Virus record (IMG/VR): IMGVR_UViG_3300029554_000001
DNA from: a virus
Length of the DNA: 64,000 bases
Reading direction: 5' to 3' (one strand)
Part shown: one piece after another, positions 1 through 64,000 of the stretch
Numbering within the stretch: position 1 is the first letter of the stretch
How the letters are laid out: the number at the start of each line of letters is the position of its first letter
The notes under the pieces: generated by a model
Told to the model about the DNA's origin: nothing
The model's input: the letters and a program-made list of their open reading frames with translations, nothing else
The model's database searches: none
Program-made: the position numbers and the translations under genes

Positions 1-190
1 TTCTATAATCCATTTTTCCATATTTTTCAAGTTTAAAACCATGCATCTTTTTCCAGTTATTGCTACAAAATAATAAAGCTTCATCATCAGTAATCTTATC
101 ATTTTGATAAGCAATACTCAACAAACGAACAAAAGGTCTATTATCATCTCTGGCTTTAATCTCAAAATACCTCTTAATAATATTATTCAT
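1..190 (-). CDS. hypothetical protein, truncated by the window edge
   Basis: ATG (rc) at 188-190, open to position 1 (MNNIIKRYFEIKARDD...). Last gene of the leftward module. Confidence 0.35.
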   Translation of the reverse strand, partial: MNNIIKRYFEIKARDDNRPFVRLLSIAYQNDKITDDEALLFCSNNWKKMHGFKLEKYGKMDYR

Positions 191-345
191 AATTTTTTAT
201 ACCTTGTTTTCATTTTATAAACAATTTATCTATAATTTCTTTCTGAATTCAATTCTTTATTTTGCCTATCAAATTACCTATCTTAATTATCCAAATTAAA
301 ATTAGTAAAACAAATATAAACAAATTATTTATAAATTAGCCCAAA

Positions 346-1173
346 TTATTCTTCAGGCATTCTATATACATCATTGTCTCCATCAGTAATAATAACAGGA
401 CAGTCAACCCAATCCATAGTGCCATCACCATTATTTTTATAGCATTTAACATTTACATTCTTAATATCATTAGCGTCTTTAGTACTATTAATATTACCAT
501 CAATTTTATTAGAAATATCATTCATACCAAGATTATTCTTTTCTTTCCCGCTCAAAATCTAACTATTCTTACTCCATTGATTCTTAATCCAATGACCTTC
601 ACTAATAATATTCTGAGCAAACTTGAAACTACGAATCATACACAAATGTTCAGTAATTCTTGTAGAAAGACATTTGCAATTAAAACGAAAATCGTATTCC
701 AAAATTAAATCTTCAATACAGTGTAAATTGGCAAAATCATATTCTTCGTTTTCAAAAGAAGCTATAATCTTATTAGCTTTACTCTTATAAATTTCATAAT
801 CTTTCCAGAAGAACTGAAAATTTTCATCAATATCTTCCCATGTGACATAACAATCTTCTTCAACACCCAAAATTTTCTTACCATCAAAGACAGCTACATC
901 ATTTTCGTGTTCCCTCTTATAACAATCCCATCCAATTCGAATTTCACGAACAGCTTCCAATTTATCACCTTGGTATTTTTCATTCAGATAACCAGCATCT
1001 TGAATATGTTTATCATTTTTAAGATAAACTTTTGCCTGATGAATGATACAATCAAAATCTACACAAAGATTATATCCAATTTCCAAAGCTCTATAAATAT
1101 CTTCCTGAATAGAAATTAATTTATCAAGTTTTTGACATTGCTTAATAACGTAATGCTTTTTAATAATGTTCAT
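346..1173 (-). CDS. hypothetical protein; two track ORFs joined by an in-frame TAG
   Basis: Track ORFs 559..1173 and 346..555 share one frame and are separated only by TAG (rc of 559-561). The joined ORF ends in TAA at 346-348. Confidence 0.5.
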
Positions 1174-1175
1174 TA

Positions 1176-1994
1176 TTACATACCTTCTTCATCACAGTCA
1201 CAACTATCATCATCACTGCATTCATTATTCTTGTACAGCTTAAAACTATCAAAGATATGGTAAATTCTGGCATAATCTCCACCATAGGTATTATCCAAGT
1301 TAAGATTTTCCAACATTTTTTCAAGCGTATCACAAGTAGCATCAATTAATCTAAGCATAGCTAAAGTACAGTTACCATGAATTTCGTTTACAAAGATATC
1401 GGTATAATAAACCTTCTTACCTACTTCTCTGTCATAATTTCCCCAAATATTAGCTGAAATAGTTACATTTTCATTGTGATTCATAAGATTACTTTTAAAA
1501 TTAATAGTAATTGTTGCTTCACGATTAGTTTCACTTTTAGAAGTAAATTTGATATCACAGTAATCCAGAATCAAATGTAATTCTTTTACCCAACAATGTT
1601 CATACAACATGTTAAGATTAGGATATTGTTTTTTCATTTGTTCACAAGTCATTTTATGAAAAGAAATAACTTTTTCTTTATTTTCTTCAATCATATTTTC
1701 AGTCTCACTTTCGATTTTTTTAGATTTCCAATCAAGCTCCCCACAAGAAACCCAATTTTCATATTGCCAATCAATATCACTTATCCAAATGAATTTATAA
1801 TATTTTCCATTATCATCATTTTTAACAACAGCAATATCGCCATTCTCTAATTCATTAGTAGGAATATTATCTAATTGTTTTACATCATGCAATCCATAAT
1901 AATATTTAATTTTTTTGCCAAAGTTGCTTTTTTCAGACATAACTAAATAAGGTTTACCATTAGCTTCGTATTTAGTTTTATTTTCATTTTTCAT
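1176..1994 (-). CDS. hypothetical protein
   Basis: 272-aa ORF tightly packed in the leftward operon; TAA stop. Confidence 0.6.
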   Translation of the reverse strand: MKNENKTKYEANGKPYLVMSEKSNFGKKIKYYYGLHDVKQLDNIPTNELENGDIAVVKNDDNGKYYKFIWISDIDWQYENWVSCGELDWKSKKIESETENMIEENKEKVISFHKMTCEQMKKQYPNLNMLYEHCWVKELHLILDYCDIKFTSKSETNREATITINFKSNLMNHNENVTISANIWGNYDREVGKKVYYTDIFVNEIHGNCTLAMLRLIDATCDTLEKMLENLNLDNTYGGDYARIYHIFDSFKLYKNNECSDDDSCDCDEEGM

Positions 1995-2627
1995 CGGAAT
2001 AAATCCTCTTTACATATAAAATTATTATAAACTTCTTTTGTCAAATCAACTTTTGTTCCATTATTGTCAATAACGTAATCATAAGTAATTCCTGATTTAC
2101 TTACACCATCATCAGCATGATTACCATATTTACTATTTTCATTTAAAACTTTTCTATTGATTTTAATTGTTTTACAATAAATTCCTTTTTTTACAACAAT
2201 ATTCTTTAATCCATGTAATATCTTTATCTTCTCTTGCATGTAAAAACAAAATTTTTCTACCAAAGGTGGTATAATTGTATAATACTGCTTCAATTTTTTC
2301 TTTGAGATATTTATAAGTTACATTATCCCAATAATCAAGCATATCTTTTAATTCACAAAGGAATCGTCTATCCATAGGTCGTTTAGTTTCTTCATCCCAA
2401 CCCATTAAAGAAGCCCACTTTTTAGCAGGAGCAGAAGTATAGTAGTTATGGACTAAACAATGAGGGTCAAAATTATCCATAGCTGTCCAAACTAAATTAC
2501 AAAAAGTGTCTTTACCAGACCCTCCAGAACCATTTATAATATAAACTTTAAAATAAGACATAATTTTTCTCCTTGTAAAATCCACAGATAAAATTTTTAA
2601 GTTGTTATTTATAATGGAAACACCCAA
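1991..2627 (-). CDS. P-loop deoxynucleoside-monophosphate kinase-like protein, reading frame broken at a homopolymer
   Basis: Walker A motif GSGGSGKDT lies in track ORF 2172..2627. The expected C-terminal part (GNHADDGV...YDYVIDNNGT) continues in track ORF 1991..2293. The frames switch at a T7/A7 run at 2186-2192. Confidence 0.55.
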
Positions 2628-2947
2628 TCTTTCGTTAAATGTTTAAGAAAATCTTGTTTTATTATGTTAGAAATAAAATAAGCAATTGTTTTCCAAGCTG
2701 GTTGACTAAGACTATAAACGCAAGGAACAAATAATTCTTCATAAATAAATGATTCATCTAAATGTTCGTGAAAAATCAAATCATTAAGAGTAGGAATCTT
2801 AAAAACAAAAGTAAATCCATCTCCTCTTGTCCAATTACAGTCAATTAAATTGTTAAAACAAAAAAAGGAAGAATCAGAATAATCTTGACTAATATCCTGA
2901 GTTAATTTATCAAAAAGTTCTTCACAAAAATCTAAATAATTCATCAT
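2609..2947 (-). CDS. hypothetical protein
   Basis: 112-aa ORF that overlaps both neighbouring genes. Confidence 0.55.
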   Translation of the reverse strand: MMNYLDFCEELFDKLTQDISQDYSDSSFFCFNNLIDCNWTRGDGFTFVFKIPTLNDLIFHEHLDESFIYEELFVPCVYSLSQPAWKTIAYFISNIIKQDFLKHLTKDWVFPL

Positions 2948-3585
2948 AATTTTATATCTTTCTTAATAACTTCTCTTTTACCATCAAGTCCAACAATAAT
3001 AACATCTTCATTCTTAGTATTAAGAATAACAAAAGGTCTTTGGACACCGCAACAATTCTTTTCAGCAGCTTCAAGAGCAGTAAGAATATGTTGTTCAGGA
3101 GTAAAATCTTTCATATATTTAGTAGTAGCATAAAGACTTCCTTTAGCAGTTACCTCACCACAACCGACAGCAGAATAACCAGTCAAAGGTTCAAGAACAG
3201 AATAATCATTCTGAATTTCATAAAGTTTTCCATCAATACCTACTAAGAAATTACCACCTTTATCTCCATTATCTTTAATACCATTTTCAAAAAGAGTAAT
3301 AATATTAGGAACAAAAGTAGTAACCATATATTCATGATTTACTTTAGTTTCACCAGAAGGAATTTTATATTTATCAATCTCAGGAAATAAAGTTTTACTA
3401 TATTTAAGCAAATCAATATGTCTAAAAGTAGAAGTACTACCCATAACAACATTTTTCAAAGTAGTATTTCTAAATACTTTAGGATTAGATTCGACATCTT
3501 GAGTATAACCATTACTACCAAGGCTATCTGCACCAATCCAAGTGACATTATTTTTCTTATCCGTAAAACCAACGATACAAGTCAT
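2944..3585 (-). CDS. Ntn-hydrolase, proteasome beta / HslV-like protease
   Basis: N-terminus MTCIVG places Thr directly after the initiator Met. Size of 213 aa and the GSTS and GCG segments fit the proteasome-type fold. Confidence 0.45.
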   Translation of the reverse strand: MTCIVGFTDKKNNVTWIGADSLGSNGYTQDVESNPKVFRNTTLKNVVMGSTSTFRHIDLLKYSKTLFPEIDKYKIPSGETKVNHEYMVTTFVPNIITLFENGIKDNGDKGGNFLVGIDGKLYEIQNDYSVLEPLTGYSAVGCGEVTAKGSLYATTKYMKDFTPEQHILTALEAAEKNCCGVQRPFVILNTKNEDVIIVGLDGKREVIKKDIKL

Positions 3586-3604
3586 AATTAATTTTTACCT
3601 CTAT

Positions 3605-4378
3605 TTAAGTATTTTTTAATTTATACAGAGTTTCTTTTTTTACAGTGTTTTTTTCAATCAATCCAAGTTCAATAAGAGCTTCTAAATATTTTCTTAAAGT
3701 AGTAGAAGATAAAGATGTTTTCTGTAATAGAAATTTTAAAGTAATAGCTTCTTTATATTTCCAACCATTAGGAAAAGTTTTGTTTAATGCTTGCCTTCTA
3801 TCAATAAGCATTTTAATTAAAAGATAAGTATTAAGTAAACTATCTACTTTAAGTTTAGATTTTGTTGTTTTATCTTTTAAACAATATTTCATAATTATTA
3901 AATAATCTTTAATACTTAAAGTAGTAAAATTATTAATAATAATTTCATCATAAAGTTCAATAGATAACATATATTGAGGAAATCTTTGATATTGTGTTAA
4001 AAGTTTTTCTTTTTGCAATTCAATATCTTTTTCACAAGTATTTATATCAAATTCACAACAATTAAAGTAATCTCCATATTTAGGAATATCAATAACTGAC
4101 TCAGAGATAATTTCTTTTTTTCTATTAACAATAGTATTTGATAGAAGATATAAAGATGATAGAATTTTACTAATTTTAGAAGCTTTAGTTTTTTGATTTT
4201 CCATGCTATCATCTACATAACATTCTTCTAAAAATAAAATACTACTATTTACTTTTCCAAGCATGTTTCTATTAATGGCTAAAAATAGATATGTTAAAGA
4301 AGTATATGAATTTACTCTGTTAGAAAGTTCTATTATTCCATTAGGAATCTTTACAAACAAAGAATCATATTTGCTCAA
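3605..4378 (-). CDS. hypothetical DNA-binding protein with a winged-helix-like C-terminus
   Basis: 257-aa ORF; the C-terminal TLRKYLEALIELGLIEK resembles a wHTH recognition region. Confidence 0.45.
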   Translation of the reverse strand: MSKYDSLFVKIPNGIIELSNRVNSYTSLTYLFLAINRNMLGKVNSSILFLEECYVDDSMENQKTKASKISKILSSLYLLSNTIVNRKKEIISESVIDIPKYGDYFNCCEFDINTCEKDIELQKEKLLTQYQRFPQYMLSIELYDEIIINNFTTLSIKDYLIIMKYCLKDKTTKSKLKVDSLLNTYLLIKMLIDRRQALNKTFPNGWKYKEAITLKFLLQKTSLSSTTLRKYLEALIELGLIEKNTVKKETLYKLKNT

Positions 4379-4463
4379 AAATATACTCCTACTTTCTTAT
4401 TTTATTTCAAAAGAAGAATACCATAATTATTTTTCCTTGTCAAGTCTTTTGATAAGCTTTTCT

Positions 4464-4760
4464 TTAAATTTTCAAAAATCTTTTAAATATAGAAAAATAA
4501 AGACTAAAGTGCATTGAATGCCAAGCCTTGATAAAGGCGCAGGCATATTGTCTTTCTTTGTTATATATAGAGTCTATATTAGAGTACCCCATAAAGGACG
4601 ATAATTTTTCCCTTAAATTCTCTATATTCTGGAGCATTTTACAATCGTCAAGAAATGTATGAGTAGTTTTAACATTTCCGTAAGATGCGTAAAATTTTGT
4701 ATGAGTAAAATTGACATTTTTAATTTTGAATATTTCTTCTGATGAAAGTATAACATACAA
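4464..4760 (-). CDS. doubtful ORF overlapping the leftward promoter
   Basis: 98-aa track ORF whose start codon overlaps the predicted -10 element. It may be a leader or regulatory region instead. Confidence 0.2.
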   Translation of the reverse strand: MYVILSSEEIFKIKNVNFTHTKFYASYGNVKTTHTFLDDCKMLQNIENLREKLSSFMGYSNIDSIYNKERQYACAFIKAWHSMHFSLYFSIFKRFLKI

Positions 4761-4776
4761 AACATAGAAAAGTCAA
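4747..4776 (-). promoter_or_regulatory. sigma70-type promoter for the leftward module
   Basis: On the minus strand: TTGACT, 18-nt spacer, TGtTATACT (extended -10). Confidence 0.45.
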
Positions 4777-4814
4777 GGGGTTTATGAACATCACTAAAAA
4801 ATTTTCGGAAATAG

Positions 4815-4843
4815 TTGACAGGAATAGAAACATGTGTTACAAT
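4815..4843 (+). promoter_or_regulatory. sigma70-type promoter for the rightward genes
   Basis: TTGACA (4815-4820), 17-nt spacer, TGt TACAAT (4838-4843). Confidence 0.6.
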
Positions 4844-4963
4844 TCAGACATGAAAGAAAAGCGGATGAATACCAATGAGAATTGTGAATTCGTCCAAAAA
4901 AATATAGAAAGAGAGGTACAACAATGTATAATTCTTAAGCAAAAAAGCAATGCAAAAGCATAG

Positions 4964-5701
4964 ATGAATACATTAAAGCAACCGATGGAGATTGTAAAAA
5001 ATATAGATATAGACCTTAATAAGAGGACAATTTTTTTAGATGTAGATGATGTTTTGTTAGATAGTTCAGCGGCAGTAGTAGCTATTTTAAATTAGCGTTA
5101 TGGTTTAAATAAGACTTTAGATGATTTGGTTGACTGGGGATACAAAAGTATTTATAGAAATTTAACTAAAGAACAAGTTAGTGAAATTTACGAATCAGAA
5201 AAATTTTGGTCATTAGTAAAGCCTAATGAAATATTAATGAAAGCTTTAGAAGATTCCGAAGAAGATGAACAAGGAATCTGGCGACAATATAATTGGATAT
5301 TACTTACCAAAGGCTCAAAAGAATCACTACAGAAGAAGCTTGATTATTTAAATAAGATTCCGTTTTTTAAACGTAATGAATCGAAATGGCGGTATTTTGG
5401 ATTAGGTCATGGAGAGAAGAAAGAAGATGTTCATATGTTAGGACGGATTCAAATTGATGATAATTATAGCTTTCTTAATAGAACTGATGCAGATTTAAAG
5501 ATTCTGGTAAGGAATGGTAAAGAGACAAGATTTAATCGACCTAAAGTTGAGACAGAAAATCTTGAAAATTTATATATTGTAGATAATATTTCACAAGTTT
5601 TTGAAATTTTAGAATTTATAACAAAATTAGATACTGAAGATATTGACCTTGATGGTTTTGATATTATGGATATGATTACTGAGGTTAGTCAAATTATTTA
5701 A
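4964..5701 (+). CDS. HAD-family 5'(3')-deoxyribonucleotidase-like protein
   Basis: DxDxV motif in FLDVDDVLLDS. One in-frame TAG (ILN-TAG-RYG) joins the N-terminus to track ORF 5126..5701. Confidence 0.6.
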
Positions 5702-5726
5702 AATTCCAGCGAAGGAAGGTAACTAA

Positions 5727-7735
5727 GTGCGTTTATTTTACACCGTTAAGCTTAACAGTGCATTAATTAAAGAAAACGGCTATAATTTAGACATTAGTTT
5801 TCAAGATTGTTTAAAGAGTAATCTAATTGTTTCTTTAGCAGATAGTCAAATGCTAAAGAGTATTCGTGATATAACTGGTTAGAAGATTGATAGAGTCCAG
5901 CTTGAGGAATGGTACTCTGAAAGAGATAAATTAAAAAAAGGAAAAAACAGCAAAAATAATAGGGATAGAATTAAAGAGCTACAAAGAAAAATCTATAACA
6001 TGATGTTTATACCACAGTATATTACTGTAAGCATGGAAAATGTTAAATCTTATCGAGATATCTATGAAAATGGTTTTTCTTTTACTATTGATTGTGGAGA
6101 GCCTATTATTAAAACTGTTAAAAATAAAGATGGTTTAAATGAAGACATAGTTATCGGTTACGAGAAAGTAACGTATCATTATAAACGTTTATCTTGTTCA
6201 GCATCTCAAGCACGAGTAAGCACAGTAGTTTTTTGTGAAGAAACTATTTTGTCAGAATTAAAGAGAAGGCTTGATAATGGACGTAATATGGATGATTACA
6301 AAATCGCCCCTAGTAAGTATAATGCATATTTTGGTTTATATTCGAGTGCAATAAAAGAAGTTACCAAACCAAGATTTTGTATAATTCCAGATTATTCAGA
6401 AGTAAGACCTGTTGATGTTGATTTTGTGATTGAACAACCAGCAGACCAAGATGATATTGTCGAAGAAAGAACAGTAGACGTTGAATTTAATATGGTCGAT
6501 GGTTCTGGTTTAATTAGTCCTCAAATGGCTGAACAATGGGGAAAAGACCTTGAAGAAGATTATACTCCTTGTCAATTTTGTATCCGCTGTGCTTTCACAA
6601 AAGGGGCTGTAAATGAATTTGATTTTGTTGACTGGTGTAAAGAACTTAACAACGAGAATTATTTAATTAAAGATGTTTACGGCAACTATGTAGATGTAAG
6701 AAATATTGATGTTATTCTTACAGAAGGTATGGCAAAACTTTGGAGTGCTTGGGGTTCTCAAGAAAGTTTTGAAGAAAATTGTCAAAAGAATGGTATCATT
6801 TGGGGAGTAACCAAATATGCTCCTAAACAAGACAAAGAAGTAAATACAGCAAATTATCAATTTTTGCAAACTTTAAATCTTACGCCAGAAATGGTAAAAG
6901 ATGTTTGTAAACTAACAGTTGATTATATTCAAGGTGTAAGTTATGATAATATTTATTACACTTTATTATTCCTTCTTGGCGAAAATTTGACTCAAGATAA
7001 TATTGAAAATTATATGAAATCAAGCGATAATTATTGGTTAAAGTCTCTTGTTTTAAATAATTCTTTGTTATATGATAAATATTCTAAAGAAAAAGTAAGA
7101 GATTTTATTATTAGAAAAATTGAACTTGCTTGTCTTGGAAAAATTATGGTTCATGGTAATTTTCAATGTATTGTAGTTGATGGGTATGCTTTTATGCAAG
7201 CTGCTACTGGTCAAAAAGTAACTGGTTTGTTAAATGCAGGAGAAATGTATTCGCAATTTTGGAATAAGAGAAATGTTACTAAAGTAGACACAATGCGTAG
7301 CCCACTCACTCATTTTAGCGAGCACTACCCTGTTGAATTAAAGAATACAGAAGAAATGAAAAAGTGGTACAAGTACAGTTATAGTGGAGTAATTGTTAAT
7401 TGCCACGATGCACATACAATGCATTGGGCAGGAAGTGACTATGACTATGACATTATATTTACTTGCGATAATCCAAATTTTATTAATGGTGTTTATCCAG
7501 ACCAAAGAGTAGTAACTTACAATGCTAAAAAACCTCACAAAAAGCCAGCGAGAGAAATGACTGATTTGGATTTGTATAATACTGATACATTCAGTTTTGG
7601 TACAAGAATTGGTCAAATTACCAATATTTGTTCTACATTTGTTGGTATGTTACCTTTGTTTGAAAAAGGTAGTAAAGAAGAAAAATTGTTGCAAGATAGA
7701 GTTAGGTCGTGTTGTGCGGCTCAATCGAGACAGAT
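5727..7735 (+). CDS. single-subunit RNA polymerase of the RdRP/YonO type, exon 1
   Basis: GTG start after the RBS GAAGGAAGG; in-frame TAG at 5880-5882. TMRSPLTHFSEH ... HWAGSDYDYDIIF matches the RNPxLHPGD ... DxDGD catalytic pattern of eukaryotic-type RdRPs and YonO. Confidence 0.6.
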
Positions 7736-8928
7736 TAATTAAATAGTCTGGCTATTTGGTAACAAATAGAAAAATTTACATGGTGAACCTATAAATATAG
7801 GGTGTCATTCTCACTTTTGGAATTATAGGAAATGATAATTAAGAGAATGGCTAACAGGGGAAGCCTAAGTTGTTTAATATGGTAATCCTGTGGTAGAAGA
7901 ATTGTTTAATTATAAAAGAAAGGAGGAAATTCAATGGGTGGATGGAATTTTATTGATAGAACTGGAATGACCTTTGGAAAATTAAAAGTACAAAAGTATT
8001 TAGGGAATAAAAAGTGGTTGTGTCACTGTGAGTGTGGAAATGATTGTATTGTTAATTCAGATAATCTTCCCATTAACGGCAAAAGAAGAATGACAAAATC
8101 TTGTGGCTGTTTGAAAGAAAGTCGCCTAATAAAGAATTTAGATTTCTTTGATGTTATTGATACTGAAGAAAAGGCTTATATTTTAGGATTTTTAGCCTCG
8201 GATGGGTGTGTTACTTATAATGAAGAAACAAAATCTTATTATATAAAAGTAGTTGTTAATTCAATTGATAGAGATTTACTAATACAATTCAAAAAAGCTT
8301 TTGGAACAAAAGCAGAAGTGAAAATTTTTAAAACATTTACACACTTACCCCAAGGTGGCGAATGTGAATCTGAAATGAGTAGTTTGTTATTATGCAGTAA
8401 GCATTTAACTAAACAATTAATAAAATATGGAGTAACACCAAAGAAAAGTTTAACTCTTGATATTGATTATTCTCTTGTTCCAGATAATTTAAAGAGACAC
8501 TTTTGGAGAGGCTTGTTTGATGGTGACGGAACTTTTGGGCTTTTTGGTAAGAAAAAACTTTTAGAGGTTAGTTTGACTACATCAAAAAATATGGCTGAAC
8601 ATACAAAAGAAGAAATCCTTAAGTTTTTTCCAGAAAGTAAAATTGGATGTTATTTAAGAAAAGAATGTTCTGGTAACACTTACAACATGATTTTCACTAC
8701 TCAAAAAGATGGGTTAAATTTTTTATCTTATATGTATGAAAATAGTAATATAAGATTAGAAAGAAAATATCAAAAATATTTAGAAATTAAAAACAATTCT
8801 TAAACTCAAACGACTATCCCGAGAGGGAGTACATTTAAGGTGAAATTCCTTATTTGGAAGTGCCATGCTCCTTGTTTACAAGGATGAAGATATAGTCTAG
8901 CCCTTTAAGGAAACTAAAGGTAGTAGCG
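7736..8928 (+). mobile_element. group I intron with a LAGLIDADG ORF inside the RNA polymerase gene
   Basis: P1: exon CAGAT (7731-7735) pairs with GTCTG (7746-7750), giving a U-G pair at the splice site. The core CTCAAACGACTATC ... GAGTAC ... GATATAGTCT follows the ORF. Splicing after G8928 restores the frame (...AAQSRQI-DKTKIGENVK...). Confidence 0.7.
7934..8803 (+). CDS. LAGLIDADG homing endonuclease, intron-encoded
   Basis: Two LAGLIDADG motifs (ILGFLASDGCV and WRGLFDGDGTF); own RBS AAAGGAGG. Confidence 0.85.
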   Translation: MGGWNFIDRTGMTFGKLKVQKYLGNKKWLCHCECGNDCIVNSDNLPINGKRRMTKSCGCLKESRLIKNLDFFDVIDTEEKAYILGFLASDGCVTYNEETKSYYIKVVVNSIDRDLLIQFKKAFGTKAEVKIFKTFTHLPQGGECESEMSSLLLCSKHLTKQLIKYGVTPKKSLTLDIDYSLVPDNLKRHFWRGLFDGDGTFGLFGKKKLLEVSLTTSKNMAEHTKEEILKFFPESKIGCYLRKECSGNTYNMIFTTQKDGLNFLSYMYENSNIRLERKYQKYLEIKNNS

Positions 8929-9835
8929 AGATAAAACCAAGATTGGCGAAAATGTTAAAGCAGAAGCAACAATTTGGAAACAATATCAACATATAAATCC
9001 AGAAGATTCTCCAGAAGAAATTAAAAGGAAAGAATTTCTTAATTCTCTCTTAGCTGATAAAAAGCCTTATTTTTTCCGATACAAATATAACACTTTAAGT
9101 AAAGAATACAATGAATTTGTTAAGAAAAACGACCAAGATTGCCAGCTTAGATTTGCTTGCTCTTTAAAAGAGTTGTTAGCTAAAGATGAGAATTTATTAA
9201 ATGAAAGTCAAAAAGAATTTATTAGATATTATAAACATTTTCTTCCTGTGGTTGATTCTAATTGTGTGATGAATCAAATTTGTAAATATATTGAAAATGT
9301 TGATTTCCATATTAGAGAAAAAGTACGTTCTTCTCAAAACTTTGATTATCATACTTTAATGTCTGATGGTTTTGTAATTAATAAAAAGATATATGAACAA
9401 ATTAACGATTTAGTATCAAGTAGAATTAAGGAATGGGCAGCTAAAAGAACAGAAAAAGTTCTTGACGGAGCATTTGCAAGTAAGACAGTAAATCCAAGCA
9501 AGGTTCTTGATAGAGATTTAGAATATAATATTTTAAGACAAGATTTATTAACTAATATTTGTTCTAATGAAGAACAATTAGCAAACCATTTAATATATTT
9601 ATTTTATGTAGATAAACAGTCTTATAACAAGAATATTCTTTGGGCTTTAGTTGGAAGACAAATATACGAGAATATAAGAAAAAAGACCTCTGTTTATTAT
9701 TTTCCTCAAAAGAATCCTAATGGTTCTTTAGAGTTTTTATATGAGAAGTATTCTATTGAAAGAGTGCTTGTAAGTCATGAAGAGGAAATTGAAGAAGAGG
9801 AAAAAGGTATAAAGGAGGAATCTTTTTATGATTGA
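8929..9835 (+). CDS. RdRP/YonO-type RNA polymerase, exon 2
   Basis: Open upstream of track ORF 9173..9835 back to the proposed 3' splice site; TGA stop. Confidence 0.55.
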
Positions 9836-10862
9836 CATTTATGATGAAGAGGGTTATATTCAGGAAGTTCTTTAGAATGGTTTTTCTCAAAAATGGTAGA
9901 GAGATGCTGCTTTATTGGTAAAGTATTTTAAAACAGAATATGCACTTGGAAATTAGCCTTCTTGGAATAAAGAATGGGTTAAAGAAACGATTAAAGAAAA
10001 GTGTAAAAAGTATGTACCAACTTATGACCCTAATGTAACTTTTAATAGAGTTAATAAGTTGGTAGATACAACTTGGAAGAATTGGAAAGTTGACCCTGAT
10101 AACCTAAAAGAATCATCTTAGCTTAGGAAAATAAAAGAGATAAAAATTCCCGAAGCGGTATTGAACTGGTTTTTAAATCTTGATACATATTATATAACAG
10201 ACGAAGAAGTAAAAGATATTAAATCAAGGCGTAAGAATGTTAGTGTAAAGAATCACCCAATTACAATGGCACGAGCTAAATATTTATTTACTTTATATGT
10301 ATGGACAAAAATTTAGGAAAACTATTTAAGTAGACCTAATATACATTATCTTGAGAAATATAATAAGAAGTTAAGAAATGATGCTGATTTAAAGCCAAGT
10401 TTTTCTCTCACGAAAGAAAGAAACGTATTATTTGATTTAGGATTCATAGATATAAATCATGGACTTGGAGTAACTCCTATATTTATGGACAAAGAGGATT
10501 TCAAAGAAGCGGAGAAAGATGAAAAGGTAATTTTATTGGGTCGGAATGACCTCTATTTGTGCGGAAAATGGCTTGAAATGAGGAAATTCGGAACTTTTAA
10601 GTGTCAAAAATGTCGGAAATTATTGCCACGTTCGGCAAATAAAAGAGGTTAGCCAAGAAAATATTGTGAAGAATGTGCAAAATCTTTGAAAACACATACT
10701 AACGAAAAATATTATTGCATTAATTGTGGAAAAGAAATTGAACATAATAGTGTAACATAGAGAATTCATAAACGTTGCGCAACTTGTCAAGACCTTTATC
10801 GTAAAATGAAAGACAGGGAAAGAAAAAGAAATTTGGAAAATTCCACAAATAAGGCGATTTAA
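9828..10862 (+). CDS. hypothetical Cys-rich (zinc-ribbon) protein with 7 in-frame TAG codons
   Basis: Its ATG overlaps the polymerase stop (ATGATTGA). A 344-codon frame has no TAA or TGA. C-terminal CxxC pairs are present (CQKCRK, CEEC, CINCG, CATCQ). The gene is invisible in the standard-code track. Confidence 0.6.
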
Positions 10863-10992
10863 TCGACTTGTGTTTTAACCATATAAAATAAGGCAAAAAC
10901 GACAACTTTTTAAAAAAATAATATCTGCGTAGGTGGAAGGAAGAATAGAAACGCTCCTTCCAAATTTAAAAATAAAAAGGATTGATTAATTT

Positions 10993-11427
10993 ATGATTAA
11001 GGTTTCTAAATACGAGCGTAAAGAATTAGAGAGAGTTGGTCTTCTTAAGAATAGACAGGTTGGTTTGAATCCACAGGATGCAAATTATACTGTTACTAAT
11101 AGAGAACATGTAGGTCGTGATAAGACAATTTATGTTGCTGAAGAACCTGAAATTATGCTTTTCTTGGGTAAGTATGATGATTTGAATCTTCAGAGAATTA
11201 GTGTTAATCAGTATAACAAGCTTGTTGAAAAGAAGATTTTGAATGATGCAAATACTCAGCGTTGGGGCGAATATAAAGTCAACGCTATTTGTTTTCAAGA
11301 TTCTTACGGTGTTTATCGTTGTAAGAAAATTTCTAAGATTATGCTTGAACTTGGTATTTGGAGCAACAACAAGTCTAAGGGGAGCTACAAACCCCACAAG
11401 GTTGTTGAAGTACATACTGAAGATTAA
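10993..11427 (+). CDS. hypothetical protein
   Basis: 144-aa ORF preceded by the RBS AAAGGA. Confidence 0.6.
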   Translation: MIKVSKYERKELERVGLLKNRQVGLNPQDANYTVTNREHVGRDKTIYVAEEPEIMLFLGKYDDLNLQRISVNQYNKLVEKKILNDANTQRWGEYKVNAICFQDSYGVYRCKKISKIMLELGIWSNNKSKGSYKPHKVVEVHTED

Positions 11428-11471
11428 TAGAAACTATTTCTAAAATTTACGAAAAAATTTTTCAAAAACTC

Positions 11472-11500
11472 TTGACAAGGATATAAAATTGTGTTATATA
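11472..11500 (+). promoter_or_regulatory. sigma70-type promoter upstream of the HU gene
   Basis: TTGACA (11472-11477), 17-nt spacer, TGt TATATA (11495-11500). Confidence 0.6.
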
Positions 11501-11593
11501 TAAAACAAGTCAAGGGGAAGCCTTGATAAATAAAGGTTTTAAAAGGTAATTTTAAAAATAAAATTTAAAAGATTTAAAGGAGTATTTAATATT

Positions 11594-11869
11594 ATGGTTA
11601 AGAATGAATTTATTGCTGCTATTAAGGACACTGAGGCTTGTGCAGATGTTTCCAAGAAGGATATTGAGGCTGTTATCAAGGGTATGAGCGAGGTTCTGCT
11701 TGATGTTATTGCTAAGAATGATGCAGTTAAGGTTGGCTCTGTAGTTACCATTGGTGGTAAGCATCGTGACGAGCGCGTTGGACACAACCCTGCGACTGGA
11801 GAAAAGCTTACCATTGCTGCTCGTGACGGGGTGCCCTACGCAAAATTTAGCTCTGTAGCAAAGGCCTAA
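11594..11869 (+). CDS. HU/IHF-family DNA-binding protein
   Basis: 91 aa. Typical HU pattern (FIAAI...KKDIEAVI...V.L.GFG-like...R.GRNP.TGE...I...P.F). No TAG codons; codon usage looks biased. Confidence 0.85.
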   Translation: MVKNEFIAAIKDTEACADVSKKDIEAVIKGMSEVLLDVIAKNDAVKVGSVVTIGGKHRDERVGHNPATGEKLTIAARDGVPYAKFSSVAKA

Positions 11870-11933
11870 TAGGAAAAATAATTTACAAAGTAGATTTCTT
11901 TCGAATAAAGAAATCTATATAAACTAAAAGAAT

Positions 11934-11969
11934 AGCTCCAAGTCATCTTATAGTGGCTTGGGGCTTTTT
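11934..11969 (+). terminator. rho-independent terminator
   Basis: GCTCCAAG...CTTGGGGC stem followed by TTTTT. A perfect 10-bp hairpin (AGATTTCTTT/AAAGAAATCT, 11892-11916) lies just upstream. Confidence 0.5.
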
Positions 11970-11983
11970 ATATAGGTGATACA

Positions 11984-12829
11984 ATGACAAGATTTAGATT
12001 GATTAAAGCAATTATGGAGGAAACAGGATATGATAAAGAAACTGTTTCTAATGTAATTGAATCTTTAGAATACAAAATCCTTGACACCATTGCAATGGAA
12101 GATTAGCTGGATTTTGTGTTTGGTTCTATTTATGGGACTACCAAACCATCTCATAAAATTACAGGATATGTTTCGATGCTCCCTGAAATTAGAAAACAAA
12201 AAGCTTGGTCTTCTGCCTTTTTAGGATATCCAATGATTAAGTTTAGTAGAGAGGCTAAGAATTGTGATAGAGTTTATGCAAATGAATTCTTTGCTTGGCC
12301 TGAAAATAGATATACTTCGTTAGCTAGGAAGTATAGACAAGATGTTGGAGACCCTGAAATTCCAGAATACGAAGGTTTATCTGAAGAAAAAATTCAAGAG
12401 TTGTGTCAAAAAGCGGATGAAGAGAAAAAAGGTCCTCAGTCTCCCCATCAAAAAGCAAGAGAGGCGAGCAACGAAAGAAAAAGGATTAAACATCAAGAAG
12501 CTCGTCATGCTTTAATGAGGCAAATGGACTTAGAAAAACAAAGAGAAAATGGAGTTCCCGAGGAAGATTTGATTGAGCGACCATTTGAAGATATTTTAGA
12601 AGACATGAAAGCTGAATGGTGGCAAACTCACGAAGATTTTCAAAAAAACTGGAAACCATATTTAGCCGACCCTGAAAAAGTCAAGGAAAGGCAAGCTGCT
12701 CGTTTGCAACATGCAAAAGAGCATAAAGAGTGGATGAAACGACAAGCTGAACTCAAAAATAAAAGAAACGAAGTTTGGCAAGGAGAAATTAACGATGACG
12801 GAATAGCAGTTGAGAAAAACGACGGTTGA
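11984..12829 (+). CDS. protein with an HU-like N-terminal domain and a K/E-rich tail
   Basis: The ATG at 11984 is in frame with track ORF 12116..12829 through one TAG (AMED-TAG-LDF). Confidence 0.5.
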
Positions 12830-13568
12830 ATGGTTTTATCGTTGGGTTGGTTTTAGCGTGGCCAATGGTAAACATAAATGGATTATTGATATTTATAATA
12901 GGATAATTCCCTTACCAGCAAACCATATGATGCTGTATACAGAACCTTGGTGTGCAGCTACCGTTTCTGCTCTTGGAGAGAGATTAAATTTGACGGAATA
13001 TATTTATCCTGAATGCAGTTGTAACAGGATGATAGCTCTTTACCAGAAGAATGGAAGATGGGAAGAAAGAGACAATTACAAACCTCAAATTGGAGATTTG
13101 TGTTTTTACGATTGGCAAGACAATGGAGTTGGAGAATGTGCTGGAGAAGCTGACCATGTTGGTATGGTTTGTGACGTAAGTGGAAATACCTTTAAAGTTT
13201 TAGAAGGAAATTATTCCAATGAAGTCAAGAGTCGCACAATGCAAATTGATGGTAAATATATTAGAGGTTTTGGTTTACCAAATTATGCTAAAGCTGCAAT
13301 CGGTTATAAAGCTCCAGTTGATAAAACCAATATTAGAACTATGGCTGGTCAAGTACCCTATTTAAACATAGATAATAATAACGAAGCTGTTAAAATGGTT
13401 AAGATTCTTTTTAATAGTTTAGGGTTTAATGCTGGGACAGATACAATTTTTGACGAATAGCTGGAAAATGTAGTAAAACAATACCAAAAGATGTATGGTT
13501 TGAGATAGAATGGAGTAATTAATAGAGATGTTTGGTTGTTGTTACTTTAGGGAAAGCCCAAAAAGTAA
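12810..13568 (+). CDS. CHAP-domain peptidoglycan hydrolase with a C-terminal PG-binding repeat
   Basis: Cys (PWCAATVS) and His (ADHVGMV) of the CHAP fold are present. Three in-frame TAGs extend the ORF to TAA at 13566-13568, completing a PG_binding_1-like end (VKQYQKMYGL..NGVI). Confidence 0.65.
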
Positions 13569-13598
13569 CTAATTATTAAGAGAAGGATGGTGAATTTT

Positions 13599-13802
13599 AT
13601 GGCGGGACCCACTCGCAGAAAATCTCTTAAAGCTATAATCAAAGAAGTGACAGTTGGATTAGCCAATACTTTCCGTAATAATATTAATGAAAATAACAAG
13701 AATATTGCAGAAACAGTGGATAATTTACCTGATATTGCTATCAGCAAAGAATAGCCAGTTGATTAGAAAGCAGGAGATTTCTGGTTTCAAATTGTAGATT
13801 AA
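13599..13802 (+). CDS. small protein ending in GDFWFQIVD
   Basis: RBS AGAAGGA; two in-frame TAGs. The C-terminal motif is shared with the 25045..25428 protein. Confidence 0.4.
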
Positions 13803-13843
13803 TTAAATATTTTTGAATTTAAAAGGTTTAGAAGGTGTGTTAA

Positions 13844-15487
13844 ATGGCTAAATTAACAAACAATAGGGCCAAAGCTACCATTGCTAAAGAATAGAAAAGA
13901 TTAGATGCCATTCAAAAGAAAATGGAGACACAAAGGAAAAAAGAAGAATTTGGAGAATCTTGGAAATATTCTTTAAAAGATGAGCATAAACAGGCTCTAA
14001 AAGAAATTGTTGGGGACTTTGGTACACCAAATCTTGTAGATTCTGTTGATTATAATAGTTTTTTTGACCCTATTAATTTTTATAAAGAAGAAGATGGAAG
14101 TGTAAGACAGCTTGATTATAAGAAATACTTGGAATATGAAGAAGCTTATCAAGAAGTTATTGATGATTGTGATAAAATTATAAATGATGAAATAGATACT
14201 TCTAATGATTCAGCTAAAGAGCAACTAAGTACCCATCTTACTAAAAAAACAGAAAAGAAAAAGAGTAAACCTAAGATACCCGAATATTTACAAAAGCTTT
14301 ATTAGAATTGGACAAAATATTTTAATAGGTTTGTTCCATTGTATGATAAATATGTATGTTCATGTTGTGGAAAAGCATTACCACAAGATAAATATTTCCT
14401 TGCATACAATGAGGGGAATTTGGGTAGAATAGAAGCTAATGGAAAAATGCACACGCATATTTGTATAGATTGTTGTAAAAATTTATACGAATATTTGTTT
14501 TATGAAAAAGCAGACAAAGATGGCGAAAAAGCAATGAAATGGCTTTGTAGTTATCTTAATATATATTATGATGATGTTAGTTATCTTAAAGCTAAAAAAA
14601 CAATGGAGGAGAAAGATAGAAAAACTCATATAGTTGAAGAATATATGAGTGTTATTTCTCGCAGTGCTACTTTAAAAGGAAAAGTTTTTTTGGAATCGCC
14701 CGATGTTGATGTGAATAAAAATAAAGGGGATTCAAAGGCTGATAAAATAATTAACAGCAATACAGGCAATGTGCCTGAAGATTTAGAAGAAGAATGGAGT
14801 AAAGCTGACCTCGAAGCAAAAAGACAAGTTATCAAGATGGTTGGTTATGACCCGTTTTATTTTGAAATTGAAAAAGATAGAAAAATTCTTTATAAAGATT
14901 TACTTGGTATGATGGAACAGGGTATGGAGCTTGATGGACTTAAAGTCCAAGCTGCTATTTAGATTGTCCTTTCTTTTAAAAATATTCGTGAATTAAATGA
15001 AAAATATAGAAAGAAAAGTGATGAAGATGCTCCTGTTTCAGAATTAAAAGCGTTATCTGAATTAAAGAAGAAAGAACTCGAAACAATTACAAGCTTTAGT
15101 AGAGATAACGGCTTTGGCGAACGTTACGCTATTAGTAAAGCCAAAGGTGAAAACACATTCTCTGGTATTATGGCTAAGATGAATGAAATGAAATATGAAA
15201 ATGCTATTCTTAATATGTATGATGTTGAGACTAGCAAGAGTATTAATCAAGCTGCTGATGCAAGTTTTGCAGCCATTTTCAATCAACTTAGCATGAGTGA
15301 AGCGGAAGTGTACAAAACTTGTCAAGATTAGCTTAAAAAATTGCTTTCGTTGCAGAGAGAAAACGCCACCCTTACTGAAAATTTAAGATTGGCTAAACGT
15401 GAATTAGCTGAGAAAAAATTGGAAGAAGAAAAACGTCAGTACGATAAAGAAAATGGTGATGATGGCGATAATTGGGGTGGTTATTAA
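13844..15487 (+). CDS. 547-aa protein upstream of the large terminase (possible small terminase / DNA-binding subunit)
   Basis: Track ORFs 13922..14305 and 14339..14962 and flanking sequence form one frame joined by four TAGs. It has a Cys4 cluster (CSCCGK...CIDCC). Its TAA overlaps the terminase ATG (TAATG). Confidence 0.5.
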
Positions 15488-16020
15488 TGATTAATGTTAT
15501 TTTTAATGATTTTAGTTATGAATTACTCCCTAAAAGAAAAGAAATTTTTGAAAAATATACCAAGATAATTTAGTGGGGAAGAGCAAACCCAACAAGATTT
15601 ATCGAAGATTTTTTTAAAATATAGCTAACTGATATGCAAAAGTATGTTTTGCTAAGTAGTTGGTGTCCTGCAAACTGCGTATGGCTTATGGGTCGTAACA
15701 GTGGTAAGTCATTTTTGGCTGCACCTTTTATGATGGCAAGAGCACTTTTATTACCAAATACTAATACATACATTATGGCTCCGAGTGGAGGTCAGTCTCA
15801 AGAAACATTTTAGAAGATGGAAGATATGGCGAAAGGTAATATTGCTTCTTTGCTTGGAACATCTTCTGTGTTCTTAGATGAGTGTATTAGAGCAAATACT
15901 TAGGCAGACCCGTTTACTCACCCTAAGAGTGGATATACAGTTAGCTTGTATAATGGTAGTACAATTAATACGTTAAATAGTGTAATAAAGAACATCGTAG
16001 GTATAAGAAGCAATTTCAGT
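15487..16020 (+). CDS. terminase large subunit, exon 1
   Basis: Walker A motif GRNSGKS; four in-frame TAGs. The exon ends ...GIRSNFS at the intron A splice site. Confidence 0.75.
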
Positions 16021-17061
16021 GAAATCCTTATGAAAACGCTGACGTTCATAGTGATATGTTCGAAAAAATACTCCTTTAACTGCTGGGAACTTCTAAGGCT
16101 TAATTAACTAAAGCGGAATATGAAAATATAAACGTAAAAGTTGCGAAAGCAGAAAAAATAATTAAGATGACTTATGGTTAAATCCTAAAAGTTGTAATAA
16201 TGAACAATCAGCAACCAAGCTCCTGTAAAATGGAGAAGGCTCAACGACTATCTCGAAAGAGAGTAGGGGAAACCCGAAATGGGGAGATTCTTTTAATAAG
16301 AATAAGATATAGTCTAATTAATTGAAAAGAAGTGATGTAAAATAGACGAAAAAGAATATACCGTATATTAGCATATAAACAAATTAAATCGGAAGCGATA
16401 CATTGGTATGACTAACTAGCCCGTAAATAAAAGATGGGGTAAAAATGGATAGCGGTATTTAAGATAGAACAAAAATGGGGAATACAATTAGCCAGCAATA
16501 GCAAGAGCTATTTTAAAATATGGCTGGGATAATTTTAGTCATGAAATTATAAGTTCTGGCTTAAGTGTGGAAGAAGCCTGTCAATTAGAATATGATTTGA
16601 TAGAAAAATATCACACAAGAGATTCTAACTATGGGTATAATTGTACTTATGGAGGTATATATCACACTAAAACAGAAGAGGAAAAAGAAAAAATAAGTAA
16701 AAGTAACAAAAAGTTCTATGAGAGTCATTAGCATCACATGAAAGGGACACATTTATCAGAAGAAACTAAAAAACGTCTAAGTGAAATATTTAAAGATAGA
16801 GTTTTTTCTGAAGAAACGAAACAAAAAATGTCCCAAAACCATTGCAATGTAAATGGAGCAAAGAATCCAAGAGCTAAAAAGGTTCGTTGTATTGAAACAG
16901 GAGAAATATTTGAAACAGCTAAAGAAGCTGGAGAGAAATATCATAATTGTCCCTCAAATCCTCGGTGTGGAATTAGAGATTGTTGTAGGGGAAGAAGAAA
17001 AACTTCTGGAGTAGATGAAAATGGAAATGGTTTACATTGGGAATGGGTCGATTAAAAACAG
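16021..17061 (+). mobile_element. group I intron A with a GIY-YIG ORF
   Basis: P1: exon TCAGT pairs with GCTGA (16038-16042) with a U-G pair. P2 hairpin has a GUGA tetraloop. Conserved core CTGCTGGGAA...GCGAAAGC...ATGGTTAAATCCTAA...AATCAGC...CTCAACGACTATC...GAGTAG...GATATAGTCT. A P10-like match supports the 3' splice site after G17061. Confidence 0.8.
16336..17055 (+). CDS. GIY-YIG homing endonuclease in intron A; no canonical start codon
   Basis: EYTVY-TAG-HINK..RYIGMTN...KRW...ILKYGW...YGYN. At least 6 in-frame TAGs. The frame opens directly after a TGA (16333-16335) with no in-frame ATG, GTG or TTG ahead of the GIY motif. Confidence 0.6.
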
Positions 17062-17418
17062 GTTTACGATGAGGCCGGAAAAATTGATAGGACATTCTTT
17101 GCCCTGTCTCGTCCTTTTACTGCACAGGATACAAACTTTATTACTGGTGATGGTATTAATACGGATATATATCCAAGACAGCTACCGAATAAAAAGTTAT
17201 TATTAAGTTCTGCTGAGGGTATTGACAGCGAACTTTTTGACCAATATAAAATGGCATTTGAAAAAATGTTATTAGGAGACCCAAATTATTTTGTATGTGA
17301 TATTAGTTGTGAGTTTTCATTACATCCTTTTATGAATGGTAAGCCTATGAAGCCACTGATTACATAGGATGAAGTTGATAACGCATTTGCTACTAATCCA
17401 TACAAAGCAGAACGTGAG
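17062..17418 (+). CDS. terminase large subunit, exon 2 (3' end approximate)
   Basis: Starts VYDEAGKIDRTFF (Walker B). The 5' splice site of intron B lies somewhere in 17415-17445. Confidence 0.65.
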
Positions 17419-18579
17419 CAAATCGAAAAGAAATACTCCGCACATTTAGTGATAAGTGTGTGCATCCCATTGAACTGCTGGGAGTTCTTAAAGGTTTTTG
17501 TACTACAGCATAATTATGAAATAAGAATAAGTGCGAATGTTACGAAAGTAAAAAGAAACAAAAACATGGTGCATGGTTAAATCCTAAACACTATATAATA
17601 GATAATCAGCAGCCAAGTCTTTAACAGAGAAAGGTTCAACGACTATCCCGTGACTGGGAGTAGGGGTTGTTAAAGAATAACAACTTCGAAGTGGTGGGAC
17701 ATCTTAATGAGATGATGATATAGTCTAAGCTTATATGAAAATATAAGAAGTAGGTTGTTTTTAAGGGCGACAAGGGAAGGCCATCCTTTATACATATCCG
17801 CAAAATATGTATATAGCCCTTTATATATTAAAAATACTTTTTGCGGGAGGTTTTTAATGAAAGATGATAGAAAATGGACAGTATATATTCATACTAATAA
17901 AGCAAATCAAAAGAAATATGTTGGAATAACTAGTACTTCTGTGATAGAAAGATGGCATCATGGACATGGCTATTTAACCAAAAAGAAAGATGGAAGTTTT
18001 TGTTAGCCAGCTATGGCTTATGCAGTATTAAAATATGGATGGGAAGGTTTTTCTCATGAAGTAATAGCTGAAAATTTGACTATGGAAGAGGCTTCTTAGA
18101 TGGAAAAAGAACTGATAGAAAAATATTAGTCTAATAACAAACATTTTGGATATAATATTAAAGAGGGTGGAATAGATGGATTGCCTTCTGAAGAATCAAT
18201 TCAAAAAGCTTTATAGACAAAACTTAAGAATGGATATCACCATAGTGAAGAAACTAAAAGGAAGATATCTGAAAGTAATATGGGTAAAACTCATACTGAT
18301 TCATCTAAAGAATTGTTAAGTAAAAGCCATAGTAAAACAAAACAGAGACCGAAGGAAGTAATTCCACGGAATGATACATATAATTAGGTTTATTGCCAAT
18401 GTGTAGAAACAGGAGAGTGTTTTCCCTCAATTTCTAACGCCGCTGTTAATACTGGCTCTTACAACCCAAATATAGTTAAATGTTTAAAAGGAACAAGAAA
18501 AAGAGCTGGCGGATATCATTGGAAAGAAATAACAAAAGAAGAATATGAAGAATACTGTGCCAACAACTGAAAATACTTG
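17419..18579 (+). mobile_element. group I intron B with a GIY-YIG ORF (junctions approximate)
   Basis: Same conserved core as intron A (17475-17730), including the GNRA-capped hairpin GCACATTT-AGTGAT-AAGTGTGTGC. I could not find a clean P1. Confidence 0.7.
17857..18570 (+). CDS. GIY-YIG homing endonuclease in intron B
   Basis: RBS GGGAGG. WTVYIHTN..KKYVGITS...ERW...VLKYGW...FGYN plus a C-terminal NUMOD-like region. Several in-frame TAGs; TGA stop. Confidence 0.8.
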
Positions 18580-19614
18580 TACAAGAATCGTTTTGACAGA
18601 GACGGCGGTGAAGATGTTTTTGTAAAACGTTCAACGATTTTACGAAATAGCTTTGCATACTATCCAGTATATGAAAATGACGGCGAGAAAAAATATATCG
18701 TCTGTTACGACCCTGCATCGAAATTAGATAATTCTATTGTTTTAATAGGAGAATTGTTCAGAGATAAAGAAAAGGGTTTAATGTTAAAAATAGTCAATTG
18801 TGAGAACTTGATTGAGCTTTTACCTAACGGTGATAAGGCAATAATTCAAAAGCCTCAGCAAATTGAAATGATAAAAGACCTTATTATAAATTATAATAGA
18901 GGTGCTTTAGATTATGATAATATTGAGCTTGTCTGTATTGATGCTGGTGCTGGCGGTGGAGGATTTGATATTTCTCAGTTCCTTTTAAATGATTGGGTAG
19001 GTTCTGATGGTAAACGTCATTTAGGTCTTATAGACGAAGAAGACCCATATATGAAATTACGCGCAGATGATTATCCTGCAAATATAAGAAAATTGCAGTT
19101 ATTCAATTTTAAACGTGATAAAGTTCAAGCTTATGAAAGAACTCAAGCTGCAATTAACCAAGGATTAGTAATGTTTCCAAAGAGTTTAAATGCTCGTAAC
19201 GAGATGGAAATTGAAGAAGTTGCTTCTGATGGAACAACTTCAATAAGATATGAAAAGGTTTCGTTTGATGAAATGAACTCTTTGATATAGATTGATTTAA
19301 CTAAAGAAGAGTTAGTTGGTATGCAAAAGCAAAAAAGACCAAACGGTACGATTGTTTTTGAACTTTCACCTGACGCCAAGCAAAAAAATATGCATGATGA
19401 CCGAGTTGACTGTGTAGCAATGATGTGTAATCATTTGATGGAATTGCGCGCTAAAGAAGTGTTGGAGTTGGAAGAAAAACCTAAGACGGAATTTAAAGAA
19501 ATGTTTGCAAAACAAAAGAGTGCAAACAAAAGTAATAGTTCTAATCCTTTCAACGGATTAGGACAGGTAAATCCACTTTCCACTAAATATAGGAGAGGTG
19601 GAAGGTTTGGTTGA
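18580..19614 (+). CDS. terminase large subunit, exon 3 (nuclease domain)
   Basis: YKNRFDRDGG...IVCYDPA...CIDAGAGGGG...HDDRVDC. Track ORFs 18577..19290 and 19321..19614 are joined by a TAG. Confidence 0.7.
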
Positions 19615-19653
19615 TATTAATGATTAATATAAGAAGAAAGGAGGAGTAGGATT

Positions 19654-20037
19654 TTGTTAAAAATAAATAACGGGGTAATTTCATTAACTCGTGGAGATGA
19701 TTGCATAATAGATTTACAGATTTATACTCCTGATAATTAGGAATACAGTCCAAGAGAAGGAGAAAAAGCAAGGTTTACAGTTAGAAAGCATCCTTTGTAC
19801 AATAACGCTACTCCTCCTTTAATCGAAAAAGATTTTGAATTTGTTGAGCTTGAAAGCACTTCTAAGAATGAAAAAGATGAAGAAAAGACGAAAGTTTGGC
19901 GAATTAAAATTAAAGGAATTGATACGAAATTTCTAACATACGGAGGATATTTGTACGACGTATAGTTTTGTGATATAAAAGGAAATATAACCACTGTTTG
20001 CAAAGGCAAATTTATATTGACATATGAAATTGGTTAA
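19654..20037 (+). CDS. hypothetical structural protein
   Basis: TTG start after AAGGAGG; two in-frame TAGs; TAA stop. Confidence 0.5.
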
Positions 20038-20078
20038 TACTCCTTATTAAAAGAAGTGAAAGGAGAGTTTTATTTACG

Positions 20079-20357
20079 ATGGTAAGAAGAGATTATAGTG
20101 GAATGACACTGATAACGCCTGATTCTCCTAATTATAACAGAGGAGTATTATATGGTGTATTAAATGCTGGAATTGAAGAAATTCCTGCAAAAGATATGAA
20201 GCTTGAAGATTTAAAAGATGTAAAGATATCTGAAAGTGAAGTAGAAGATAAAGATATTCTCATGTATAATAAAGAGAATGAAGCATGGGAAAATAAGAAT
20301 ATGGATAAGTATTTGGAAGATAACTTGGTAGATGGTGGTGGAGTCCCACGGCTCTAA
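20079..20357 (+). CDS. small protein ending in DGGGVPRL
   Basis: 92-aa ORF just upstream of a fibre gene. The C-terminal DGGG(V/A)P motif is shared with 21912..22280. Confidence 0.55.
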   Translation: MVRRDYSGMTLITPDSPNYNRGVLYGVLNAGIEEIPAKDMKLEDLKDVKISESEVEDKDILMYNKENEAWENKNMDKYLEDNLVDGGGVPRL

Positions 20358-20455
20358 GAAGTCTTTTTCAAATAAATAGTTGCAGAATATGCAACAAGTT
20401 AAAATTTTTTGCAAAACATTTTAATTAAGTGAATAAGGAGGTGTAAAGGAGAAGA

Positions 20456-21895
20456 ATGGCTGATATTAATAAGCTGCAAACGCTCATCCAATTGCGTCGT
20501 GGTTTTCAGGCGCAGTGGGATACAGTAGCTAATACTTACATTCCTAAAGCTGGTGAACCTTGTGTAACTCTTGATGGTAAGAACAAGGGTTAGATTAAGA
20601 TTGGTGATGGCACTTCCACATGGGGAGAACTCAAGTATGTTGGTGTCAATGAAGGTGCTATGCATTTTATTGGTACTGTTGCTACGAAGGCTGAACTTCC
20701 TGAAAGTGCCGAAACTGGTGACATTTATCAAGTAACTGAAGATAGCAAACTGTATATTTGGGATGGCGATAGCTGGGAGATTTTTCATGCTGTTGACCTG
20801 AGTAATTATTACACCAAAGAAGAGACTACTAATCTTGTAACTGTTGAGATTGGTAAGGTTAATGAAAAAGTAACTGCTAATACCAATAAACTTAACGAAG
20901 TAGAAACTAAAGTTAACGAAACTAATTCCAAACTTGAAAGTCTTGGAACAGAGCTTGCCAAGGATTATGCTCTGAAAGCTGACCTTGATGTTATTAAGGT
21001 TTATGGCGATACTACATCTGATACTTCCATGGAAGTTAATGGACAAAAGTATAATACTGCCAGTGAAGCTATTGCGGCTGTAAGCGCTGGTGGCACGATT
21101 AAATTGAGTGGTGGTCTTGGTGCAGATGAAGTTATTAATGCTGACAAGCAGTTTACTCTTGATATGAACAATGCGGTTATTGTTGATAATGAGAAGACTC
21201 CTGTTAATGTTAGTGTTAATGGTGCTTTGACTCTCACTGGTAATGGCAGTGTTGAATGTAATAAGAATGGTAAACCCGCTATTAACAATAATGGTAACTT
21301 GATTATTGAGAATGGCAGTTATACTCGTAGCGTTGATGAGAAGGGTAATTCTTATTATACCATGGTCAACCATGGTAATATTGTGATTAATGATGGTATT
21401 TTCCAAGCTCCTCGGATTGTTTCGAGTATGATTTCCAATGGTTATTGGGATTACACACAGGATTACAAAGCTGGCGAAATGGCAGAATATCCTGAATTGA
21501 CTATCAATGGTGGCACATTTATTAACGCTTTCTATGTTATTAAGAATGATGACAATGGTAAGCTTTATATTAATGGTGGTAACTTCTACGGTACTATTTT
21601 CAACAATGGTTACGAAATGGTTGTTAAAGGTGGTAATTTCAAAGTTACTGATGGGACTTACAATATTGGTATGCGCAAGTTAAATGATGTAATGAACTCT
21701 GGTAAGTTACTCATTGAAGGCGGTACATTCTACAGCAATGGCGAAGTTAACTTTAAGCACAACGGTGGTGGCGAAGAGCCTGAAGTTGTTATTAAAGGTG
21801 GTAAGTTTAGTGCTGTTGTACCTGAGAAATATATTGCAGCAGGCTATGAATAGAAGTACATAGATGGTTACTATGTTGTAAGTGCAAAAGCTTAA
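20456..21895 (+). CDS. tail fibre/spike with an Mtd_N/HylP-like N-terminus and beta-helix-like repeats
   Basis: N-terminus LQTLIQLRRGFQAQW...GEPCV...IKIGDGTSTWGELKY; repeated NGG.F / GNGS segments. Two in-frame TAGs (one extends the C-terminus). Confidence 0.65.
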
Positions 21896-21911
21896 GGAAG
21901 GAGGATGACTA

Positions 21912-22280
21912 ATGTTTAAATTAGCGTATGTAGACAAGGCAAAAATTGAAAATAGCATTGCACAGCAAGTCATCCCCGAAGAGAGCTTGATTGTGACTAA
22001 CAGTGAAGCAAACAATGCTGAACTGAGCTATTATGATGAAAAAGGTAATTTGAAGAGCATTGTAAAAAAGACTCAATTTGAGAGTTCTGCTGAAGCTCAA
22101 TATTGGATTGCTAAATATGGTAACTACGAAGGTGAGACCATATCTGTACTGGAGAATGGTAAATGGAACACATACACTGTCAATAAAGATGGTGAAATGA
22201 ACCAGATAGTTTATCAACAGGATATGGTGTCTCTGTTGGACGATTTAATTATTGATGGTGGCGGTGCTCCTGAAGCCTAA
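21912..22280 (+). CDS. small protein ending in DGGGAPEA
   Basis: 122-aa ORF with an RBS; position-equivalent to 20079..20357. Confidence 0.55.
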   Translation: MFKLAYVDKAKIENSIAQQVIPEESLIVTNSEANNAELSYYDEKGNLKSIVKKTQFESSAEAQYWIAKYGNYEGETISVLENGKWNTYTVNKDGEMNQIVYQQDMVSLLDDLIIDGGGAPEA

Positions 22281-22304
22281 TAATTAAGGAAGGGAGGACT
22301 ACCA

Positions 22305-22823
22305 ATGGCAAAAGTGATTAATACTGTTATTAAGCTTCGTAAGGATAAAGAAGTAAATTATCAAAAAGTAGAGAATAGTTTTATTCCTGCTAATGGTGAA
22401 GTATGTCTTGTAGATACTGAAGAATATGGTTTGAGAGTTAAGGTTGGTAATGGTGTAGACAACTTTAAAACTTTGTCCTATCAAGATAATAACAACAATG
22501 TAGTTTTGAATGGTTATTTCCTGAATAACAAATTCTATACCGATAGTACCTATACAAAGGAATTAGAGAAAGGAATTAACCATTTATATATTGATAAAAA
22601 TTCTAATAGCAGTATCTTTGTTTGGACTGGTACTGAATTTAGAAATGTAGCTCCCGAAGCTACGGATACTATTGCGGGTATCATGAAATTGTACCAAGAA
22701 GCTGGAAATAATTCAGATGGTACAATTTCGCAAAAAATTATTACCGAGGGTGTCAATTCCATTGCTCTTAAGCTTAATGATTCTGATACAGAATGTTTGG
22801 AATTAGATTTACCTTGGGATTAA
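22305..22823 (+). CDS. tail-fibre-like protein with an Mtd_N-like N-terminus
   Basis: VIKLRKD...IPANGEVCLVDT...RVKVGNGVDNFKTLSY. Confidence 0.5.
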   Translation: MAKVINTVIKLRKDKEVNYQKVENSFIPANGEVCLVDTEEYGLRVKVGNGVDNFKTLSYQDNNNNVVLNGYFLNNKFYTDSTYTKELEKGINHLYIDKNSNSSIFVWTGTEFRNVAPEATDTIAGIMKLYQEAGNNSDGTISQKIITEGVNSIALKLNDSDTECLELDLPWD

Positions 22824-22902
22824 TAAATAAACAATTAAGCAATTTAATTTGTTTTTAAATCTTTGATTATGAAATCTTTGATTATGAAAAGGAGATTTTA
22901 TT

Positions 22903-24582
22903 ATGGCTGATATTTCTAAAATTAAGCTTGCAAATGGCACTACTGTAACTATTAAGGATGCTCAGGGTCGTGCTGATATGACTACTATTCTTGGTGGTCA
23001 CGCTCTTGAAGCTCTTGGTGCTGCCGCATGGCAAGCTATGGCTGCTAGTATTTCTGATGCTGGTATTGCTGACGCTGCTACTGTTAAGGCTTATGTTGAT
23101 TCTCAGGTTGGTCAGATTCATAACTTTGATGTTGTAATTGACCCTACTGGTACTACCGCTGGTCCTTCTGTAGTTGCTTCTGCCGATACTATGTACAAAA
23201 TTTATCTTGTTCCTTCTGAGGATGCAGCAGCGGGTGGCTATATTGAATATATTACTATTCGTTCTGGCGCAGAGGGTGCTTATACTTACACTTGGGAAGC
23301 TATTGGTAATACAAAGGTAAGCCTTACTGGTTATGTTCCTACTACGACCACTATTGCTACCATTGCTCTCGACCACAATATTACTGTTGCTGAACTTCAG
23401 ACTGCTCTTAAGCTTGGTGCAATGGCCTATGCTGATAAGGCTTCTGGTTCTGGCACTCTTCAGACTATTGACAGTATCACCATGAAGGAAGTTACTGTTG
23501 CTGGTAACGCCGCTGTTACTTCTAAGGCTGCTGATGCTACTCTTACTAAGGCTAACTATACCCCTGCTGGTAAGGTTACTGGCTCGGCAATTTCTGATGG
23601 TTCTATTAATGTTACTTTGAAGGATTCTGCTACTAAGACCGAGGCAACTCTTAGCACCTCTGAGTTCACTCCTGCTGGTACTATCGCCGCTAAGGAGGGT
23701 GGTTCTTTCTCCGCCCTGAAGACTGCTGCTTTTGGTGCTGCTGAGGACGGTGTTCAGATTGAGGGTACTGTCAGTGCTCCTGCAATTTCTCTTACTGCTG
23801 CTGATAAGACTTTTGCTACTGGTTTGACTGGTGGTAAGGCTGCTTCCTTTACTGAGGGTGCTTTTACTCCTGCTGCAATTCAGGACGGTTTCTATACTGC
23901 TGGTAAGGCTGCTGCTTGGACTGGTGCTGATTATACTGCTCCTACCATGGGTGAGGCTTCTAAGGCAAAATTCGCTTCCGAGGGTATTGTTGTCGATGTT
24001 GGTTCTGGTGATGACGCTGAAACTTTGATTTTCTCTGCCGCTGGTACTGCTGATGCTGTTACCGCTCAGGGCGCCTTTAACGCTGGTAATGTCGATTTTG
24101 GTACTTTCAATGGCGGTTCTGCTACTGTTATTGATACTACTAAGTTCTCTGGTGGTTCTAAGGCTGCTGACACCTTCACTCCTAATGAACTTCAGTCCGT
24201 TACTACTGGCAAGGTAAGCGAAGTTTCTGCTGCTGAGCTTGCCAATGCTCCTGTATTCACTGGTAGCAAGTATGCTGTTGCTACTACGGCCGATACCGCT
24301 CTCAAGGATGTTGCCTTCACTGCTACTAATAGTGCTACTATTGTTGACAAGGTTGAGTATGTTAAGCCTGAGATTGATGCTGCTACCTTCACTGGTACTG
24401 CTGCTACTCTTGGCTTTGTTGGTACTGAGGTTGTTGATGCTCTTGTCACTGGTGTTAAGTACGATAAGGCTGATGCTACTGCTGCCTTTAGCGTTGCTGT
24501 CACTCCCGAGACTGACGTTATCACTAAGACTGCTAAGACTGTTGAGATTGAGGTCTCTCCTGTCGCTAAGGCTGGCGAGTAA
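22903..24582 (+). CDS. Ala/Thr/Gly-rich fibre protein with an N-terminal ISKIKL module
   Basis: 559 aa with no TAG. Repeated (F/Y)TPAG motifs and strongly biased composition, which creates spurious overlapping ORFs. Confidence 0.65.
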   Translation: MADISKIKLANGTTVTIKDAQGRADMTTILGGHALEALGAAAWQAMAASISDAGIADAATVKAYVDSQVGQIHNFDVVIDPTGTTAGPSVVASADTMYKIYLVPSEDAAAGGYIEYITIRSGAEGAYTYTWEAIGNTKVSLTGYVPTTTTIATIALDHNITVAELQTALKLGAMAYADKASGSGTLQTIDSITMKEVTVAGNAAVTSKAADATLTKANYTPAGKVTGSAISDGSINVTLKDSATKTEATLSTSEFTPAGTIAAKEGGSFSALKTAAFGAAEDGVQIEGTVSAPAISLTAADKTFATGLTGGKAASFTEGAFTPAAIQDGFYTAGKAAAWTGADYTAPTMGEASKAKFASEGIVVDVGSGDDAETLIFSAAGTADAVTAQGAFNAGNVDFGTFNGGSATVIDTTKFSGGSKAADTFTPNELQSVTTGKVSEVSAAELANAPVFTGSKYAVATTADTALKDVAFTATNSATIVDKVEYVKPEIDAATFTGTAATLGFVGTEVVDALVTGVKYDKADATAAFSVAVTPETDVITKTAKTVEIEVSPVAKAGE

Positions 24583-24621
24583 TTAGGAATTTCAATTACA
24601 AGTAGCTTAAGGAATTAAGCT

Positions 24622-24738
24622 ATGGACATTTCTAAGATAAAGCTTCCAGATGGTTCTACCTATGAGATAAAAGATGAGTATTTGCGTCATGCAATTATGG
24701 TGCTTTTAGGATTAGAAGAACCTAATTCTGAAAAATGA
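24622..24738 (+). CDS. 38-aa stub sharing the ISKIKL N-terminal module
   Basis: MDISKIKLPDGSTYEIKD... matches the N-termini of the 22903 and 25045 genes. Ends in TGA just before a terminator. Confidence 0.35.
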   Translation: MDISKIKLPDGSTYEIKDEYLRHAIMVLLGLEEPNSEK

Positions 24739-24742
24739 TACA

Positions 24743-24780
24743 ATACCGAGAGAGAGATGGAATGTCTTTCTCTCGGTATT
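24743..24780 (+). terminator. rho-independent terminator
   Basis: ATACCGAGAGAG...CTCTCTCGGTAT stem followed by an A/T-rich tract. Confidence 0.65.
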
Positions 24781-25044
24781 AAAACAATAAAAACAATTTT
24801 TTATTATTACAATTTAACAAAGAAACAAAAAGAGCTGTATTTATGAAATCTATCTTTTTAAATTTAGATTTTATAAATATGCTCTTTTTATGTTATATAC
24901 ATACATTTATAATATAAATTGATATACATGTAATATAAGAAGAACATAAAATTAACCTAACCAATTAGTAATACTGGTTAGATTTTTGATTTGTCTACGA
25001 TGTACAGGTGGATAAATTTGAAAAACATTAGAAAGGAGACAATA

Positions 25045-25428
25045 ATGGCTAATATTAGTAAAATCAAATTACCGAATGTGGGTACTCCATATAACATAGC
25101 TGATAGTACTGCTCGTAGTACTGCTGTTCAAGCAGCAACAGATGCTGAAACAGCTCTAACAACTGCTAATGAAGCTAAAACTGCGGCCTCTAATGCCCAA
25201 AGCACTGCTGATAGTAAAACAGCGAATTCTATTACTATGAATGGTAGTTCTAATGCTAATCCTACTTTCTATGCACCAACAACCGCTGGTACAAACGGTT
25301 ATTTTTTAAAAAGCAATGGCTCTGGAGCTCCAACGTGGGAGGCAATGAGTAGTGGTCCAGACATTGTAGTTAGTAGCTCTCAGCCCTCTGGTCAGAAGAA
25401 CGGAGATTTTTGGTATCAAATAGTTTGA
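25045..25428 (+). CDS. fibre-like protein (ISKIKL N-terminus, GDFWYQIV C-terminus)
   Basis: ATG after AAAGGAGA, internal to track ORF 24991..25428. Confidence 0.55.
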   Translation: MANISKIKLPNVGTPYNIADSTARSTAVQAATDAETALTTANEAKTAASNAQSTADSKTANSITMNGSSNANPTFYAPTTAGTNGYFLKSNGSGAPTWEAMSSGPDIVVSSSQPSGQKNGDFWYQIV

Positions 25429-25536
25429 TATAAATTAAAAAGACATTACTATAATTAAATGTAATTCTACTTTCGTTTATTATGGGCGTTTACACGAAAT
25501 TATATTTATTTATAAAGAAAGGAGTGACAGCTTTTA

Positions 25537-25821
25537 ATGGTATTTAGGAAAGAAAAAGTAGTCTTTACCGCTGGTGGAATAAGAGAATTTCATGTTCCAT
25601 CCTCAGTTAGCATGGTTAAGCTTGAAGTTAAATCTGGAAGCGTAACGGTAGAAGGAAGGTTAACTCAAGATAGTGACTATGTTTAGATTTCAGGTGTTAA
25701 AGCCGATTTAACTAAGTCAGCGGTCGCTCCCTAGGGAATTACTTCTTTTGAAGTTGCACGGTATCATCAAATACGTTTATCTTATAGCGGTACTGACCCA
25801 GTAATTAGCGTAATGTTATAA
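25537..25821 (+). CDS. hypothetical protein
   Basis: RBS AAAGGAG; two in-frame TAGs; TAA stop. Confidence 0.45.
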
Positions 25822-25835
25822 GGGAGGGCTGAATT

Positions 25836-26423
25836 ATGGCAAACGAAGCTATCTCTAATATTGCTTTACTGTATAGTATGGCAGCGCTATCTGGTGAAGG
25901 TGGTTCGGGCGGTGGAAGTGGTGGAACCGTATCCGTAAAGGTTCATGCTACATATACTATAGAATCCACAGAAGAAGCGCGAGTAGAAAACGTAGGTACA
26001 GAAAAAGAAGTACAACTTGATTTTTATATTCCTAGGGGATTAGATGGAAAATCCTCTTAGTGGTACATTTCTGATGGCAAACCTCGGTCTGCTGTCGAGG
26101 GAAGTACAGAGGGAGATTTAATTTTATATACTACAGGAGATGTTTATAAAGTAATAAATGGAGTTCCTGTAGACCAGCATCTTAGTTTAAATGTAGGACA
26201 AAGTGATGGTCCATACACTTATGCTGTAAAAGCTGGATTCAAAGGTAGTGAAGAAAAATTCCAAGAACTCTGGTTAGCATCGTTAAATAGTGGATATACC
26301 AACTCCATACTGGACGGTGGCGAAAGCGATTTCTCTGAATTTAATGTTCAGAATGACGGCGGTGAAGGAGACAGCAAGACTCATCATCTCAGAGTAGACG
26401 GAATAAATGAATTGGACGATTGA
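25836..26423 (+). CDS. hypothetical structural protein with a Gly-rich linker
   Basis: Track ORF 25836..26060 continues through a TAG to TGA at 26421-26423. Confidence 0.5.
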
Positions 26424-26790
26424 TAAGTGACTGTGTAATTGTTCTATGAAGGCATGAGGTACAGATAAGTACAGTTTTGAAGTCTGAGAACAATAAGCAC
26501 GAATCTTTCGATGAACAAGTATTTATATATTGAGTAAGAATAGTTAGATATTTTTAACAATTGTTAAGAATTAAAAACGTGATTTTATTTGGTTATAAAC
26601 CACAAGATATAGGGGTGTTAATTTTACAACAATACCATATATGGTAGTCATCGCGTCTGACAATTTCTTGCTCAAAAATATTTGTATTATTATTTATAAA
26701 CCTATGAATATAGTAGGTTTGTTTGTGTATTCTTATACACGCAAAGCCCATTACACAGGGGCTTTAATATTAATGGGAGACCTCCAATTA

Positions 26791-26806
26791 TGCAAGAAAT
26801 CTTGCA
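26791..26806. repeat. left copy of the 16-bp site TGCAAGA-AA-TCTTGCA
   Basis: 7-bp perfect inverted arms around a central AA. It is the exact reverse complement of the site at 33061-33076. Confidence 0.6.
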
Positions 26807-26868
26807 GAAATAGGGCATGATTGGGGGTAAATAGATGCGTTTTCGTTGCAGGAAAACGCCGATTAAAC

Positions 26869-27354
26869 ATGAGTGTTCAAGTTGTTAACTCTGGAGGGTC
26901 TGACCCGAAATTGGGCGCATTCAGTGTAAAGTCAACGAAAATAATAGCAACATAGCTCGCTTCTTCATATAATCTTGAGGGTTTTAGTCAAGTAACCGTG
27001 AATCCAGTACAAATTTATAATGTAATTAGCACCGCAACTTATAGCACAGACGCATGGAATTCTTATAAAGCAACATGTACTCTTCCATATTAGGTGACTA
27101 AAAACTCAATTTGGCGGATTTTTTGGAGCTTTTGGGGAAAGGTAACTGTTTCTTCCTATGAAACAAACCAAGTTTGTGGTATTTTCATCCCTGACTCAAA
27201 TATTAATATATCTGTTATGAGTTGGGGCAGTATGGGGTTTAATTCCATTTATATGGCTAATGGATATACCAATAGTTTTACTATAAATGTAGTCAATAAC
27301 GGTACAATGTAGGTAGAAAGTGGCAATAACACCTTTGTTTATGTAATATATTAA
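26869..27354 (+). CDS. MSVQV-family cassette protein E (putative receptor-binding / fibre tip)
   Basis: MSVQVVNSGGSDPKL...; three in-frame TAGs; no SD sequence. Confidence 0.55.
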
Positions 27355-27375
27355 CGTTGCGTCCAATTGCCAATA

Positions 27376-27660
27376 TGCGTGTCAGTTCAGGTAGTCAATT
27401 TTAGTGGAGCTGGAGCGGATGAAATTTTAACTATTAATGATATTGAGCCAAGTGGTAGTATGCGTTCTTTTACTAGTAAAAACGGAGGGTACAGTAAAGT
27501 TATTATTCCAAAAAGTACACTTCCTCTTTTTTCTTTGGTTAATAGTTATTCTAATAACAATATTAATTATTCTAGTCTTTTATGCAATATAACAGAAAAT
27601 AATTATATTGTCATTCGGTCATACGGTGACTGTTATTGCTTTTTTAATAATAAATTATAG
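27376..27660 (+). CDS. MSVQV-family cassette protein F (short)
   Basis: GTG start giving (M)SVQVVNFSGAG...; no SD sequence. Confidence 0.45.
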   Translation, partial: CVSVQVVNFSGAGADEILTINDIEPSGSMRSFTSKNGGYSKVIIPKSTLPLFSLVNSYSNNNINYSSLLCNITENNYIVIRSYGDCYCFFNNKL

Positions 27661-27681
27661 CTTACAAAACTGTCTAATGAA

Positions 27682-28449
27682 ATGCCAGAAATAAAAGATA
27701 TTTCAGCATGGATTTATGGTCAAGCAGTAGCATTTGGAAATGGTAAAATTGTTATTACATTAAGGATGTCTCCTTTTAGTGGAGGAGATAGTGAATATCT
27801 CGGAATAGTTATTTTTAATTATAATTCTTCTACTGGTTTTTCTTTTTACAAAAGTTATAAACATACATCATTAGGTGGACAAGGAATACACCGCCTTTGT
27901 TATTTTAATAATAAATTTTATATGTCTGTTGATTCAACTTATAAATTATACTCTTCCAACAACGGGGAAAATTTTTCAGAAGTATCCGCAATTACTGAAA
28001 ATTGTTTAAATTTAGATTGCAATTCTTCTTATTTGTTTGTCAGAACACCATATGGGCTAAATTATTCTACTGATGGAACCTCGTTTTCTTTGTTAAGTAA
28101 TACTAATAATATGTATATTAATAATGTAATTTGTAGCGATATTGTTGCCGTAGAAGTGAGAGAAAACGACATGTCTGTGTGGAAACAATTTCAAAATGGA
28201 ACTTTAACTAATATTTTATATTCATACAATGGATATTACCATGAATTTAGATAGTATGGGAATTATTAGTTAATATTTATTACAAATCAATATTTTTTAA
28301 TAATTAAAAACAAAAATACTGGCGAATCAATACAAAAAAATTATATGTATGGCAATTTTGCTACAACTCCTGTAATAAATAATAAAATTTTTTTTGCTTA
28401 TGGTTCCAGAGGAATATCAGTGTTAGATTTAAGCTTTATGCAAATATAA
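27682..28449 (+). CDS. hypothetical protein, possibly a beta-propeller-like repeat protein
   Basis: Track ORF 27682..28254 extends through two TAGs to TAA at 28447-28449. Recurrent Y.S.(N/D)G..F segments. Confidence 0.5.
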
Positions 28450-28471
28450 TGTAGCAATAAAATGCCAGTAT

Positions 28472-29113
28472 GTGAGCGTACAGGTAAAATCATCAGGTTC
28501 ATCACCAACATTGCAATCTCGTACTGTTACTCCTTCAAGTTCTACTCAATATATTACACCTCAAAGTCGGTATGACGCTTTGAATTAGGTTACTGTATAG
28601 GGAGATAGTAATTTGGTTAGCTCTAATATTAAGAGTGGCGTTAGTATATTTGGAGTTAGTGGAAGTTTAACACAAGGGAAACAAGTTTTTGTAACAAATA
28701 ATTCTAATGCCTCTACTGCTATGTAGGAAAACATTACTTTTACATTTGATTATAATTTAGCACAATTTTCTAGCAGTATTCCTTATTATATAGGAGTAAA
28801 CCGTCAAGCGGCTGCATCGTTTGTTCGGTCAACAAGCCCAGATGATTTAACAGTTGAAAGTTTTTCTTACTTAGGATTTGAAGTTTCTCCTTATGTAACG
28901 GGGTGTTTATTAACAACAGTAGCTCAATATAATCCACAAACAACTTACATTGAAACTCATATTATAGGACGGACTCTAAACTCTTTAGAATGGACAATAA
29001 ATAATTACACTTTAACTTTAAAAATAGCAAATTACACTCCTTCTACAAAATTGTTATTTTTAGATAATAAACTTACTAAAAATTCTTCTTATATATGTAC
29101 ATTAATTTTTTAA
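28472..29113 (+). CDS. MSVQV-family cassette protein G
   Basis: GTG start; (M)SVQVKSSGSSPTLQSRTVTPSSSTQYITPQSRYDALN-TAG-VTV-TAG-GDSNLVSSNIKSGVSIFGVSG. Confidence 0.55.
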
Positions 29114-29137
29114 TTTGAAAGGAGGAATATACGACAT

Positions 29138-29461
29138 ATGGCAACAACTAAAAACATTCTCATGAAGCAAAAAAATTCTTCTGATTATGATACTATTTAT
29201 CCTATTACAGAAGAAACTTATACAAATGTTACCATGACTAGTGGCGGTTGGAGTAGCTCTTAGTATAGCTTTGAGGATACTTATCCTAATGCAAAGTATA
29301 ATATTTCTGTATCCGTGGCAAGTACGGCAAGTTCTGCTCAATTCGATGCTTTCGGTAAAGCTAAAATTGTTGGTAATGCAACTACTAATGTCGTTAAAGC
29401 TTTGGGAACAGTTCCTACTGTTGATATACCTGTAATGTTAAAGATTACTAGGAAGGGTTAA
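29138..29461 (+). CDS. small protein S1, paralogue of S2
   Basis: Strong RBS GAAAGGAGG. ...VASTASSAQFDAFGKAKI... aligns with S2. Confidence 0.6.
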
Positions 29462-29546
29462 GATTTTTTGGGTTTTTAATATTACTTTGCAAACTATAGT
29501 TTTAAAAATGATACTATAGTTTAATTAAAATTTTAATTAAATTATA

Positions 29547-29589
29547 AAGCCTAGGAGTTATTGTTCTTGCGATGGTAACTCTTAGGCTT
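29547..29589. terminator. bidirectional hairpin between the convergent cassette blocks
   Basis: AAGCCTAGGAGTTA ... TAACTCTTAGGCTT. A 20-nt perfect palindrome TTAATTAAAATTTTAATTAA lies at 29521-29540. Confidence 0.5.
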
Positions 29590-29623
29590 GAAAAATAAAT
29601 AATAAACAAGTAATTTAAAGATA

Positions 29624-30364
29624 TTAATTTGTTACTATGGCATATAAATAAGTCATTTCTCCTCCAAATGTATAATACCCAGAATAATTCACCGTAAGAA
29701 TACCATCTGATAATTGATAACTAAATTCTATTCCAAAGGATATTGCCTCATCCCGTTTTGCCATAAAAAATTTATTAGAACCTGAAACAACAGAAGAATA
29801 ACCAGCTACTATAAGTTCTCCATCATAAGGTTTTTCTTGCGCTAAAAGTACAACAAATAATATATTTTCATTAGAAGTAATGCCAGAAACGGGAATTGTC
29901 AAACTTGTTGAGCTATTACTATTAAAATAGGCTCCGTAATATCCTTTTTGTCCAGTTCCGCCACTAGATAGACTTCCATTCACGCCAAATATACTAATAC
30001 CAGATTTAATATTTTCTGAGATTAGATTGGAATCTCCATACACATACACCCCACTTAATCCACTATATCCAGAAGAAGGTGTAATGTTTTGCGGGTAAGA
30101 AGCGGGAGTTACATATTGGGTTGATTGATTATTTGTTCTGGCTGTAACAGAAGATAGTCCACTATACCCTGAATCTGGAGACACTGTGGCAGAACTTGAA
30201 GAAAGAGTTACAGATTTACTCTGTAAATTAGGTTTTACAGTTATAGAAGACATTCCATCATAACCAGATTGCGGTGAAAATGTAGTTGCTGAGGTAGATG
30301 TAAGACTAACGCTTCTTGATTGAAGATTAGCTCCTCCACCTTGAGTAAGGACTTCTACGCTCAT
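29624..30364 (-). CDS. MSVQV-family cassette protein D, with three tandem LQSK..GYDGLS repeats
   Basis: MSVEVLTQGGGANLQSRSV...SGYDGMSSITV / NLQSKSV...SGYSGLSSVT / ...SGYSGLSGVYVYGDSNLISENIKSGISIFGVNG. Its ATG overlaps the S2 stop (ATGA). Confidence 0.7.
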   Translation of the reverse strand: MSVEVLTQGGGANLQSRSVSLTSTSATTFSPQSGYDGMSSITVKPNLQSKSVTLSSSSATVSPDSGYSGLSSVTARTNNQSTQYVTPASYPQNITPSSGYSGLSGVYVYGDSNLISENIKSGISIFGVNGSLSSGGTGQKGYYGAYFNSNSSTSLTIPVSGITSNENILFVVLLAQEKPYDGELIVAGYSSVVSGSNKFFMAKRDEAISFGIEFSYQLSDGILTVNYSGYYTFGGEMTYLYAIVTN

Positions 30365-30690
30365 ACTTTATTCACCACCTTTAAAACAACGGGAATGTCT
30401 GTTGAGATTGGAACTGTGCCTAAAGCTTTAATTGTATTAGAAGTAGATGAACTTCCAATTTTAGCCTTTGTAAAAGCATCAAACTATGTAGATGTAGCTG
30501 TAGATGATACAGAGATGGATAAATTATATTTGGAATTCGGATAGTCGGATTCAAAACTATATGCTCCACTTGACCAAGATGCTCCATAGAGTGTGTAATT
30601 AACATATTGAACTGGTGGGCTGAATGGATATAATTTATCGTAAGACCGAGAATCATTCTTCTGTTGGATGAGAACATTCTTGTCAGCCAT
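30361..30690 (-). CDS. small protein S2, paralogue of S1
   Basis: RBS GAAAGGAG. Track ORF 30484..30690 continues through TAG (rc of 30484-30486) to TGA. Confidence 0.6.
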
Positions 30691-30856
30691 AATTGACTCC
30701 TTTCTATGTATATAAGTATAGAATTAAAAAGTATTATTAGTTTGATAGTTTTTAATTTTATAATATTAAATGCATATATTAAAATAAATGATATTAATGG
30801 GAAAACAGGTGCGTTTTGTGCTATATTTAATTGGGCAGTTTAAAGCAACTCATCTT

Positions 30857-31474
30857 TTAAATAAATAAAGTCATTTCAACCTAGCTCGCTGTTATTGTAT
30901 TGTAATACCAAGTATTATAAATTCCCCTACTTTCAAAACTAAGTATTATACCATTATCAGTAAGCTATCCCCGTTTGTATATGACAGACATAATAGCTTG
31001 TAAATTAGTATAACTATAATCATATAAGGGATAATTGGTATATATTCCCGATGGTGTTAAATTTCCAGTGCCAGAATCATTATACAACCCACAATTAATA
31101 CCAGAATACATTAATATTCCACTTTTTATTGGAGAGCTTGGAAAAGCCACAAATAGAGCAATCCCGCACAATTTCTTAATATATGATAAATAACTATTAT
31201 CCCAAGCATATTGATAGTTACTACCCGTTGATTGAGTTCCATTATTAAAGTTTAATGTTGGGGTTTTATAATAATTAGACCCATCATAAGTAAAAGTAAC
31301 GTTCTTAAAAGAGAAAAACGTATAGCCATAACTATTACTCTATAAACTAACACTAGATAAACCATCATAACCAGAATCAGGTTGTATAAATTGCGAATAT
31401 AAAAAACTAGAGTATGCTACTTTTGATTGTAATTTAGGTTCAGAACCACCAGAACTAGCAACCTAAACACTCAT
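30857..31474 (-). CDS. MSVQV-family cassette protein C
   Basis: ATG AGT GTT TAG GTT gives MSV-TAG-V. Includes ...QPDSGYDGLSSVSL... and four in-frame TAGs. Confidence 0.55.
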
Positions 31475-31502
31475 TTAGATTTAGGCATTAATAGACAACT
31501 AT

Positions 31503-32171
31503 TTATATATAAAAATAAGCAGTTCCTGTTCTTTGAAGAGAAGAAAAATTGGCAAATTGCTAATACATATCAGTAGACATACCCCAAGAAAATGACAAAG
31601 TAGAAGAGGGCAAAGAAGAAATGGATATGCCTGTATCAAGTCCGTAATAAACAGTCGTATTATTGTTAATAGTAGCATTAATACCACAATTTCCAGAATG
31701 GATTGCCGTGAGAATCGAACCTGACTCTATCCAAGCAACATCCCATTCACAAGCATAAAAACCAAATGCACTAAAGCTTGTACTATTACTTTGTTGCCAC
31801 AATGAAATTGTAGCAGCATAGACAAAAGGGAAATAAGAAGTTGTGAAAGAATAAGGAATAGGTATAGATATAGAAACCATATACATCTATCCAAACCGAT
31901 TTAAATTTTCTTGCTAAACTGTTTCTTGCGAAGAAGTCCAAGATAAATCTGTTTTCAGTTTTTCTACTCCTTTGTAATTACCTATCACACCAAAAATATT
32001 CACATCAGATTTAATATTACTACTAATCAAGTTACTACTTCCGTTTATAGTGACCTGACTTAATCCATCGTAACTTGAATCAGGCTTTATATATTGTGTA
32101 CTTGAGGATGGTGTAATAGTTTTAGACTATAACTGAGGACTTCCACCAATTGTTTTTACCTAAATAGACAC
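31503..32171 (-). CDS. MSVQV-family cassette protein B
   Basis: GTG TCT ATT TAG GTA start. ...SPQL-TAG-SKTITPSSSTQYIKPDSSYDGLSQVTINGSSNLISSNIKSDVNIFGV... Confidence 0.55.
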
Positions 32172-32208
32172 ATCTTGGGCGTTAAAATGCTTCTTTTATA
32201 TTTTAAAA

Positions 32209-32832
32209 TTAAATTATTTTAAATAAATAGCAATCTGTAAGAGTGTAAGTATTCCAAACGAAAGCTCTAAAATAAGAGCCAAGCGCCCACAATCTGTATT
32301 GAATTGTCATGCCAGTAGAAGAAATAGCGGTTATTTTATTTTCATCGTCATGAGCAAAACCCCAAATTGGGTCAACAATATTGAAATCGCCTGTGGAGGG
32401 AGTATATTCTCCTAAATAAAACCGATAATAATTTTGTGTATTTGGCATAGATAATTTAGTAGTATTATTAATATTATTATATTTAAAATAATATTGGTAA
32501 AAAATCTAAAATCTACTTGAGGTACTTTCAGAAGAATATCCCAATAAAAATTGGAGTAAATAATTTCTATTCTCCCAATTTTGGTTCTAATAAAAAGAAA
32601 CGGACAAAGTAGACAATGCGGTATTTCCAGATGCTTGTTCTACTTTTAAAGTGGTTGGAGATTTCACAAATAAATTTTCATATGTTATAGAATTTGTATA
32701 AGCAGAAACAATAACGTTACTTAATCCATCATATCCAGAATCAGCCGTAATGGTCTAGCTATATGTCTAAGGAGATACGGTTTTACTTTGTAATTTGGGA
32801 GAACTGCCTGTAGAAAGACATTGTATGCTCAA
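32209..32832 (-). CDS. MSVQV-family cassette protein A
   Basis: TTG start; (M)SIQCLSTGSSPKLQSKTVSP-TAG-TYS-TAG-TITADSGYDGLSNVIV... Confidence 0.5.
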
Positions 32833-32939
32833 TTATTTGGCATTTGGAAGCAACATGCTTTTTGAGAATTGTTTTGAGAACCTAAATTAAAAAAATTTAG
32901 ATTTTCAAAAGACCGCTCAAATACGCCCACTTTACTTAA

Positions 32940-33060
32940 GTAAAGCTGTTGCGTTAGCATCGAAAAATGCAACAAAAAAGATGCAAGTTGCGCGAAATTC
33001 TCAATTAAATGCAACTTTGAGAAAAATGTGATTTGTTGCACGAAACACCATCAAAAAATG
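32940..33060. promoter_or_regulatory. cluster of TGCAAC/GTTGCA and TTGAGAA half-sites
   Basis: GTTGC-16nt-GCAAC, TGCAAG-TTGCG, TGCAAC-22nt-GTTGCA, plus ATTCTCAA/TTGAGAA repeats, all next to the right 16-bp site. Confidence 0.4.
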
Positions 33061-33076
33061 TGCAAGATTTCTTGCA
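33061..33076. repeat. right copy of the 16-bp site TGCAAGA-TT-TCTTGCA
   Basis: Reverse complement of 26791-26806. Lies 72 nt upstream of the holin-like gene. Confidence 0.6.
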
Positions 33077-33148
33077 CGATGAAATTAGATGCTGCTGTGA
33101 GATAAATATGATAAATATTTGCTACTTGTGAAAGGAAGGAGAATAATT

Positions 33149-33490
33149 ATGGGAAAAACAAAAATTTCATTGTTTGAAAGATTTAAGCGAGCCATGGAGA
33201 AAACTCCGACCATGAAAAAGTGGGGAATTATCTCTTGGATTGCTACTATAAGCTTGACTGTGCTGTTCGTCATGTATATATTTTTTGGTCCAGTTGGTGC
33301 TGATACCACCTCTTTTGCTACCGTGGTCGGTTTGTCTTGGGGTGAGGTTGCTGTATATAATGCGTGCTATTGTTTTAAAGAGCGTGCAGAAAATAGAATG
33401 AAGATAAGTCTGGCATTTATAAATCAATTGGCAGATAAATATGGTATAGAAGCAATTACTCCTATTATTCAAAGTATTATTTAGGAGTAA
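33149..33490 (+). CDS. holin-like membrane protein
   Basis: RBS GGAAGGAG; two hydrophobic segments (WGIISWIATISLTVLFVMYIFF and FATVVGLSWGEVAVY); sits directly upstream of the endolysin. Confidence 0.55.
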
Positions 33491-33511
33491 AAATTAAAAG
33501 GAGAAAAAAGA

Positions 33512-34555
33512 ATGAAATTATTAAAATGTCTTTTTACATAGAATAGATGTTATAAAAATGGGGTGAGAATTACTCCAAAAGGGATTATGGTTCATAGTAC
33601 TGGCTGTAACAATCCTAATTTGAAAAGATATGTGCAACCCTCTATTAATGATGCTAATTATAAAACACTGATTTCATAGCTTGGTAAGAATAATGGTGGT
33701 ACAGCTTGGAATAATTCTAATGCAAATGTATGTGTACATGCGTTTATTGGTAAACTTGCTAATGGCGAAATTGCTACTGTTCAAACTTTGCCTTGGAATT
33801 ATAAAGGATGGCATTGTGGTAAGGGAAATAAAGGCAGTCGGAATTCTTCTCATATAAGCTTTGAGATTTGCGAGGACGCGCTGACAGATGCTACTTATTT
33901 TAATAAAGTATATAAAGAGGCTGTTGAGTTCGCAGCTTATCTTTGCCAGCTTTACAATTTCGACCCATTAAAAGACGGAGTAATTATTGGACATTATGAA
34001 GGACACCAAAGAGGTATCGCTTCTAATCATGCCGACCCTCGTAATTGGTTTCCTCGTTTTGGCAAGAGTATGGACATTTTTAGACAAGATGTTGCTGCTA
34101 AGATGGGTAAAAAGGTAGCTCCTACTACCCACACTAATACTGAAACTACTGTGTCTTATTCTGGTATTGTTACCGCTTCTGTTTTGAGAATTCGTAAAGG
34201 TCCTTCTGTTTCTTCTTCTATTGCTGGAACTCTTAAAAAGGGAACGGGGGTCTCTATTATTCTTGAAGATAATGGTTGGGGTAAGTTGGCTGATGGTAGT
34301 GGTTGGGTAAGTTTAACTTATATTAAAAAGAATTCCATTCCAACTAGCACATTTAAAAGTTACCGAGGTAAAATTACAGCATCTTCTGGTGTTAATATAA
34401 GAACTGGTGCTGGTACTAACTACAGTAAAAATGGAGCTTTAACTTATAATTCTGTCGTAACTATTGTTAACGAGAAAAAAGTTTCTGGTATAACTTGGGG
34501 TAAGTTAGCCGATGGTAGAGGTTGGATTAGCCTTGCTTATTTAAAAAAGATTTAA
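33512..34555 (+). CDS. endolysin: N-acetylmuramoyl-L-alanine amidase (Amidase_2/PGRP type) with two SH3b repeats
   Basis: GIMVHSTG...HISFEIC...HADP motifs and a duplicated GWGKLADGSGWVSL / TWGKLADGRGWISL. Two in-frame TAGs in the N-terminal part. Confidence 0.8.
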
Positions 34556-34569
34556 TTTACGATATAAAA

Positions 34570-34596
34570 AGAGGGAGAGTGTTTAACCCTCCCTCT
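34570..34596. terminator. bidirectional terminator hairpin
   Basis: AGAGGGAG ... CTCCCTCT between the convergent endolysin and recombinase genes. Confidence 0.6.
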
Positions 34597-34612
34597 TGCA
34601 GTTTAATTTTAT

Positions 34613-35320
34613 TCAATCTTCTTCATCAAGCTTAAGAAGTCTATCTTTATATTCTTTTTCAATGCGTTCGCGTTCTAACTTCTCTGCTTTGCGCTGATTT
34701 TTCTCTACAATACTGGGTCTAAAATACCCTCTTTTATCACAAAAACGTTTCATTGTAGAACGATTAACATGAAAAAGTTTTGCTACATCTGCGTAACAGT
34801 TGTCTTGTTCAACAATCAATGCCTTAATGGTCTCTTCGTATTGAGTTAACTTTGTACTTTCTCCTAAAGAACCTTTCGGTCTACCAAGCTTTACTCCACT
34901 TGCTTTTCTCATCGCAAGTGCTTCCTTGGTTCTCTGACTAATAAGATTACGTTCAATTTCAGCAGAAAGTCCAAAAGCAAATGCTAAGACTTTGCTCTGA
35001 ATATCATCGCCTAATACAAATCCATCTTTGATTGTTCTTACTTGACAGCCTTTTTCCATACACAAAGAAAGAATGTCCATAATCATATAAAGACTTCTAC
35101 CAAGACGAGAAATCTCAGAGCAAATAATGATATCTCCACTTTGTACCTTTTTAAGAAGTTTTCCTAACTTACGCTTTTCGGGATTCTTTGTGCCAGAAAT
35201 CGTTTCTTCAATCCAGCCATCAATTTTCATGCCGTGCTTTTCACAATATTGGTTGATTTCAAAACGCTGGTTCTCAACAGTCTGCTGGTCAGTACTTACT
35301 CGAATGTAACCAAAAGTCAT
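34613..35320 (-). CDS. small serine recombinase (resolvase/invertase family)
   Basis: YIRVSTDQQ catalytic Ser motif, ...SRLGRS..., and a C-terminal HTH (HVNRSTMKRF). 235 aa, no TAG codons. Confidence 0.85.
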   Translation of the reverse strand: MTFGYIRVSTDQQTVENQRFEINQYCEKHGMKIDGWIEETISGTKNPEKRKLGKLLKKVQSGDIIICSEISRLGRSLYMIMDILSLCMEKGCQVRTIKDGFVLGDDIQSKVLAFAFGLSAEIERNLISQRTKEALAMRKASGVKLGRPKGSLGESTKLTQYEETIKALIVEQDNCYADVAKLFHVNRSTMKRFCDKRGYFRPSIVEKNQRKAEKLERERIEKEYKDRLLKLDEED

Positions 35321-35466
35321 AATTAAAAATCTCCTTGTTTATGGTATTTTTTAATTGGATTGTAAATTGATGATACCATAGAGGGGTGAAAAATTCAACA
35401 ACTTAATAGGGAAATAATATGTCTTGTTTGTGCAGATTAATCAATTTTTTGTCGAAATTATCAATT

Positions 35467-35490
35467 GTTAATATTAATTTTAATATTAAC
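35467..35490. repeat. 24-bp palindrome G-TTAATATTAA-TT-TTAATATTAA-C
   Basis: 11-bp perfect arms around a central TT, in the divergent region upstream of the recombinase gene. A further half-site ATTAATATT follows. Confidence 0.5.
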
Positions 35491-35540
35491 ATGATTAATA
35501 TTCATTATAGAGGACATATTTTAATATAAGGAGTATAACT

Positions 35541-35996
35541 ATGGTCTATAAAATAATCGGTGATTTCAATACCGATAATTTTGAAAATATGCTTTCTAAA
35601 ATTGGAAAGTATTATAAATTTATCTATCAAGATGATAACCTCTATCTTGCTTTGGCTCAATATAAATTTAGAGATGAAGCTTATGCAACTTTAAAAAAAT
35701 CTTTAAAACCAACTCGTAATTTTATTATCAGAGAAGTCAATGAGAAAAATATTATGAATGAAAATGATTTTGTTGTTGAATGGTGTAGAGACAATTTAGT
35801 TGCAATAGAAAAACAAAGATACGAAATAGAAAAGCAACAGAAATTGAGAGATACTATGAAAGTTCTCGATAATTTCGAACATATTTTAGCTGAACAAGAA
35901 AAAGCTAAAAAGTCTGTTAAGACTACAGATATTAATAAGAAGGGAGGAAATAATATTGGATAGTCCAAAAAAAAGAGGAAGACCCAAAAAGGTTGA
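35541..35996 (+). CDS. hypothetical protein
   Basis: Track ORF 35541..35963 extends through a TAG to TGA at 35994-35996. Confidence 0.5.
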
Positions 35997-37146
35997 ATCG
36001 CCTAAAGCTGTTGTAAATGAAGAAGCTAAAATGATTACTATGACTTAGGATAAACCTGAAGAAGATGTTTCATTGAAGGCTATTCAGCAAAGATGGGCTA
36101 CTATTTTTGGTAAATACGCTTCTACTGGTTTTGACAACTTGGCTGGCGCTTGGGCTATGTCTTGGAGTCAATTAAATAATCCGTTTTTGCAGAATCAACG
36201 TATTAAACAAGTTAACGCTAAGGCTCAAAAAGTTCAATCAGAAGACCTTCAAAATGCTTTAAACAATCCAGAAAACTCTGAAATGACTTTTTAGAGAATC
36301 AGTATGTGGCTGTATTATACTAATTATGTTTACAATATTTTAGTAAAACTTAATAGAGATACTCCCTTATTTAATTATTATTATATCCCAGAGTATGTTG
36401 ACTCGAAAGATATGTCTACCGAAGCTTTTAAAAAAGAAAGTCAAAAAGTCGATAAGATTTTAAAAGCTTTTAAACCAAATTTAACTTTAAAAACTATTAC
36501 TACTCAGGTGAGTTTGGAAGGTAAATCTTCTTATTTACCTCGTACAAGCTATGATAAGAATGATGTTAATTTTTTTGTCATGCAGAAACTTAATACTGAT
36601 ATGGTTAAATTGATTGGTTTTGGTAGTAAACAGTAGTTTACTATTGCTTTTAATATGGCAATTTTCCTTCAACCAGCTTATGATGTTAGTCAGTATCCTC
36701 AATTTATTCAGGATGTCTGGAATCAAATGCTGGAAACAGGAATTGTTGTTATAGATTAGAAAACTAAGAAAAAGAGAATTTCTCCTAAAGCGAAACTTCC
36801 CGATGGTCACATCTTGGAAAGCAATGGAGAAAATTATATGTATTGGGTAAGATTGCCTCAAGATTTGTGTTATACATTCTATTTTGATGGCTCTCATCCT
36901 AATGCATTCCCTGATACAATTGGCTTGTTTGATGATTTGACAGACTTGGATGACTATAAATGGTTGCAAGCAAATTTATTAAGTAAAGGTGTTAATAGTG
37001 TTTTAACTGCTGAGGTTCCTATTACGAAGGATGCCAAGGCCCGGTCCGACTCTACTGTTATTACTCCTGATACAATTCTTGGTTATCAGGATTTCTTTGC
37101 GGAGAATATTTCAGGTAATATATTGCCTTTCTTCGCACCATTTAGT
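35956..37146 (+). CDS. portal protein, exon 1
   Basis: TTG start after GGGAGG. Track ORFs 36073, 36304 and 36814 share one frame, joined by four TAGs. Portal assignment rests on size and position. Confidence 0.6.
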
Positions 37147-38465
37147 TAAGAATTTATATGAATTATAAACGAATAGCTAACGTTCACAGTAATGTGTTCG
37201 AAAAAGCGACAAATTGAATTGCTGGGAAATCCTAAAGTTGATTCAACTACAACGTAATTATGAAATATGAATAAGCGTGAATGTTGCGAAAGCAGAAAAA
37301 ATGAATCAAATATTTACATGGTTAAATCCTAAATAAATATAAATGGGTAATCAGCCGCTAAGTTCTGAAAAAGAAAAAGTTCAACGACTATCTCTGTTAA
37401 AGAGAGTAGAACCAAGTGGTTCGAAGTGGTTTGCCCCTTTTAATTAAGGGTGAAGATATAGTCTGTGCTTTATAGAAATATAAAGAAGTTCATAAGAGAA
37501 CTGCTTAAGTGTAACGAACTTAAGTGACCAATGTTTATTAATAAATTATATTATCAAAAGACATAAAATTTTTTAAAGAAAGGAGGGATAGAATGATTCT
37601 TCACGAAGAAGTGGATATTAATATAAATAACAGAAATATTACTTATTATAAGAATAAAGGATATGATTGTAAATCTGGAGATACATTGAAAGTAAAAGAA
37701 AAAGATATCCTTCCAACAAGCCCTTTAAAAGAAGAAAGAAAATGCGATGTTTGTGGACAAAACTTCATAAGAAGAAGAGATAATAATATTGAATCTTTTA
37801 ATAGATTTGGGAAAGATGTTTGTCCTCATTGTTTTAAAACTAATAAAAATATTAAAGATATAGTTCAACAAAAGAGAGAAAAAACTTTTATAAACAACTA
37901 TGGAGTAAATAATCCTATGTTTGTTCCAGAGTTTGTTGATAAAATTGGAGATACCTTAGAAGAAAAATATGGGGCAAGGAATCCATCTCAAATAGAAGAG
38001 TTTAAAATTAAACAAGAAGAATCTATGTTGGAAAAATATGGTGCTCGTAAAGCTTTGCAAGTAAAGCAGTTTCAAGAAAAATTTATAAAAACCATAAGTG
38101 AGAATTATTCTGTGAAGACCTCTTCTCAATAGGTTGCTTGTTTTAATATGTTAAAAGAGCGTGGATATAATGTTGAATTAAATTATCCTTATTCTACTTG
38201 TTCTTTAGATATTTTAATTATTATGCCAGATGGGACAAAAATTGACTTTGAATATGATGGAAGTCATTGGCATGATGATGAATAGAAAAAAAGAGATAGA
38301 AAACGTGACGAGTTTTTAAAAGGACAGGGTTTTAAAATAATTAGAATGGAATCTAAAAGAAGTATTCCCTCTTGGGAACAAATTGAAGATGAGATAAATT
38401 ATTTAATGGAAAAACCAGAAAGAAAATTTGCTCATTTATGTATTGATAATATAAACAATTGATAG
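37147..38465 (+). mobile_element. group I intron C with a Vsr/EDxHD-like endonuclease ORF
   Basis: P1: exon TTAGT pairs with GCTAA (37176-37180) with a U-G pair. P2 has a GUAA tetraloop and the core matches introns A, B, D and E. Splicing after G38465 gives ...FAPFS-TQEFELHTLENQ... Confidence 0.8.
37593..38462 (+). CDS. intron-encoded homing endonuclease, Vsr-like/EDxHD (I-Bth0305I-like) family
   Basis: RBS AAAGGAGGG. Repeated (E)KYGxxNP modules, then LDILII...IDFEYDGSHWHDDE-TAG-KKRDRKRDEFLKGQGFKIIRME. Two in-frame TAGs. Confidence 0.6.
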
Positions 38466-39176
38466 ACACAGGAATTCGAATTACACACCTTAGAAAATCA
38501 GCCCGAAGCAATGGATATCATTTATGATAGAACTAGAGATTTAATCGCTACTTCTGGTAATTCTGCTCTTATGAGTATTACTGATAAACCTTCTATCGCT
38601 TCTGTTAAGGCTGCTCAATATATTTAGGCTGCTAGAATTGATTACCTTACCAGACAGTACGAAAGTTTCTTAAATGAAATGATTAATAAGAATTTTGATT
38701 TGAAATTCCAATGGAAAATTTCTCTTTGGGGTGATATCTTTAATATTCGCGAGGATATCAAAATTCTTAGAGAATAGGTTGTGTCTGGTTTAGAAGGTTT
38801 TATTCCTAAACTTCTGTCGGCTAATGGTATGACTGTTGATGATTATCAACAAGCTAAAGCTTACCTTAAAGCTTTAGATATTAAAGTTGAAAAAGTCTTA
38901 GACCAAGAAAATTTAATCGCTAACCCTGTTGGTAGACCAAAGTTGAACGATGATGAGATTACCAACGATAACACTGGTAACTCTTCCAATGCTGGAACTA
39001 ATGTTTCAGACATTAAGGAGTTTTCATATAATATCAAAAAGTGCCAAATTTGCGGAAAAGAACTGAATGAAGATGAAGATGTAATTTGTAACGAATGCTT
39101 GGAAGAAATGTATGAGTCTCGTATTAATGATATGAGTACTTTTACTCACATGATTCCAAAGAAAGTAAAGGATTGA
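38466..39176 (+). CDS. portal protein, exon 2
   Basis: Open frame upstream of track ORF 38781..39176, joined by two TAGs. A C-terminal CxxC...CxxC is present. Confidence 0.55.
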
Positions 39177-39180
39177 AAGT

Positions 39181-39411
39181 GTGAATTTGATTAAAACATT
39201 TAAAGAAAAAAAGTGGTGTATTAAAAAAGACCACACAAATTCTGAACCTTGTTGTAATCATAATCCTTTAGACTCTAATACCACGTTGCAAAAAAGCACG
39301 AAAAAATTAATGGTTTCTCCTGATAAATAGTTTTACATTTGTTCGCAATGTCAAAAATGTTTCGTCTTTAATACAGACGAAAAGGGAGAATTAATAATTG
39401 AGAAAGCTTGA
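39181..39411 (+). CDS. small Cys-rich protein
   Basis: GTG start, one in-frame TAG, CC...CSQCQKC. Confidence 0.35.
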
Positions 39412-39453
39412 TTGTTCCCTTTTTTCAGTCTTTCGTAAAGGAGGTCGATTAAA

Positions 39454-39714
39454 TTGGACCCTACAATTATAATTGCTATAATTTCCTTTATCGGAACTTG
39501 TGTTGGTACTATTGGTGGTATCATTACTACCAATAAATTAACCAATTATAAAATCGAGCAGTTGCAACGAAAAGTAGATGCTCACAATAATCTAATTACT
39601 CGTACCTACGAGTTGGAAAAGAATATGGGAATTGTTTTCCAGAAAATAGAGGAAAATAAATCTGATATTCAGGATATTAAAAAAGATGTCAAAGGAATTA
39701 TGGAGAAACTATAA
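39454..39714 (+). CDS. small membrane protein with a coiled-coil tail
   Basis: TTG start after AAAGGAGG; N-terminal hydrophobic helix IIIAIISFIGTCVGTIGGIITT. Confidence 0.55.
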   Translation: MDPTIIIAIISFIGTCVGTIGGIITTNKLTNYKIEQLQRKVDAHNNLITRTYELEKNMGIVFQKIEENKSDIQDIKKDVKGIMEKL

Positions 39715-39738
39715 AAAGGAAAGTGAGAGGACAATAAT

Positions 39739-40251
39739 ATGGTAAGTAATAATTATACGCCAGAGATTGTCGAAGCTTTAAATGATTTGTTGAGAAGCTT
39801 CTTTTAGATGAATTCTATTGCAGATAATATGGCTTATTCTCTTGATTGCGAATTGAACTGCCCATAGGCTAGCGAAATTTTTCATCATAAGTTCGCGCAC
39901 GTTTTTCCAAGCGATACTTTTGCTGACAAGTTAAGCGAAATAATGGTTCAAGAAGGCGTTCGTCCTATTCGTAAATCTCTTGAGGCTAATGTGGATATTT
40001 ATGATAATATCGAATTGCTGTTTAATGATGCCTACACAGAAATGGAAAGACTTAAAAAGAAGATTCTTGATGTTATTGAATTTTTAGATTACAACAAGTC
40101 ATGTAAGGTTTTTGTAATTGTTCTGGAAAATATGGCTGAAGTAGCTGGTTCTTTGCTCCATCAGTGTGATACTTGGAGACAAAAAGCTAGACTGTACAGT
40201 ACTTCACCAGAGTTGTTTGACGCTAATTTTGAAGGATTTACAAAAATCTGA
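39739..40251 (+). CDS. hypothetical protein
   Basis: The ATG at 39739 is in frame with track ORF 39943..40251 through two TAGs. Confidence 0.5.
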
Positions 40252-40273
40252 AATATATATAGGTAACTATATA

Positions 40274-40612
40274 ATGGGCTATGTTTATTTTATAACAAAT
40301 GGGGAAAATATTAAAATAGGATATACTAAAAATTCAGTTCAGAAAAGACTAAAACAATTAAATACTGGCAGTGATAAGCAATTATATATCTTAGGATATA
40401 TGAAAGGCACTATGGCTGATGAGGAAAACCTTCATTCTAAATTTTAGCAATATAAAATTAGAAATAATGGAGAATGGTTTGAGCCATCAGATGATATATT
40501 GGACTATATTAATATAGTTAACCTTGTTCCTAATTGCTACGTTCGGAAGAACGAGGCTTGGAATAACAAAGTAATGGCTATGACTTCTGTGCCATTGTCA
40601 TTTACATCATAA
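40274..40612 (+). CDS. T5orf172/MUG113 (GIY-YIG-like) domain protein
   Basis: GYVYFITNGENIKIGYTKNSVQKRLKQLNTG....LGY...E..LH.KF-TAG-...GEWFE. One in-frame TAG. Confidence 0.6.
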
Positions 40613-40634
40613 GGAGAAAGGAGGAAGAAAAATA

Positions 40635-42548
40635 TTGGATAAAAAAGTTCTGAAATTTGAACTTTCTCCGCAAAGTTTGAAAATTAAGAATGTGTTAAAA
40701 AATGACTTTATTGCTATCGACGTTTACGCGATTTCTGATGTCTACCCTAATAGAAATAATAGCTATTTCCCTGTGTCTGCTATGCAAGACGCTAAACCTA
40801 CCTTTTATAATAAACCCGCTCTTGGTGCTTTTGATACTACTCATGATGACTTTAAAGCTCATGAAATGGAATATAGATGGGATAATGAGTTACAACAAGA
40901 TTACTTTGACTTTACTAATGGTAAATGTGAAGTCCCACTTGGCGTAATTCGTGGCGAAGATTTGGTTGAAATTGTCGAACATGACGGTCAAACTTGGGTA
41001 CATTTTACTTGCGTTCTTTGGGCTAAATATGCTTATAAACAAGTTAAAAGATTGCTTAAGGATACTAAAAAGAAAATTTCTGTAGAAATAGAAGTCCTTG
41101 AAAGTCATATAGATGAAAATAAAGTCGAAGTAATAGATAGATTCATTTTTGATGGATTTACTATTCTTGGTTCTGCTGTTACTGAAGCTATCCCTAATGC
41201 ACATTTAACCATTCTTGATAAAATTAATGACGCTGTTTATCAGAAACAGGAAAAATGCTTATCTTTCGCTTATAAAGAGTTGGAAGATAATAACAATAAA
41301 GATAAAAATTCTGGCTCTGATACAGATAATAAAAATGAGGATTTCGATTCCATTATTCCTGATAACGGAATTGTTAATGAAAAAGTGGACGAAATCACGA
41401 TGGATAATGAACAAAGAGGGGAGGAACCAAAAACAATGACCTATGAAGAGAAAAGACAACTTCTCGAATCTTTTCTGAATAGCGGTCTTGATGAGAATGC
41501 TTCTCATTACAGTGTCACGGAAATTAACGACAATGTTGTTTGCTTTAGCCTTGATGATGAAAATTTTAAAGCTACTTATAGCATCAACGAAGAAAATGTC
41601 GCTAATGTTGATATGGACGCTAAAGAAAAGATTGTACTCTCTAAGGATGAAAATCCTGAAGATGAGAGTGGTAAAGAGACTGAATCCAAGGAATGTGAAT
41701 CTGAAGACGGCAAGTGCGAAGTCTGCGGTAACAACCCTTGCACTTGTGCGCATGAAGATGACGATGGTAATAAGGATGACGGTCATAAAGAGAATGAGTC
41801 TGAAGATGACAAAAATGATGATGACCACGACCATGATGATGATAATGATGATAACGACGATGATGATGGCAAAAAGGAAACCGAGGCTGAGGATAACGAT
41901 GGTGAAAAGAAAATCGAAAATTGCGAAGACCCCGCTCAGTTTGCCGCTACTGATGTAACTGTCGATGAATCTCATGCTGACCATGGACAGATTGAAGGTG
42001 AAGAGCTTGGTTCTCCTAAAGTTGATACTGATATCCTCAAAGAACATGATGATGGCAGTATTTTAGTCGGCCAACCTTCTGGTGAAAGTAATGTTATTCA
42101 GGATACCCACTATGCTGTCGGTGATGAACAACTTACTGCTGATGAACTTTATGAGAGATTCAATACTCTTAATACCTCTTTCGCTGAACTGACTGAAAAG
42201 TATAACGCTCTTAATGCTCAGTTTAACGCAAAGAAAAATGCCGAACTTTATGCTTTGGCTTGTTCTTTGGTTGATTCTGAAGAAGATTTGACTGAGGAAA
42301 ATGCTACTAATATTAAGGCATTTATGAAAGAAAATTGTGATAACAGTACTTATGCTTCCGATGAGGAACTTAATGAGGCTGTTGACCATAAAATTGCAGA
42401 TGCTCTTTATGCTCAGAAGAAACTTAGTAGAAAAGCTAAGGAGAAAGAGTTTTCTGCTGATATCGTTAAGGATAAACCTGTTGTTACTGAAGTGAACGAC
42501 AGCGCAAATAACCTTAAAAATGCAATGAAAAATCTTAATAAGATTTAA
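40635..42548 (+). CDS. scaffold-like protein with an N-terminal globular (possibly protease) domain and an extremely acidic linker
   Basis: 637 aa, located just upstream of the decoration-like and capsid genes. D/E/N/H-rich tract (DDDHDHDDDNDDNDDDDG) and a C-terminal coiled coil. Confidence 0.5.
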   Translation: MDKKVLKFELSPQSLKIKNVLKNDFIAIDVYAISDVYPNRNNSYFPVSAMQDAKPTFYNKPALGAFDTTHDDFKAHEMEYRWDNELQQDYFDFTNGKCEVPLGVIRGEDLVEIVEHDGQTWVHFTCVLWAKYAYKQVKRLLKDTKKKISVEIEVLESHIDENKVEVIDRFIFDGFTILGSAVTEAIPNAHLTILDKINDAVYQKQEKCLSFAYKELEDNNNKDKNSGSDTDNKNEDFDSIIPDNGIVNEKVDEITMDNEQRGEEPKTMTYEEKRQLLESFLNSGLDENASHYSVTEINDNVVCFSLDDENFKATYSINEENVANVDMDAKEKIVLSKDENPEDESGKETESKECESEDGKCEVCGNNPCTCAHEDDDGNKDDGHKENESEDDKNDDDHDHDDDNDDNDDDDGKKETEAEDNDGEKKIENCEDPAQFAATDVTVDESHADHGQIEGEELGSPKVDTDILKEHDDGSILVGQPSGESNVIQDTHYAVGDEQLTADELYERFNTLNTSFAELTEKYNALNAQFNAKKNAELYALACSLVDSEEDLTEENATNIKAFMKENCDNSTYASDEELNEAVDHKIADALYAQKKLSRKAKEKEFSADIVKDKPVVTEVNDSANNLKNAMKNLNKI

Positions 42549-42572
42549 TTAAAAAAGGAGGATAACTTTATT

Positions 42573-43100
42573 ATGAAATTTATTGAGAAGATTTTGATGG
42601 CTTCTGAAGATGTTAAAAGCTATCTGGTTTCTGGCGTTTGCAAAGACAAGGAACTCGCTGATGGTTCTTTGGTTGAAATTGGCGACCTCATCGACCATGA
42701 GGTTTATAAGGGTCTGAAGGATATGAATACTCGTGAGATTAAGCCTTACGCTGGTACTGGTCGTGTCGGTATCGTTGACTATGTTGGCGTTTCTAAGGGC
42801 GAAATCATGGGCGTTGTCTACAGTGAGGGTGTTAAGACTTGCGGTCTTCCTTGCCCTGCTGGTGCTCATACTCGCGTTCGTTGCCCCAAGCTTGGTGACG
42901 AGTTCTATCTCGGTGAAGATAACTTTGAGTCTGCTCCTACGGCTGGTCAGTTCGCTGTTGCTGGTTCTGATGGTCAGTGGGCTCCTGCTGCTGTTGCTGC
43001 TGCTGACAAGCTCTGTGTTAAGGTCGAGTTTGGCAAGGATAAGATTATCGGTGTCAAGAACGAGGGTAAGAAGTTCTATTGCACCGTTGTCCACGAGTAA
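42573..43100 (+). CDS. head decoration-like or other abundant capsid-associated protein
   Basis: 175 aa, no TAG, biased codon usage, located between the scaffold and the major capsid gene. Confidence 0.45.
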   Translation: MKFIEKILMASEDVKSYLVSGVCKDKELADGSLVEIGDLIDHEVYKGLKDMNTREIKPYAGTGRVGIVDYVGVSKGEIMGVVYSEGVKTCGLPCPAGAHTRVRCPKLGDEFYLGEDNFESAPTAGQFAVAGSDGQWAPAAVAAADKLCVKVEFGKDKIIGVKNEGKKFYCTVVHE

Positions 43101-43208
43101 TTTTAAATTGTTCTTGAATAATTGTTCTTGAATAACTTGAATAGTTTAAAAAAATATTGATATTTACTTTATGATTTTTATAAATTAATTAAGGAGGATT
43201 TTGTTATT

Positions 43209-43704
43209 ATGAAACAAATTTTTAGTTATAACAAATTCAACGAAGATGTCGCTGATGGTCTCGTTGAAACTTGCTATTCTTTGGCTCAGAAGTCCATTGA
43301 GGGTAAGAACAACACCCCTGAGTATATTGAAGCTAATAAGACCTTTAACCAAGAGTTTATGAAGTATTGTGTTGAGAACGCTGGCATGAAGTGGAGCGGT
43401 CTCGATATGATTAAGAATCCTATGGTCTACAAGAAGAGTAACTTCCTTGAGACTTTTGATACCATTCTTGCTGGTGCTATCACTCCTGTTGTTCCTACTG
43501 TTGCTGCGTCTGGTTATGAACAGCTTTATGATGTCACTCAGGTTGGTTTCGGTGATGTTGCTAAGTATGAAGTCGATAGCAATGAGCTCTTCATTGTGAA
43601 TAGCCTTGCTGAAGGCATTGCTCGTGGTGGTGTTCAGACTGCTTCTAACACTGAGTATACTATTTCTGCTAAGAGAGAGCAGATTTCTCTCTATGTTGAC
43701 TGGT
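43209..43704 (+). CDS. major capsid protein, exon 1
   Basis: Strong RBS AAGGAGG, biased codon usage, position after the scaffold gene. Ends ...ISLYVDW plus the first nt of a Tyr codon. Confidence 0.65.
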
Positions 43705-45151
43705 TAAATATAAGTACGTTATAAATAGCTAGGGCGTATAGTAATATGCGTAAAAATATTTCCATTTAATTGCTGGAATACCGTAAAGACAATCAAACTA
43801 CAACGCAAAATTGAAATAGATTTAATCGTGATAGTTGCGAAAGCAGAAAAAATTGATTGTATGATATAAGGTTAAACCCTAAGTATCTTAAAAATTGGTA
43901 ATCAGCAGCCAAGCTTCGAAAAGAAGAAGGTTCAACGACTATCCTCGTAAGAGGAGTAGGAATATAGTCAATAAATTATTCCGAAATGGTGGACATCCTA
44001 TAGGGATGAAGATATAGTCTAAGCTTGTGTGAAAATACAAGAATCCGAAAGGGTTAGAGCGAATTGACGATTCGAAAAATTTAGTGTTTAAATAAAATAA
44101 AAAGGAGGTTTGTATGTTAAAAGAAAATCAATTGATTGAAATTCCTTGGACACAAACCGCTTAGAAATATTTCAATGAAAAAGGTTATAGTCTTTTTAAA
44201 GGGAAGACTATTCATGTTAAACCAGAAGAATTACCAGAAGGAAGCCATAGAGAAGTTGTGGCTGTTTGTGATTTTTGTGGAAAAGAAATAACGGTTCAAT
44301 ACAAAAAATATTTAAAAAGAATAGAAAAGCATGATGGTAAATATTGTTGTAGAGATTGTTGGGGAAAGAATAAAGAGCTAATAGCTCAAAGAAATAATAA
44401 GTCTATAAAAACAAATTTAGAAAAATATGGAGTAGATAATCCTGCTAAAAGTGAAGAAATTAAGGATAAATCTAAAAAGACTTTAAATGAAAAATATGGG
44501 GTGGATAATCCTCGGTAGATTAAGGAAGGTCAAGAAAAAGCAAAACAGACTTGTTTGAAAAAATATGGAGTTGAATATCCAATTTTAACAAAAGAAGCAA
44601 AAGAAAAAGCTGTTAAAACTTGTTTGGAAAAATATGGAGATGTAAATCCTTTTTCGAATAAAGAAGTAAGAGCTAAAGCTATCAACACTTGCAGGGAAAA
44701 ATACGGTTGTGATTATCCCGTACAAAATCCAGAAGTGCGAAAAAGAATGCAAGAAGCATTAGCTAATAAAAAAGAATTAATTCCATGTTCTTCACAACAG
44801 TTAAAAATTTATGAAATGCTTTTAGATGAATATAAAGTAGAGTTGAACTACCCTTTAAGTCAACTCAATTTAGATGTAGCTATTTTTATTGGAGATATTA
44901 AAATAGATTTGGAATATGATGGTTGGTATTGGCATCAAGACCAGTAGAAAGATATAAAAAGAGATAGAGTAGTTCAAAAAATGGGTTACAAAGTCTTAAG
45001 AATAAAAGGAGACCATTCTATTCCAGAAAAACAAGAAATAATTGACAAGATAAATTGGCTATTAAAAGATAATAATTATTATGCTGAAATAATTTTAAAA
45101 GATTATGAATAGCAAAAAGCTAAAAACACTAAATAACTCTTAATATAACTG
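43705..45151 (+). mobile_element. group I intron D with a Vsr/EDxHD-like endonuclease ORF
   Basis: P1: exon CTGGT pairs with GCTAG (43728-43732) with a U-G pair. P2 has a GUAA tetraloop and the core is conserved. Splicing after G45151 gives ...VDW-Y-HVASGRQDWG... in frame. Confidence 0.8.
44114..45136 (+). CDS. intron-encoded homing endonuclease, Vsr-like/EDxHD family (paralogue of 37593..38462)
   Basis: RBS AAAGGAGG. Five KYG(V/C)(D/E)(N/Y)P repeats, then LDVAIF..IDLEYDGWYWHQDQ-TAG-KDIKRDRVVQKMGYKVLRI. Four in-frame TAGs. Confidence 0.6.
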
Positions 45152-45768
45152 ACCACGTGGCATCGGGTCGCCAAGATTGGGGTAAGCTTCTCCAGAAGAT
45201 TGGTGCTTCTTTTGCCGCTTATATTCAGGCTCGTCTTGCTAAGGTAATGGCTTCTATTATTACCAATAACACTGACGTTGCCACTAACAATCAAGATGGT
45301 ATCGCTGGCTATATGGCTAACGGTCTTACTGATGAAAACTGGCTCAAAGTTGCACGTTTGGTAAAACTTGCTAATGGCGGTGCTGATGTTTATGCTCTTG
45401 GTACTTCTATTGCTCTCGCTTCTGTCCTTCCTGACAGTGCAAAGGGTTTCCGTTATGGTGAGGATAGCGCTATTGTTAGAGATGGCTTCCTGCCTGATTA
45501 CAAGAATGTTCCTATGATTGAACTGGGTAACGCTCTTGTTCCTAACACCATCAATGGTGAGCCTGAAGTCGTTCTTCCTGATGATATTATTTACATGCTT
45601 CCTCTTGGTATGAATAAGCCTATCAAGGTTGTCATGGAAGGTAATACCGTTTCTGTTGAGAAGGACCCCTTGTTTGCTGCTGACCATACTTACGGTTTCA
45701 CCGTTGACATGCGTATGGGTATGGACGCTATTGTAGGTAGCAAGATTGGTGCTATTACTCTTAACTAA
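45152..45768 (+). CDS. major capsid protein, exon 2
   Basis: Continues track ORF 45157..45768; no TAG codons. Confidence 0.65.
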
Positions 45769-45876
45769 TATCAAATTATAATCTAATTATAAGTAATTAA
45801 TTATAATAATTAGTTAATTTCGTAAATTCTGGTTGCTCCAGATATGTTTAAAAGGTTTAAAAGGAGATTGTAAAAA

Positions 45877-46725
45877 ATGGCTGTAAATAAGAAAACTATT
45901 AAAAATACAGAAGAAGTTGTAAACGAAACTAATAAGGAACAAATTGCTGAGAATGCGGAGACTTCTGTTAAGGAGTCTCCTGCTACTCAGTCTTCTATCT
46001 CGTTAGAAGATATTCAAGCTATGATGGCAAAGTTCCAGTCTACGATTGAATCTTTGAGTAGTGAACTCAAGGAAGAGAAAGCAAAGAACGAAAAGTTGGC
46101 AGAAGCAATCAAAGAATCTACTTTGAATGATAGAGAGGGCGATACAGAAAGTTCTTTTAAGGCAAAAGAAGTACAGGATAATACTTCTAATACAACAGAA
46201 AGACTTTTGGAAATTCTTGGCAATAGAAAGAGTGACAAGGAAATTGTTATTGTTCATAATCGTGAGTTGCTTGGTGGTCTTTCAACCGCTATTCAGCTTA
46301 CTGGTTTGACTATTAATTTCCATACTCTCGGAGAACAGCGTGTTCTTAGTTGGCAACAGTTTGAGGAATGTGTTTCCAAATATCGTAAGTGGTTCGATAA
46401 AGAAATTATTCTTTTGGCTCCCGAATTCGCTGATGTTGCGGAACGCTATAATGTTTCCTGTTTAAAGAGAGAGGGTCATGCTGTTGTTACGAAGGGAGAC
46501 CTCGTAAATATTTACAAGAAGAGTGAGCGTGAACTTGAGGATTACATGAATTCTTTGACTGAAGCTGATAAAGACTTTATTTGTTCTTATTGGCTTGGAA
46601 AGTGCTATGAAAATGATGCTAAATATCGTGTTAGAAGTAAAGTTGAGCTTCTGAACAGAATTTCTAACAAGGGTGTTTTTGACAATCTGTTGGCTCAAAT
46701 GAATTTTGATTCAATAAGACATTAA
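45877..46725 (+). CDS. hypothetical head-associated protein
   Basis: 282-aa ORF with the RBS AAAGGAG. Confidence 0.6.
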   Translation: MAVNKKTIKNTEEVVNETNKEQIAENAETSVKESPATQSSISLEDIQAMMAKFQSTIESLSSELKEEKAKNEKLAEAIKESTLNDREGDTESSFKAKEVQDNTSNTTERLLEILGNRKSDKEIVIVHNRELLGGLSTAIQLTGLTINFHTLGEQRVLSWQQFEECVSKYRKWFDKEIILLAPEFADVAERYNVSCLKREGHAVVTKGDLVNIYKKSERELEDYMNSLTEADKDFICSYWLGKCYENDAKYRVRSKVELLNRISNKGVFDNLLAQMNFDSIRH

Positions 46726-46744
46726 ACAAATAAGGAGGGTTTAA

Positions 46745-47452
46745 ATGGGCATTTTGTTTAGTGATGTCTATCGAAAAGCAATAGCCTTATTTGATGACCC
46801 AAGGATTACGACAGCGTATGAGACTAATCCTTTGCAATTTAATAAGATAATGTACACCTATTTGCAAAATGCAATATCTATGTTTAACAACCCTCTAAGC
46901 GTTTCTTTACGTTTATCTCAATATAAAGAACCAAAAGGTATCATGCAAGTTTTTGAAGGGGATGGTAAGAATAATAAATTCGAACTTGACCCTGAGTTTG
47001 AGATTCAGGATAATTCAGTATATAATTATATTGAGGGAGAATTATTGGTGCAAGGCTCGATTGATAAAGAAGCTCACACTGTAGAATTCCCTGATGTGTT
47101 ACCTGAAGGCAAGCAATATGCAGTTGAGCAATATTATGTTGGTGAATTTACTGACAATTTTGAAGGCTTAACTAATAAAAATGTAAATGGTACAAGTTTA
47201 GTGGTAGGTTATGTTAAAGATATTCTTGCTCGTTTGCTTGTAAAAGCATGGGGAGAAGAAGAGCGCAATTTGTTATTAGATATTCGCAATTTAATGCAAG
47301 ACAGCGATTTCAAGATTATGTCTAATGACCGTATCTTAAAAGCAAAAAACGAATGGGTAGACCAACTTGATTCAGAAATATACAATTATCAAAATAGACT
47401 TGCGTGGCAAATCCGTTTTATGGGTGGTAGTAAGTTTATAGGAAGGGGGTAA
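46745..47452 (+). CDS. hypothetical head-tail joining region protein
   Basis: 235-aa ORF with the RBS AAGGAGGG. Confidence 0.6.
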   Translation: MGILFSDVYRKAIALFDDPRITTAYETNPLQFNKIMYTYLQNAISMFNNPLSVSLRLSQYKEPKGIMQVFEGDGKNNKFELDPEFEIQDNSVYNYIEGELLVQGSIDKEAHTVEFPDVLPEGKQYAVEQYYVGEFTDNFEGLTNKNVNGTSLVVGYVKDILARLLVKAWGEEERNLLLDIRNLMQDSDFKIMSNDRILKAKNEWVDQLDSEIYNYQNRLAWQIRFMGGSKFIGRG

Positions 47453-47454
47453 AG

Positions 47455-47790
47455 ATGGATAAAGACGAAAAGAACTTCAAAGTAGTTTTATCTATTAATG
47501 AGAAAATTATATGCTTAGAAGAAATAGTTTCAAAATTGAAGAAAGTTCTTTATGTATATGACAAATCTCAAGAACCCGATTCCACTTATAATTACCGTGT
47601 GTATTGTGGTGGAATAATGATGTATGTTTCGTCAAGTAATATTCTTTTTGATGGTGAATTAGTAAGTATTATAATTAATATCAATGCTATTTTAACGAAT
47701 CAATTAGATAAAGGACAGATTAAGAAGTTAATATTTGAATCAATCAATTATGCAGAGTATTTATTAAAGAAATACAAAAACGAAGGTTAA
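47455..47790 (+). CDS. hypothetical protein
   Basis: 111-aa ORF tightly coupled to the upstream gene. Confidence 0.55.
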   Translation: MDKDEKNFKVVLSINEKIICLEEIVSKLKKVLYVYDKSQEPDSTYNYRVYCGGIMMYVSSSNILFDGELVSIIININAILTNQLDKGQIKKLIFESINYAEYLLKKYKNEG

Positions 47791-47807
47791 GGAGATTATG
47801 GATTAAA

Positions 47808-49031
47808 ATGGCGATTTTAAATACTACCGATATTGTTGATAGCAGTATCATGCTCAAAGCTCGTTTAAAGCATAACATGGTTGGAGATAATTATTACATT
47901 CAAAATCTGCAACATAAACGCAATTAGGATTGGGAGTATAGATATAATGTAGTTGATATAGAAGAAGAAAGAGACCGACAAATAGAATATACAACAAAGA
48001 TGCCTGAATATACAGCCTTAGATAGCGTAGTTATAAGGAATGTAAAAGGTGAGCGTGGAGAGGATTTGGGAACAGATTGGGCTGAGATTTCTTTTAGAGA
48101 TTTAAAATATCCAAATCCACTGGGAAAAAGGTATCGTTTTTCTTTGGCGTTTCCTGATATGAAAGAGATGTCAGAAGAAGAAAAACATTATGATACTAGT
48201 GTCTGGATTGCTATTAATAAAGCTCCTATAAATCCACGGAACTCTTGTGTTGTGCGTAGATGCAATGCGAATATTGCGCTACTCGGGTCTCCGACAAACA
48301 ATCAAACCGATGCTACTGAGATAAGGTACGAGCCTATTGTACTGGAAAATGAATTGAAATATATGAACCAGTATTATAACAAAACTTTGGTAATACCTCA
48401 AGCTGAGTGGTATGTTACGATGCAATTAAATTATTTCTCTAACGCTGTTAAGATTAATAGCCGAGTTATTCTTGGTGGAACAAATTAGCAGGATATAGAA
48501 AATAATGCTATATATAAAGTTAAAGCTGTTATAAAGAGTACATCTACAAAAACTTTTGCAAAAAGTGGTTTTACAGGGTTGGAAGACATACCTTTCGTAG
48601 TCTTGGCTTTGGATAAAGACATGTGGAGTGCAGAAGACAATGCGATTACTCGTGTTGCTAATAATGCGCCATTGTATTTTATTCCAAAAAAGGAAGACCT
48701 TCATGATGAGGAGTACCATATTACTCTTAAAAATTGTGATGATTATAAAATAATTCTTGGCAATAGTCAAGAATATGAAACTGAATTAAGTTTCAAAGGT
48801 GGTACGCTTCCTACTCAATTTGAGTATAAAGTTGTGTTAAATGGTATAAAAGAGGAAAACTGGAGCAAATATTATGAGTTTAAACAAACTGGTGACAATA
48901 CTTTTGTTATTAAAAATCTAAAAACCTGTAATAGAGGAACATTGGATGTAATTGCTATATGTGCTGACCCAGATATAGCGGGAGTTACCATTAGTGAAAT
49001 TTTTAGCTTTAAGTTAGGAGGTTTTTATTAA
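47808..49031 (+). CDS. hypothetical structural protein (407 aa)
   Basis: The ATG at 47808 and track ORFs 48000..48488 and 48579..49031 share one frame, joined by two TAGs. Confidence 0.55.
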
Positions 49032-49687
49032 TGATTGATTCTAGTTACGCACCTTCAGCTTTTAATAGGTTTGTTAACTTAGATGGAGTAGAAGATAGAA
49101 TAATTTATTATTTGTTATCTCCTAATAAAAAAACCCCCGAAGAATTGGAACAAACTCATATTATTTGGAAACTTTTGTATTATAATGATGCAGATGCTCT
49201 TAATAGAGAATTGCCTACATATCAATAGATTACTTCTTTGATATGTTCTGATGATATAACACAAACCGACAAACGTATTTTTAGAAGTCCTCATTTTGAA
49301 GATGCTTGGACGGTTGAAAGTACATTATTAAAAATTTATATCGACCAAATTATTCCTACAGATAGATACAAAGCTGTTGTTAATTTTGGAATTGATATAA
49401 TTACACATAATAAATGTATTAATATCAATCCAAGTGATGATGATAAAACTTATCCTGTTGATACAGTTGATGGGGTTGAAATTCCTATTACTGGAAAAAG
49501 TCGTGTTTCTACTTTGTTAAAAGCTGTTTTGTTTTTGCTCAATGGCGCTCATGTATAGGGTGTTGGCAATTTAGAGTTTTCAACAATGATGAGTAGATTC
49601 CAATAGGCTCAATATGGAATTTGGAACAACAGAAATTTTGAAGGAATTAAAGTTGTATTAGGATGCTATATGAGTGGGGTGTCTTAA
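49031..49687 (+). CDS. hypothetical structural protein
   Basis: Track ORFs 49031..49228 and 49238..49558 share one frame and extend through TAGs to TAA at 49685-49687. Confidence 0.5.
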
Positions 49688-50695
49688 TTGGCAATATCTA
49701 AAGAGTTACAAGCTAAAATGGAAATGTACGAACAAGCCTATTTCGGTCTGGATTTACCAGTGCCATTTAAAGGCTTGTTAATTTATCCAGTTTTAACGAA
49801 AGATTACTATAATTTTTATGCTAATTTATCTTGTTTTACTCAAGATAAAAATATTAAAGAAATAAAAGTTGTAGATGAAAATGGAATAGAAACTACTAAA
49901 AAAGTGGCTAATCCTGAAGGTATTGGTATGTCTTATATGGCATATTTAATATAGAATATGGAAAACCAAGAATATGGACCTATGGTTACTTCTTAGGTAA
50001 TTAATATGTTCGAACTTGTGCTCCATGAAAAAAATGGTTTGTTTTGTCCTCATTGTGGATTCAAACGAACTTAGTTTGAAGTTATCAAAGAATATGCTAA
50101 ATTCCAAGAAACATTACCTGATAATTTAAGCGAAACTGAAAAGAAAGTTAAAGCTCTTGAGTTTATTAATAATTATGCTATATGTCCAGAATGTAAAAAC
50201 AAAATGAGAGATATCTATGGAATTCAAACGGGTGCTAATGGCGTGAAAAAATTATATATATACGATATAGTTTTAGAACCAAAAGAACTTGATGAATTTA
50301 TAGCTATTATTACACACCAAAATATTTTGGATTACGATGGAGATAGGTATATCGACCCCAATTTAAGAGAAGAAATGGAATTAAAGGCGAGGATGCAGAA
50401 CAAGAATTACACATCTCCAAGTTTGGAAAAATAGCTTGTCTGTATATCCATTAGTTCTCCATACACTATGGAGATGTTAAAAGAACAAGTAAGTTTGAGA
50501 AAACTTTCTTTAATGCTAAAAACCATTGATGCTAAGGGGTATTATTACGCTTAGATTTAGGGTGCTATGTCTCGGATGGTTTAGTTTAAGGATGGAGACA
50601 TTCACCATTGGATATTTACTGATAACAAGAAGGATATGTCTAAGGAAATTATGACAATGAATGATTTCCAAAAGAAGTTTGCTTCTGTTACATAA
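49688..50695 (+). CDS. hypothetical protein with a CxxC...CxxC zinc ribbon
   Basis: TTG start. Track ORFs 49688 and 50204 share one frame, joined by about 7 TAGs. The TAA overlaps the next ATG. Confidence 0.5.
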
Positions 50696-51501
50696 TGGAG
50701 AGAAAAGTGGAAAAATTTACGACTGAAGAAAAACAAAATATTATAAAAGAATATGAGTCTGGATTGTCTTCTGGATAGCTGGCAGAAAAATATCGGTGTA
50801 ATAAATCGACAATTTGCGACATTCTTAAAAAGAATGGAGTTAAAGCAAGAGATGGACATTTTAAGAGATAGTATTCTTTTAATGAACATTATTTTGACAA
50901 AATTGATTCAGAAGATAAAGCTTATTTTTTGGGTTTGTTATTTGCTGATGGATGTAATTTAAAAGAAAGAAATGTAGTTTGTATTGAGTTGGTAAAAACT
51001 GATTCTGCTATATTAGAAAAATTTGCTGAAGTAACTGAAAATAATAGACCATTGTATGATTATAATCACAAAAATGGTTAGACTTCTACAAAATTAAGTT
51101 TTACTAGTAAATATTTTTGTGAAATTCTTGATAAACTTGGATGTGTACCAAGGAAGTCTTTGGTATTGCAATTTCCAGATTATTTAGACAAATCTCTTTT
51201 AAGACATTTTCTTAGAGGATATTTTGATGGAGATGGAAGTATTACTTTATATAGAGGTAAAAGTACGATTAATCGGCAAGCTTCTGTAGTAAGTAGTAAA
51301 GATTTTATAGAATCTCTTAAAGAAAAAATAAACCAAATTAACCCGAACATACATTACATTACTAGGTCAACTGGTAATGGAAGTAGTTTGGTTTTATGTA
51401 GGAAAGATTCTATTAAAGAATTTTTATCTTATATTTATGAAGACTGTTCTATATATTTAGAAAGAAAATTTCTAAGATATCAAGAACTAATAAATAAATA
51501 A
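50695..51501 (+). CDS. free-standing LAGLIDADG homing endonuclease with an N-terminal HTH
   Basis: LGLLFADGCN and LRGYFDGDGSI motifs; three in-frame TAGs. TAATG overlap with the upstream gene. Ends 15 nt before the tail tube start codon. Confidence 0.75.
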
Positions 51502-51515
51502 GGAGGATATATATT

Positions 51516-51522
51516 ATGTTAT
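51516..51522 (+). CDS. major tail tube protein, exon 1 (7 nt: ATGTTAT)
   Basis: RBS AAGGAGG then ATG. P1: GTTAT (51518-51522) pairs with GTAAC (51556-51560), which abuts P2 exactly as in introns A, C and D. Confidence 0.5.
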
Positions 51523-51910
51523 CGGATGCCGAGTCCGCATTTGCTTGGCTAAAGAGTAACCGTATACAGTGATGTGTATGTAAAAATAGTCTTTGAATTG
51601 CTGGAATTCCCTAAAGCTGTTTATGCTACAACAAAAGGATGAAATATGCCTAATTGTGAATGCTACGAAAGTAAAAAGAAATAAACAGATGATATATGGT
51701 TAAATCCTAAGTGTTGAATAATGGGTAATCAGCCGCTAAGTCTTGAATAAAGAAAAGTTCAACGACCATTTCGAAAGGAAGTATACCACAAGTGATTGGT
51801 GGTAGAAGTGGAGACTGCCTTTTAATAAAAGGTAATGATATGGTCTAATCTTATATGAAAATATAAGGCGAAAGCAAAATAAGAGTAGCGTCTTATTTTA
51901 AATTAAAATG
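51523..51910 (+). mobile_element. group I intron E, without an ORF
   Basis: Same core as introns A-D (TTGCTGGAATT...GCTACGAAAGT...ATGGTTAAATCCTAA...AATCAGCCGCTAAG...GTTCAACGACCATT...GATATGGTCT). P10: TTGGCTAAAG pairs with the exon 2 start TTTTAGCTGG. The omega G is at 51910. Confidence 0.75.
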
Positions 51911-52938
51911 TTTTAGCTGGTGTAGGCCGCGCCACTCTTCTCGATGGCGAGCGCCTTGTTGCTACTGCAAATACTCTGATTGATTCTAGTATTACTATTG
52001 GAATCAGCTTCGAGGACCTGCGTGCTGGTATGGGCAATAAGCTTTATGGTCGTTATGCGCATACTTCTACTTTTGACCTCAAGCTGACCGATGCCATGTT
52101 CTCTCTTGAGTATCTTGCCATGAATACTGGTTCTGAGGTTGAACTCGGTGGTGACGCTATGAAAGACGAGAAGCTCACTGCTGATGCTACTGGTAAGGTT
52201 ACTTTGTCTTATAAGGCTGTTCCTATGGTTGGTAATACTAATGTTTATGCTTATATTAAGAAGTCTGGCACCGACGAAGGCTATCAGCGTTATGCTGTTG
52301 CTGGCGATGGTGTAAATGAAGTTTCTCTTGGTGAGGCAATGAAGGATGCCGAAGTTTGTGTTCGTTATATGTATCATAATGATATTGCTTCTAAGATTAC
52401 CATTAGCGCTAACTTCATTCCTAAGACTCTGACTTGCATTCTTGAGGCTAATCTTTACAACGGTGGTTCTTGTGATGTTGAGACCTCTACCCTCGCTGGT
52501 AAGGTTATCATTAAGGTTCCTCGTTTCATGCTCAACGGTTCTCAAGAACTCAGCATGAGCGCTTCTGGTGTTTCTAACACTTCTATTGAAGGTTCTGCTC
52601 TTGCTTCTGGTTGTGCTGGCTGCGACGGCGACGGCGTTTATGCTGAAATCGTTCAGGTTCTTGAAAACAAGACCGCCGCTGACATGTTCGCTAGCATTGT
52701 TATTGAGGATAAAAACCAGACCGCAAAGGCTGGCGATAAGATTGAACTTAACGTCTATGCTTGCCCTGTTGATGGTGCTCCTATTAAGTTGAATCCTGAC
52801 CAGTATACGGTTGCTGTTACCACTGGTGCTAGCACTTATGCTAATGGTGTCGTTACCGTTGTGGATACTAGTGTCGTTACTGTTAAGTTTGTCCCTAATG
52901 ATAAGCTTTCCGACACTATGAATATTACTGTTGCTTAA
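51911..52938 (+). CDS. major tail tube protein, exon 2, with a C-terminal Ig-like (Big_2-type) domain
   Basis: The spliced product reads MLF-LAGVGRATLLDGERL... The frame is open upstream of track ORF 52030..52938, has no TAG, and shows biased codon usage. The C-terminal KAGDKIELNVYA...VTVKFVP resembles Ig-like domains of tail tube proteins. Confidence 0.6.
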
Positions 52939-52967
52939 TTTAATTAACGAACAGGAGATTAAAATAA

Positions 52968-53135
52968 ATGCTTTGCAGTAATGCACAGCAGGAAAATGGT
53001 GGAAGAATAACGTGCAGAGTCGATGGGAAAGAACCTCATCGGCTCTGTCCTTATCAAAAATATTGTCATTAGAAGTGTGCATGGGAAAATTCTCCTGCCA
53101 TGACGAGCTGTGAGAGGAGATTAAGAAATGGATGA
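52968..53135 (+). CDS. small Cys-rich protein
   Basis: 55 aa with one TAG. Overlaps the next gene by 8 nt. Confidence 0.35.
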
Positions 53136-53499
53136 AATGAACAGCGCTTTTGATATTGAAGTTTCTCCTAAGAAAGAAAACAAGGAGAAGCAGATTCAAT
53201 ATAAGAAGTATGACAAAAACAAGCACAACAAGGGAATTGTAAAAGAAGAAATTGTTGAGTCTGTTAAGCAGGAGTTAGAAAGTGTCGCTGAAGAAGAAGT
53301 TAAGCCTATTGCCGAAAAGTCAAAATTAAAAGAAGGTTGGGCAAGAGGGATTGTACATAGTAAGTGGAAGACTTCTGCTTGGGTAATTCTTGAAAATGGG
53401 AAAGGTCTCACGATGAATAATTTTGGTAAATACTCTATTGGTGAGACTGTTGAATTTGAATTACCTTCTTGGTACAAAGATTTACCGAAGAGTAAGTAA
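53128..53499 (+). CDS. hypothetical protein
   Basis: 123-aa track ORF. Confidence 0.55.
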   Translation: MDEMNSAFDIEVSPKKENKEKQIQYKKYDKNKHNKGIVKEEIVESVKQELESVAEEEVKPIAEKSKLKEGWARGIVHSKWKTSAWVILENGKGLTMNNFGKYSIGETVEFELPSWYKDLPKSK

Positions 53500-53513
53500 T
53501 GACAAATAAACTG

Positions 53514-53541
53514 AGGATGGGGTTAATCCCATCCTCTTTTT
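53514..53541 (+). terminator. rho-independent terminator
   Basis: GAGGATGGG-GTTAA-TCCCATCCTC followed by TTTTT. Confidence 0.8.
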
Positions 53542-53550
53542 AGACGCGAA

Positions 53551-53562
53551 AGAGAATAAAAA
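53551..53562 (+). repeat. left copy of the 12-bp direct repeat AGAGAATAAAAA
   Basis: Identical to 60960-60971. Lies 10 nt after the terminator. Confidence 0.5.
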
Positions 53563-53670
53563 GTGAATTTTATTTGGTGAAACAGGTGTGTTTTTCCCTT
53601 TAAAATCAAGGATTTTGAAAAGTATCTTTTTGATGAAGATTTTATTCGGTAAAGATTTTTCTCAAAGTCC

Positions 53671-53699
53671 TTGACAAAAATTCAAACATTTGGTATATT
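53671..53699 (+). promoter_or_regulatory. sigma70-type promoter
   Basis: TTGACA (53671-53676), 17-nt spacer, TGg TATATT (53694-53699). Confidence 0.6.
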
Positions 53700-53833
53700 A
53701 AATATGAAAAATATTAAATGGAGGAAGTGAAGGCGAATCTACAACATGAGTTGTATATACTTATATTAATTGTTAATTATTGAAGGTAATAATTAAAAAA
53801 TATAAGTTCCTATAATAAAGTAGGGGGTTAATT

Positions 53834-55282
53834 ATGAGTAAAAGCAAAGACAAGATTAGAGTAAGTTTTAAAAATTCTGGAGCGGCAGAAGATGTAACAG
53901 GTTCTTGTACTGTTATTACATGGGGAAAGCCAGAACGAACAATTCTTGTCGATTGTGGATTGGTACAAGGTAATCAAAGTCTTTTGAAAGAATATCAGGC
54001 TAATAGTGCAAGATTTACATTTAAAGAGAAGAATGTAGATTATGTATTTGTGACCCATTCGCATGTTGACCATTCAGGTCGTTTAAGCCTTTTAACCAAA
54101 AGAGGATTTGATGGAAAAATTATTGTGCCTGATGGTAATAAAGATTTAATTCGAGAATTGCAATTAGATAGTGCTAAGATTATGTTAAGAGATGTTGAAG
54201 ATTTGTCTCGAAAACTTAAAAGGGAATATTCTCCGATTTATGAAGAATCTGATGTAAAAGATATGCTTACTCATATTGAAGAATATCCTTTTAAGGAAAG
54301 AATTAAATTAGACGATGATGTAACATTTGAGTTTATTCCTTCTGGACATATTGTTGGTGCTGCTCAATTGATTCTATATATCAAAAATGGTAGTGTTACC
54401 CGTAAAATAGCGTTTACTGGTGATTTAGGTAATATTAGAACCGAAACTTATTATGCAAATAAGTTTGAACCTATTCAAAATGCAAATTTGTTAGTGGGTG
54501 AATCTACTTATGCCAGCAAAGAAAAAAGTGCTAAAGCAAAAGATAGAGAAAAAGATTTAGAAAAGATTAAAACTTTTGTGTATGATGTTTGTATTGATGG
54601 AAAAGGAAAGTTACTTTTTCCTTCTTTCTCTTTAATGAGAAGTCAAGTAATTTTAACCATTCTTTACGAAATGTTTAAAGATGACGAGAATTTTAATATT
54701 CCTGTTTATGTTGGCTCTCCTTTAACTTGTAAAATTAATAAAATTTTTAATGAAATTTTAGAGGGTGAGCAACTTAAGAGATGGATTGAAGCTTCTTCAT
54801 GGGATAAGGTTAAATTTATCAATAATTATGAAGAGATTGAGCAAATTTTAGTAAAGCCTGACCCAGCAATTTTTATTTCTAGTGCAGGAATGCTTAACGC
54901 TGGTTTTGCTGTAGGTATTGCTGAAAAGCTCCTTCCAAGTGCTAAGAATGGAATTGCATTTATTGGGTATTCTGTTGAAGGGTCTTTGGCTTGGAAAATT
55001 AAACAAAAGAAGACTAAGACCGTTGCCATTAATGGAAAACAAATCCTGAGTCGTTGTAGAGTAATTAACTTAAATAGTTTTTCAAGTCACATGCAAAGAG
55101 ATGAGCTTTGCGATTATTACAGCGGTGGTCTTGGAACTAGCGGTTATGGTAAAGTTGTCCTTCAACATGGTAATATGAAAGATAGAGTTGAACTGAGTAA
55201 AACTTTATCGGAGCTTATTAGTAAAAGAAATAGAACAGACAAAGTTGTTGTAGCTAATAAATCAACAGAAATTTTATTGTAA
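53834..55282 (+). CDS. metallo-beta-lactamase-fold / beta-CASP nuclease (RNase J / CPSF / SNM1-like)
   Basis: HSHVDHSG (HxHxDH) motif; 482 aa; C-terminal SSH...motif region; no TAG codons. Confidence 0.75.
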   Translation: MSKSKDKIRVSFKNSGAAEDVTGSCTVITWGKPERTILVDCGLVQGNQSLLKEYQANSARFTFKEKNVDYVFVTHSHVDHSGRLSLLTKRGFDGKIIVPDGNKDLIRELQLDSAKIMLRDVEDLSRKLKREYSPIYEESDVKDMLTHIEEYPFKERIKLDDDVTFEFIPSGHIVGAAQLILYIKNGSVTRKIAFTGDLGNIRTETYYANKFEPIQNANLLVGESTYASKEKSAKAKDREKDLEKIKTFVYDVCIDGKGKLLFPSFSLMRSQVILTILYEMFKDDENFNIPVYVGSPLTCKINKIFNEILEGEQLKRWIEASSWDKVKFINNYEEIEQILVKPDPAIFISSAGMLNAGFAVGIAEKLLPSAKNGIAFIGYSVEGSLAWKIKQKKTKTVAINGKQILSRCRVINLNSFSSHMQRDELCDYYSGGLGTSGYGKVVLQHGNMKDRVELSKTLSELISKRNRTDKVVVANKSTEILL

Positions 55283-55296
55283 TTAAATAATTGTAT

Positions 55297-55318
55297 AAAA
55301 AGCTTCACAAAGCTTTTT
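55297..55318 (+). terminator. rho-independent terminator
   Basis: AAAAAGCTT-CACA-AAGCTTTTT. Confidence 0.7.
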
Positions 55319-55319
55319 A

Positions 55320-55818
55320 AATAAACCTATTGACACAAGAGGTCAGGGTTGCCAGAGAAGTTGTATATTGGGCTACCATCCAGTGATGCAATGGAGGCTT
55401 ATTAGGGTTGTCAGGTTTCCACAGGGTAGCAATTAAAACTGTCCGACCAACATACTTTCATGCGTGGTTTCAAACGGAAGAGAAAGGCGTTTTAAGGTGT
55501 CGGCATAAACCTTATCATCTTATATACCATGTTGTATATTTAGACCAGCTACGAGGCATAGTCTTGCAGCTTTTTAATGTGGTGTCCATGAGCACAGGAT
55601 AAGGACTTAAAGAAGACCAAATTTACGGGTTCGTAAAACGGGTCTGAGCCATATATCTCATGTACCATGTGTACAAGGAGTTCCTTAAGACGTTAGAGTT
55701 TAGCTTTAGCGTTTTATGCAATGAAAAAGGTGAGACAGGGAGTAGCTACCTTTTGTTTTGCCCCAACAAAACAATTATCATCTTTTTCATTTTTAATTAA
55801 GACTTGGGGGTTTTAGTT
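55320..55818 (+). ncRNA. candidate large structured noncoding RNA, family not recognised
   Basis: About 500 nt with no credible ORF and visibly more G+C than the surroundings. Nested hairpins include AGACC-AAAT-TTACG-GGTT-CGTAA-AACG-GGTCT, GTCCGACC...GGTGTCGG, GCTACC...GGTAGC, AAAAGGT...ACCTTTT and GTTTTG-CCCCAA-CAAAAC. Confidence 0.4.
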
Positions 55819-57069
55819 ATGGGAATACAAGAATTTAATACTGAAACAAAGTTAACTTGTGCGTAGATTAGAGATGGGGAAACTCTATTTTATTCTAAAA
55901 AGACAGGTAATAGAAAACCTATTATATGGGGAGTATATTTTATTAGAAATATGCAAAATAATAAGGTTTATGTAGGTTCCTCCAATGATATAGTTAGAAG
56001 ATGGAAAAACCATTGTAGTGATTTAATTTATTAGAATCATATAAATAAGCATCTATCTGCGGCATGGTTAAAATATGGGCAAGATAGTTTTGTTTTTGAA
56101 TTAAAAGAAATTTATGAACCAAATGATAAATTTGATAAAAAAGAAAATTTAGATTGTCTTCGTAAAAGAGAACAGTATTATATAAATTTATATGATACTA
56201 GTAATAATAAAAAGGGGTATAATGAAAGCAATTTAGCGACAAATCCTTCTATTAATGTTACTGAAAAACTCCTTAATGGAGAACGAGCAATATCTCCGTA
56301 GCAGTTTTACAAAGTTGTTGATTTACTTTTGAATTCTGAGTTGAATTTAAGAGAAATTTCAGATGAAACTGGAGTAAAATATACTACTGTTAAAGATATA
56401 TATTAGAAAAGAGAGTATAAAGAATTATTAACTGGTTATAATTTTCCTGTAAGAAGTAATGATAAAACTGATAAGTTAAAGCGAGAGCATTGGAATGATA
56501 TAATGAATTTATATAATTTGGGAATGCCCGCTGAACAAATCAGCAGAGAAATTAATTGTGGAATTAGCGTGCTAAAAAATCTTTTAAGAAAAGAGGGTAT
56601 TCCGTTTGGTGTGAATAAGCCTCGTTATTTTATTTTTGATTTATATGGTAATTTAATTGGAAGTTATTTTAGTTCTTCTGACGCTGGAAAATTAATTGGA
56701 TAGAAAAGTTAGACTATTGTATCAGCGGCAAATCATGGTTGTTTGGTTGATAAAAAATATAAAATTTCAAAAAATCCAGAACCACCATCTTTCACTGAAA
56801 CAGAAAAAATATTTGGTCATTATATTTCATCTTTTGGGAAAAGTATCATTGCTGTTGCTTATAAAAATGGTAAGCCAGACAAGGTTTATAACGGCATAAG
56901 ACCAACTTTTTCAGATAAAGATGCAGAAAAAATTATAGATGCTTTAAAACAAAATAGCAATGAAGAAATTTTTGGTTATACTTGGAAACGTCTTGAAGAT
57001 GTTCCCGATTTAGACAAATAGATTTTAATGAATAAAAATTTAAAGGTTAAAAAAGGTGTTTTAAAATGA
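55819..57069 (+). CDS. free-standing GIY-YIG homing endonuclease with C-terminal DNA-binding modules
   Basis: GVYFIRN..NKVYVGSSNDIVRRW..H...YGYN-like core. Track ORFs 56503 and 56743 are in frame. About 7 in-frame TAGs. The TGA overlaps the ClpP-like ATG. Confidence 0.65.
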
Positions 57070-57725
57070 GTACTGACAAGTGCAAGAACGATAGTTTGTC
57101 AAATTTAGTTGAACTTATTGATATTGAACCAGAAGGTAATCTTTAGCTTCCAACTCCCTCTCTTCTGCAATATTATTTAGACAGAAAAGAAAGAGTTATT
57201 TGGATTGATAAAGACATTGATGATGATTTGTTTAATGAAATTAGACAAATTATTCAGTATAATAGAGAAGATGAAAAAAATAACATTCCCGTAGAAAACC
57301 GTAAAATTTGTAAAATAATGCTTTAGTCTTATGGAGGAACTTTGGATTCTTGCTTTGCTTTGCTGGATGTAATGAAGATTTCTAAAACTCCTATTTATAC
57401 TTATAATTTAAATGCTTGTATGAGTGCAGCAGCATTAATTTATCTGAATGGACATAAGCGTTTTGCAATGCCAAAATCTACTGTTCTTATTCATGCTGGT
57501 CAGGGAGGTAGCGTTGGTCGGTATGATGCTGTGTTGGCGCAAACAGAAAATTATAAGAGATTAATGGATATGCTTAAAGAAAATGTGCTTGAACATACCA
57601 AAATTGGAAAAGCTTTCTTAAATAAGCAGATGAAGAAAGAATGGTATATTTACATTGATGACCAGATTAAGTATGGAATCACTGATGAAATCATTACTGA
57701 CATTACTCAGATTGTAGGAGAATAA
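57066..57725 (+). CDS. ClpP-family serine protease-like protein
   Basis: ...SYGGTLDS..., NACMSAAALI (Ser) and VLIHAGQGG (His) match the ClpP pattern. Two in-frame TAGs. Confidence 0.6.
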
Positions 57726-57727
57726 AA

Positions 57728-59038
57728 ATGGCTTTAGTTACAGATAAAGTACCCGAAGGTTATCTTCGTGAAATGCGTCAATTAATGATGGATATTTCAA
57801 ATGGTGACGCAACTTGGAGTAATGCAAACGATATTCGTAAAAAGTACGGTTTGCCTTCTCTGACTATTGATACAATTCGTAGAGGTGCGCTGCTTTATTC
57901 TGAATTTAATGCTTCAGGATGGGTTAACGAACCTGTTAATAAAAATATTCCTACTAAGAATACTACTACTTTAGATAGGAACGGTGTGAGAACGAGTGAG
58001 AAATTCGTAGCTTTGTCAGAAGATGAGCTTACGGATAAAACTGCTCTTTTAAAAGCACATGGTTATAATCCCGTTCAGTTTGAATTGCTTAATGCTAAGA
58101 ATAGTATTTGGCAACAAGGTGATGGCAAAGGTGGTTTGAAGAATCTTTATTCTTCTCGTATTACTGTAAAGCCTACCGATTGTGGCTTGGATTTAGAAGA
58201 GCTAAGAAAATATTTCGAAGGTTTTAAATCTCCTCGTAAGACAGAACATATTAGAGGAGATATTAGCAACAAACCTAATGTAGTTTTCTTCAGTCATCTT
58301 GATGTACATTTTGGTAGAATTTCTCAGCCTTATGAAACAGGAGTTGAGTATAATATGGAAATTGCAAGATAGAATATGCTTTCTACCACTAAGAAGATGA
58401 TTGATTCTGTTCATTGGAATAATGTGGGAAAGATTATTTATATGGTTGGTAACGATTATCTTAACAGTAGCTTTACTGGTTACACAACAAGTCAATCTCA
58501 CATGCAGGATAACGAAGGAACTTTTAATACTATCTTCAAAAAAGGCACAGAAGCTTTGATTGAAGTTATAGATATGCTTAGTAGAGTGGCGCAAGTAGAA
58601 GTTGTATTTGTTTCTCGGAATCACTCTCGATTTGAAGAATTTGCGTTAATGCAGATAATTGAAGCGTATTATAAAAATGTAGAAGAAATTAAAGTTGATG
58701 CAAGTCCTTTCCCAAGAAAATATATTAGAGTTGGCAAGACTCTTCTTGGTTTGACTCATGGTAGTGATGAAAAAGACCGTATTAATGGTTTGATGCAGAC
58801 CGAAGCTAAAGAAGATTGGGGGCAGACATCTTATCATTATTGGTTGTGTGGTCATTTACATCACAATGATTGGGCTTTAAGAGAAAATTATGGTGTTTCT
58901 ATTTTCATTCTTTCCGCCATGACAAAGATGGATAATTGGACTACAAAGAGTGGATATACTATGGCTGATGCTGGATGCATTGCTTTTGTTTTTGATTATG
59001 ATAAAGGACTTAGTGATATTAAGTTCTATTATGTTTAA
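57728..59038 (+). CDS. calcineurin-like metallophosphoesterase with an N-terminal extension
   Basis: Motif I (HLDVHFG) lies before, and motifs GNDY, SRNHS and CGHLHH after, an in-frame TAG at 58370-58372 that joins track ORFs 57728..58372 and 58376..59038. Confidence 0.7.
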
Positions 59039-59058
59039 CTAAAAATAAGAGAGAATTT

Positions 59059-59283
59059 ATGGGTAAGAAAAATAAAAATTAGGCTTTTGATTAGTACAGA
59101 GATGATGAATCTGAGGAGAGAAAGCCGTCTAAGAAAAAATAGATAGTGAAGAAGAAAAAAGAAGAAGAGATTTTTGAATTCGAAGAGGATTACGAAAAGA
59201 CTCGAAACAGAAATAGATATGAAAACCGTAAAAAGAAAAAGAAGCATTATGAAGATAATGACTACTATGACGGTTGGAATTAA
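59059..59283 (+). CDS. small highly charged (K/E/R-rich) protein
   Basis: 74 codons, three in-frame TAGs, TAA stop. Confidence 0.35.
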
Positions 59284-59356
59284 TTGCCCTTACTTAAAGT
59301 TTGTGGTTTAAAAAAGTTTTGAATGATTGAACTGGATAATCAACGTTCATGGGAAA

Positions 59357-59398
59357 GGAGATAGCTTAACTGAGTAAGGTTGGGCTATCTCTTTTTTT
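59357..59398 (+). terminator. rho-independent terminator
   Basis: GGAGATAGC...GCTATCTC followed by TTTTTTT. Confidence 0.7.
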
Positions 59399-59429
59399 CC
59401 CATTCCAAAAAGGTTAAAAGAGGTGAAAG

Positions 59430-59966
59430 ATGAATAAAGGAAAAGCTTTTGAAAAGGATTTTCAAGAAGCGGCTAAGAATGATGAGCTGTTTGTGTTAAG
59501 GTTACATGATACTTCTTTATCTTGGCAGCATGAAAAAACTTCAAGGTTTCAACCTGAGAACCCCTGTGATTTTTTGGTATATGAACTTCCCAATTTATTT
59601 GCTATTGAGTGTAAAAGCACTTGTTATAAATCTTTGACTATACAGAGAGATATAAAAGATAAAGCTTCTAAGATGATTAAAGCTCATTAGATTAACAGTC
59701 TGGTGAAATTTGCTCAATAGGAGGGGGTATTTGCTGGTTTTTTATTTAATTTTAGAGATGATGAAGACATTTCAAATAATGTAACTTACTGGTTATCTAT
59801 ATAGAATTTTAGTAAATTTTTATGTGAAAATGATAAACAATCCATTAATAAATTAGATTGTATTCAATATGGAGCAATTATAATTGAACAAAAAATAAAG
59901 AGAACTCATTATACTTATAATATAAAGAAAATGCTTGAAGATATTAGAAAGGAGGAAATTAAATAA
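59430..59966 (+). CDS. RecU-like PD-(D/E)xK Holliday-junction resolvase
   Basis: ...PCDFLVYE...LFAIECKS... nuclease motif. Three in-frame TAGs extend track ORF 59430..59690. Confidence 0.6.
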
Positions 59967-60946
59967 TGTATAATAAAATTTTTGATGAAGAAAAGTGGAA
60001 ACAAGTAAATTAGGAAAATAAAACCATTATGGAAGATTTTCTTCTTGAATACAAAGCGAGAAAAATGAAAGATTCTACTTTGAAATAGTATAAAAATGAT
60101 TGCAGAATTATTCTTTTGTTTGTATTAGATAATTGTGGTAATAGACCCCTCACAGAATTAAGAAAGAAAGATTTTCGTAATTTAAGTTTGTGGTTAAGTG
60201 ATACTTTAGGGGTATCTAATGCTCGTACTAATAGATTGATGTCATGTTGTCGCTCAATGCTTACATATGTTGAAGAAGATGATGATTATGATTATGATAA
60301 TAATTTAGCAGCTAAAGTAAAAGGTCTTCCCAAGGAACATGTAAGAGATATTGTTTTTTTAGATGATAGTGTTATTTTAGAACTTGTTGATAAGTTAATG
60401 GAAAAGAAAGATTACAAGAAAGCTACATTAGTTGCTTTACTTTACGATTGTGGTTCTCGTAAAAATGAAATTGCGCAAGTCGAAAAAGAAAGTTTTTACG
60501 ATGAAAGCAAAAATCTTACTAACAAACTGATTGGAAAGCGTGGCAAAATTTATAGGGCAGTTTATCATTCTTTAACTAAGAAATGCGTCAAGAAATATTT
60601 AGAAGAGCGTGGAGAAGATGATGTAAAAGAACTGTTTATTACAGAGGGTGGTTTCCCTGCAAGGGCAGAGGTACTTTATGATTGGATTATTTCTTTAAGA
60701 CCAATAGTTGAGGAAATTACTGGTAAGCCTTCAAATCTCAACGTTCATACGTTTCGCCATAGCTTTATTCAGAATTTATCGGATGGAACGCATTATTTAT
60801 GTAGGGAATAGAATTTAGGTAAAGTACCTCTTGATAAAATTAAATTATTAGTGAATCATTCTGATATTTCCACTACAGATTCTTATAGAAAAGATACCAG
60901 TCTTGAAGAGATTGGTGAACTGTTTGGAATTGACATGGATGAATAA
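59966..60946 (+). CDS. tyrosine recombinase / integrase
   Basis: N-terminal SAM-like STLK-TAG-YKNDCRI; catalytic HTFRHSF and ...NHSDISTTDSY. Three in-frame TAGs. TAATG overlap with the RecU-like gene. Confidence 0.75.
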
Positions 60947-60959
60947 AAGGATTAAAAGG

Positions 60960-60971
60960 AGAGAATAAAAA
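60960..60971 (+). repeat. right copy of the 12-bp direct repeat AGAGAATAAAAA
   Basis: Lies 14 nt after the integrase stop and overlaps the RBS and start of the next gene. Confidence 0.5.
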
Positions 60972-61693
60972 TGGCAGATGAAAACAAACTTTTATCTGAT
61001 GAAAAACAGGTCGATTTGACTCAAAATGAACAGAAAAATGACGAAAAAGTTGAGAAAATTACTCTGGAAGAGCTGATTTACAACGCTTCTAAAATTATTT
61101 CTGGCAAAATTAAACAAGAAGATTTAAATGCTTTTGGAAATAAATTAACAGTTCGTACTTATCTTCCAATTCTTGATAAGATGAGAGCAATGATGACTCT
61201 TATTTTTGATATGAATAATCAAGATGTTGAAATGGAAGAAATTAGAGTTGTATCATTAAGAAAGAATATGTTCTTTAATGTTCTTCTTGCCGAGTATGCA
61301 ATGATTGATGTTTCTAATAAAGATTTACAAACTTATCAAACTTATGATTTACTTTATCCAATTTTTGCTCCTTTTATTTTGCAATATTGCGAAAAAGATT
61401 ATAATGAGATGAAAGAAATGATTCAAGAATCTTTAAATATTTATGCAATGAAAGATTTGGATAGCTTGTTGAATAATATTAATTATCAGACACTTGCGGA
61501 ATCCGCGAAGAAGAATGAAGAGCTTTTAAATAAGATGGCAAGTGATAAAGAAGCTCTTAAGGAAATTAGAGAACTTTATGAAGCATTAAGTAAGTCTCAA
61601 AACGCAGATAAAGCTACAGAAGCTATTAAAAAGTTGACTCAATTAGAAGCTATTAGAACTGATAAAGAGAAAAAAGCAAATAAAAAGGATTAA
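60971..61693 (+). CDS. hypothetical protein (possible tail assembly chaperone)
   Basis: 240-aa ORF with the RBS AAAGGAGAG; coiled-coil C-terminus. Confidence 0.5.
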   Translation: MADENKLLSDEKQVDLTQNEQKNDEKVEKITLEELIYNASKIISGKIKQEDLNAFGNKLTVRTYLPILDKMRAMMTLIFDMNNQDVEMEEIRVVSLRKNMFFNVLLAEYAMIDVSNKDLQTYQTYDLLYPIFAPFILQYCEKDYNEMKEMIQESLNIYAMKDLDSLLNNINYQTLAESAKKNEELLNKMASDKEALKEIRELYEALSKSQNADKATEAIKKLTQLEAIRTDKEKKANKKD

Positions 61694-61744
61694 GCCACAT
61701 TAAATTGTGGTTCTCTAGCTAGAGATACATATTATATATCTAAA

Positions 61745-61772
61745 AGAGGGAAGTAAAACGCTTCCCTCTTTA
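61745..61772 (+). terminator. hairpin / weak terminator
   Basis: AGAGGGAAG-TAAAACG-CTTCCCTCT followed by TTTAAT. Confidence 0.5.
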
Positions 61773-61796
61773 ATAGTTTAAAGAAAGGAAAAGAAT

Positions 61797-62438
61797 ATGA
61801 GTGATTTATCAAATACAGTTTCAAAAGCATTTGAAGATGCTTGTAAAGAAATTGTAAAGAAAATAGAAAAACAAATGCCTCAAAGAATGGCAACTATTAA
61901 GAATGAAGTTTCTTTTGAATATATGTCTTTAGTCAAAAATGTTTTTGAAAGTGTTTTTGATAATTATTACGGGGACAATTATGATAAAGATAGTTTAATG
62001 GATTCTTTGTTTTTTGTTCCGAGTACAAAAAATTTGTGGCCTGATTTAACTTATAATAAAAACAAATTAAAATTTTTAAAGCCTATAGAAAAAGAAAAGA
62101 AAGCATTTAATAAAAATGCAGTAAGAGAATCTACAATAAAACAATTTGGCGATACAGATTTAGTTTTTGATATGGCTACAACTTTATTTAATGAGGCAGA
62201 ATTCGAAGAGGATTTTGCGGGTTTTGATTCATTATCTTAGTGGGATGAAGTGCAAGAATTAACATTCGATTTTTGGAATATGACAAGAGCAAATAATAAT
62301 AGAAACAATTTAAGTCTTTCTCCTATTGAAGAGACTTATAAAATAGCTTATACACGAAGTCAACGAGAATTTGAAAAGCGTTTTAATAAATAGATTAAAC
62401 CGAAAATGCTACAAAAATATGGTATTAAATTAGGATAA
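61797..62438 (+). CDS. hypothetical protein
   Basis: Track ORF 61797..62240 extends through two TAGs to TAA at 62436-62438. Confidence 0.5.
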
Positions 62439-62452
62439 GGAGGAGATTGAAA

Positions 62453-64000
62453 ATGGCTCAAAATCAATACGAAGTAGAAATAAAGCTTGGCTTGGACAAA
62501 AGTACTTAGCTTTTAGACCGAGAAATTGAGAAAATAGATAAAACACTTACTGATAAAATGAGTAAGTTGAATAAACAATTTGAAGAATCTATCAAAGGAT
62601 AGAATTTAACTGCACAAGAAAGATTCGCAAGAAGGTCAGATTTCTTACAAAAAAACAATAGTTCTACTTAGTCTTTACAGTCACAAAAAGAGACTCTTCT
62701 TAGTAAAAAAGCCCAAATTTCTAAAATGTCTGGTGAAATTTCCAATATTGGAAGTGTAAATAGTCAATTTGACACTATTGGAAAATATTTAGCCGAAAGA
62801 GTTGATTTTATTAAACAATTAGATTCTTGGATTGGGCAATATACTAAACAAATCACAGAATTTAAGCCTGTTATTGTTGCTGCCGAGCAACAAAAAGCCT
62901 ATCAACAAAAAATAAAGAAAGAAAGAGAAAAAGCAGCGAAAACAGGCAAAGTAGACTATAAAGCTGAAACCATGGCAAAAAGGAATTTAACTGAGGAATA
63001 GTATAATAAAGAAATTGATGCCATGAGTAAATATTATGAAGCTAACGCAAAAACTAATTAGGCGGAAGAAGATAAAATTACTCGACAGAAAGAGGCTCGT
63101 TTTGCTGAGGAAATGAAAAGGATTGTAACTTAGCAAAAGAAATCTAAAATGTCGGATACGGAGTTTGAGAAACGCCGTCCACAGATAGAAAAAGATGTCA
63201 AAGCATATGTAGATAAGACTCATGCTGGTGGCATAAAAACTTTAGCTGGTTCTGATAAATGGGGTCGAAAAATAGAAGTTAGAGGCTTCCAAGAAGGTTT
63301 TGTAAAAGATTCAGATGACCACTATGTTGATGCTAAAGGCCGTGTTGTAAAAGGTACTGACACTTCTGTTTTAAGAACTACTGCATTTGCTCCTTTTATT
63401 AATAAAGAAGGTGAGTATGTTTCCGCGACTAATTCTGAAGGGCGGCTTAAAAAGTCTATTAGAGTTTATGACCCACGTTTAGCAAATATAGGAAATGTTG
63501 GACAGGTTGGAGATTTAAGAAACCAAACCTATACAGGAATAGAAAATGCATATAATTCTTTGTTGAATCAGCTTAAGATTTTAGAAAGTGGTGGAAAACA
63601 AGGAACTGAGGAATACCAAAAGATTTCTCAACTAGCTTCTTTGATTCCTGAAGTGATTAAAGATGCTTATGCCAATACTTCTTCCAAGGAAATTAAAGCT
63701 GCTTTTGAAGAAGCTTTAACTGGAATGAAAAGTGGTATTACCTCTCTTGAATCTGAGGAGTCCTCGATTGGAGGAGCTTTATATAAAAATAGTGAACTTA
63801 GCGGTGTTTTAAGAGAGCAATTAAAATTAAAAGGTAAAGTATCTAAGATTCAACGGTGGGAAGTGGGGGAGTTACCTGAAATTCCCACACAAGATAAAAC
63901 TGATAGAACAGATGAAAAGCAAATAAAGAGAGACCAAATTAGTGCTAAACAGCAAGAAGTTATTGACCAAAAACATAAAGATGAACTTTGGCATTCAATA
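62453..64000 (+). CDS. large coiled-coil protein (possible tape measure), runs off the window
   Basis: RBS AAGGAGGAG. The frame is open to position 64000 once about 6 TAGs are read as sense. The sequence is K/E/Q-rich. Confidence 0.55.

Follow-up and report, generated by a model that had tools for sequence, protein, structure and literature searches.

Does TAG end translation in this phage, or does it stand for an amino acid? The window, that is the whole stretch of 64,000 nucleotides analysed here, is part of a human-gut phage genome of about 215 kb (GC 32.5%), and an ENA contig is identical to it (100%) over the 11,994 bases compared. An earlier note had read TAG as a sense codon, most likely for glutamine. 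Our analysis supports this meaning by four independent lines, namely the continuity of the open reading frames, codon substitutions, relatives that use the standard code and a tRNA(CUA) found in relatives. We consider it very probable that TAG is Gln and that TAA and TGA are the stops (genetic code 15), in a gut phage distantly related to the SPbeta-like phages and with tRNA(CUA) supplied as in its relatives. The term relatives refers throughout to related phage contigs, which carry labels such as L002, L003 and L006. Code 15 is already a known habit of gut phages, of which this phage is a further case; the TAG to Gln recoding and its mechanism have been described for others (10.1101/2021.08.26.457843; PMC9523058), and the resemblance pointed out earlier is apt.

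Reading frames

The gene models hold 131 in-frame TAG codons, spread over 47 of 83 models (57%), or 45 of the 75 with at least 70 aa, where "about 40 genes" had first been reported. TAG makes up 19% of the TAG, CAA and CAG codons of the window. All models end in TAA (65) or TGA (16), as had been stated, though this is a consequence of how they were built. The proposed comparison with table 11 was also favourable, the greedy non-overlapping ORF cover rising from 73.1% to 88.8% with TAG as sense (89-92% across estimates, against 73%), and the ORFs of at least 300 aa from 10 to 26; with TGA as sense the cover was 75.3%. A cover of 88.9% is obtained with TAA as sense too, but this merely fuses neighbouring genes because TAA ends 65 of 81 genes, and no homology support was found for it.

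Frame +1 of the models contains 555 TAA, 320 TGA and 327 TAG and frame +2 contains 1247, 1083 and 355, respectively, against 131 TAG in frame 0. The tape-measure ORF is called as 3,861 aa in the ENA contig identical to the window where compared, and its first 3,080 codons include 27 TAG, 0 TAA and 0 TGA. TAG stands in frame and is read through in about 45 genes.

Gene map and mobile elements

The features are collected in Table 1. Besides TAG, the terminase, portal and major capsid genes are interrupted by mobile introns with homing endonucleases. The terminase insertions are missing from L003 and L006/L007, and the portal insertion is not present in L002. Pfam and PHROG domains do span TAGs, such as PF00589 of the tyrosine recombinase, whose extent (residues 132-311) includes the TAG at residue 282. 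The claim that domains are split only by TAG fails for terminase and portal, which the introns split as well. The 436-aa product had been described as a metallophosphoesterase with motifs on both sides of the TAG at 58370-58372. The codon is where it was said to be, but no Pfam match was obtained at E<=0.01, the entry of the identical 436-aa product lists no family either, and the motifs DVH, GND, NH and GHLHH are visible by eye only.

Table 1. Features of the window, and of the tRNA(CUA) genes of relatives
Feature	Position	Strand	TAG codons and matches
Left arm, small presumably early genes, including HslV-like peptidase (2944-3585)	1-4772	-	1 TAG (559) among 31 Gln-type codons
YonO/RdRP-like RNA polymerase, two pieces	5727-7742, 8918-9835	+	1 TAG (5880); PF05183, phrog_8308
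LAGLIDADG/HNH endonuclease gene between the RNA polymerase pieces	7934-8803		no TAG
344-aa protein, function not assigned	9828-10862	+	7 TAGs (9873, 9897, 9954, 10119, 10314, 10650, 10758)
Endolysin	12795-13568	+	4 TAGs (12804, 13458, 13506, 13548); phrog_21357
547-aa protein upstream of terminase	13844-15487	+	4 TAGs (13892, 14303, 14960, 15329)
Large terminase (15487-19614), three exons	~15487-16011, 17062-17414, 18580-19614	+	6 TAGs; phrog_2, phrog_314, phrog_7168
GIY-YIG homing endonucleases, one in each of the two mobile insertions in terminase	16408-17055, 17857-18570		5 TAGs
Tail-fibre-like protein, Mtd_N domain	20456-21895	+	2 TAGs (20591, 21851), both CAA in relatives
TAG-free block, including Ala/Thr-rich 559-aa protein (22903-24582)	21912-25428	+	no TAG
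Tail-fibre tip cassettes, common MSVQV... start	26869-33041	both	
Tip cassettes, forward	26869-27354, 27460-28449, 28472-29113, 29138-29461 (S1)	+	
Tip cassettes, reverse	29624-30364, 30361-30690 (S2), 30857-31474, 31503-32171, 32209-32832	-	
Lysis cassette, holin-like membrane protein	33149-33490	+	TAG 33482, CAG in L002
Lysis cassette, amidase endolysin with SH3 repeats	33512-34555	+	TAGs 33539, 33677
Serine DNA invertase	34613-35320	-	no TAG; phrog_125
Portal (36031-39176), two exons	~36031-37144, 38472-39176	+	6 TAGs; phrog_2739
Portal insertion, with homing endonuclease (37593-38462)	37145-38471		2 TAGs
Head module	40782-47790	+	phrog_3313 protein 40782-42548; 42573-43100; major capsid exons 43209-43704 and 45154-45768; 45877-47790
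Capsid-gene insertion, with homing endonuclease (44114-45136)	43705-45153		4 TAGs, the only ones of the head module
Four TAG-containing genes, the last (50695-51501) a LAGLIDADG endonuclease	47808-51501	+	2, 3, 7 and 3 TAGs
Group I intron just upstream of the tail-tube ORF	51556-51867	+	Rfam RF00028, 58.4 bits
YomU-type tail tube	52030-52938	+	no TAG; PF27173
Doubtful 55-aa ORF amid the TAG-free tail-tube region	52968-53135		1 TAG (53070)
ORF	53128-53499	+	no TAG
Beta-CASP/metallo-beta-lactamase protein	53834-55282	+	no TAG
GIY-YIG endonuclease	55819-57069	+	7 TAGs
ClpP-like protease	57066-57725	+	TAGs 57144, 57324
436-aa protein with phosphoesterase-like motifs	57728-59038	+	TAG 58370
ORF	59059-59283	+	3 TAGs
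ORF	59430-59966	+	3 TAGs
Tyrosine recombinase	59966-60946	+	TAGs 60011, 60086, 60809
Tape-measure gene, start (continues past window end)	62453-64000	+	6 TAGs inside the window
tRNA(CUA) of relatives	L194/L195 183-257		Rfam tRNA 45.5 bits, clean cloverleaf
tRNA(CUA) of relative	L200 399-469		

The amino acid at TAG

Compared with the two nearest relatives, five of the six substitutions involving TAG are exchanges with CAG or CAA. When the residues opposite the window's TAGs were tabulated, as had been suggested, over 31 loci and the relatives in general, the commonest non-TAG codons were CAA (173) and CAG (60). Weighted by site, Q accounts for 37% of the residues, K for 11% and E for 8%, a profile that matches the one opposite true Gln codons. 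The log-likelihood for the identity of TAG is highest for Q, at -197.6, and K comes second at -263.1, so that Q leads K by 65 ln units and E by 74.

Of 23 TAG sites that could be aligned with the standard-code relatives (L026, L027, L030 and L031), 7 are Gln in these, within conserved motifs, and the remaining ones are K, E, R, N, H, T, S, M or L. One such context, KYTKII-X-WGRANP in the window (X being TAG), corresponds to KYCKIIQWGRRHP in a standard-code relative, and in the portal GFGSKQ-X-FTIAFN aligns with GFGSKQQFIVSFN. In the 344-aa protein TAG accounts for 62% of the Gln-type codons in relatives, and those with the standard code have Q, E, R and H opposite its TAGs; for the 547-aa protein, weakly recoded relatives have CAA or CAG at three of the four TAG sites. 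Moreover, a comparison with 120 GIY-YIG homologues of the protein database puts Q in the top three residues at three of five TAG positions.

The paralogue alignments of the earlier note were reproduced, with every codon at the coordinates given. The fourth codon of the MSVQV cassettes is CAA at 26878-26880 and TAG at the reverse complement (rc) of 31463-31465 and of 32160-32162; the S1 sequence STASSAQFDAF (CAA at 29339-29341) pairs with STATST-TAG-FDAF of S2 (rc of 30484-30486), and TAG also stands opposite Q in L-Q-S. As far as these alignments can tell, the residue at TAG behaves like Gln with respect to recoded and standard-code relatives. There is counter-evidence, in that many aligned sites hold K, E, N or others in relatives instead of Q, and in the ClpP-like protease the TAG at 57324 occupies the place of the conserved Asn of the canonical INSPGG. 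Nor did STLK-TAG-YKND of the integrase prove to be a typical Gln position, since XerC and XerD have N and A there.

A putative suppressor tRNA in the relatives

Among the companions of recoding that had been suggested for a search, a tRNA(CUA) turned up in relatives, and no release-factor (RF2 included) or aminoacyl-tRNA-synthetase gene was found by motif search in about 85% of the family genome. Within the 64,000-nt window no tRNA of any kind was found. By walking through the relatives' genomes we found tRNA(CUA) in two sublineages, on three contigs (L194, L195 and L200), in all of them immediately 3' of tRNA-Arg(UCU) and closing a tRNA cluster about 15 kb long. The genome of L194 has about 88% DNA identity to that of the window where compared. 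The tRNA(CUA) is known from contigs of relatives, about 9 kb inside the family's tRNA region being outside the sequence read.

Between L194 and L200 the tRNA(CUA) shows compensatory stem changes, with U1.U72, G73 and the anticodon loop CUCUAA kept; in L194 the T-loop is non-canonical (UCGGCAC). The identity set of GlnRS comprises an unpaired or weak 1-72 pair, G73, G2-C71, G3-C70, G10 and U35. L194 and L200, and also the distant L151, have U1.U72, G73, G2-C71, G10 and U35, and the 3-70 pair is A-U or C-G, as against G-C in the identity set. From these few nucleotides of the acceptor end (unpaired U1.U72, G73, G2-C71) we infer that the tRNA is probably charged with Gln. If the host were a Firmicute without GlnRS, Gln on tRNA(CUA) would need the GluRS/GatCAB route.

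Gene-specific use of TAG

The use of TAG is gene-specific and conserved, the TAG-free and TAG-rich genes being the same in relatives. TAG is absent from the head module and tail tube and nearly so from the early genes, whose left-arm orthologues in relatives are likewise poor in it. TAG abounds in the genes of packaging and lysis, of the portal, tail fibres and tape measure and of the endonucleases, and in certain small genes and endonuclease genes it reaches 50-100% of the Gln-type codons. There are 0 TAG among the 51 Gln codons of the head module genes (P ~2e-5, calculated as 0.81^51 from window counts). The TAG-avoiding genes of abundant proteins also favour CAG over CAA; in the Ala/Thr-rich 559-aa protein CAG (9) is favoured over CAA (1).

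We are inclined to suggest that the phage tRNA(CUA) would compete with the host release factor 1. Early genes (early and late being assigned by gene content) could then be translated in the standard code by the unmodified host, and the genes that contain TAG (packaging, portal, tail fibres, tape measure, lysis, homing endonucleases and recombinase) might give a full-length product only after the suppressor tRNA accumulates. What are presumably the most abundant virion proteins, namely the scaffold-like protein, capsid and tail tube, are encoded without any TAG, and this avoidance fits an incomplete and costly suppression.

Other readings of TAG

A further reading is that the in-frame TAGs do terminate translation, in what would be pseudogenes, misassembled genes or chance unions of fragments. 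The table 11 fragments are indeed what a standard gene caller gives, for instance in L037, but this reading is already refuted by the frame statistics and we give it practically no credence: the frames are interrupted by TAG only, never by TAA or TGA, the same TAG positions recur in many assemblies made independently from different samples, genes as essential as those of terminase, portal, tape measure and endolysin would all be broken, and Pfam and PHROG domains extend across the TAGs. That TAG is a sense codon for another amino acid (Lys, Glu, Asn or pyrrolysine) we regard as improbable. K and E rank second and third among the residues opposite TAG, and N is found there in the ClpP motif; against this stand the likelihood margins, the TAG exchanges with CAA or CAG and the Q at conserved motif positions of standard-code relatives. 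ARAGORN labels the tRNA "tRNA-Pyl", but it prints "Pyl" for any CUA anticodon. In tRNA-Pyl a single base connects the acceptor and D stems and G18G19 is missing, whereas the phage tRNA(CUA) has two bases there and does have G18G19, and no pyl genes were seen.

The host itself might read TAG as sense and the phage follow its code. We know of no bacterium that reads TAG as Gln, and this explanation, very unlikely in our view, has no direct support, the sole hint of a host being a phage contig binned in the MAG "uncultured Clostridium sp. UMGS1616". TAG is avoided by the early and most abundant virion genes, the phage family has its own tRNA(CUA) and close relatives use the standard code, all of which argues against it. 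A dual meaning, with TAG acting as a stop early (or always in part), being only partly read as Gln and serving mainly to throttle or time particular genes, has a chance that we would put a little short of even. The conserved gene-specific use speaks for it, with none of the Gln codons in the head module and 1 of 31 in the early arm being TAG, against the high share in some endonuclease and small genes, and with four TAGs in the endonuclease lodged within the TAG-free capsid gene. Avoidance in abundant proteins could nevertheless be ordinary codon bias (the same genes favour CAG over CAA), and such a role would refine glutamine at TAG, our best explanation, rather than compete with it. The same dual role was proposed by Borges et al. 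for other clades (10.1101/2021.08.26.457843).

Comparison with known systems

Gut phages with code 15 include crAss-like phages, for which there is proteomic proof of TAG to Gln (PMC9523058), Lak phages and the ~200 kb "Jade" and "Sapphire" clades (Borges et al., bioRxiv 10.1101/2021.08.26.457843). Like them, the phage studied here has a low GC content and in-frame TAG in many genes, with TAA and TGA still as stops. Also in common are recoded lysis, tail and packaging genes, the scattering of recoded modules over roughly 200 kb of genome, the abundance of the recoded codon in an intron endonuclease, the existence of close relatives in the standard code and a suppressor tRNA(CUA) encoded in the family (here seen in relatives). 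Recoding is likewise partial, with 57% of genes here and clade means from 26% to 71% (10.1101/2021.08.26.457843). It differs in that the head module and tail tube are wholly without TAG, whereas structural genes are generally recoded in the phages of Borges et al., in its recombinase with three TAGs, whereas the integrases of Garnet and Topaz avoid in-frame stops, and in the RF2 gene, which the motif search did not find in the portion of the family genome covered.

The tRNA(CUA) of the relatives resembles supE (glnV), the amber suppressor tRNA-Gln(CUA) of E. coli, in the CUA anticodon, a weak or absent 1-72 pair with U1, G73, G2-C71 and G10. Their overall sequences are unrelated, A3-U70 or C3-G70 replaces G3-C70, and one copy has the non-canonical T-loop.

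No DNA-level match to the window was found in the GenBank phage collection. The phage shares with SPbeta-like phages (Bacillus SPbeta, Staphylococcus SPbeta-like, Clostridioides phiCD211-type and Lactococcus 949-type phages were compared) a YonO/RdRP-type RNA polymerase (PF05183), a YomU-type tail tube (PF27173) and a very long tape measure, both Pfam families matching products of contigs identical to the window. Its capsid has tblastn matches in SPbeta-like, phiCD211-like and 949-like phages, with 22-25% identity over 70-96% of the length. These similarities point to a distant kinship with the SPbeta-like phages of Firmicutes and do not imply membership of a genus. It departs from those phages in its size (about 215 kb instead of about 130 kb), its recoded TAG, its large tRNA cluster and the many homing endonucleases and group I introns that it contains.

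Reassignment of TAG

Under the standard code (table 11) the long frames of the window, which has a GC content of 32.5%, are broken, and a greedy set of non-overlapping ORFs (minimum length 80 aa) covers 73.1% of the sequence. With TAG as a sense codon the cover of such ORFs rises to 88.8%, as against 75.3% with TGA as sense, and the number of ORFs of at least 300 aa goes from 10 to 26. Strand-aware models gave 83 ORFs over 92% of the window, with ends at TAA (65) or TGA (16) and with 131 in-frame TAGs spread over 47 of them. TAG is the sole stop-type triplet in the coding frame, and in the other two frames TAA, TGA and TAG each occur in hundreds. An earlier note on this DNA had claimed that many genes are intact only if TAG is translated and that they end in TAA or TGA; this in-frame TAG observation is confirmed, and all the coordinates of the note were correct on re-check. 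Taking TAA as sense gave a cover equal to that of the TAG reading, because most genes end in TAA and read-through joins neighbours; it was ruled out, as neighbouring genes were fused and the overlapping ORFs of 100 aa or more numbered 239.

The last ORF of the window, starting at 62453, is called a 3,861-aa tape-measure protein in a human-gut contig from ENA which is 100% identical to the window across 11,994 compared bases. Its first 3,080 codons include 27 TAG, no TAA and no TGA, and under the standard code it breaks into more than 15 pieces. More than half of the genes of this phage are misannotated under the standard code, the tape measure being an example, and gene callers must use code 15, in which TAG is read as glutamine.

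All window ORFs, with X at every TAG, were aligned to related phage contigs from IMG/VR and ENA. Among the non-TAG codons opposite window TAGs (31 loci), CAA (173) and CAG (60) lead, followed by AAA, GAA and AAG, and in the reverse comparison the residues opposite the relatives' TAGs were Q (75), K (24) and E (19). When each site was counted once, Q, K and E represented 37%, 11% and 8% of the residues facing TAG, a profile nearly the same as that facing true Gln codons (51%, 11% and 7%), and the log-likelihood for the meaning of TAG was best for Q (-197.6, against -263.1 for K and -272.1 for E). In the two nearest relatives, exchanges between TAG and CAG or CAA made up 5 of the 6 TAG-involving substitutions.

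Four relatives (L026, L027, L030 and L031) were judged to use the standard code because TAG read-through brings no gain there. These have Gln at 7 of the 23 aligned TAG sites, within conserved motifs: KYTKII-X-WGRANP of the window aligns with KYCKIIQWGRRHP, EMNSLI-X-IDLTKE with EMDSLIQMDLMKE and GFGSKQ-X-FTIAFN with GFGSKQQFIVSFN. Non-Gln residues at other sites were K, E, R, N, H, T, S, M and L. Among 120 homologues of the GIY-YIG endonuclease from a large protein database, Q was in the top three at 3 of 5 TAG positions. Paralogues within the window also pair TAG with Q (MSV-Q/TAG-V, L-Q/TAG-S, SAQFDAF/ST-TAG-FDAF), and the alignments of the fourth MSVQV codon and of SAQFDAF, put forward in the earlier note, again placed TAG opposite Q. 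A less neat site is found in the ClpP-like protein, where a PDB alignment puts TAG at the Asn of the canonical ClpP INSPGG; PDB alignments were too sparse for tabulating TAG residues, and the amidase matches stopped short of its TAG sites. The interpretation of TAG as a glutamine sense codon is supported. This phage is a further, well-documented code 15 case in a large gut phage.

The phage and its family

PHROGs and Pfam left most window proteins without a name. Those named include a YonO/RdRP-type RNA polymerase (PF05183), a YomU-type tail tube (PF27173), an HU-like protein, two endolysins, terminase, portal and capsid proteins, a ClpP-like protease, a tyrosine recombinase, a serine invertase and many homing endonucleases. 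The product called a metallophosphoesterase in the earlier note had no Pfam match. Megablast of 9 kb of the window against GenBank phages gave no DNA-level match, and the capsid protein shares 22-25% identity with the capsids of SPbeta-like, phiCD211-like and lactococcal 949-like phages. The family comprises human-gut contigs of about 215 kb in IMG/VR and ENA, with a terminase identity of 52-100%; one of them is part of the MAG 'uncultured Clostridium sp. UMGS1616', only a weak hint of the host. ENA contig ERZ920262 k127_15581, of 215,558 bp, shows full identity with the window in the part compared. The window adds a large SPbeta-like phage, with a probable host group in the Firmicutes, to the known TAG-recoded gut phages.

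The family is a graded series from standard code through weak to heavy recoding: in L026-L027 ORF cover is about 92% with no gain when TAG is sense, and in the weakly recoded L009, L018 and L022-L025 it goes from 85% to 89%. Such a series is useful for the study of how recoding begins.

At least seven tail-fibre tip cassettes, on both strands and starting with MSVQV, VSVQV or MSVEV, adjoin a serine DNA invertase. From this arrangement they look like a host-range switch of the Mu Gin/P1 Cin type with many alternatives; a crossover repeat of the invertase was sought among the cassettes and none was clear.

Probable suppressor tRNA

No tRNA was found in the window or in the first 100 related loci, while ARAGORN detected tRNAs on control loci. 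The family genomes were then walked outward from both window ends using two-ended protein queries; GIY-YIG paralogues, as a route to the rest of the genome, led to unrelated phages. Over six walking steps (five in IMG/VR contigs, one in metagenome contigs) no tRNA appeared before the last, and an Rfam scan at gathering cutoff of 123 kb of walked loci gave no match. The tRNA cluster of the family starts about 4 kb past a PARP-like gene and includes Leu-UAA, Pro-UGG, Arg-CCU, Val-UAC, Ser-GCU, Ile-GAU and Glu-UUC. A tRNA(CUA) lies at its far end, directly after tRNA-Arg(UCU); a radical-SAM gene follows about 9.75 kb downstream. The CUA tRNA that the earlier note had proposed to look for is present in relatives (L194, L195 and L200) and absent from the window itself. 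L194 is 100% identical to L165 over a 10,360-base overlap; L165 and L045 come from contigs of equal length (116,311 bp; from ENA and IMG/VR 3300045988_165951, respectively) and were treated as one genome. Over the 4.7 kb of the left arm that aligns, the genome of the window and L045 are about 88% identical.

The CUA tRNAs of L194 and L200 differ by compensatory stem changes and have in common U1.U72, G73, G2-C71 and the CUCUAA loop. The U1.U72 mismatch and G73 also occur in the CUA tRNA of L151, a much more distant phage with the same acceptor end. This acceptor end (U1.U72, G73, G2-C71) carries what we take to be tRNA-Gln features by GlnRS identity, and the classical CUA suppressor inserting Gln is the supE tRNA of E. 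coli; we infer that the tRNA(CUA) is charged with Gln. The T-loop of the L194 tRNA departs from the canonical form, with UCGGCAC in place of UUCGAAU. No close relative of the suppressor was found among all other fetched tRNAs. The earlier note had also pointed to release-factor or synthetase genes, and neither the release-factor GGQ motif nor the KMSKS motif of class I synthetases was found in the family loci, which span roughly 85% of the family genome and all but about 9 kb of the tRNA region.

Introns and insertions

The terminase gene consists of three exons and each of the portal and capsid genes of two; the exons are separated by 1.0-1.4 kb insertions with GIY-YIG or other endonucleases. 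The statement of the earlier note that terminase and portal are split only by TAG does not hold, since these insertions also split both genes, and the capsid gene. The four insertions in these genes are each precisely missing in some relative and are therefore mobile and polymorphic. The 16-mer GTTGCGAAAGCAGAAA is common to three introns, and Rfam recognized a group I intron at one place only, upstream of the tail-tube ORF. Downstream of the tRNA cluster, some relatives have a radical-SAM gene with an intein (PT-HINT/Intein_splicing) and a TAG-rich endonuclease-like ORF; in L194 the gene is uninterrupted (320 aa).

Coordinates of features in the window and in loci of related phages (L-numbers)
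Feature	Source	Coordinates	Remarks
Left arm (presumably early genes)	window	1-4772 (-)	1 TAG in 31 Gln-type codons
YonO-like polymerase gene	window	5727-9835	one homing-endonuclease insertion, 1.0-1.4 kb
TAG-rich region	window	9828-10862	7 TAGs
Terminase gene	window	15487-19614	two insertions with homing endonucleases
Terminase insertion	window	16012-17061	precisely absent from L003
Terminase insertion	window	17415-18579	precisely absent from L006/L007
TAG-free block	window	21912-25428	
Ala/Thr/Gly-rich protein	window	22903-24582 (+)	559 aa
Tail-fibre tip cassettes	window	26869-33041	
Serine DNA invertase	window	34613-35320	TAG-free
Portal gene	window	36031-39176	one homing-endonuclease insertion
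Portal insertion	window	37145-38471	precisely absent from L002
Head module	window	40782-47790	0 TAG in 51 Gln codons
Major capsid gene	window	43209-45768	one homing-endonuclease insertion
Capsid-gene insertion	window	43705-45153	precisely absent from L001
TAG-rich region	window	49718-50695	7 TAGs
Group I intron	window	51556-51867	
Rfam 'drum' sRNA match	window	55350-55446 (+)	43.6 bits (gathering score 43); in gap between beta-CASP and GIY-YIG endonuclease genes
Metallophosphoesterase call	window	57728-59038	
Tyrosine recombinase	window	59966-60946	3 in-frame TAGs
tRNA(CUA)	L194 and L195	183-257	Rfam tRNA 45.5 bits, clean cloverleaf, CCA encoded
tRNA(CUA)	L200	399-469	
tRNA(CUA)	L151	8942-9032	
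Radical-SAM gene with intein	L174; L193	117-2485; 10001-12321	
Acb2/Tad1-hairpin protein (anti-defence family), PARP-like protein	L193; L123; L102	1113-1478; 19382-20431; 17827-20251	also encoded in the rest of the family genome: NAD-dependent DNA ligase, NADAR-like protein, RecJ/DHH protein split by a further GIY-YIG insertion

Gene-specific use of TAG

TAG represents 19% of the Gln-type codons (TAG, CAA and CAG) overall, and its spread is very uneven. It is nearly missing from the small, presumably early genes of the left arm and missing from the head module (P about 2e-5, by our own arithmetic from codon counts). The HU, tail tube and beta-CASP proteins are TAG-free too. TAG-rich are, besides the regions listed and the recombinase, the first terminase exon, each of the three GIY-YIG endonucleases, the tail-fibre cassettes, the lysis genes and the tape measure. 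TAG occurs 4 times in the endonuclease that lies within the TAG-free capsid gene. The division into TAG-free and TAG-rich genes is the same in the relatives, and the TAG-free abundant proteins favour CAG over CAA. The Ala/Thr/Gly-rich protein, for which no database match was found, is TAG-free with CAG 9 against CAA 1, and a spurious 567-codon ORF lies on the opposite strand.

The contrast between abundant virion proteins, which avoid TAG, and endonuclease, lysis and low-copy virion genes, which are enriched in it, is sharp and conserved, so that regulation by suppression efficiency becomes a testable idea. We tentatively suggest, as a possible rather than a probable reading, that TAG acts in this lineage as a graded translational throttle and not as a plain early/late switch. 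The highest-copy virion proteins and the early genes would be kept TAG-free, and TAG, at up to 50-100% of Gln-type codons, would be concentrated in low-copy or dangerous genes, namely the intron homing endonucleases in TAG-free genes, lysis, tail fibres, tape measure and recombinase. The stoichiometry and timing of the TAG-loaded proteins would then depend on a weak suppressor tRNA, which would also hold the selfish endonucleases silent until late. The gene-specific pattern, together with the graded series of relatives, is where the value for follow-up lies.

Recoding has been proposed to gate late and lytic functions (10.1101/2021.08.26.457843), and the gene-specific TAG pattern fits and sharpens that idea. 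The present phage differs from it in that recoding spares the most abundant structural proteins and affects the tyrosine recombinase. The integrases of the recoded prophages Garnet and Topaz avoid in-frame stops (10.1101/2021.08.26.457843), unlike this recombinase, which may not be a lysogeny integrase.

Follow-up and report, generated by a model that had tools for sequence, protein, structure and literature searches.

Interrupted genes in a TAG-recoded phage

The window, i.e. the whole 64-kb stretch of DNA analysed here, comes from an uncultured phage with a genome of ~215 kb, in which TAG is a sense codon. In the window, ORFs of at least 100 codons in the six frames cover 59 kb with the standard code and 79 kb with TAG readthrough. 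Sense TAG is probably read as Gln, and in an alignment with homologues a conserved Gln lies opposite four of the six TAG codons of terL. A search of the 64-kb window for a suppressor tRNA found none, so that nothing in it shows how TAG is read.

Six group I introns, I1 to I6, interrupt the terL (twice), portal, HK97-fold capsid, tail tube and RNA polymerase genes (Table 1). A preliminary description of this DNA had placed five of them in terL (two), portal, capsid and tube, and the range that it gave, 16021-51910, runs from the first base of I1 to the last base of I5. All five were borne out by Rfam matches, a covarying fold and intron-less alleles. The count was incomplete, as I6 had been missed. 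The gene assignments also stand. terL matched phrog_2 in one stretch over both of its junctions, and the portal gene matched phrog_2739 (E 2e-37) in one stretch over the I3 junction. The capsid product is an HK97-fold protein by structure prediction; the AlphaFold model of its 95%-identical homologue P0121 (pLDDT 78) retrieved HK97-fold capsids in Foldseek with a probability of 1.00. The tail tube gene matched the tail tube protein of PDB 8k98 (E 7.9e-6) as well as phrog_2729. PF05183 (RdRP) is present in homologues of the I6 host protein.

Table 1. Coordinates of the interrupted genes, predicted introns and endonuclease ORFs in the window
Feature	Position	Strand	Remarks
RNA polymerase exons flanking I6	~5850-7735, 8929-9835		YonO/RdRP-like, 930-970 aa
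I6, group I intron	7736-8928	+	1193 nt
LAGLIDADG-type homing endonuclease ORF in I6	7934-8803	+	289 aa, no TAG; preceded by AAAGGAGG
terL, three exons	15487-16020, 17062-17418, 18580-19614	+	641 aa, 6 in-frame TAG
I1, group I intron	16021-17061	+	1041 nt, phase 0; ribozyme 16021 to ~16340
I1 endonuclease ORF, GIY-YIG + NUMOD3	16336-17055	+	239 codons, 6 TAG
I2, group I intron	17419-18579	+	1161 nt, phase 0; ribozyme 17419 to ~17760
I2 endonuclease ORF, GIY-YIG + NUMOD3 + I-HmuI-NUMOD-like	17857-18570	+	237 aa, 5 TAG
Portal gene, two exons	~36031-37146, 38472-39176	+	start codon uncertain
I3, group I intron	37147-38471	+	1325 nt, phase 0; ribozyme 37147 to ~37490
I3 endonuclease ORF, DUF7487 repeats + DUF559/MTES_1575 (Vsr-like)	37593-38462	+	289 aa, 2 TAG
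Major capsid gene, two exons	43209-43704, 45152-45768	+	370 aa, no TAG; phrog_4088
I4, group I intron	43705-45151	+	1447 nt, phase 1; ribozyme 43705 to ~44045
I4 endonuclease ORF, DUF7487 repeats + DUF559 (Vsr-like)	44114-45136	+	340 aa, 4 TAG
Free-standing LAGLIDADG + HTH endonuclease gene	50695-51501	+	268 aa, 3 TAG
Tail tube gene, two exons	51516-51522 (ATGTTAT), 51911-52938	+	344 aa, no TAG
I5, group I intron without ORF	51523-51910	+	388 nt; inserted after base 7 of the coding sequence

Intron-less alleles in close relatives

At all six sites, uninterrupted alleles were found in relatives that are 93-99% identical in DNA, and the junctions are base-exact. These alleles prove, at the level of sequence, that the intervening stretches are insertions removable exactly at the predicted junctions. 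The comparison with intron-less homologues that had been proposed in the preliminary description thus fixed the insertion sites to the base. The outcome named there as a refutation, homologues in which the intronic sequence is coding, is the opposite of what was found.

I1 lies in the Walker B region of terL, between ...SNFS and VYDEAG; in the allele of L002 that lacks it, ...TTTTCA is followed directly by GTTTACGATGA. I2 lies between ...AERE and YKNRF, and in L005 and L026 position 17418 is joined to 18580. terL homologues without introns (630-640 aa) align straight over both junctions. I3 separates ...APFS from EFELH, and seven relatives join 37146 to 38472. I4 splits the codon of the invariant Tyr in the VDW-YHV motif. 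W165 and Y166 of the capsid protein are invariant across 46 homologues, the protein is uninterrupted in L006 and L007 (99% identity), and the spliced peptide YVDWYHVA is seen intact in IMG/VR contigs. The tube gene is uninterrupted in L006, L008 and L018, where AAGGAGG...ATGTTAT continues into TTTTAGCTGG. In six relatives without I6 (L022, L023, L025-L027 and L031), 7735 is joined to 8929 (...CGAGACAGAT followed by AGATAAAAC).

A shared ribozyme core and fold

The core motifs ATGGTTAAATCCTAA and GTTCAACGACTATC were found at ~16.2, 17.6, 37.3, 43.9 and 51.7 kb, all on the + strand. The consensus strings of the collinear core, as originally described, are right apart from small variations: CTGCTGG in I1 and I2, ACGAAAGT in I2 and I5, and AAGGTTAAACCCTAA in I4. 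P7 of I5 reads GACCA...TGGTC (GACCA/UGGUC), a compensatory change. An nhmmer profile of the five copies recovered each of I1-I5 (E 1e-72 to 2e-84; I1, 1.2e-72; I2, 2.4e-84; I3, 6.5e-81; I5, 5e-82) and nothing comparable elsewhere in the window, where it found only a partial sixth copy, at 8809-8920 in I6 (E 1.8e-10).

The Rfam check proposed earlier was also run, and RF00028 (gathering score 50 bits) matched all five introns. I4 (65.2 bits) and I5 (58.4 bits) are above the gathering score; I3 (44.9 bits, E 2.6e-10), I2 (37.3 bits, E 2e-7) and I1 (26.4 bits, E 3.8e-4) are below it, with E-values of 4e-4 or better. On I6 the model matched two pieces, 7854-7934 (19.9 bits) and 8762-8920 (28.4 bits, E 5.7e-5), both under the threshold.

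We analysed the fold with 25 copies from the window and its relatives. Among these, 94% of the paired cells can pair, compared to 36-44% after sliding the partners by 1-3 columns. Compensatory changes keep the pairing in 42 of the 63 pairs, which argues for selection on the fold, and the observed covariation score was reached by none of 500 shuffles. The P7 pseudoknot pair changes from U-A to C-G in seven copies. The helices detected were P2, P3, P4, P5 with extensions, P6, P7, P7.1, P7.2, P8 and P9. The P2 hairpins of I1-I5 are all capped by GUGA or GUAA, and that of I6 by GUAA. The GNRA-capped 5' hairpins of the preliminary description are therefore present in all five introns, but the stems quoted for I1 and I3 contain two U-U mismatches.

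In five of the six introns the P1 guide pairs over 5-7 bp with the independently set exon end and gives the U-G pair at the cleavage site; by our estimate, a 5-bp match would arise by chance with a frequency of ~0.007 per intron. Four of these pairings, TCAGT/GCTGA (I1), TTAGT/GCTAA (I3), CTGGT/GCTAG (I4) and GTTAT/GTAAC (I5), had already been proposed, and they fall exactly on the 5' junctions defined by the intron-less alleles; the fifth is CAGAT/GTCTG of I6. I2, for which no guide had been given, really is without a canonical U-G 5' site. P10 is clear in I1 (GUUU/AAAC) and I5 (UUUUAG/CUAAAGA); in I3, I4 and I6 it is weak or missing. All the introns end in G and every predicted spliced ORF is open with TAG as sense, in agreement with the terminal G and frame restoration noted before. 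With a probability of about 0.93, we regard the six elements as group I introns that are mobile, splice themselves and belong to the IA type, i.e. have P7.1 and P7.2 helices.

Endonuclease genes in and beside the introns

The ribozyme parts are ~320-390 nt long, and most are accompanied by an endonuclease gene of ~0.7-1.1 kb. Pfam domains were found in the ORFs of I1 (GIY-YIG, E 9e-5; NUMOD3, E 2e-4), I2 (GIY-YIG, E 2.7e-8; NUMOD3, E 1.7e-6), I3 (DUF7487, E 3e-20; MTES_1575, E 1.4e-11; DUF559, E 2.5e-5) and I4 (DUF7487, E 1.3e-30; DUF559, E 6e-7). The I1 ORF may be decaying and possibly inactive, since no ATG, GTG or TTG was found upstream of its GIY motif. The I6 ORF is placed within the ribozyme, past the P4-P6 region. 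It is classed as LAGLIDADG-type from its translation, which shows the motifs YILGFLASDG and LFDGDG and has a C-terminus similar to that of the free-standing gene near I5. The preliminary description had overlooked TAG as sense, the endonuclease genes in four introns and the LAGLIDADG gene just upstream of the fifth.

Between the end of this last gene (Pfam LAGLIDADG_3, E 1.5e-11) and the I5 site downstream lie 21 nt. The gene and the intron vary independently, all four gene/intron combinations being present among the relatives. The relation of the gene to the I5 site (4/4 versus 0/5) is only an association, because relatives with the gene and without I5 carry a divergent allele of it (66-71% nucleotide identity).

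The 5' splice site of I2 and other readings of the insertions

By textbook rules, an intron with G at the 5' site and a 3-bp P1 is expected to splice poorly. I2 follows a Glu codon (GAG), so its 5' exon ends in G and not U, and its P1 consists of GAG/CUC; inspection of the neighbourhood of the junction revealed no other U-G pairing. It is conceivable, if rather unlikely, that I2 alone is not excised between GAG and TAC, and that either another junction is used, giving a variant terminase, or a protein cofactor or help in trans is needed for a P1 that is too weak. However, GAG is followed directly by TAC in the alleles of L005 and L026, which sets the place of the insertion exactly. All 10 aligned terL sequences share Arg296, Glu297 and the Tyr at alignment position 314, so that an alternative junction would remove or add residues of a conserved motif. 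The P1-loop-P2 layout of I2 is also the same as that of I1, and its 3' end is the canonical G. Furthermore, natural group I introns with C-G in place of U-G at the 5' site have been reported, according to the title of Hur and Waring (1995) in the references of PMC6468297.

The low Rfam scores of three of the five introns, the missing U-G of I2 and the I1 endonuclease ORF without a start codon could all be expected of dead relics that no longer splice, in pseudogenes of a defective or mis-assembled phage genome. We regard this as very improbable. The five interrupted genes are essential and their exons are still open and conserved, compensatory changes have kept the helices paired, and the same intron arrangement is found again in L016 (I3-I5) and L027 (I1 and I2), which are long, independent contigs.

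It is hardly credible that the genes are naturally split and their pieces translated separately, and that what lies between them is an intergenic repeat serving as a regulatory RNA or recombination site. Public gene calls do list the pieces as separate proteins, e.g. P0010 and P0155, but tube exon 1 is 7 nt long, the capsid junction lies within a codon, and no start codon or ribosome-binding site is present at the 5' ends of the downstream exons. In close relatives each of these proteins is encoded by a single ORF, and the repeat has both a match to a ribozyme family and the covarying fold of that family. Inteins, which would be removed from the protein instead of the RNA, are the least tenable reading: the terL family has real ones (many ~1000-aa homologues with Hom_end and LAGLIDADG_3, and 1.1 kb inserted in frame at the Walker A motif of L005 terL), but in every window insertion host-frame TAA or TGA stops occur a few codons past the junction, the endonuclease ORFs have their own frames and ribosome-binding sites, and the capsid, tube and RNA polymerase insertions are not in phase 0.

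Relation to known systems

Intron density in the window is unusually high, yet such density in recoded gut phages has already been published. Phage IA introns with homing endonucleases are known from T4 (td, nrdB and nrdD), SPO1 (DNA polymerase) and Twort (nrdE and orf142, the latter with three introns). Phage group I introns with homing endonucleases have been reviewed (PMC3984707). The T4, SPO1 and Twort introns resemble those of the window in their P1-P9 architecture, where P7.1 and P7.2 lie between P7 and P3', in interrupting conserved motifs of essential phage genes, in having peripheral loops that house an endonuclease ORF (GIY-YIG or another type), and in that several can occupy one gene. 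In contrast, the window introns interrupt packaging and structural genes in an uncultured phage that is recoded for TAG, and in-frame TAG codons occur in their endonuclease ORFs; one of the introns begins after 7 nt of coding sequence and one is without U-G at the 5' site.

The crAss-like Delta and Zeta phages are rich in introns and inteins (Yutin et al. 2021, PMC7886860), with up to 14 introns per genome and inteins in TerL (PMC7886860). They are likewise uncultured gut-type phages with reassigned stops and dense group I introns in core genes (MCP and polymerase). The window phage belongs to a different lineage; its RNA polymerase is YonO/RdRP-like, a YonG_N protein is encoded beside terL, and its TerL has introns, whereas an intein occurs in its relatives only. 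A tblastn search of GenBank phages with terL gave no match. In Jug (jumbo gut) phages, terL is in 2-3 fragments through group I introns, many stand-alone and intron-associated HNH, GIY-YIG, PDDEXK and LAGLIDADG endonucleases are present, and metatranscriptome reads confirmed that some of the introns are spliced (bioRxiv 2025, PMC12363816). Jug introns average ~206 nt (PMC12363816), compared with ~320-390 nt for the window ribozymes, most of which also have endonuclease genes.

Borges et al. (preprint, 10.1101/2021.08.26.457843) noted terminase genes fragmented by mobile introns. They also described, in 'Agate' phages, a group I intron endonuclease gene rich in the reassigned stop, an enrichment proposed to delay the endonuclease until the code switch. 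In that case TGA is read as Trp, whereas here TAG is reassigned and occurs 2-6 times in each of five of the six intron-encoded or intron-adjacent endonuclease ORFs. In collaborative (trans) homing, an ORF-less intron and a free-standing endonuclease share a target site, as for cyanophage psbA/F-CphI and a case in a T7-like phage (PMC3984707). ORF-less I5, 21 nt from a free-standing LAGLIDADG gene, is similar in layout, but its link to that gene is the association described above.

Among GenBank phages, the window matched only unannotated introns of Lactococcus phage AM1 with its group and of Staphylococcus phage vB-SscS-F1 (79-82% identity over 90-140 nt, in the P3-P5 core of I3). The match lies between DNA polymerase III alpha gene fragments in the AM1 group (Audreyjarvisvirus) and between major tail protein gene fragments in vB-SscS-F1 (Sextaecvirus). 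The ribozyme core alone is common to these phages and the window; the host genes and the phages are unrelated.

Proposed mechanism, mobility and age

Each intron would be transcribed inside its host gene, fold as a P1-P9 ribozyme and remove itself through the two transesterification steps usual for such introns, initiated by guanosine. Pairing between the guide directly 5' of the P2 hairpin and the last bases of the exon would select the 5' site, and the terminal G would select the 3' site, aided by P10 in I1 and I5. Splicing would give continuous frames in the terL, portal, capsid, tail-tube and RNA-polymerase mRNAs.

Movement is expected to occur by homing at the DNA level. We infer that the introns' own endonucleases, two GIY-YIG (I1 and I2), two DUF559/Vsr-like with DUF7487 repeats (I3 and I4) and one LAGLIDADG (I6), and perhaps the free-standing LAGLIDADG enzyme beside I5, would cut intron-less alleles in co-infection, and that repair would then copy the intron in. 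The genes with 2-6 in-frame TAG could be made only under TAG readthrough because of these codons; the I6 ORF has none.

Close relatives differ in their introns, each of I1-I6 being found in some of them and missing from others. One site can hold versions with and without an ORF (the window versus L005 and L030), the I2 version of L030 being without an ORF, and relatives have additional occupied sites in their terL and MCP genes. The I1-I5 ribozymes are 61-71% identical to each other, whereas same-site copies in other genomes are 84-100% identical; the five are therefore old paralogues, each site with its own older lineage. The introns had been called closely related and in active spread. They are homologous, one profile finding all five, but not close; likewise, active spread is shown by the presence/absence polymorphism and not by recent duplication within the genome. 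As read from these sequences, gain and loss among ~95%-identical relatives show that intron mobility is ongoing in these phages.

Six related group I introns and their boundaries

Each of the two longest sequence motifs of the preliminary description has five occurrences on the + strand, at about 16.2, 17.6, 37.3, 43.9 and 51.7 kb, and the five collinear copies claimed there (introns I1–I5) are thus borne out. We aligned the five regions with MAFFT and observed that they are collinear over ∼330 columns, with a mean column identity of 68–74%. An nhmmer profile made from this five-copy alignment recovers all five (E 1e-72 to 2e-84), and the homology among I1–I5 is significant at E below 1e-70. 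The five copies are genuine and far exceed what chance would give. The same profile gave one more partial match in the window (8809–8920; E 1.8e-10), which falls in a sixth intron, I6, missed previously.

We checked the introns against the Rfam group I intron model, RF00028. A scan over 38 kb at E up to 1 recovered two of the five, and the others required searches of short stretches. I4 and I5 exceed the gathering score, and I1–I3 score between 26.4 and 44.9 bits. As I1–I5 are homologous to each other, the RF00028 membership of I4 and I5 extends to I1–I3, in agreement with the group I identity proposed earlier.

Introns, insertions and associated reading frames. Positions refer to the window unless a relative's locus (L number) is named; boundaries of I1–I6 are from intron-less alleles.
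Feature	Position	Gene or genome	RF00028 match (gathering score 50 bits)	ORF and domains (Pfam unless noted)	TAG codons in ORF
I6	7736-8928	YonO/RdRP-like RNA polymerase (suggested)	two pieces, 28.4 and 19.9 bits; below gathering score	ORF 7934-8803, LAGLIDADG-type by motifs and similarity to ORF 50695-51501	0
I1	16021-17061	terL (terminase large subunit)	26.4 bits, E 3.8e-4; below gathering score; short-stretch search	GIY-YIG (E 9e-5, just above cut-off), NUMOD3	6
I2	17419-18579	terL	37.3 bits, E 2.1e-7; below gathering score; short-stretch search	GIY-YIG E 2.7e-8, NUMOD3 1.7e-6, I-HmuI_NUMOD-like 1.3e-5	5
I3	37147-38471	portal	44.9 bits, E 2.6e-10; below gathering score; short-stretch search	DUF7487 repeats, DUF559/MTES_1575 (Vsr-like)	2
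I4	43705-45151	capsid (MCP)	65.2 bits, E 1.7e-14; above gathering score	DUF7487 repeats, DUF559/MTES_1575 (Vsr-like)	4
I5	51523-51910	tail tube	58.4 bits, E 1.8e-12 to 3.1e-12; above gathering score		
Free-standing ORF	50695-51501, ends 21 nt before I5 site			LAGLIDADG_3 E 1.5e-11, HTH	3
Third terL intron site	18957/18958	L023, L029, L030			
Walker A insertion, ∼1.1 kb, in frame (presumed intein)	15692/15705; L005 4126-5273, L031 11849-12996	terL of L005, L031, L029		LAGLIDADG_3	
Extra capsid-gene site	∼43552	L014			
Extra capsid-gene site	∼45622	L012			
∼870-nt insertion just past capsid gene	45778/45844	L008-L011			
Second-site ribozyme related to I4	L013 8561-10153; site equivalent to 45342/45343	L013 (IMGVR_UViG_3300013426_000077), MCP		same family as I4 ORF, diverged	
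Split DNA polymerase III alpha gene with unannotated gap	L032 2483-2857	Lactococcus phage AM1, KY554768			
Split major tail protein gene with unannotated gap	L033 ∼2416-2918, 3147-4348	Staphylococcus phage vB-SscS-F1, MW589261			

Boundaries were determined by blastn of the window against the loci of relatives, followed by inspection of the junctions, and they are base-exact for all six introns. A search with a provisional spliced terminase returned many terL homologues, including uninterrupted ones of 630–640 aa that align straight over ...SNFS↓VYDEAG and ...AERE↓YKNRF (arrows, junctions). Both terL sites are empty in a 214-kb contig (L002) whose terL is ∼82% identical in DNA. A closer relative (L005; ∼95% identical) carries at site 1 a short intron lacking an ORF; its site 2 is empty, and a 1.1-kb intein-like insertion sits at Walker A. 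When IMG/VR was scanned with the spliced capsid protein, 16 loci were obtained (contigs up to 220 kb long), and in two of these loci the capsid protein is encoded without interruption at 99% identity. Ten further loci came from another scan, whose anchor lay between the polymerase gene and terL.

Splicing at these junctions would turn every host gene into one open frame, and, compared at the DNA and protein level, the products predicted from it run collinear with homologues that have no interruption. The insertion sites, as well as the predicted restoration of each frame by splicing after a G, hold for all six introns, the sites to the base. The intron-less tube start is AAGGAGGATATATATTATGTTATTTTTAGCTGG, and the allele reads AAGGAGG...ATGTTAT↓TTTTAGCTGG across the junction, in keeping with the earlier claim that the first tube exon is only seven bases long.

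Splice-site pairing and ribozyme fold

The guide sequence immediately precedes the P2 hairpin, with its GNRA cap, on the 5′ side. For I1, I3, I4, I5 and I6, it pairs over 5–7 bp with the end of the 5′ exon (P1), with a U-G pair at the cleavage site, and RNAfold of the exon and intron start reproduced P1 and P2 in these five. The U-G guide pairing previously described for four introns fits the junctions set by the intron-less alleles. With the same boundaries, all six introns end in a terminal G (omega G). Pairing with the 3′ exon (P10) is clear in I1 (GUUU with AAAC) and I5 (six pairs). Guanosine-dependent self-splicing is predicted for the introns.

I2 has no U-G pair. It shows a G-C pair at the 5′ site, a P1 of 3 bp (GAG with CUC) and a P10 of UA with UA, and its layout is otherwise as in I1. 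Since I2 is inserted between an invariant Glu codon, GAG, and a Tyr codon, TAC, a G precedes its 5′ splice site. A 1-nt ambiguity would allow an A as the preceding base, but the intron would then end in U. We found no alternative U-G P1 in the first 70 nt of I2, and the I2 copies of three relatives (L027, L030 and L031) are identical around P1. Natural introns with C-G replacing U-G are the subject, by its title as cited in PMC6468297, of a paper by Hur and Waring (1995).

RNAalifold of the five copies gave P2, P3, P4, P5 with extensions, P6, P7.1, P8 and P9, with compensatory changes in 41 of the 73 pairs. A larger test used 25 aligned copies from the window and its relatives, with P2, P7 and P9 added by hand. 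Standard pairs occupy 94% of the cells in this alignment, compared to 36–44% when the partners were slid by 1–3 columns; both-sided changes occur in 42 of 63 pairs, and none of 500 shuffles reached the observed covariation score. The core helices P3–P8, with the P3/P7 pseudoknot, are kept by covariation in the 25 copies, and a U-A pair of P7 is switched to C-G in seven of them, including I5 (GACCA with UGGUC).

Two covarying hairpins, P7.1 and P7.2, are present between P7 and the 3′ strand of P3, and the Rfam alignment places them as an insertion after GACUA. Their presence marks the introns as subgroup IA (T4 td/Twort-like), an assignment made by helix pattern, not by a subgroup-specific model, and to no finer class.

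We also considered the opening hairpin of the Rfam alignment as P1 in I5 and I2 and rejected it, as no 3′ site preceded by a G would then restore the frame. Moreover, I1 and I3 have no U-G pair there, and the intron-less junctions lie upstream of it. On these three counts the opening hairpin is P2.

Host genes and the reading of TAG

Coding regions on the + strand are broken by TAG, not by TAA or TGA, and reading TAG through lengthens the summed ORFs (at least 100 codons, all six frames) from 59 to 79 kb. Four of the six TAG codons of terL align with conserved Gln residues of homologues. TAG is thus a sense codon, probably for Gln, and was translated as Gln throughout. No tRNA gene was found within the 64-kb window, so no suppressor tRNA is encoded there. 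TAG occurs 5–7 times per GIY-YIG endonuclease ORF and also in the terL and portal genes. No TAG codon is present in the capsid and tube genes or at 40584–42548, 22888–24582 and 45874–47790.

Neither Pfam nor NCBIfam had a match for terL, MCP, the tube protein or the RNA polymerase. Where these libraries failed, host identities came from PHROGs, PDB sequence search and structure prediction. TerL matches phrog_2 and the portal protein phrog_2739, each in one stretch over the junctions, and the capsid candidate matches a PHROG that carries no name. For an uninterrupted capsid homologue with 95% identity, the AlphaFold model (pLDDT 78) gave Foldseek matches of probability 1.00 to dozens of capsid proteins with the HK97 fold. 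In the PDB, the tube protein matches two tail tube chains, 8k98 and 9jgh (E ∼8e-6). Conserved motifs (Walker B, R-E↓Y, VDW↓Y, QSRQ↓ID) hold five of the six insertion sites.

The host gene of I6 (5727–9835) encodes a protein of ∼930–970 aa in which a DYDYD motif occurs. Pfam PF05183 (RdRP), to which YonO-type polymerases belong, is found in homologues of the protein and suggests that it is a single-subunit RNA polymerase of the YonO-like kind. Next to terL is a protein with a YonG_N domain (13844–15487), and SPbeta-like phages share both features.

Putative endonuclease genes

The ORFs of I1 and I2 would specify intron-encoded putative nucleases of I-TevI-like layout, with an N-terminal GIY-YIG domain and NUMOD-type modules. 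The I1 ORF contains no ATG, GTG or TTG upstream of the GIY motif (16336–16410); given the missing start codon and the barely passing Pfam score, this endonuclease may be inactive. An EYDGxxWH motif is found in the I3 and I4 ORFs, and DUF559 and MTES_1575 are families of Vsr-like fold. A phmmer search of the I4 ORF against PDB sequences returned no related chain and no I-Bth0305I-like chain. Both ORFs are accordingly described as DUF559/Vsr-like and are not assigned to the EDxHD (I-Bth0305I) type.

In I1–I4, the ORF is flanked by P9 and by the final 6–15 nt of the intron, and an I2 copy that has no ORF (L030) marks the boundaries of the cassette. The I6 ORF is inside the ribozyme, after the P4–P6 region. 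As the endonuclease genes use the altered code, their expression would be tied to the code switch.

A free-standing GIY-YIG gene with seven TAG codons is located at 55801–57069. A non-coding stretch of ∼500 nt (55325–55790) separates it from a beta-CASP/metallo-beta-lactamase nuclease gene (53834–55282). This stretch contains a match to drum RNA, RF02958, at 55350–55446 (43.6 bits; gathering score 43), has a folding z-score of −2.4 and is 98% identical in L016, a relative in which the neighbouring genes are ∼94% identical.

Gain and loss of introns among relatives

Each of the six introns is missing in at least one relative with flanks 93–97% identical. We located 31 copies in 27 fetched loci with the ribozyme profile. 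The five ribozymes of the window are 61–71% identical to each other, compared to 84–100% for copies at the same site elsewhere, even where the genome flanks are only ∼70–75% identical. Since same-site copies are closer than paralogues, the paralogues represent old site-specific lineages. Judged from these comparisons, the current process is one of gain, loss and re-arming of introns. Of the active spread proposed for this lineage, gain and loss among relatives therefore stand, whereas the paralogues within the window are old.

Relatives carry a different GIY-YIG-bearing intron at terL site 1, a third terL site and three further insertion sites in the MCP gene. The Walker A insertion, absent from the terL of the window, is presumably an intein, as its in-frame position and LAGLIDADG_3 domain indicate. 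Many remoter terL homologues are ∼1000 aa long and have Hom_end and LAGLIDADG_3 domains.

The upstream LAGLIDADG gene and the tube intron (50695–51910 in the window; relatives L006–L018) occur in all four combinations. The window-type gene accompanies the intron in four of four cases, a divergent allele (66–71% nt identity; 347 aa) is found without it in five of five, and in one genome the intron is present on its own. By their 21-nt adjacency and co-occurrence, the window-type gene and the intron are a candidate collaborative homing pair, in which the endonuclease would cut intron-less alleles at or close to the insertion site.

Two other differences among the relatives were noted. A segment of ∼940 nt (34556–35494) with a serine recombinase gene (34613–35320, − strand; Pfam Resolvase, E 3e-35) is missing in the relative L015. 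The window has ∼60 extra bases at 20864–20922 compared to all fetched relatives, apparently an in-frame insertion, in a tail-fibre-like gene (20447–21895) whose homologues match Mtd_N.

A candidate second-site move in the capsid gene

In the relative L013, a ribozyme 95% identical to that of I4 occupies a second MCP site, GATGAGAACTGGTTAAAAGTTGC, ∼190 nt downstream of the home site, which is empty. The hexamer ACTGGT, which pairs with the intron guide, precedes both sites (AACTGGT in L013 and GACTGGT at home). The flanking Leu codon is TTA in L013, split by the insertion after its first T, and CTC or CTT in close relatives; the TTA codon supplies the U of the U-G pair as well as a 2-bp P10.

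An ectopic cleavage by the endonuclease with relaxed specificity is a candidate explanation for the presence of the intron at this site, given that by our count ∼15 of 23 flanking bases are common to the home and ectopic sites. The shared hexamer and the TTA codon, on the other hand, fit guide-directed reverse splicing. We consider it rather unlikely, though worth stating, that introns of this family spread to new sites through RNA-guided integration (reverse splicing) as well as by endonuclease homing. An IMG/VR scan with the 15-mer of the I4 5′ junction gave 117 mostly chance matches and no ectopic copy beyond L013. A review of 2014 described the reverse-splicing pathway as being without direct experimental support, with rDNA introns as the best circumstantial evidence (PMC3984707). 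If true, the L013 copy would be circumstantial evidence of reverse-splicing transposition within a protein-coding phage gene.

Relation to known intron-rich phages

Essential phage genes have long been known to contain group I introns, with several in one gene and accompanied by GIY-YIG, LAGLIDADG or other endonucleases (PMC3984707). CrAss-like phages of the Delta and Zeta groups have up to 14 introns per genome, with several in MCP genes (PMC7886860), and Jug phages have a mean of 18.5 per genome, with a split terL and some splicing seen in metatranscriptomes (PMC12363816). Borges et al. (10.1101/2021.08.26.457843) noted that an intron endonuclease is rich in the reassigned codon and that introns break up terminase genes.

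Against GenBank phages, tblastn of terL gave no match, and megablast of 20 kb gave only short intron-core matches, confined to the Lactococcus AM1 group and one Staphylococcus Sextaecvirus. The gaps in the split genes of AM1 and vB-SscS-F1 contain sequence 79–82% identical to the I3 core, and this likeness makes them likely unannotated group I introns.

The published intron-dense, recoded gut phages thus gain another lineage, with a YonO-like RNA polymerase, and the general understanding of group I introns is unchanged. The details of interest are the sixth intron, the tube intron 7 nt from the start codon, the non-U-G site of I2, forced by the invariant Glu codon to splice after G, and one apparent second-site move. 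Also of interest are endonuclease genes that rely on the altered code and a record of movement at the population level. Without TAG read-through and intron removal, the essential genes that hold the six introns would be called fragmented or missed, and with exact junctions the host proteins can be reconstructed. As the same sites are occupied, empty, ORF-less or differently armed across genomes that are ∼95% identical, this population of phages offers a compact natural resource for the study of intron dynamics.

Follow-up and report, generated by a model that had tools for sequence, protein, structure and literature searches.

We found that the region between 26.8 and 32.9 kb of the window (the whole stretch of 64,000 nucleotides that was analysed) probably represents a multi-site DNA rearrangement array, or 'shufflon', of whole tail-fibre-like genes in a gut phage of about 210 kb that reads TAG as Gln. 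Judging from a comparison with over 50 related gut-metagenome contigs, assembled from different samples, the array has been genuinely rearranged among relatives. The first-pass annotation had proposed an invertible region beside a serine invertase and suggested looking for the opposite orientation in relatives; relatives indeed carry both cassettes and the central module flipped. However, it had envisaged a switch with just two sites, whereas the system has at least seven and also yields deletions.

Organization of the array

The elements of the array and its borders are as follows.

26791-26806, no strand: left 16-bp palindrome, TGCAAGA-AA-TCTTGCA; fixed border element, not a crossover site
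26845-26864, plus: site S1, GTTGCAGGAAAAC-G-CC-GATT; crossover CC at 26859-26860, left part in the constant left flank
26869-27354, plus: cassette A, MSVQVVNSGGSDPKL..., TAG=Gln, tail-fibre-like paralog
27356-27375, plus: site S2, GTTGCGTCCAATT-GCC-AATA
27379-28449, plus: cassette B, GTG start, MSVQVVNFSG..., about 356 aa
28451-28470, plus: degenerate site S3, GTAGCAATAAAAT-GCC-AGTA
28472-29113, plus: cassette C, MSVQVKSSGSSPTLQ..., 213 aa, attached to the central module
29138-29461, plus: 107-aa gene with a strong Shine-Dalgarno sequence, plus-strand end of the central module
29624-30364, minus: 246-aa tail-fibre-like gene without TAG codons, three N-terminal repeats
30361-30690, minus: 109-aa gene with a strong Shine-Dalgarno sequence, opens the minus-strand half of the central module
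30830-30849, minus: site before the central module, GTTGCTTTAAACT-GCC-CAAT
30857-31474, minus: cassette D, MSVQVASSGGSEPKLQ..., 205 aa
31480-31499, minus: recombination site, GTTGTCTATTAAT-GCC-TAAA
31503-32171, minus: cassette E, GTG start, MSIQVKTIGGSPQLQ..., 222 aa
32174-32193, minus: degenerate site, GAAGCATTTTAAC-GCC-CAAG
32209-32832, minus: cassette F, TTG start, MSIQCLSTGSSPKLQ..., 207 aa
32835-32854, minus: site S7, GTTGCTTCCAAAT-GCC-AAAT; arm in the constant right flank
32948-33040, no strand: arm-motif cluster without GCC core, candidate accessory or regulatory protein-binding dyads
33061-33076, no strand: right 16-bp palindrome, TGCAAGA-TT-TCTTGCA; never at a junction in 10 relatives
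34613-35320, minus: 235-aa small serine recombinase, Gin-like DNA invertase without TAG codons; proposed enzyme

The two convergent cassette blocks recognized at first pass are real, but their ORFs are intact only if TAG is read through as Gln. Read-through yields nine ORFs, four on the plus strand (26821-29461) and five on the minus strand (29624-32832), and codon 4 of the common MSVQV N-terminus is TAG in some of the aligned genes and CAA/CAG in others. The cassette genes, about nine of them complete, are tail-fibre-like paralogs sharing this N-terminus; cassette C, for example, has 40% identity over 162 aa to cassette E on the opposite strand. Every cassette comprises an entire gene, start codon included, and no Shine-Dalgarno sequences were found ahead of the cassette genes. 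The pool is large (64 clusters among 110 sampled cassettes). A fibre gene with an Mtd_N domain lies upstream of the array, and this tail context suggests that the cassettes, being tail-fibre/receptor-binding-like genes, may function in receptor binding.

The conserved central module (29117-30850) carries two convergent gene sets and moves and inverts as a single unit in relatives. The small genes at its two ends are paralogs (56% identity), and the overlap between the start of the 246-aa gene and the stop of the 109-aa gene suggests translational coupling. The 246-aa protein shares 97% identity with 'Tail protein [Siphoviridae sp. ctUGQ45]' in BFVD, and the gene of its distant homolog P0085 belongs to the tail module of a prophage, where it precedes those of a Phage_fiber_2 protein and of lysis. 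The predicted structure of the central cassette protein, modelled with modest confidence (pLDDT 63), had no significant PDB match.

Each of the seven sites lies 5-10 nt upstream of a cassette start. Their consensus is asymmetric and about 20 bp long, (A)AGTTGY-N4-AAWY-G-CC-NA, also written (A)AGTTGY-N8-G|CC-NA, with the outer GTTGY arm on one side only. Between partner sites only GCC is invariant, and the 8-bp spacers are wholly different within one genome. Elsewhere in the 64 kb the motif has only two strict matches, a chance-like number. All seven sites point inward, toward the central module, as do those of L001, L003, L006 and L008; such a layout is what closure under inversion predicts.

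Rearrangements among relatives

The same cassettes occupy different positions in different genomes. Cassette A belongs to the left block in the window and in L008, but in L006 and L171 it lies inverted beside the right flank. Cassette D directly follows the left-flank half-site in L003, L140, L153 and L173, and cassette F, which adjoins the right flank in the window, is found inverted beside the left flank in L172. Four arrangements occur among five genomes whose 1.7-kb central modules are 100% identical. In the clearest cases a single event separates two genomes: L176 differs from L174 by the inversion of 2,882 bp bounded by opposed sites (blocks 99.4-99.9% identical), and L181 lacks 2,728 bp that L174 has between direct sites, with three mismatches in 6,013 bp and total contig sizes differing by exactly 2,728. 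The equivalent of the site at 30830-30849 is the junction of both the inversion and the deletion.

These comparisons also locate the exchange point. The S1 half-site is constant, yet about 20 different cassette starts follow it in 31 contigs, with divergence beginning right behind GCC; two contigs stop exactly at the GCC base, a hint of switching within one population. At S2, arm and spacer are linked to cassette A in all seven orthologs, and the next cassette varies; the site at 32174-32193 likewise occurs with different downstream cassettes in L174 and L175. At S7, one cassette is joined to different right-flank arms (window, L009) and one arm to different cassettes (L005-L007). When orthologous cassettes are compared, the arm and spacer ahead of them prove fully reassorted, whereas those behind them stay linked, with point variants only, and therefore there is one exchange point, at GCC. 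In the reciprocal junctions of L174 and L176, which use the S1 half-site, position 14 (A/G) goes with the arm and position 17 (c/g) with the cassette; thus, exchange is confined to CC.

The proposed recombinase

A 2-bp crossover is a signature of serine recombinases, and the resolvase/invertase-family protein reported at first pass is one: Pfam (Resolvase, 3e-35), PHROG ('DNA invertase', 1e-46) and PDB (best match Gin invertase) agree. Gin (4m6f/3uj3) aligns with residues 1-196, including the YIRVSTDQQ serine and the helix-turn-helix, although overall the protein is about equally similar to resolvases and to Gin. Its gene adjoins the array in all relatives. Because of the 2-bp crossover, this adjacency and the family, we infer that it is the array recombinase. 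Two properties count against this assignment: classical hix/gix sites are dyad-symmetric, and array sites are not; and Hin/Gin-type invertases do not typically delete DNA between direct sites.

Proposed mechanism and expression

In the proposed model, the invertase would exchange strands at the CC dinucleotide of the ~20-bp sites. As the genome comparisons show, recombination between opposed sites inverts all DNA in between, shifting cassettes across the array and placing a new cassette after each constant flank, and recombination between direct sites deletes cassettes. More tentatively, expression might be confined to the side transcribed from the upstream tail-fibre operon (here the plus strand), the other side being a silent archive insulated by the hairpin and U-run of the right palindrome. 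The small paralogs at both ends of the central module might then ensure that one is expressed in either orientation.

A possible, though less probable, alternative is that promoters in both flanks keep the two blocks expressed at all times and that shuffling alters only gene order and dosage, or nothing at all, rather than turning genes ON or OFF. Our search of both flanks, like the first-pass one, identified no promoter on either side, and the 206 bp of conserved non-coding DNA in the right flank could hold a leftward promoter. Its protein-binding-like dyads, GTTGC-N16-GCAAC (32948-32973), AAGTTGC-N19-GCAACTT (32985-33017) and GTTGCAC (33035), have invariant arms and spacing and varying spacers in 10 genomes, and arm motifs are dense there (six within 300 bp, compared with 1.4 per kb across the window). 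On the other hand, the flanking genes are all on the plus strand, the hairpin and U-run oppose leftward transcription, and the opposed small paralogs fit best if one strand is read.

Alternative explanations of the rearrangements

It seems improbable that there is no programmed switching, the arrangements having arisen by rare homologous or illegitimate recombination among paralogous cassettes in a hypervariable tail-fibre hotspot, with an incidental invertase. All our evidence is between-sample, receptor-binding protein loci are known mosaic hotspots, and the C-terminal parts of the cassettes are mosaic too. However, every junction is precise and reciprocal and falls on the same 2 bp of a 20-bp motif whose copies have too little identity to support homologous recombination. 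Single clean inversions or deletions distinguish genomes with 99.4-100% identity elsewhere, the strict inward layout is the one predicted by closure under inversion, and the invertase invariably adjoins the array.

Just slightly less credible is shuffling by the tyrosine recombinase of the Phage_integrase family that is also encoded in the window (59966-60946) and whose presence counts against our assignment. It would act like Rci in the R64 shufflon or Rin in bifidophages, and the asymmetric site, with one conserved arm beside the core, resembles sfx/rix (PMC6109161); moreover, deletions do occur. Yet the limitation of exchange to CC, with positions 14 and 17 parting in both reciprocal products, disfavours this enzyme. 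A 6-8-bp overlap would be heterologous, with GCC alone common to partner sites, and the spacer does not reassort from its upstream cassette. The gene itself lies 27 kb away and has three TAG codons.

Palindromes at the array borders

The first-pass annotation had taken two 16-bp palindromes, TGCAAGAAATCTTGCA (26791-26806) and TGCAAGATTTCTTGCA (33061-33076), as invertase crossover sites. They are, as described, exact reverse complements in inverted orientation, and allowing up to two mismatches reveals no further match in the window (0.28 matches expected by chance; 2 of 100 shuffles reach two). They do bracket the cassette blocks, but not exactly: the outermost sites lie 39 bp (left) and 206 bp (right) inside. 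Both are kept at the same flank positions in relatives, with a few arm or centre variants; the left one has identical position, centre and neighbours in 32/32 left-flank contigs, and the centre of the right one may be TA (L001) or TG (L009).

That a serine invertase cuts their central dinucleotides and flips the whole 6.3-kb segment is very unlikely, despite their conservation, their hix/gix-like 7-2-7 architecture and an invertase 1.5 kb away, because the sequence on both sides of them is collinear in 32/32 left and 10/10 right contigs, with cassettes varying beyond, and because every mapped breakpoint is at the GTTGY-N8-GCC before a cassette. In keeping with this, segments 26807-26844 and 32855-33060 were in exchanged positions in none of the 40+ contigs. 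Other genomes have arm mutations, and one (3300045988_175151) pairs AA with TA, centres between which a serine recombinase achieves no productive recombination. The palindromes are instead conserved border elements, more likely acting as protein-binding, operator-like sites, as the first-pass annotation had alternatively suggested, or as RNA hairpins. On the plus strand the left one sits within a larger predicted RNA stem (CCAAUUAUGC/GCAUGAUUGG), and on the minus strand the right one forms a terminator-like hairpin followed by a U-run.

Relationship to known systems

Several known systems come close to the array. Like the R64/IncI shufflon (Rci, sfx), it is multi-site, closed under inversion and has asymmetric sites with one conserved arm and core; however, the tyrosine recombinase Rci works with a conserved core of 7 bp and rearranges the pilV C-terminus rather than whole genes. 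The Rin shufflon of Bifidobacterium prophages (PMC6109161) also belongs to Gram-positive gut phages and has several receptor-binding protein cassettes, each after a short asymmetric repeat, and a recombinase at one array end. Yet Rin is a tyrosine recombinase acting on an identical 11-bp rix site to fuse a constant Rc gene to Rv segments, in contrast to the 2-bp crossover, neighbouring serine recombinase and lack of a constant gene part here. Deletion between direct sites is shared with Tn3/gamma-delta res (site I plus accessory II and III), whose accessory sites may have a counterpart in the three right-flank dyads of varied spacing that lack a crossover core; here, though, each array has just one cluster of this kind, and rearrangement is mainly by inversion.

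The first-pass annotation aptly compared the region with Mu G and P1 C. Mu G/Gin, P1 C/Cin and e14 P/Pin likewise have convergent tail-fibre sets with small accessory genes both ways (S-U/S'-U'), and our central module resembles a Mu G-type core, with a 2-bp crossover and an adjacent invertase common to both. Those systems, however, switch between two sites, which are quasi-palindromic and 26 bp long, and they possess a Fis-dependent enhancer as well as a constant Sc part located beyond the segment; we found none of these features in the array. The Min system of the p15B plasmid prophage (a serine invertase and six mix sites) is likewise a tail-fibre locus adjoined by a Gin-family invertase, with several crossover sites and many isomeric arrangements through inversions between opposed sites. 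Min joins the constant 5' part of a gene to alternative 3' segments at sites within the coding sequence, whereas here a cassette is a complete gene with the site in its 5' leader, the outer arm of the sites is one-sided, the cassette pool is much larger and precise deletions occur. Thus, the array is likely a whole-gene, multi-site shufflon of the Mu G/p15B Min kind, run by a Gin-like invertase.

Cassettes are exchanged at a short, one-armed site

The first-pass annotation had interpreted the array as a candidate two-site invertible segment with its crossovers in the bordering 16-bp palindromes. Comparison of natural genomes, represented by assemblies from different samples, instead establishes at the level of sequence the anatomy of the array, a different recombination site, the exchange point within that site, and both inversion and deletion products. 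The leaders 5' of all cassettes have in common the motif GTTGY-N8-GCC, located 5–10 nt ahead of the start codon; outside the array, the strict motif has only two matches in 64 kb.

Sites, cassette starts, palindromes and recombinase genes
26791–26806, left border palindrome, TGCAAGAAATCTTGCA
26845, +, strict site (S1, the left-flank site)
26869, +, cassette start behind a site
27356, +, strict site
27379, +, cassette start behind a site
28451, +, degenerate site
28472, +, cassette start behind a site
30849, −, strict site
31474, −, cassette start behind a site
31499, −, strict site
32171, −, cassette start behind a site
32193, −, degenerate site
32832, −, cassette start behind a site
32854, −, strict site
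33061–33076, right border palindrome, TGCAAGATTTCTTGCA
34613–35320, −, serine recombinase (invertase)
59966–60946, +, tyrosine recombinase

The seven sites of the window (5–13 in relatives) all point inward, as they do in the related loci L001, L003, L006 and L008, a layout that inversions between opposed sites preserve. The logo built from 67 sites reads (T)AAGTTGY-N4-AAWY-GCC-NA-WWT, with the GTTGY arm only 5' of the core and a short partial dyad, AAWYG-CC-NAWWT, around the CC. GCC is the sole part that is invariant across sites, and spacers are wholly different even within one genome. The site motif was not found at the loci of distant recombinase homologs (L011–L019, 50–58% identity).

The invertase is 97–100% identical in ten IMG/VR contigs of 36–220 kb, eight of them longer than 120 kb. 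In blastn comparisons with relatives, the array is rearranged relative to its flanks; collinearity of the right flank runs through the palindrome to about 32849, and that of the left flank to about 26860. Using the constant left-flank half-site (…GTTGCAGGAAAACG-CC) as bait, we recovered 7 viral and 24 human-gut metagenome contigs, in which about 20 different cassette starts lie behind the half-site and divergence starts straight after GCC (31 contigs). Two of the baited contigs stop precisely at GCC, as expected for an assembly fork there. The flipped orientation, suggested earlier as something to look for in relatives, does occur for cassettes: cassette A, which belongs to the left block in the window and in L008, lies flipped beside the right flank in L006 and L171, and cassette F, located at the right flank in the window, has an inverted position next to the left flank in L172. 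Five genomes with a 100% identical 1.7-kb central module display four arrangements. The bait was not found in GTDB representative genomes, and megablast of GenBank phages with 24–36 kb gave zero matches.

The exchange point can be located by linkage. Among orthologous cassettes (at least 88% identity; 7 copies in three clusters), the preceding arm and spacer are fully reassorted, with 5 unrelated types in the 7 copies, and the following arm and spacer stay with the cassette, differing by point variants only; therefore, a single exchange point lies between positions 13 and 17 of the site. Genome L176 is L174 with a 2,882-bp segment inverted between two opposed sites, the three blocks being 99.4–99.9% identical, and the junctions of the two are reciprocal:

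L174: ...GTTGTATACAATT-A-CC-caatt and ...GTTGCAGGAAAAC-G-CC-gattg
L176: ...GTTGCAGGAAAAC-G-CC-caatt and ...GTTGTATACAATT-A-CC-gattg

Here, the base at position 14 travels with the arm, and the one at position 17 stays with the cassette. Since these positions segregate to opposite sides, exchange is confined to the CC at positions 15–16. Deletion is represented by L181, in which a 2,728-bp stretch of L174 holding four cassettes and bounded by two direct sites is missing; the two otherwise show 3 mismatches in 6,013 bp. Misassembly is, in our view, an unlikely source of such rearrangements, because partner sites have few identical bases in common, far below the k-mer size typical of de Bruijn assemblers.

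The spacer (positions 6–13) was also considered as a tyrosine-type overlap between TTGSC inverted arms; the linkage test and the reciprocal junctions ruled this out. L174 (ERZ1304089, 212,099 bp) and L181 (ERZ1304610, 209,371 bp) are near-identical contigs of complete length that differ by exactly 2,728 bp. Judged by the accession series they apparently come from the same study, and a direct rate estimate would be possible were they from the same subject or a time series.

The neighbouring serine recombinase is the candidate enzyme

The ORF at 34613–35320 (−) is a small serine recombinase of 235 aa, just as the first reading of the sequence had it (Pfam Resolvase, 3e-35, residues 3–143; PHROG 'DNA invertase', 1e-46). 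Among solved structures, the Gin invertase entries 4m6f and 3uj3 match best, aligning over residues 1–196 with the active-site serine (YIRVSTDQQ) and the C-terminal HTH inside the alignment; the scores of Tn3 and γδ resolvases are nearly as high, and an additional charged C-terminal tail of ~40 aa is present. The gene has no TAG codons and is therefore translatable without a suppressor. A 2-bp crossover is characteristic of serine recombinase chemistry (Hin/Gin, resolvases); tyrosine recombinases require a 6–8-bp overlap homologous between partner sites. We infer that the neighbouring invertase catalyses the exchange, because only GCC is invariant, spacers differ, positions 14 and 17 part, and a 6–8-bp overlap does not fit. 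One might assign the shuffling instead to the tyrosine recombinase at 59966–60946 (+; Phage_integrase family, 326 aa, PF00589 1.2e-8, 3 TAG codons), given that the one-armed site looks superficially like the sfx/rix sites of tyrosine-type shufflons. However, the junction chemistry does not fit: an identical core of 6–8 bp or longer is missing from sites that vary in their spacers and agree in GCC alone, and exchange is limited to 2 bp. This gene is also 27 kb distant and may serve integration, dimer resolution or another process.

The border palindromes and right-flank dyads

Both inverted 16-mers of the first-pass annotation are present and are exact reverse complements. As it also stated, the window holds no third copy; allowing 2 mismatches adds none (chance expectation 0.28; two copies reached in 2 of 100 shuffles). 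What did not survive is their proposed role as hix/gix-like crossover sites: none of the 32 left contexts and none of the 10 right ones showed exchange at the palindrome. The matching central dinucleotides are true of the window (AA/TT) but not of contig 3300045988_175151, with AA at its left end (L101) and TA at its right end (L001). The right palindrome of another relative, L009, has TG at the centre plus an arm change, and arm changes occur in the palindromes of some other genomes. The centre of the left palindrome and its neighbours on both sides are identical in all 32 contigs, and the right palindrome is likewise fixed in 10 of 10. On these comparative grounds, namely fixed neighbours, mismatched AA/TA centres and arm changes, the palindromes are not crossover sites.

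Minus-strand RNA of the right palindrome is predicted to fold into a hairpin (−11.3 kcal/mol) with a U-run behind it, which would look terminator-like to transcripts coming into the array from its right side. The left palindrome, on the plus strand, is part of a larger stem predicted at −14.1 kcal/mol (z −3.1), where two natural one-sided substitutions preserve G·U pairing. Scanning IMG/VR with the palindrome pattern yielded more than 119 matches, unrelated and chance-like, and no information was gained. A 59-aa protein from 26641–26820, spanning the left palindrome, was ruled out by a 1-nt indel in three relatives.

The interval that separates the right palindrome from the last crossover site contains, at 32948–33040, a cluster of arm motifs without the GCC core:

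GTTGC-N16-GCAAC
AAGTTGC-N19-GCAACTT
GTTGCAC

Three dyads of GTTGC/GCAAC arms can be counted here, with spacings of N16, N19 and N22. Spacer sequences vary across 10 genomes, with arms and inter-arm distances unchanged. This looks like a protein-binding pattern; the dyads are possibly recombinase accessory sites or operators, and candidates for an accessory element different from the Fis-bound enhancer. In L003, the third dyad (GTTGCACGAAATAGCC) fits the full site motif. S1 sits inside a perfect 8-bp hairpin (GCGTTTTC-GTTGCAG-GAAAACGC, 26837–26859, −10.3 kcal/mol) that is kept in 32 of 32 contigs and is peculiar to the left flank. In a terminator scan, the only features picked up were the right palindrome, the S1 hairpin and the terminator of the invertase. 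Rfam, at both gathering and permissive thresholds, gave no relevant match within the array or in either flank.

Cassettes are recoded, probably tail-associated genes

Under the standard code, there are few long ORFs between the palindromes. With TAG read through, four appear on the plus strand (26821–29461) and five on the minus strand (29624–32832), and window-wide the summed length of ORFs of at least 100 aa goes from 19.6k to 26.1k aa. ORFs containing TAG are found all over the window. Structural, lysis and cassette genes commonly contain the codon; the invertase and many leftward genes at 1–4.7 kb lack it. TAG most likely encodes glutamine, because in the paralog alignment it matches CAA/CAG at codon 4 of the common N-terminus MSVQV, as in two examples:

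31463–31465, −, TAG at codon 4 of the cassette starting at 31474
32160–32162, −, TAG at codon 4 of the cassette starting at 32171

A tRNA scan of the window found zero tRNAs, suppressor tRNAs included.

Seven paralogs have in common an N-terminal region of ~45–130 aa (MSVQV.SGGS.P.LQSKTV.P....Q.I.PDSGYDGLS.VTV...NIKSGV.IFGV.G), followed by unrelated C-termini; the remaining two genes encode 107 and 109 aa and have 56% identity to one another. Upstream of the array are fibre-like genes, with an Mtd_N domain in 20456–21895, and downstream a holin-like gene, an Amidase_2+SH3 endolysin and the invertase. The central 246-aa cassette gene, free of TAG, has more than 100 homologs, unannotated. An Oscillospiraceae prophage carries a distant homolog, flanked by large tail proteins on one side and by a Phage_fiber_2/Gp10_C protein with lysis genes on the other, and the closest BFVD entry (97% identity) is 'Tail protein [Siphoviridae sp. 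ctUGQ45]'. The AlphaFold model is of moderate quality (pLDDT 63) with an all-beta C-terminal domain; a fold search of it against PDB returned tailspike, pyocin fibre and adenovirus fibre head, none of them significant (all at E >1e-3). The cassettes have both the location of a tail-fibre module and its pattern of conserved N- and variable C-termini. Tail-gene context, the prophage homolog and the BFVD annotation lead us to regard them as tail-associated genes, for which a receptor-binding role is plausible.

Every cassette has its own start codon just past the site, and an in-frame TGA (26818–26820) precedes the first one. Cassettes directly behind a site often use GTG/TTG starts, and none of five has a Shine–Dalgarno sequence (SD), which is clear in at least 40 of 49 other genes. 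An AGGA ~15 nt upstream of cassette starts is supplied solely by the left-flank half-site.

Several observations concern other parts of the window. The region 22903–24582 is a 46% GC island (against about 31%) encoding a 559-aa Ala/Thr/Gly-rich fibre-like protein without Pfam matches, and its opposite strand is also open, with a nearly full-length ORF. An exact-k-mer motif search recovered only intron-like repeats. The long motifs AAGATATAGTCTA, TCAACGACTATC and GTTGCGAAAGCAGAA are common to five intergenic regions adjoining homing-endonuclease-like ORFs:

8804–9172
16108–16407
17581–17754
37150–37592
43725–44113

These are probably further group I introns, interrupting terminase, portal and capsid genes; at the gathering threshold Rfam called only the intron at 51556–51867. 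The Rfam 'drum' sRNA match at 55350–55446 (+) is borderline (43.6 bits against a gathering score of 43).

Expression and comparison with known systems

Less firmly than the exchange itself, the layout suggests that expression would come only from the left, tail-fibre operon side, the opposite side being an archive, since every flanking gene lies on the plus strand, the right-flank hairpin and U-run face inward, and the central module has a small paralog per orientation, one always on the read strand, like U/U' of Mu G. A sigma-70 promoter scan gave 52 matches against 48.6 expected, with a promoter identifiable nowhere. Taken as a whole, one reading, which we put forward tentatively and consider rather doubtful in its full extent, is that a serine recombinase acting on one-armed sites shuttles complete SD-less receptor-binding genes between the transcribed and silent sides of a convergent array. 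Cassettes would be drawn from a population-wide pool of dozens, border palindromes and res-like non-crossover dyads would organise or insulate the reaction, and the enzyme would be a functional invertase/resolvase hybrid that both inverts and deletes. An expression-side/archive-side system of this sort is not known to have been described for phages.

With Hin/Gin switches the array shares a small serine recombinase, with its catalytic N-terminal domain (Ser near residue 9–10) and C-terminal HTH, and crossover at a central 2-bp overlap. However, Hin/Gin sites are 26-bp quasi-palindromes of two similar 12-bp half-sites, whereas the array sites are one-armed; Hin/Gin use a Fis-bound enhancer and only invert, whereas L181 differs from L174 by a precise 2,728-bp deletion; and Hin/Gin switches join alternative 3' parts to a constant 5' portion of the gene that lies outside the segment, whereas array cassettes are complete genes. 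The array is not a shufflon in the strict sense (Rci/Rin, tyrosine recombinase, identical 6–8-bp core) but is one in the broad sense of at least three sites, both orientations and inversion-related variants. Among known systems, the nearest are the serine-type tail-fibre systems p15B Min and Mu Gin/G, together with the tyrosine-type Rin and R64 shufflons. From these the array differs in its whole-gene cassettes in place of 3' segments, one-armed sites in 5' leaders, natural deletions, a very large cassette pool (64 clusters among 110 cassettes), and its carrier, a TAG-recoded human-gut phage of about 210 kb. Literature searches found no account of such an array system, and 80 bacterial loci with the cassette N-terminal module contained no second array-plus-invertase system.

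Array shuffling accounts for assembly breaks and differences at this locus in such phages, and the whole system is invisible to standard-code gene calling. The sequence-defined site and candidate enzyme, with unusual one-armed sites, are relevant to serine-recombinase mechanism and engineering. Host-range switching via DNA inversion is textbook knowledge for Mu, P1 and p15B; to our knowledge, there is very little documentation of it among the large uncultivated phages dominating gut viromes. Here, a ~210-kb phage that most likely reads TAG as Gln and probably infects Clostridia would carry up to a dozen whole tail-fibre genes reassorting at 2-bp precision, with at least 60 cassette types in circulation in human samples.

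Follow-up and report, generated by a model that had tools for sequence, protein, structure and literature searches.

Why should a phage carry seven paralogous genes side by side in two blocks that face each other, and do these genes constitute a fixed set or a library whose content and order change? The question is raised by positions 26869-32832 of a 64,000-nt window (the whole stretch of DNA analysed here, positions being counted from its first letter) of the virus record IMGVR_UViG_3300029554_000001, where reading TAG as a sense codon (Q) yields seven paralogous genes, termed cassettes, and two small paralogues, S1 and S2. The source is a large TAG-recoded gut phage of ~215 kb with a probable Gram-positive host. 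The use of TAG as sense is backed by the endolysin gene at 33512-34555, which requires two in-frame TAGs, and annotation with the standard code breaks up every cassette. The array is located between tail-fibre-like genes (one with Mtd_N) and the lysis genes, and a 15 kb megablast against GenBank phages gave zero matches. We propose, with a probability of about 75%, that the 6-kb segment is a shufflon, or multiple-inversion system, in which an invertase would drive the shuffling of tail-tip genes.

The features are collected in Table 1. Cassettes E, F and G are on the plus strand and D, C, B and A on the minus strand, and where the blocks converge, an AT palindrome (29521-29540) is followed by a hairpin (z = -5.3) which is probably a bidirectional terminator. 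Under TAG-as-sense translation, this bears out a preliminary description of the locus that had placed seven cassettes and two small paralogues in two convergent blocks, with a hairpin and palindrome at their junction (29521-29589). Its common start M-S-(V/I)-(Q/E)-(V/C) was found in all seven cassettes, each of them an intact ORF, and the three tandem LQSK..GYDGLS..V units of D were likewise recovered, while S1 and S2, judged about 50% identical by eye, align at 56% identity (E = 1e-39). The paralogy of the cassettes stands as described but the start codons had to be corrected, GTG or TTG being used in four of the seven. The separate 'repeat protein' described beside F dissolves into the same 356-residue ORF, since the two share one frame and position 27682 is preceded by neither a recombination site nor a Shine-Dalgarno sequence; in our reading this portion bears Asp-box-like SxDGxxF motifs.

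Table 1. Features of the array, its flanks and the candidate recombinases (window positions).
Feature	Position	Strand	Remarks
Palindrome, 16 bp, TGCAAGA-AA-TCTTGCA	26791..26806		constant left flank
Left-flank recombination site, GTTGCAGGAAAACGCC	26845..26860	+	left arm constant; inside hairpin 26837-26859
Cassette E	26869..27354	+	161 residues, ATG, 3 in-frame TAG codons
Site before F, GTTGCGTCCAATTGCC	27356..27371	+	
Cassette F	27379..28449	+	356 residues, GTG
Site before G, GTAGCAATAAAATGCC	28451..28466	+	variant; left boundary of central module
Cassette G	28472..29113	+	213 residues, GTG
S1	29138..29461	+	small conserved protein, 107 residues, strong Shine-Dalgarno sequence
Hairpin, 19-bp stem	29547..29589		between the convergent blocks
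Cassette D	29624..30364	-	246 residues, ATG, three N-terminal repeat units
S2	30361..30690	-	small conserved protein, 109 residues
Site of S2-D unit, GTTGCTTTAAACTGCC	30834..30849	-	144 nt upstream of S2; right boundary of central module
Cassette C	30857..31474	-	205 residues, ATG
Site before C, GTTGTCTATTAATGCC	31484..31499	-	
Cassette B	31503..32171	-	222 residues, GTG
Site before B, GAAGCATTTTAACGCC	32178..32193	-	variant
Cassette A	32209..32832	-	207 residues, TTG
Right-flank recombination site, GTTGCTTCCAAATGCC	32839..32854	-	left arm constant
Five extra GTTGC/GCAAC motifs	32948..33039		right flank; include AAGTTGC-N19-GCAACTT
Palindrome, right-flank copy	33061..33076		inverted relative to the left copy
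Mpi-family serine DNA invertase	34613..35320	-	235 residues, no in-frame TAG; candidate catalyst
XerC/D-like tyrosine recombinase (Phage_integrase family)	59966-60946		second recombinase

The N-terminal 45-70 residues are common to A, B, C, D and G (BLASTP E-values 2e-7 to 3e-31); the similarity of E is weaker (5e-7 to C and 4e-6 to D), and F matches the others in its first 11 residues only. Among relatives, G keeps its N-terminus and varies at its C-terminus. Pfam and PHROGs searches with the nine proteins returned nothing informative, the cassettes having no Pfam match. The AlphaFold2 model of D was of low confidence (pLDDT 64), and Foldseek of this model against the PDB gave no match below E = 5e-3, with generic jelly-roll/tailspike matches at TM about 0.2; a model of an S2 homologue reached pLDDT 57. 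Among the homologues, P0052 carries a C-terminal Pfam Phage_tail_C tail-tip domain, P0092 has BspA-type LRRs (LRR_5), and the gene of P0085, present in single copy, belongs to the tail module of an Oscillospiraceae prophage. From this synteny and these domains we infer that the cassettes probably encode receptor-binding proteins of the tail tip.

Every unit of the array is preceded by an oriented 16-nt site, GTTGY-N8-GCC, lying 5-10 nt before the start codon or, for S2, 144 nt before it. The transposable units are E, F, G+S1, S2+D, C, B and A. D lacks a site of its own; it is preceded by a Shine-Dalgarno sequence, and its start codon overlaps the stop codon of S2. When the aligned sites were turned into a weight matrix and the window was scored with it, seven sites emerged (three on the plus strand in the left block and four on the minus strand in the right block), each oriented toward its downstream gene. 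The strict motif occurs five times in the 6-kb segment versus twice in the remaining 58 kb, with a mean of 0.99 per window in shuffled sequence. In 38 cassette 5' regions from relatives the motif was common and its distance to the start codon varied from 5 to 10 nt; it is hence an element of the DNA itself rather than a constraint on coding. The conserved part is the GTTGY arm only, and this arm remains with the upstream sequence, whether this is the constant flank or the preceding cassette's 3' end. All sequence past GCC goes along with the cassette and differs among cassettes, and a search for a conserved half-site on the right, with GCAAC 8 nt past GCC, found none.

We compared the array with 14 related loci, on contigs mostly from different samples. 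These hold at least 30 peripheral cassette types in many orders, with the same cassette found in either block, and they carry up to 15 sites and up to 14 site-bounded units, against seven of each in the window. The related phages vary greatly and an invariant array is refuted; the reading of the array as a variable library of modules, put forward in the preliminary description, is supported by this variation, although that description had included neither the oriented sites nor the invertase. The number of peripheral units ranges from 2 to 7 in near-identical genomes and reaches 12 in L126, which is more distant. Public contigs of 97-100% identity carry the same cassettes in different order, block and strand. 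From left flank to right flank the window reads E, F, central module, C, B, A, while L128 reads E, central module, u2, C, B, A, u1 and L127 reads C, u2, E, central module, u1. Cassette E is in the right block on the opposite strand in L123 and L130, and a 100% identical copy of C stands beside the left flank on the plus strand in L127 and L133. The right-flank site is joined to the S2 unit in L119 and to E in L123. Behind the arm of the left-flank site at least 15 different cassettes occur in relatives, as seen in metagenome contigs with the identical left flank, and the S2 unit lies behind at least eight different left arms, both flank arms included.

The pair L128 and L130 differs by exactly one reciprocal inversion. 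When L128 was inverted in silico from the left-flank site to the S2 site, the product aligned collinearly and gap-free with L130 along 10.5 kb (99.7% identity). The junctions of L128, ..acgCC joined to GATTGAAC and ..ttaCC joined to CAATTAAA, are swapped in L130, where ..acgCC is joined to CAATTAAA and ..ttaCC to GATTGAAC. The crossover is confined to the dinucleotide CC, the only sequence that the partner sites share (core 2-3 bp). Besides, contig 3300045988_154761 bears a perfect 2379-nt inverted terminal repeat which corresponds to the central module and terminates at a site; the set of junctions of this contig requires two isomers. In other metagenome contigs the end falls exactly on a site or some 52 nt beyond it; assemblies of such phages break or turn chimeric at this locus, a warning for users of metagenomes. 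As in a shufflon, more than two oriented sites are clustered, and the isomers differ by inversions between opposed sites.

An alternative is that the sites mainly let co-infecting phages gain, lose and exchange cassettes in the manner of an integron, with inversion within a genome as a side effect. The spread in the number of peripheral units, the pool of cassette types in the clade and the many cassettes found after the same left flank are in keeping with it. However, in every locus the plus sites are all in the left block and the minus sites all in the right block, a convergent layout expected of inversion and not of random insertion, and both the single-inversion pair and the contig with the inverted terminal repeat show inversion happening. 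We regard this alternative as unlikely in its own right. Exchange of this kind is compatible with the shufflon that we propose.

Two recombinases encoded in the window could catalyse the inversions. The invertase gene lies 1.8 kb to the right of the right-flank site and occupies the same place in all relatives. Its product matches NCBIfam NF009949 (master DNA invertase Mpi) at 299.1 bits, above the curated cut-off of 272 (E = 1.4e-89, covering profile positions 1-197 of 203), as well as PF00239 (3e-35) and the PHROG DNA invertase (1e-46). Its best solved relative is Mu Gin, to which it aligns over the full length including the helix-turn-helix domain. Most probably, judging from these matches and its location, this Mpi-family invertase is the catalyst at the sites. 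Tyrosine recombinases require an identical overlap of 6-8 bp, and the partner sites here share CC only. A shufflon catalysed by the XerC/D-like tyrosine recombinase, as by Rci in R64 or Rin in Bifidobacterium, therefore appears quite improbable, even though a Phage_integrase-family protein is encoded in the window and the sites, with one conserved and one variable arm, are like the asymmetric 11-bp rix (PMC6109161). Moreover, the gene of this protein is 27 kb away and scores 72 bits against XerC/XerD cut-offs of 335, whereas the Mpi-family gene is adjacent to the array and syntenic in all relatives.

It could also be that the tail-tip proteins form a fixed set that is always made together and that the loci differ by homologous recombination or old rearrangement, with no programmed inversion. 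The cassettes are intact ORFs that face inward in every arrangement, no terminators were found between them, and their similar N-terminal coding sequences permit some homologous exchange, as in the E of L124 with its C-like 5' end. Against this, breakpoints are reciprocal and limited to 2 bp of a conserved 16-nt motif outside the coding sequence, genomes of 99.7-100% identity nevertheless differ by inversions, and the sites are exactly where assemblies break or acquire inverted terminal repeats. We therefore consider a fixed set very improbable. As all cassettes face inward and are without intervening terminators, inversion may not switch genes on and off, and all of them may be co-expressed.

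A switch like the G segment of Mu, with the palindromes at 26791 and 33061 as the ends of a single invertible segment of 6.25 kb, can scarcely be credited and was rejected. A perfect inverted pair of 16 nt, asymmetric at its AA centre, does flank the array near an invertase gene, but no relative has a palindrome junction, the stretch from each palindrome to the first site (38 nt on the left, 206 nt on the right) goes with the flank in every locus, and the flank breakpoints are all at GTTGY-N8-GCC sites. The predicted palindrome recombinant junction was absent from viral contigs. The palindrome has only these two perfect copies within the window; relatives keep it with 1-nt variants, and it is never a breakpoint. 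The right flank also holds, at 32948-33039, the densest GTTGC/GCAAC spot of the 64-kb window, which is conserved in relatives and, speculatively, may be an accessory binding region. A model in which the cassettes are fused to an upstream reading frame was discarded, as an upstream ORF of 16 codons is in frame with E alone and the other cassettes are out of frame; in neither flank does an ORF continue into the cassettes in a conserved frame.

In the shufflon that we propose, the site-specific recombinase would exchange strands at the CC dinucleotide after pairing one plus site of the left block with one minus site of the right block, and all DNA between them would be inverted. Each inversion would shift cassettes to the other block, reverse their order and keep the blocks facing inward, and by this deduction the geometry of inversion would account for the two-block layout observed in every genome. 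In this way any unit, including the central G-S1/D-S2 module, could be placed beside the left or the right constant flank. The cassettes would be complete small tail-tip proteins with a common N-terminal attachment region and divergent C-terminal binding domains, and shuffling would alter which of them adjoin the flanking expression signals and so vary the adsorption specificity of the progeny. A sigma-70 promoter scan gave no more matches than in shuffled sequence, and neither flank was assigned a promoter. Recombination between direct sites or co-infecting genomes would add or remove cassettes. It is conceivable, though we hold it only tentatively, that the array exemplifies a new class of device, with whole-gene cassettes, two inward expression positions and an Mpi invertase acting at half-symmetric sites, in which cassettes without Shine-Dalgarno sequences and mostly with TTG/GTG starts are expressed well only beside a flank and are exchanged in integron-like manner across TAG-recoded jumbo phages of gut Firmicutes.

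Programmed inversion of tail fibres is a classic way in which phages hedge their host range. Known cases exchange between two and a few C-terminal segments of a single fibre gene, whereas here complete genes are permuted, from a pool of at least 30 cassette types, in abundant uncultured TAG-recoding gut phages of ~215 kb. If true, the phage could vary the host surfaces to which it attaches. Since the site (16 nt) and the crossover (2 bp) are defined and a candidate enzyme is named, the biochemistry is directly testable, and the sites can be used to track phage subpopulations in metagenomes.

Among known systems, the sites of Hin, Gin and Cin are dyad-symmetric. In Gin, Cin, Pin and Min a serine invertase lies beside invertible DNA that determines tail-fibre specificity, with convergent alternative sets (PMC6109161). 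The array is like p15B Min, Mu Gin/G, P1 Cin/C and e14 Pin in having a phage-encoded small serine invertase next to several inverted sites, and the partner sites share a 2-bp core (CC in L128/L130). A Fis-dependent recombinational enhancer in cis also belongs to such systems; here the GTTGC cluster of the right flank might, speculatively, serve as an accessory element. Those systems fuse a constant N-terminal fibre to alternative C-termini at 26-bp dyads with two half-sites, whereas here complete genes are permuted at sites with one conserved arm, and the array is further set apart by its Mpi-family recombinase, up to 15 sites, two flank positions and a crossover 5-10 nt upstream of the start. 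Mpi itself inverts seven capsule promoters in Bacteroides fragilis (PMC10403206). The invertase here would likewise act on many sites; however, Mpi handles short promoter segments scattered on the chromosome, while this is one clustered array in a phage, whose inverted DNA carries genes and not promoters. The site sequence appears to be unrelated to that of Mpi.

The R64 shufflon (Rci/sfx), also a clustered multiple-inversion system, is of tyrosine type with a 7-bp conserved core and, as here, one conserved arm in its sfx sites, but it targets the C-terminus of the PilV pilus tip adhesin, the target here being whole phage genes. In Bifidobacterium prophages (Rin) and BV01-like Phocaeicola phages a short asymmetric repeat lies upstream of receptor-binding cassettes with a recombinase adjacent (PMC6109161, PMC13596623). 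Rin is a tyrosine recombinase that acts at 11-bp sites and joins 5 C-terminal segments to a constant N-terminal gene (PMC6109161), and the BV01-like phages have 3 cassettes overlapping the distal end of one fibre gene (PMC13596623). These are also gut phages whose rearrangements were seen by comparing genomes or reads, but the present array differs in its whole genes, 2-bp crossover, serine invertase and number of sites (7 here, rising to 15 in relatives); the window's one tyrosine recombinase gene lies at a distance of 27 kb, and the core common to partner sites measures 2-3 bp. No description of this system turned up in the literature searched. It resembles p15B Min, Bifidobacterium Rin and the BV01-like shufflon, and differs from them in moving whole genes between two inward-facing positions.

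The late genes of the window use TAG as a sense codon, the only reading of the sequence under which they make sense, and by comparison with recoded gut phages in the literature (10.1101/2021.08.26.457843; PMC9523058) the encoded residue is probably Gln (code 15). The Amidase_2 and SH3_3 endolysin at 33512-34555 carries two TAGs in frame, and once TAG is read as sense the ORFs of the region fuse to full-length genes. Sense TAGs were present in many late genes, up to 7 per gene (e.g. 33512-34555, 9828-10862 and 55804-57069), and absent from the invertase gene, cassette D and the minus-strand genes at 1176-4760. The G+C content was ~32%, and ARAGORN detected no tRNA, hence no suppressor tRNA, in the 64-kb window. 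Elsewhere, the window has a group I catalytic intron at 51556-51867 (Rfam RF00028; its 58.4 bits exceed the gathering score), and the segment 55350-55446 matches the 'drum' family of small RNAs (RF02958; 43.6 bits, gathering score 43).

With this recoding, the seven paralogous tail-tip-like cassettes described preliminarily as two convergent blocks were recovered, all seven with the N-terminus M-S-(V/I)-(Q/E)-(V/C), and a hairpin with a 19-bp stem does divide the blocks. The small paralogues S1 and S2, judged by eye to be about 50% identical, were 56% identical when measured, and the 'repeat protein' listed separately proved to be one ORF with F. The N-terminal 45-70 residues were common to A, B, C, D and G (BLASTP, E-values 2e-7 to 3e-31); the BLASTP similarity of E to other cassettes was weaker and that of F was confined to its first 11 residues.

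Features of the cassette array, its recombination sites (located by weight matrix) and the recombinase candidates
Feature	Coordinates	Strand	Details
Cassette E	26869-27354	+	start ATG
Cassette F	27379-28449	+	start GTG
Cassette G	28472-29113	+	start GTG
S1	29138-29461		small paralogue
Hairpin	29547-29589		19-bp stem, between convergent blocks
Cassette D	29624-30364	-	start ATG
S2	30361-30690		small paralogue
Cassette C	30857-31474	-	start ATG
Cassette B	31503-32171	-	start GTG
Cassette A	32209-32832	-	start TTG
Site of E	26845-26860	+
Site of F	27356-27371	+
Site of G	28451-28466	+
Site of S2-D unit	30834-30849	-
Site of C	31484-31499	-
Site of B	32178-32193	-
Site of A	32839-32854	-
Small serine recombinase (invertase)	34613-35320	-	235 residues; domain, PHROG, NCBIfam and structure matches
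XerC/D-like tyrosine recombinase	59966-60946		weakly XerC/D-like; Pfam Phage_integrase 1.2e-8; three in-frame TAGs

Alignment of the 5' regions of 38 cassettes from the window and its relatives uncovered a conserved element that the preliminary description had missed, aaGTTGY-N8-GCC, ending 5-10 nt before the start codon. As its distance to the start varies, it is a feature of the DNA, not the product of a constraint on the coding sequence. The strict pattern occurred 5 times in the 6-kb segment versus 2 in the other 58 kb, and shuffled sequence gave a mean of 0.99 matches per window. A weight matrix derived from the site alignment, run over the window, yielded seven sites, 3 on the plus and 4 on the minus strand. 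Cassette D never had its own site; its start codon overlaps the stop codon of S2, which it follows. The site positions thus delineate the mobile units as E, F, G+S1, S2+D, C, B and A. Among 14 loci scanned, the core triplet was GCC at 103 sites and ACC at 6, and as CC is non-palindromic, the site has polarity.

The relatives, retrieved from public collections using a flank 16-mer, S2 and D as queries, included numerous human-gut metagenome contigs of 150-220 kb, with flanks and units 97-100% identical to the window. In every locus the plus sites all lay in the left block and the minus sites in the right block, and the content and order of units differed between loci, so that the variation expected of a library of alternative modules was borne out. 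About 30 peripheral cassette types were counted in the 14 loci, and E, C, u2, u7 and u8 could occupy either block, with the strand matching the block. The GTTGY arm always stayed with its upstream neighbour and the sequence 3' of GCC travelled with the cassette. The S2 unit (GCC/CATTTA or GCC/CAATTA) occurred with no fewer than 8 different arms in front of it, among them the left-flank arm in L013 and L130 and the right-flank arm in L119. Cassette number differed even between near-identical genomes, which suggests that units are lost or gained at sites in direct orientation, or that co-infecting phages exchange them.

Order of units in the window and in related loci (LF and RF, constant left and right flanks; M, central module G-S1/D-S2; u, other peripheral cassette types)
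Locus	Arrangement
Window	LF / E F (M) C B A / RF
L128	LF / E (M) u2 C B A u1 / RF
L130	LF / (M inverted) E u2 C B A u1 / RF
L127, L133	LF / C u2 E (M) u1 / RF
L129, L134	LF / C u2 E (M) u5 u9 u7 A u1 / RF
L123	LF / u6 u3 u10 u11 u13 (M-like) C E / RF
L126	7 + 5 further cassette types

Outside the array, the stretch at 24600-25250, between the tail-fibre-like genes 22903-24582 and 25045-25428, was 77-80% identical to relatives or unalignable, and the sequence around it ~94% identical; it is a second variable spot of the tail module. A 1.3-kb insertion at 37145-38471, missing in several relatives, splits a gene that is an intact 606-residue ORF in L128, L131 and others. Within the insertion lie a 289-residue ORF (37593-38462) and, at 37250-37485, a group I intron match below threshold (44.9 bits, E = 8e-10).

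What these loci show directly is that the sites are oriented, that inversion at CC is reciprocal and that isomers are numerous. When L128 was inverted in silico from the left-flank site to the S2 site, it became collinear with L130, a locus from a separate sample, over 10,500 nt at 99.73% identity and without gaps. In L128 the left-flank junction reads ..aaaacgCC/GATTGAAC (E) and that at the 3' end of u2 ..caattaCC/CAATTAAA (S2); in L130 the corresponding junctions are ..aaaacgCC/CAATTAAA (S2) and ..caattaCC/GATTGAAC (E). The exchange is reciprocal, and CC is the sole sequence common to both partner sites. Inversion between a plus and a minus site would always keep two inward-pointing blocks, which would explain the invariant layout.

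Variation was also evident within single assemblies. Contig IMGVR_UViG_3300045988_154761 (212,924 bp) carries the same 2379 nt at both ends as a perfect inverted repeat, consisting of the central module plus 55 nt and ending exactly at a site. Its junctions join the left flank to G, and a neighbouring 167-residue cassette to both S2 and G; as a single isomer cannot give all three, more than one was present. The terminal repeat arose as an artefact when the invertible module was assembled and does not mark a true end of the genome. The left-flank arm occurs without mismatch in 24 metagenome contigs, and in these GCC leads into at least 15 different cassettes; 2 contigs stop exactly at GCC and 2 others ~52 nt beyond, as happens when the assembly graph branches at such a point.

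The invertase gene is syntenic in all relatives. Its product matched a resolvase domain (3e-35), the PHROG 'DNA invertase' (1e-46) and NCBIfam NF009949 ('master DNA invertase Mpi family'), where its 299 bits exceed the curated 272-bit cut-off. It carries its catalytic serine within the motif YIRVST, and has Mu Gin as its best solved relative, with an alignment extending through the helix-turn-helix domain. The window's sole other recombinase, the tyrosine type, was considered as an alternative catalyst, but enzymes of that family require 6-8 bp of identity, and crossover over just 2 bp is the hallmark of the serine family. Adjacency, co-occurrence and the 2-bp core point to the Mpi-family invertase acting at the sites, where it would perform the strand exchange. 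Mpi itself is a Bacteroides enzyme that inverts many promoters (PMC10403206).

Each constant flank bears one copy of a perfect 16-nt palindrome, TGCAAGA-AA-TCTTGCA (26791-26806 and 33061-33076, mutually inverted), conserved in relatives with 1-nt variants and never a rearrangement breakpoint; a T-run follows the right copy on the minus strand. The right flank also holds, at 32948-33039, five extra GTTGC/GCAAC motifs in 92 nt, the densest cluster of the window, containing AAGTTGC-N19-GCAACTT, the 8+3+8 geometry of the sites. This cluster may be an accessory element or binding region for the recombinase.

A Shine-Dalgarno sequence was absent before the 6 site-linked cassettes, 4 of which start with GTG or TTG; in most of the phage's remaining genes, S1, S2 and D among them, an AAGGAGG-like site precedes an ATG start. 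No terminators were found between cassettes in the array. Given the missing Shine-Dalgarno sequences and mostly TTG/GTG starts, array position may tune cassette expression rather than switch it on and off.

The array lies 3' of tail-fibre-like genes (Mtd_N in 20456-21895) and ahead of a holin-like gene and the endolysin. A Pfam search of the cassettes gave no match, and the homologue search found relatives only in metagenomic phages and one Oscillospiraceae assembly; one homologue ends in a Pfam 'Phage tail tip domain' and another has BspA-type LRRs. An Oscillospiraceae prophage carries just one such homologue, in its tail module, directly ahead of a Phage_fiber_2/Gp10_C protein and the lysin. 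The AlphaFold model of cassette D was all-beta, of low confidence, and had no significant structural neighbour. A receptor-binding role is a reasonable inference, and shuffling would alter which cassettes adjoin the constant flanks and, in turn, adsorption specificity. The lysin, strong Shine-Dalgarno usage and the prophage homologue suggest a Gram-positive host, possibly Oscillospiraceae.

Programmed-inversion targets in bacteria are enriched for tail fibres (PMC9881135). Known phage tail-fibre inversion systems include the serine-type Mu Gin, P1 Cin and p15B Min shufflon and the tyrosine-type Bifidobacterium Rin shufflon with 11-bp sites (PMC6109161), and BV01-like phages have a three-cassette shufflon (PMC13596623). 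Each of these exchanges C-terminal segments within one gene, whereas the system described here moves whole genes; it further differs in its crossover in the 5' untranslated region, half-symmetric sites, Mpi-family candidate enzyme, two flank positions, far larger repertoire and carriage by a TAG-recoded jumbo phage. Our search of a literature collection turned up no account of this whole-gene shuffling system.
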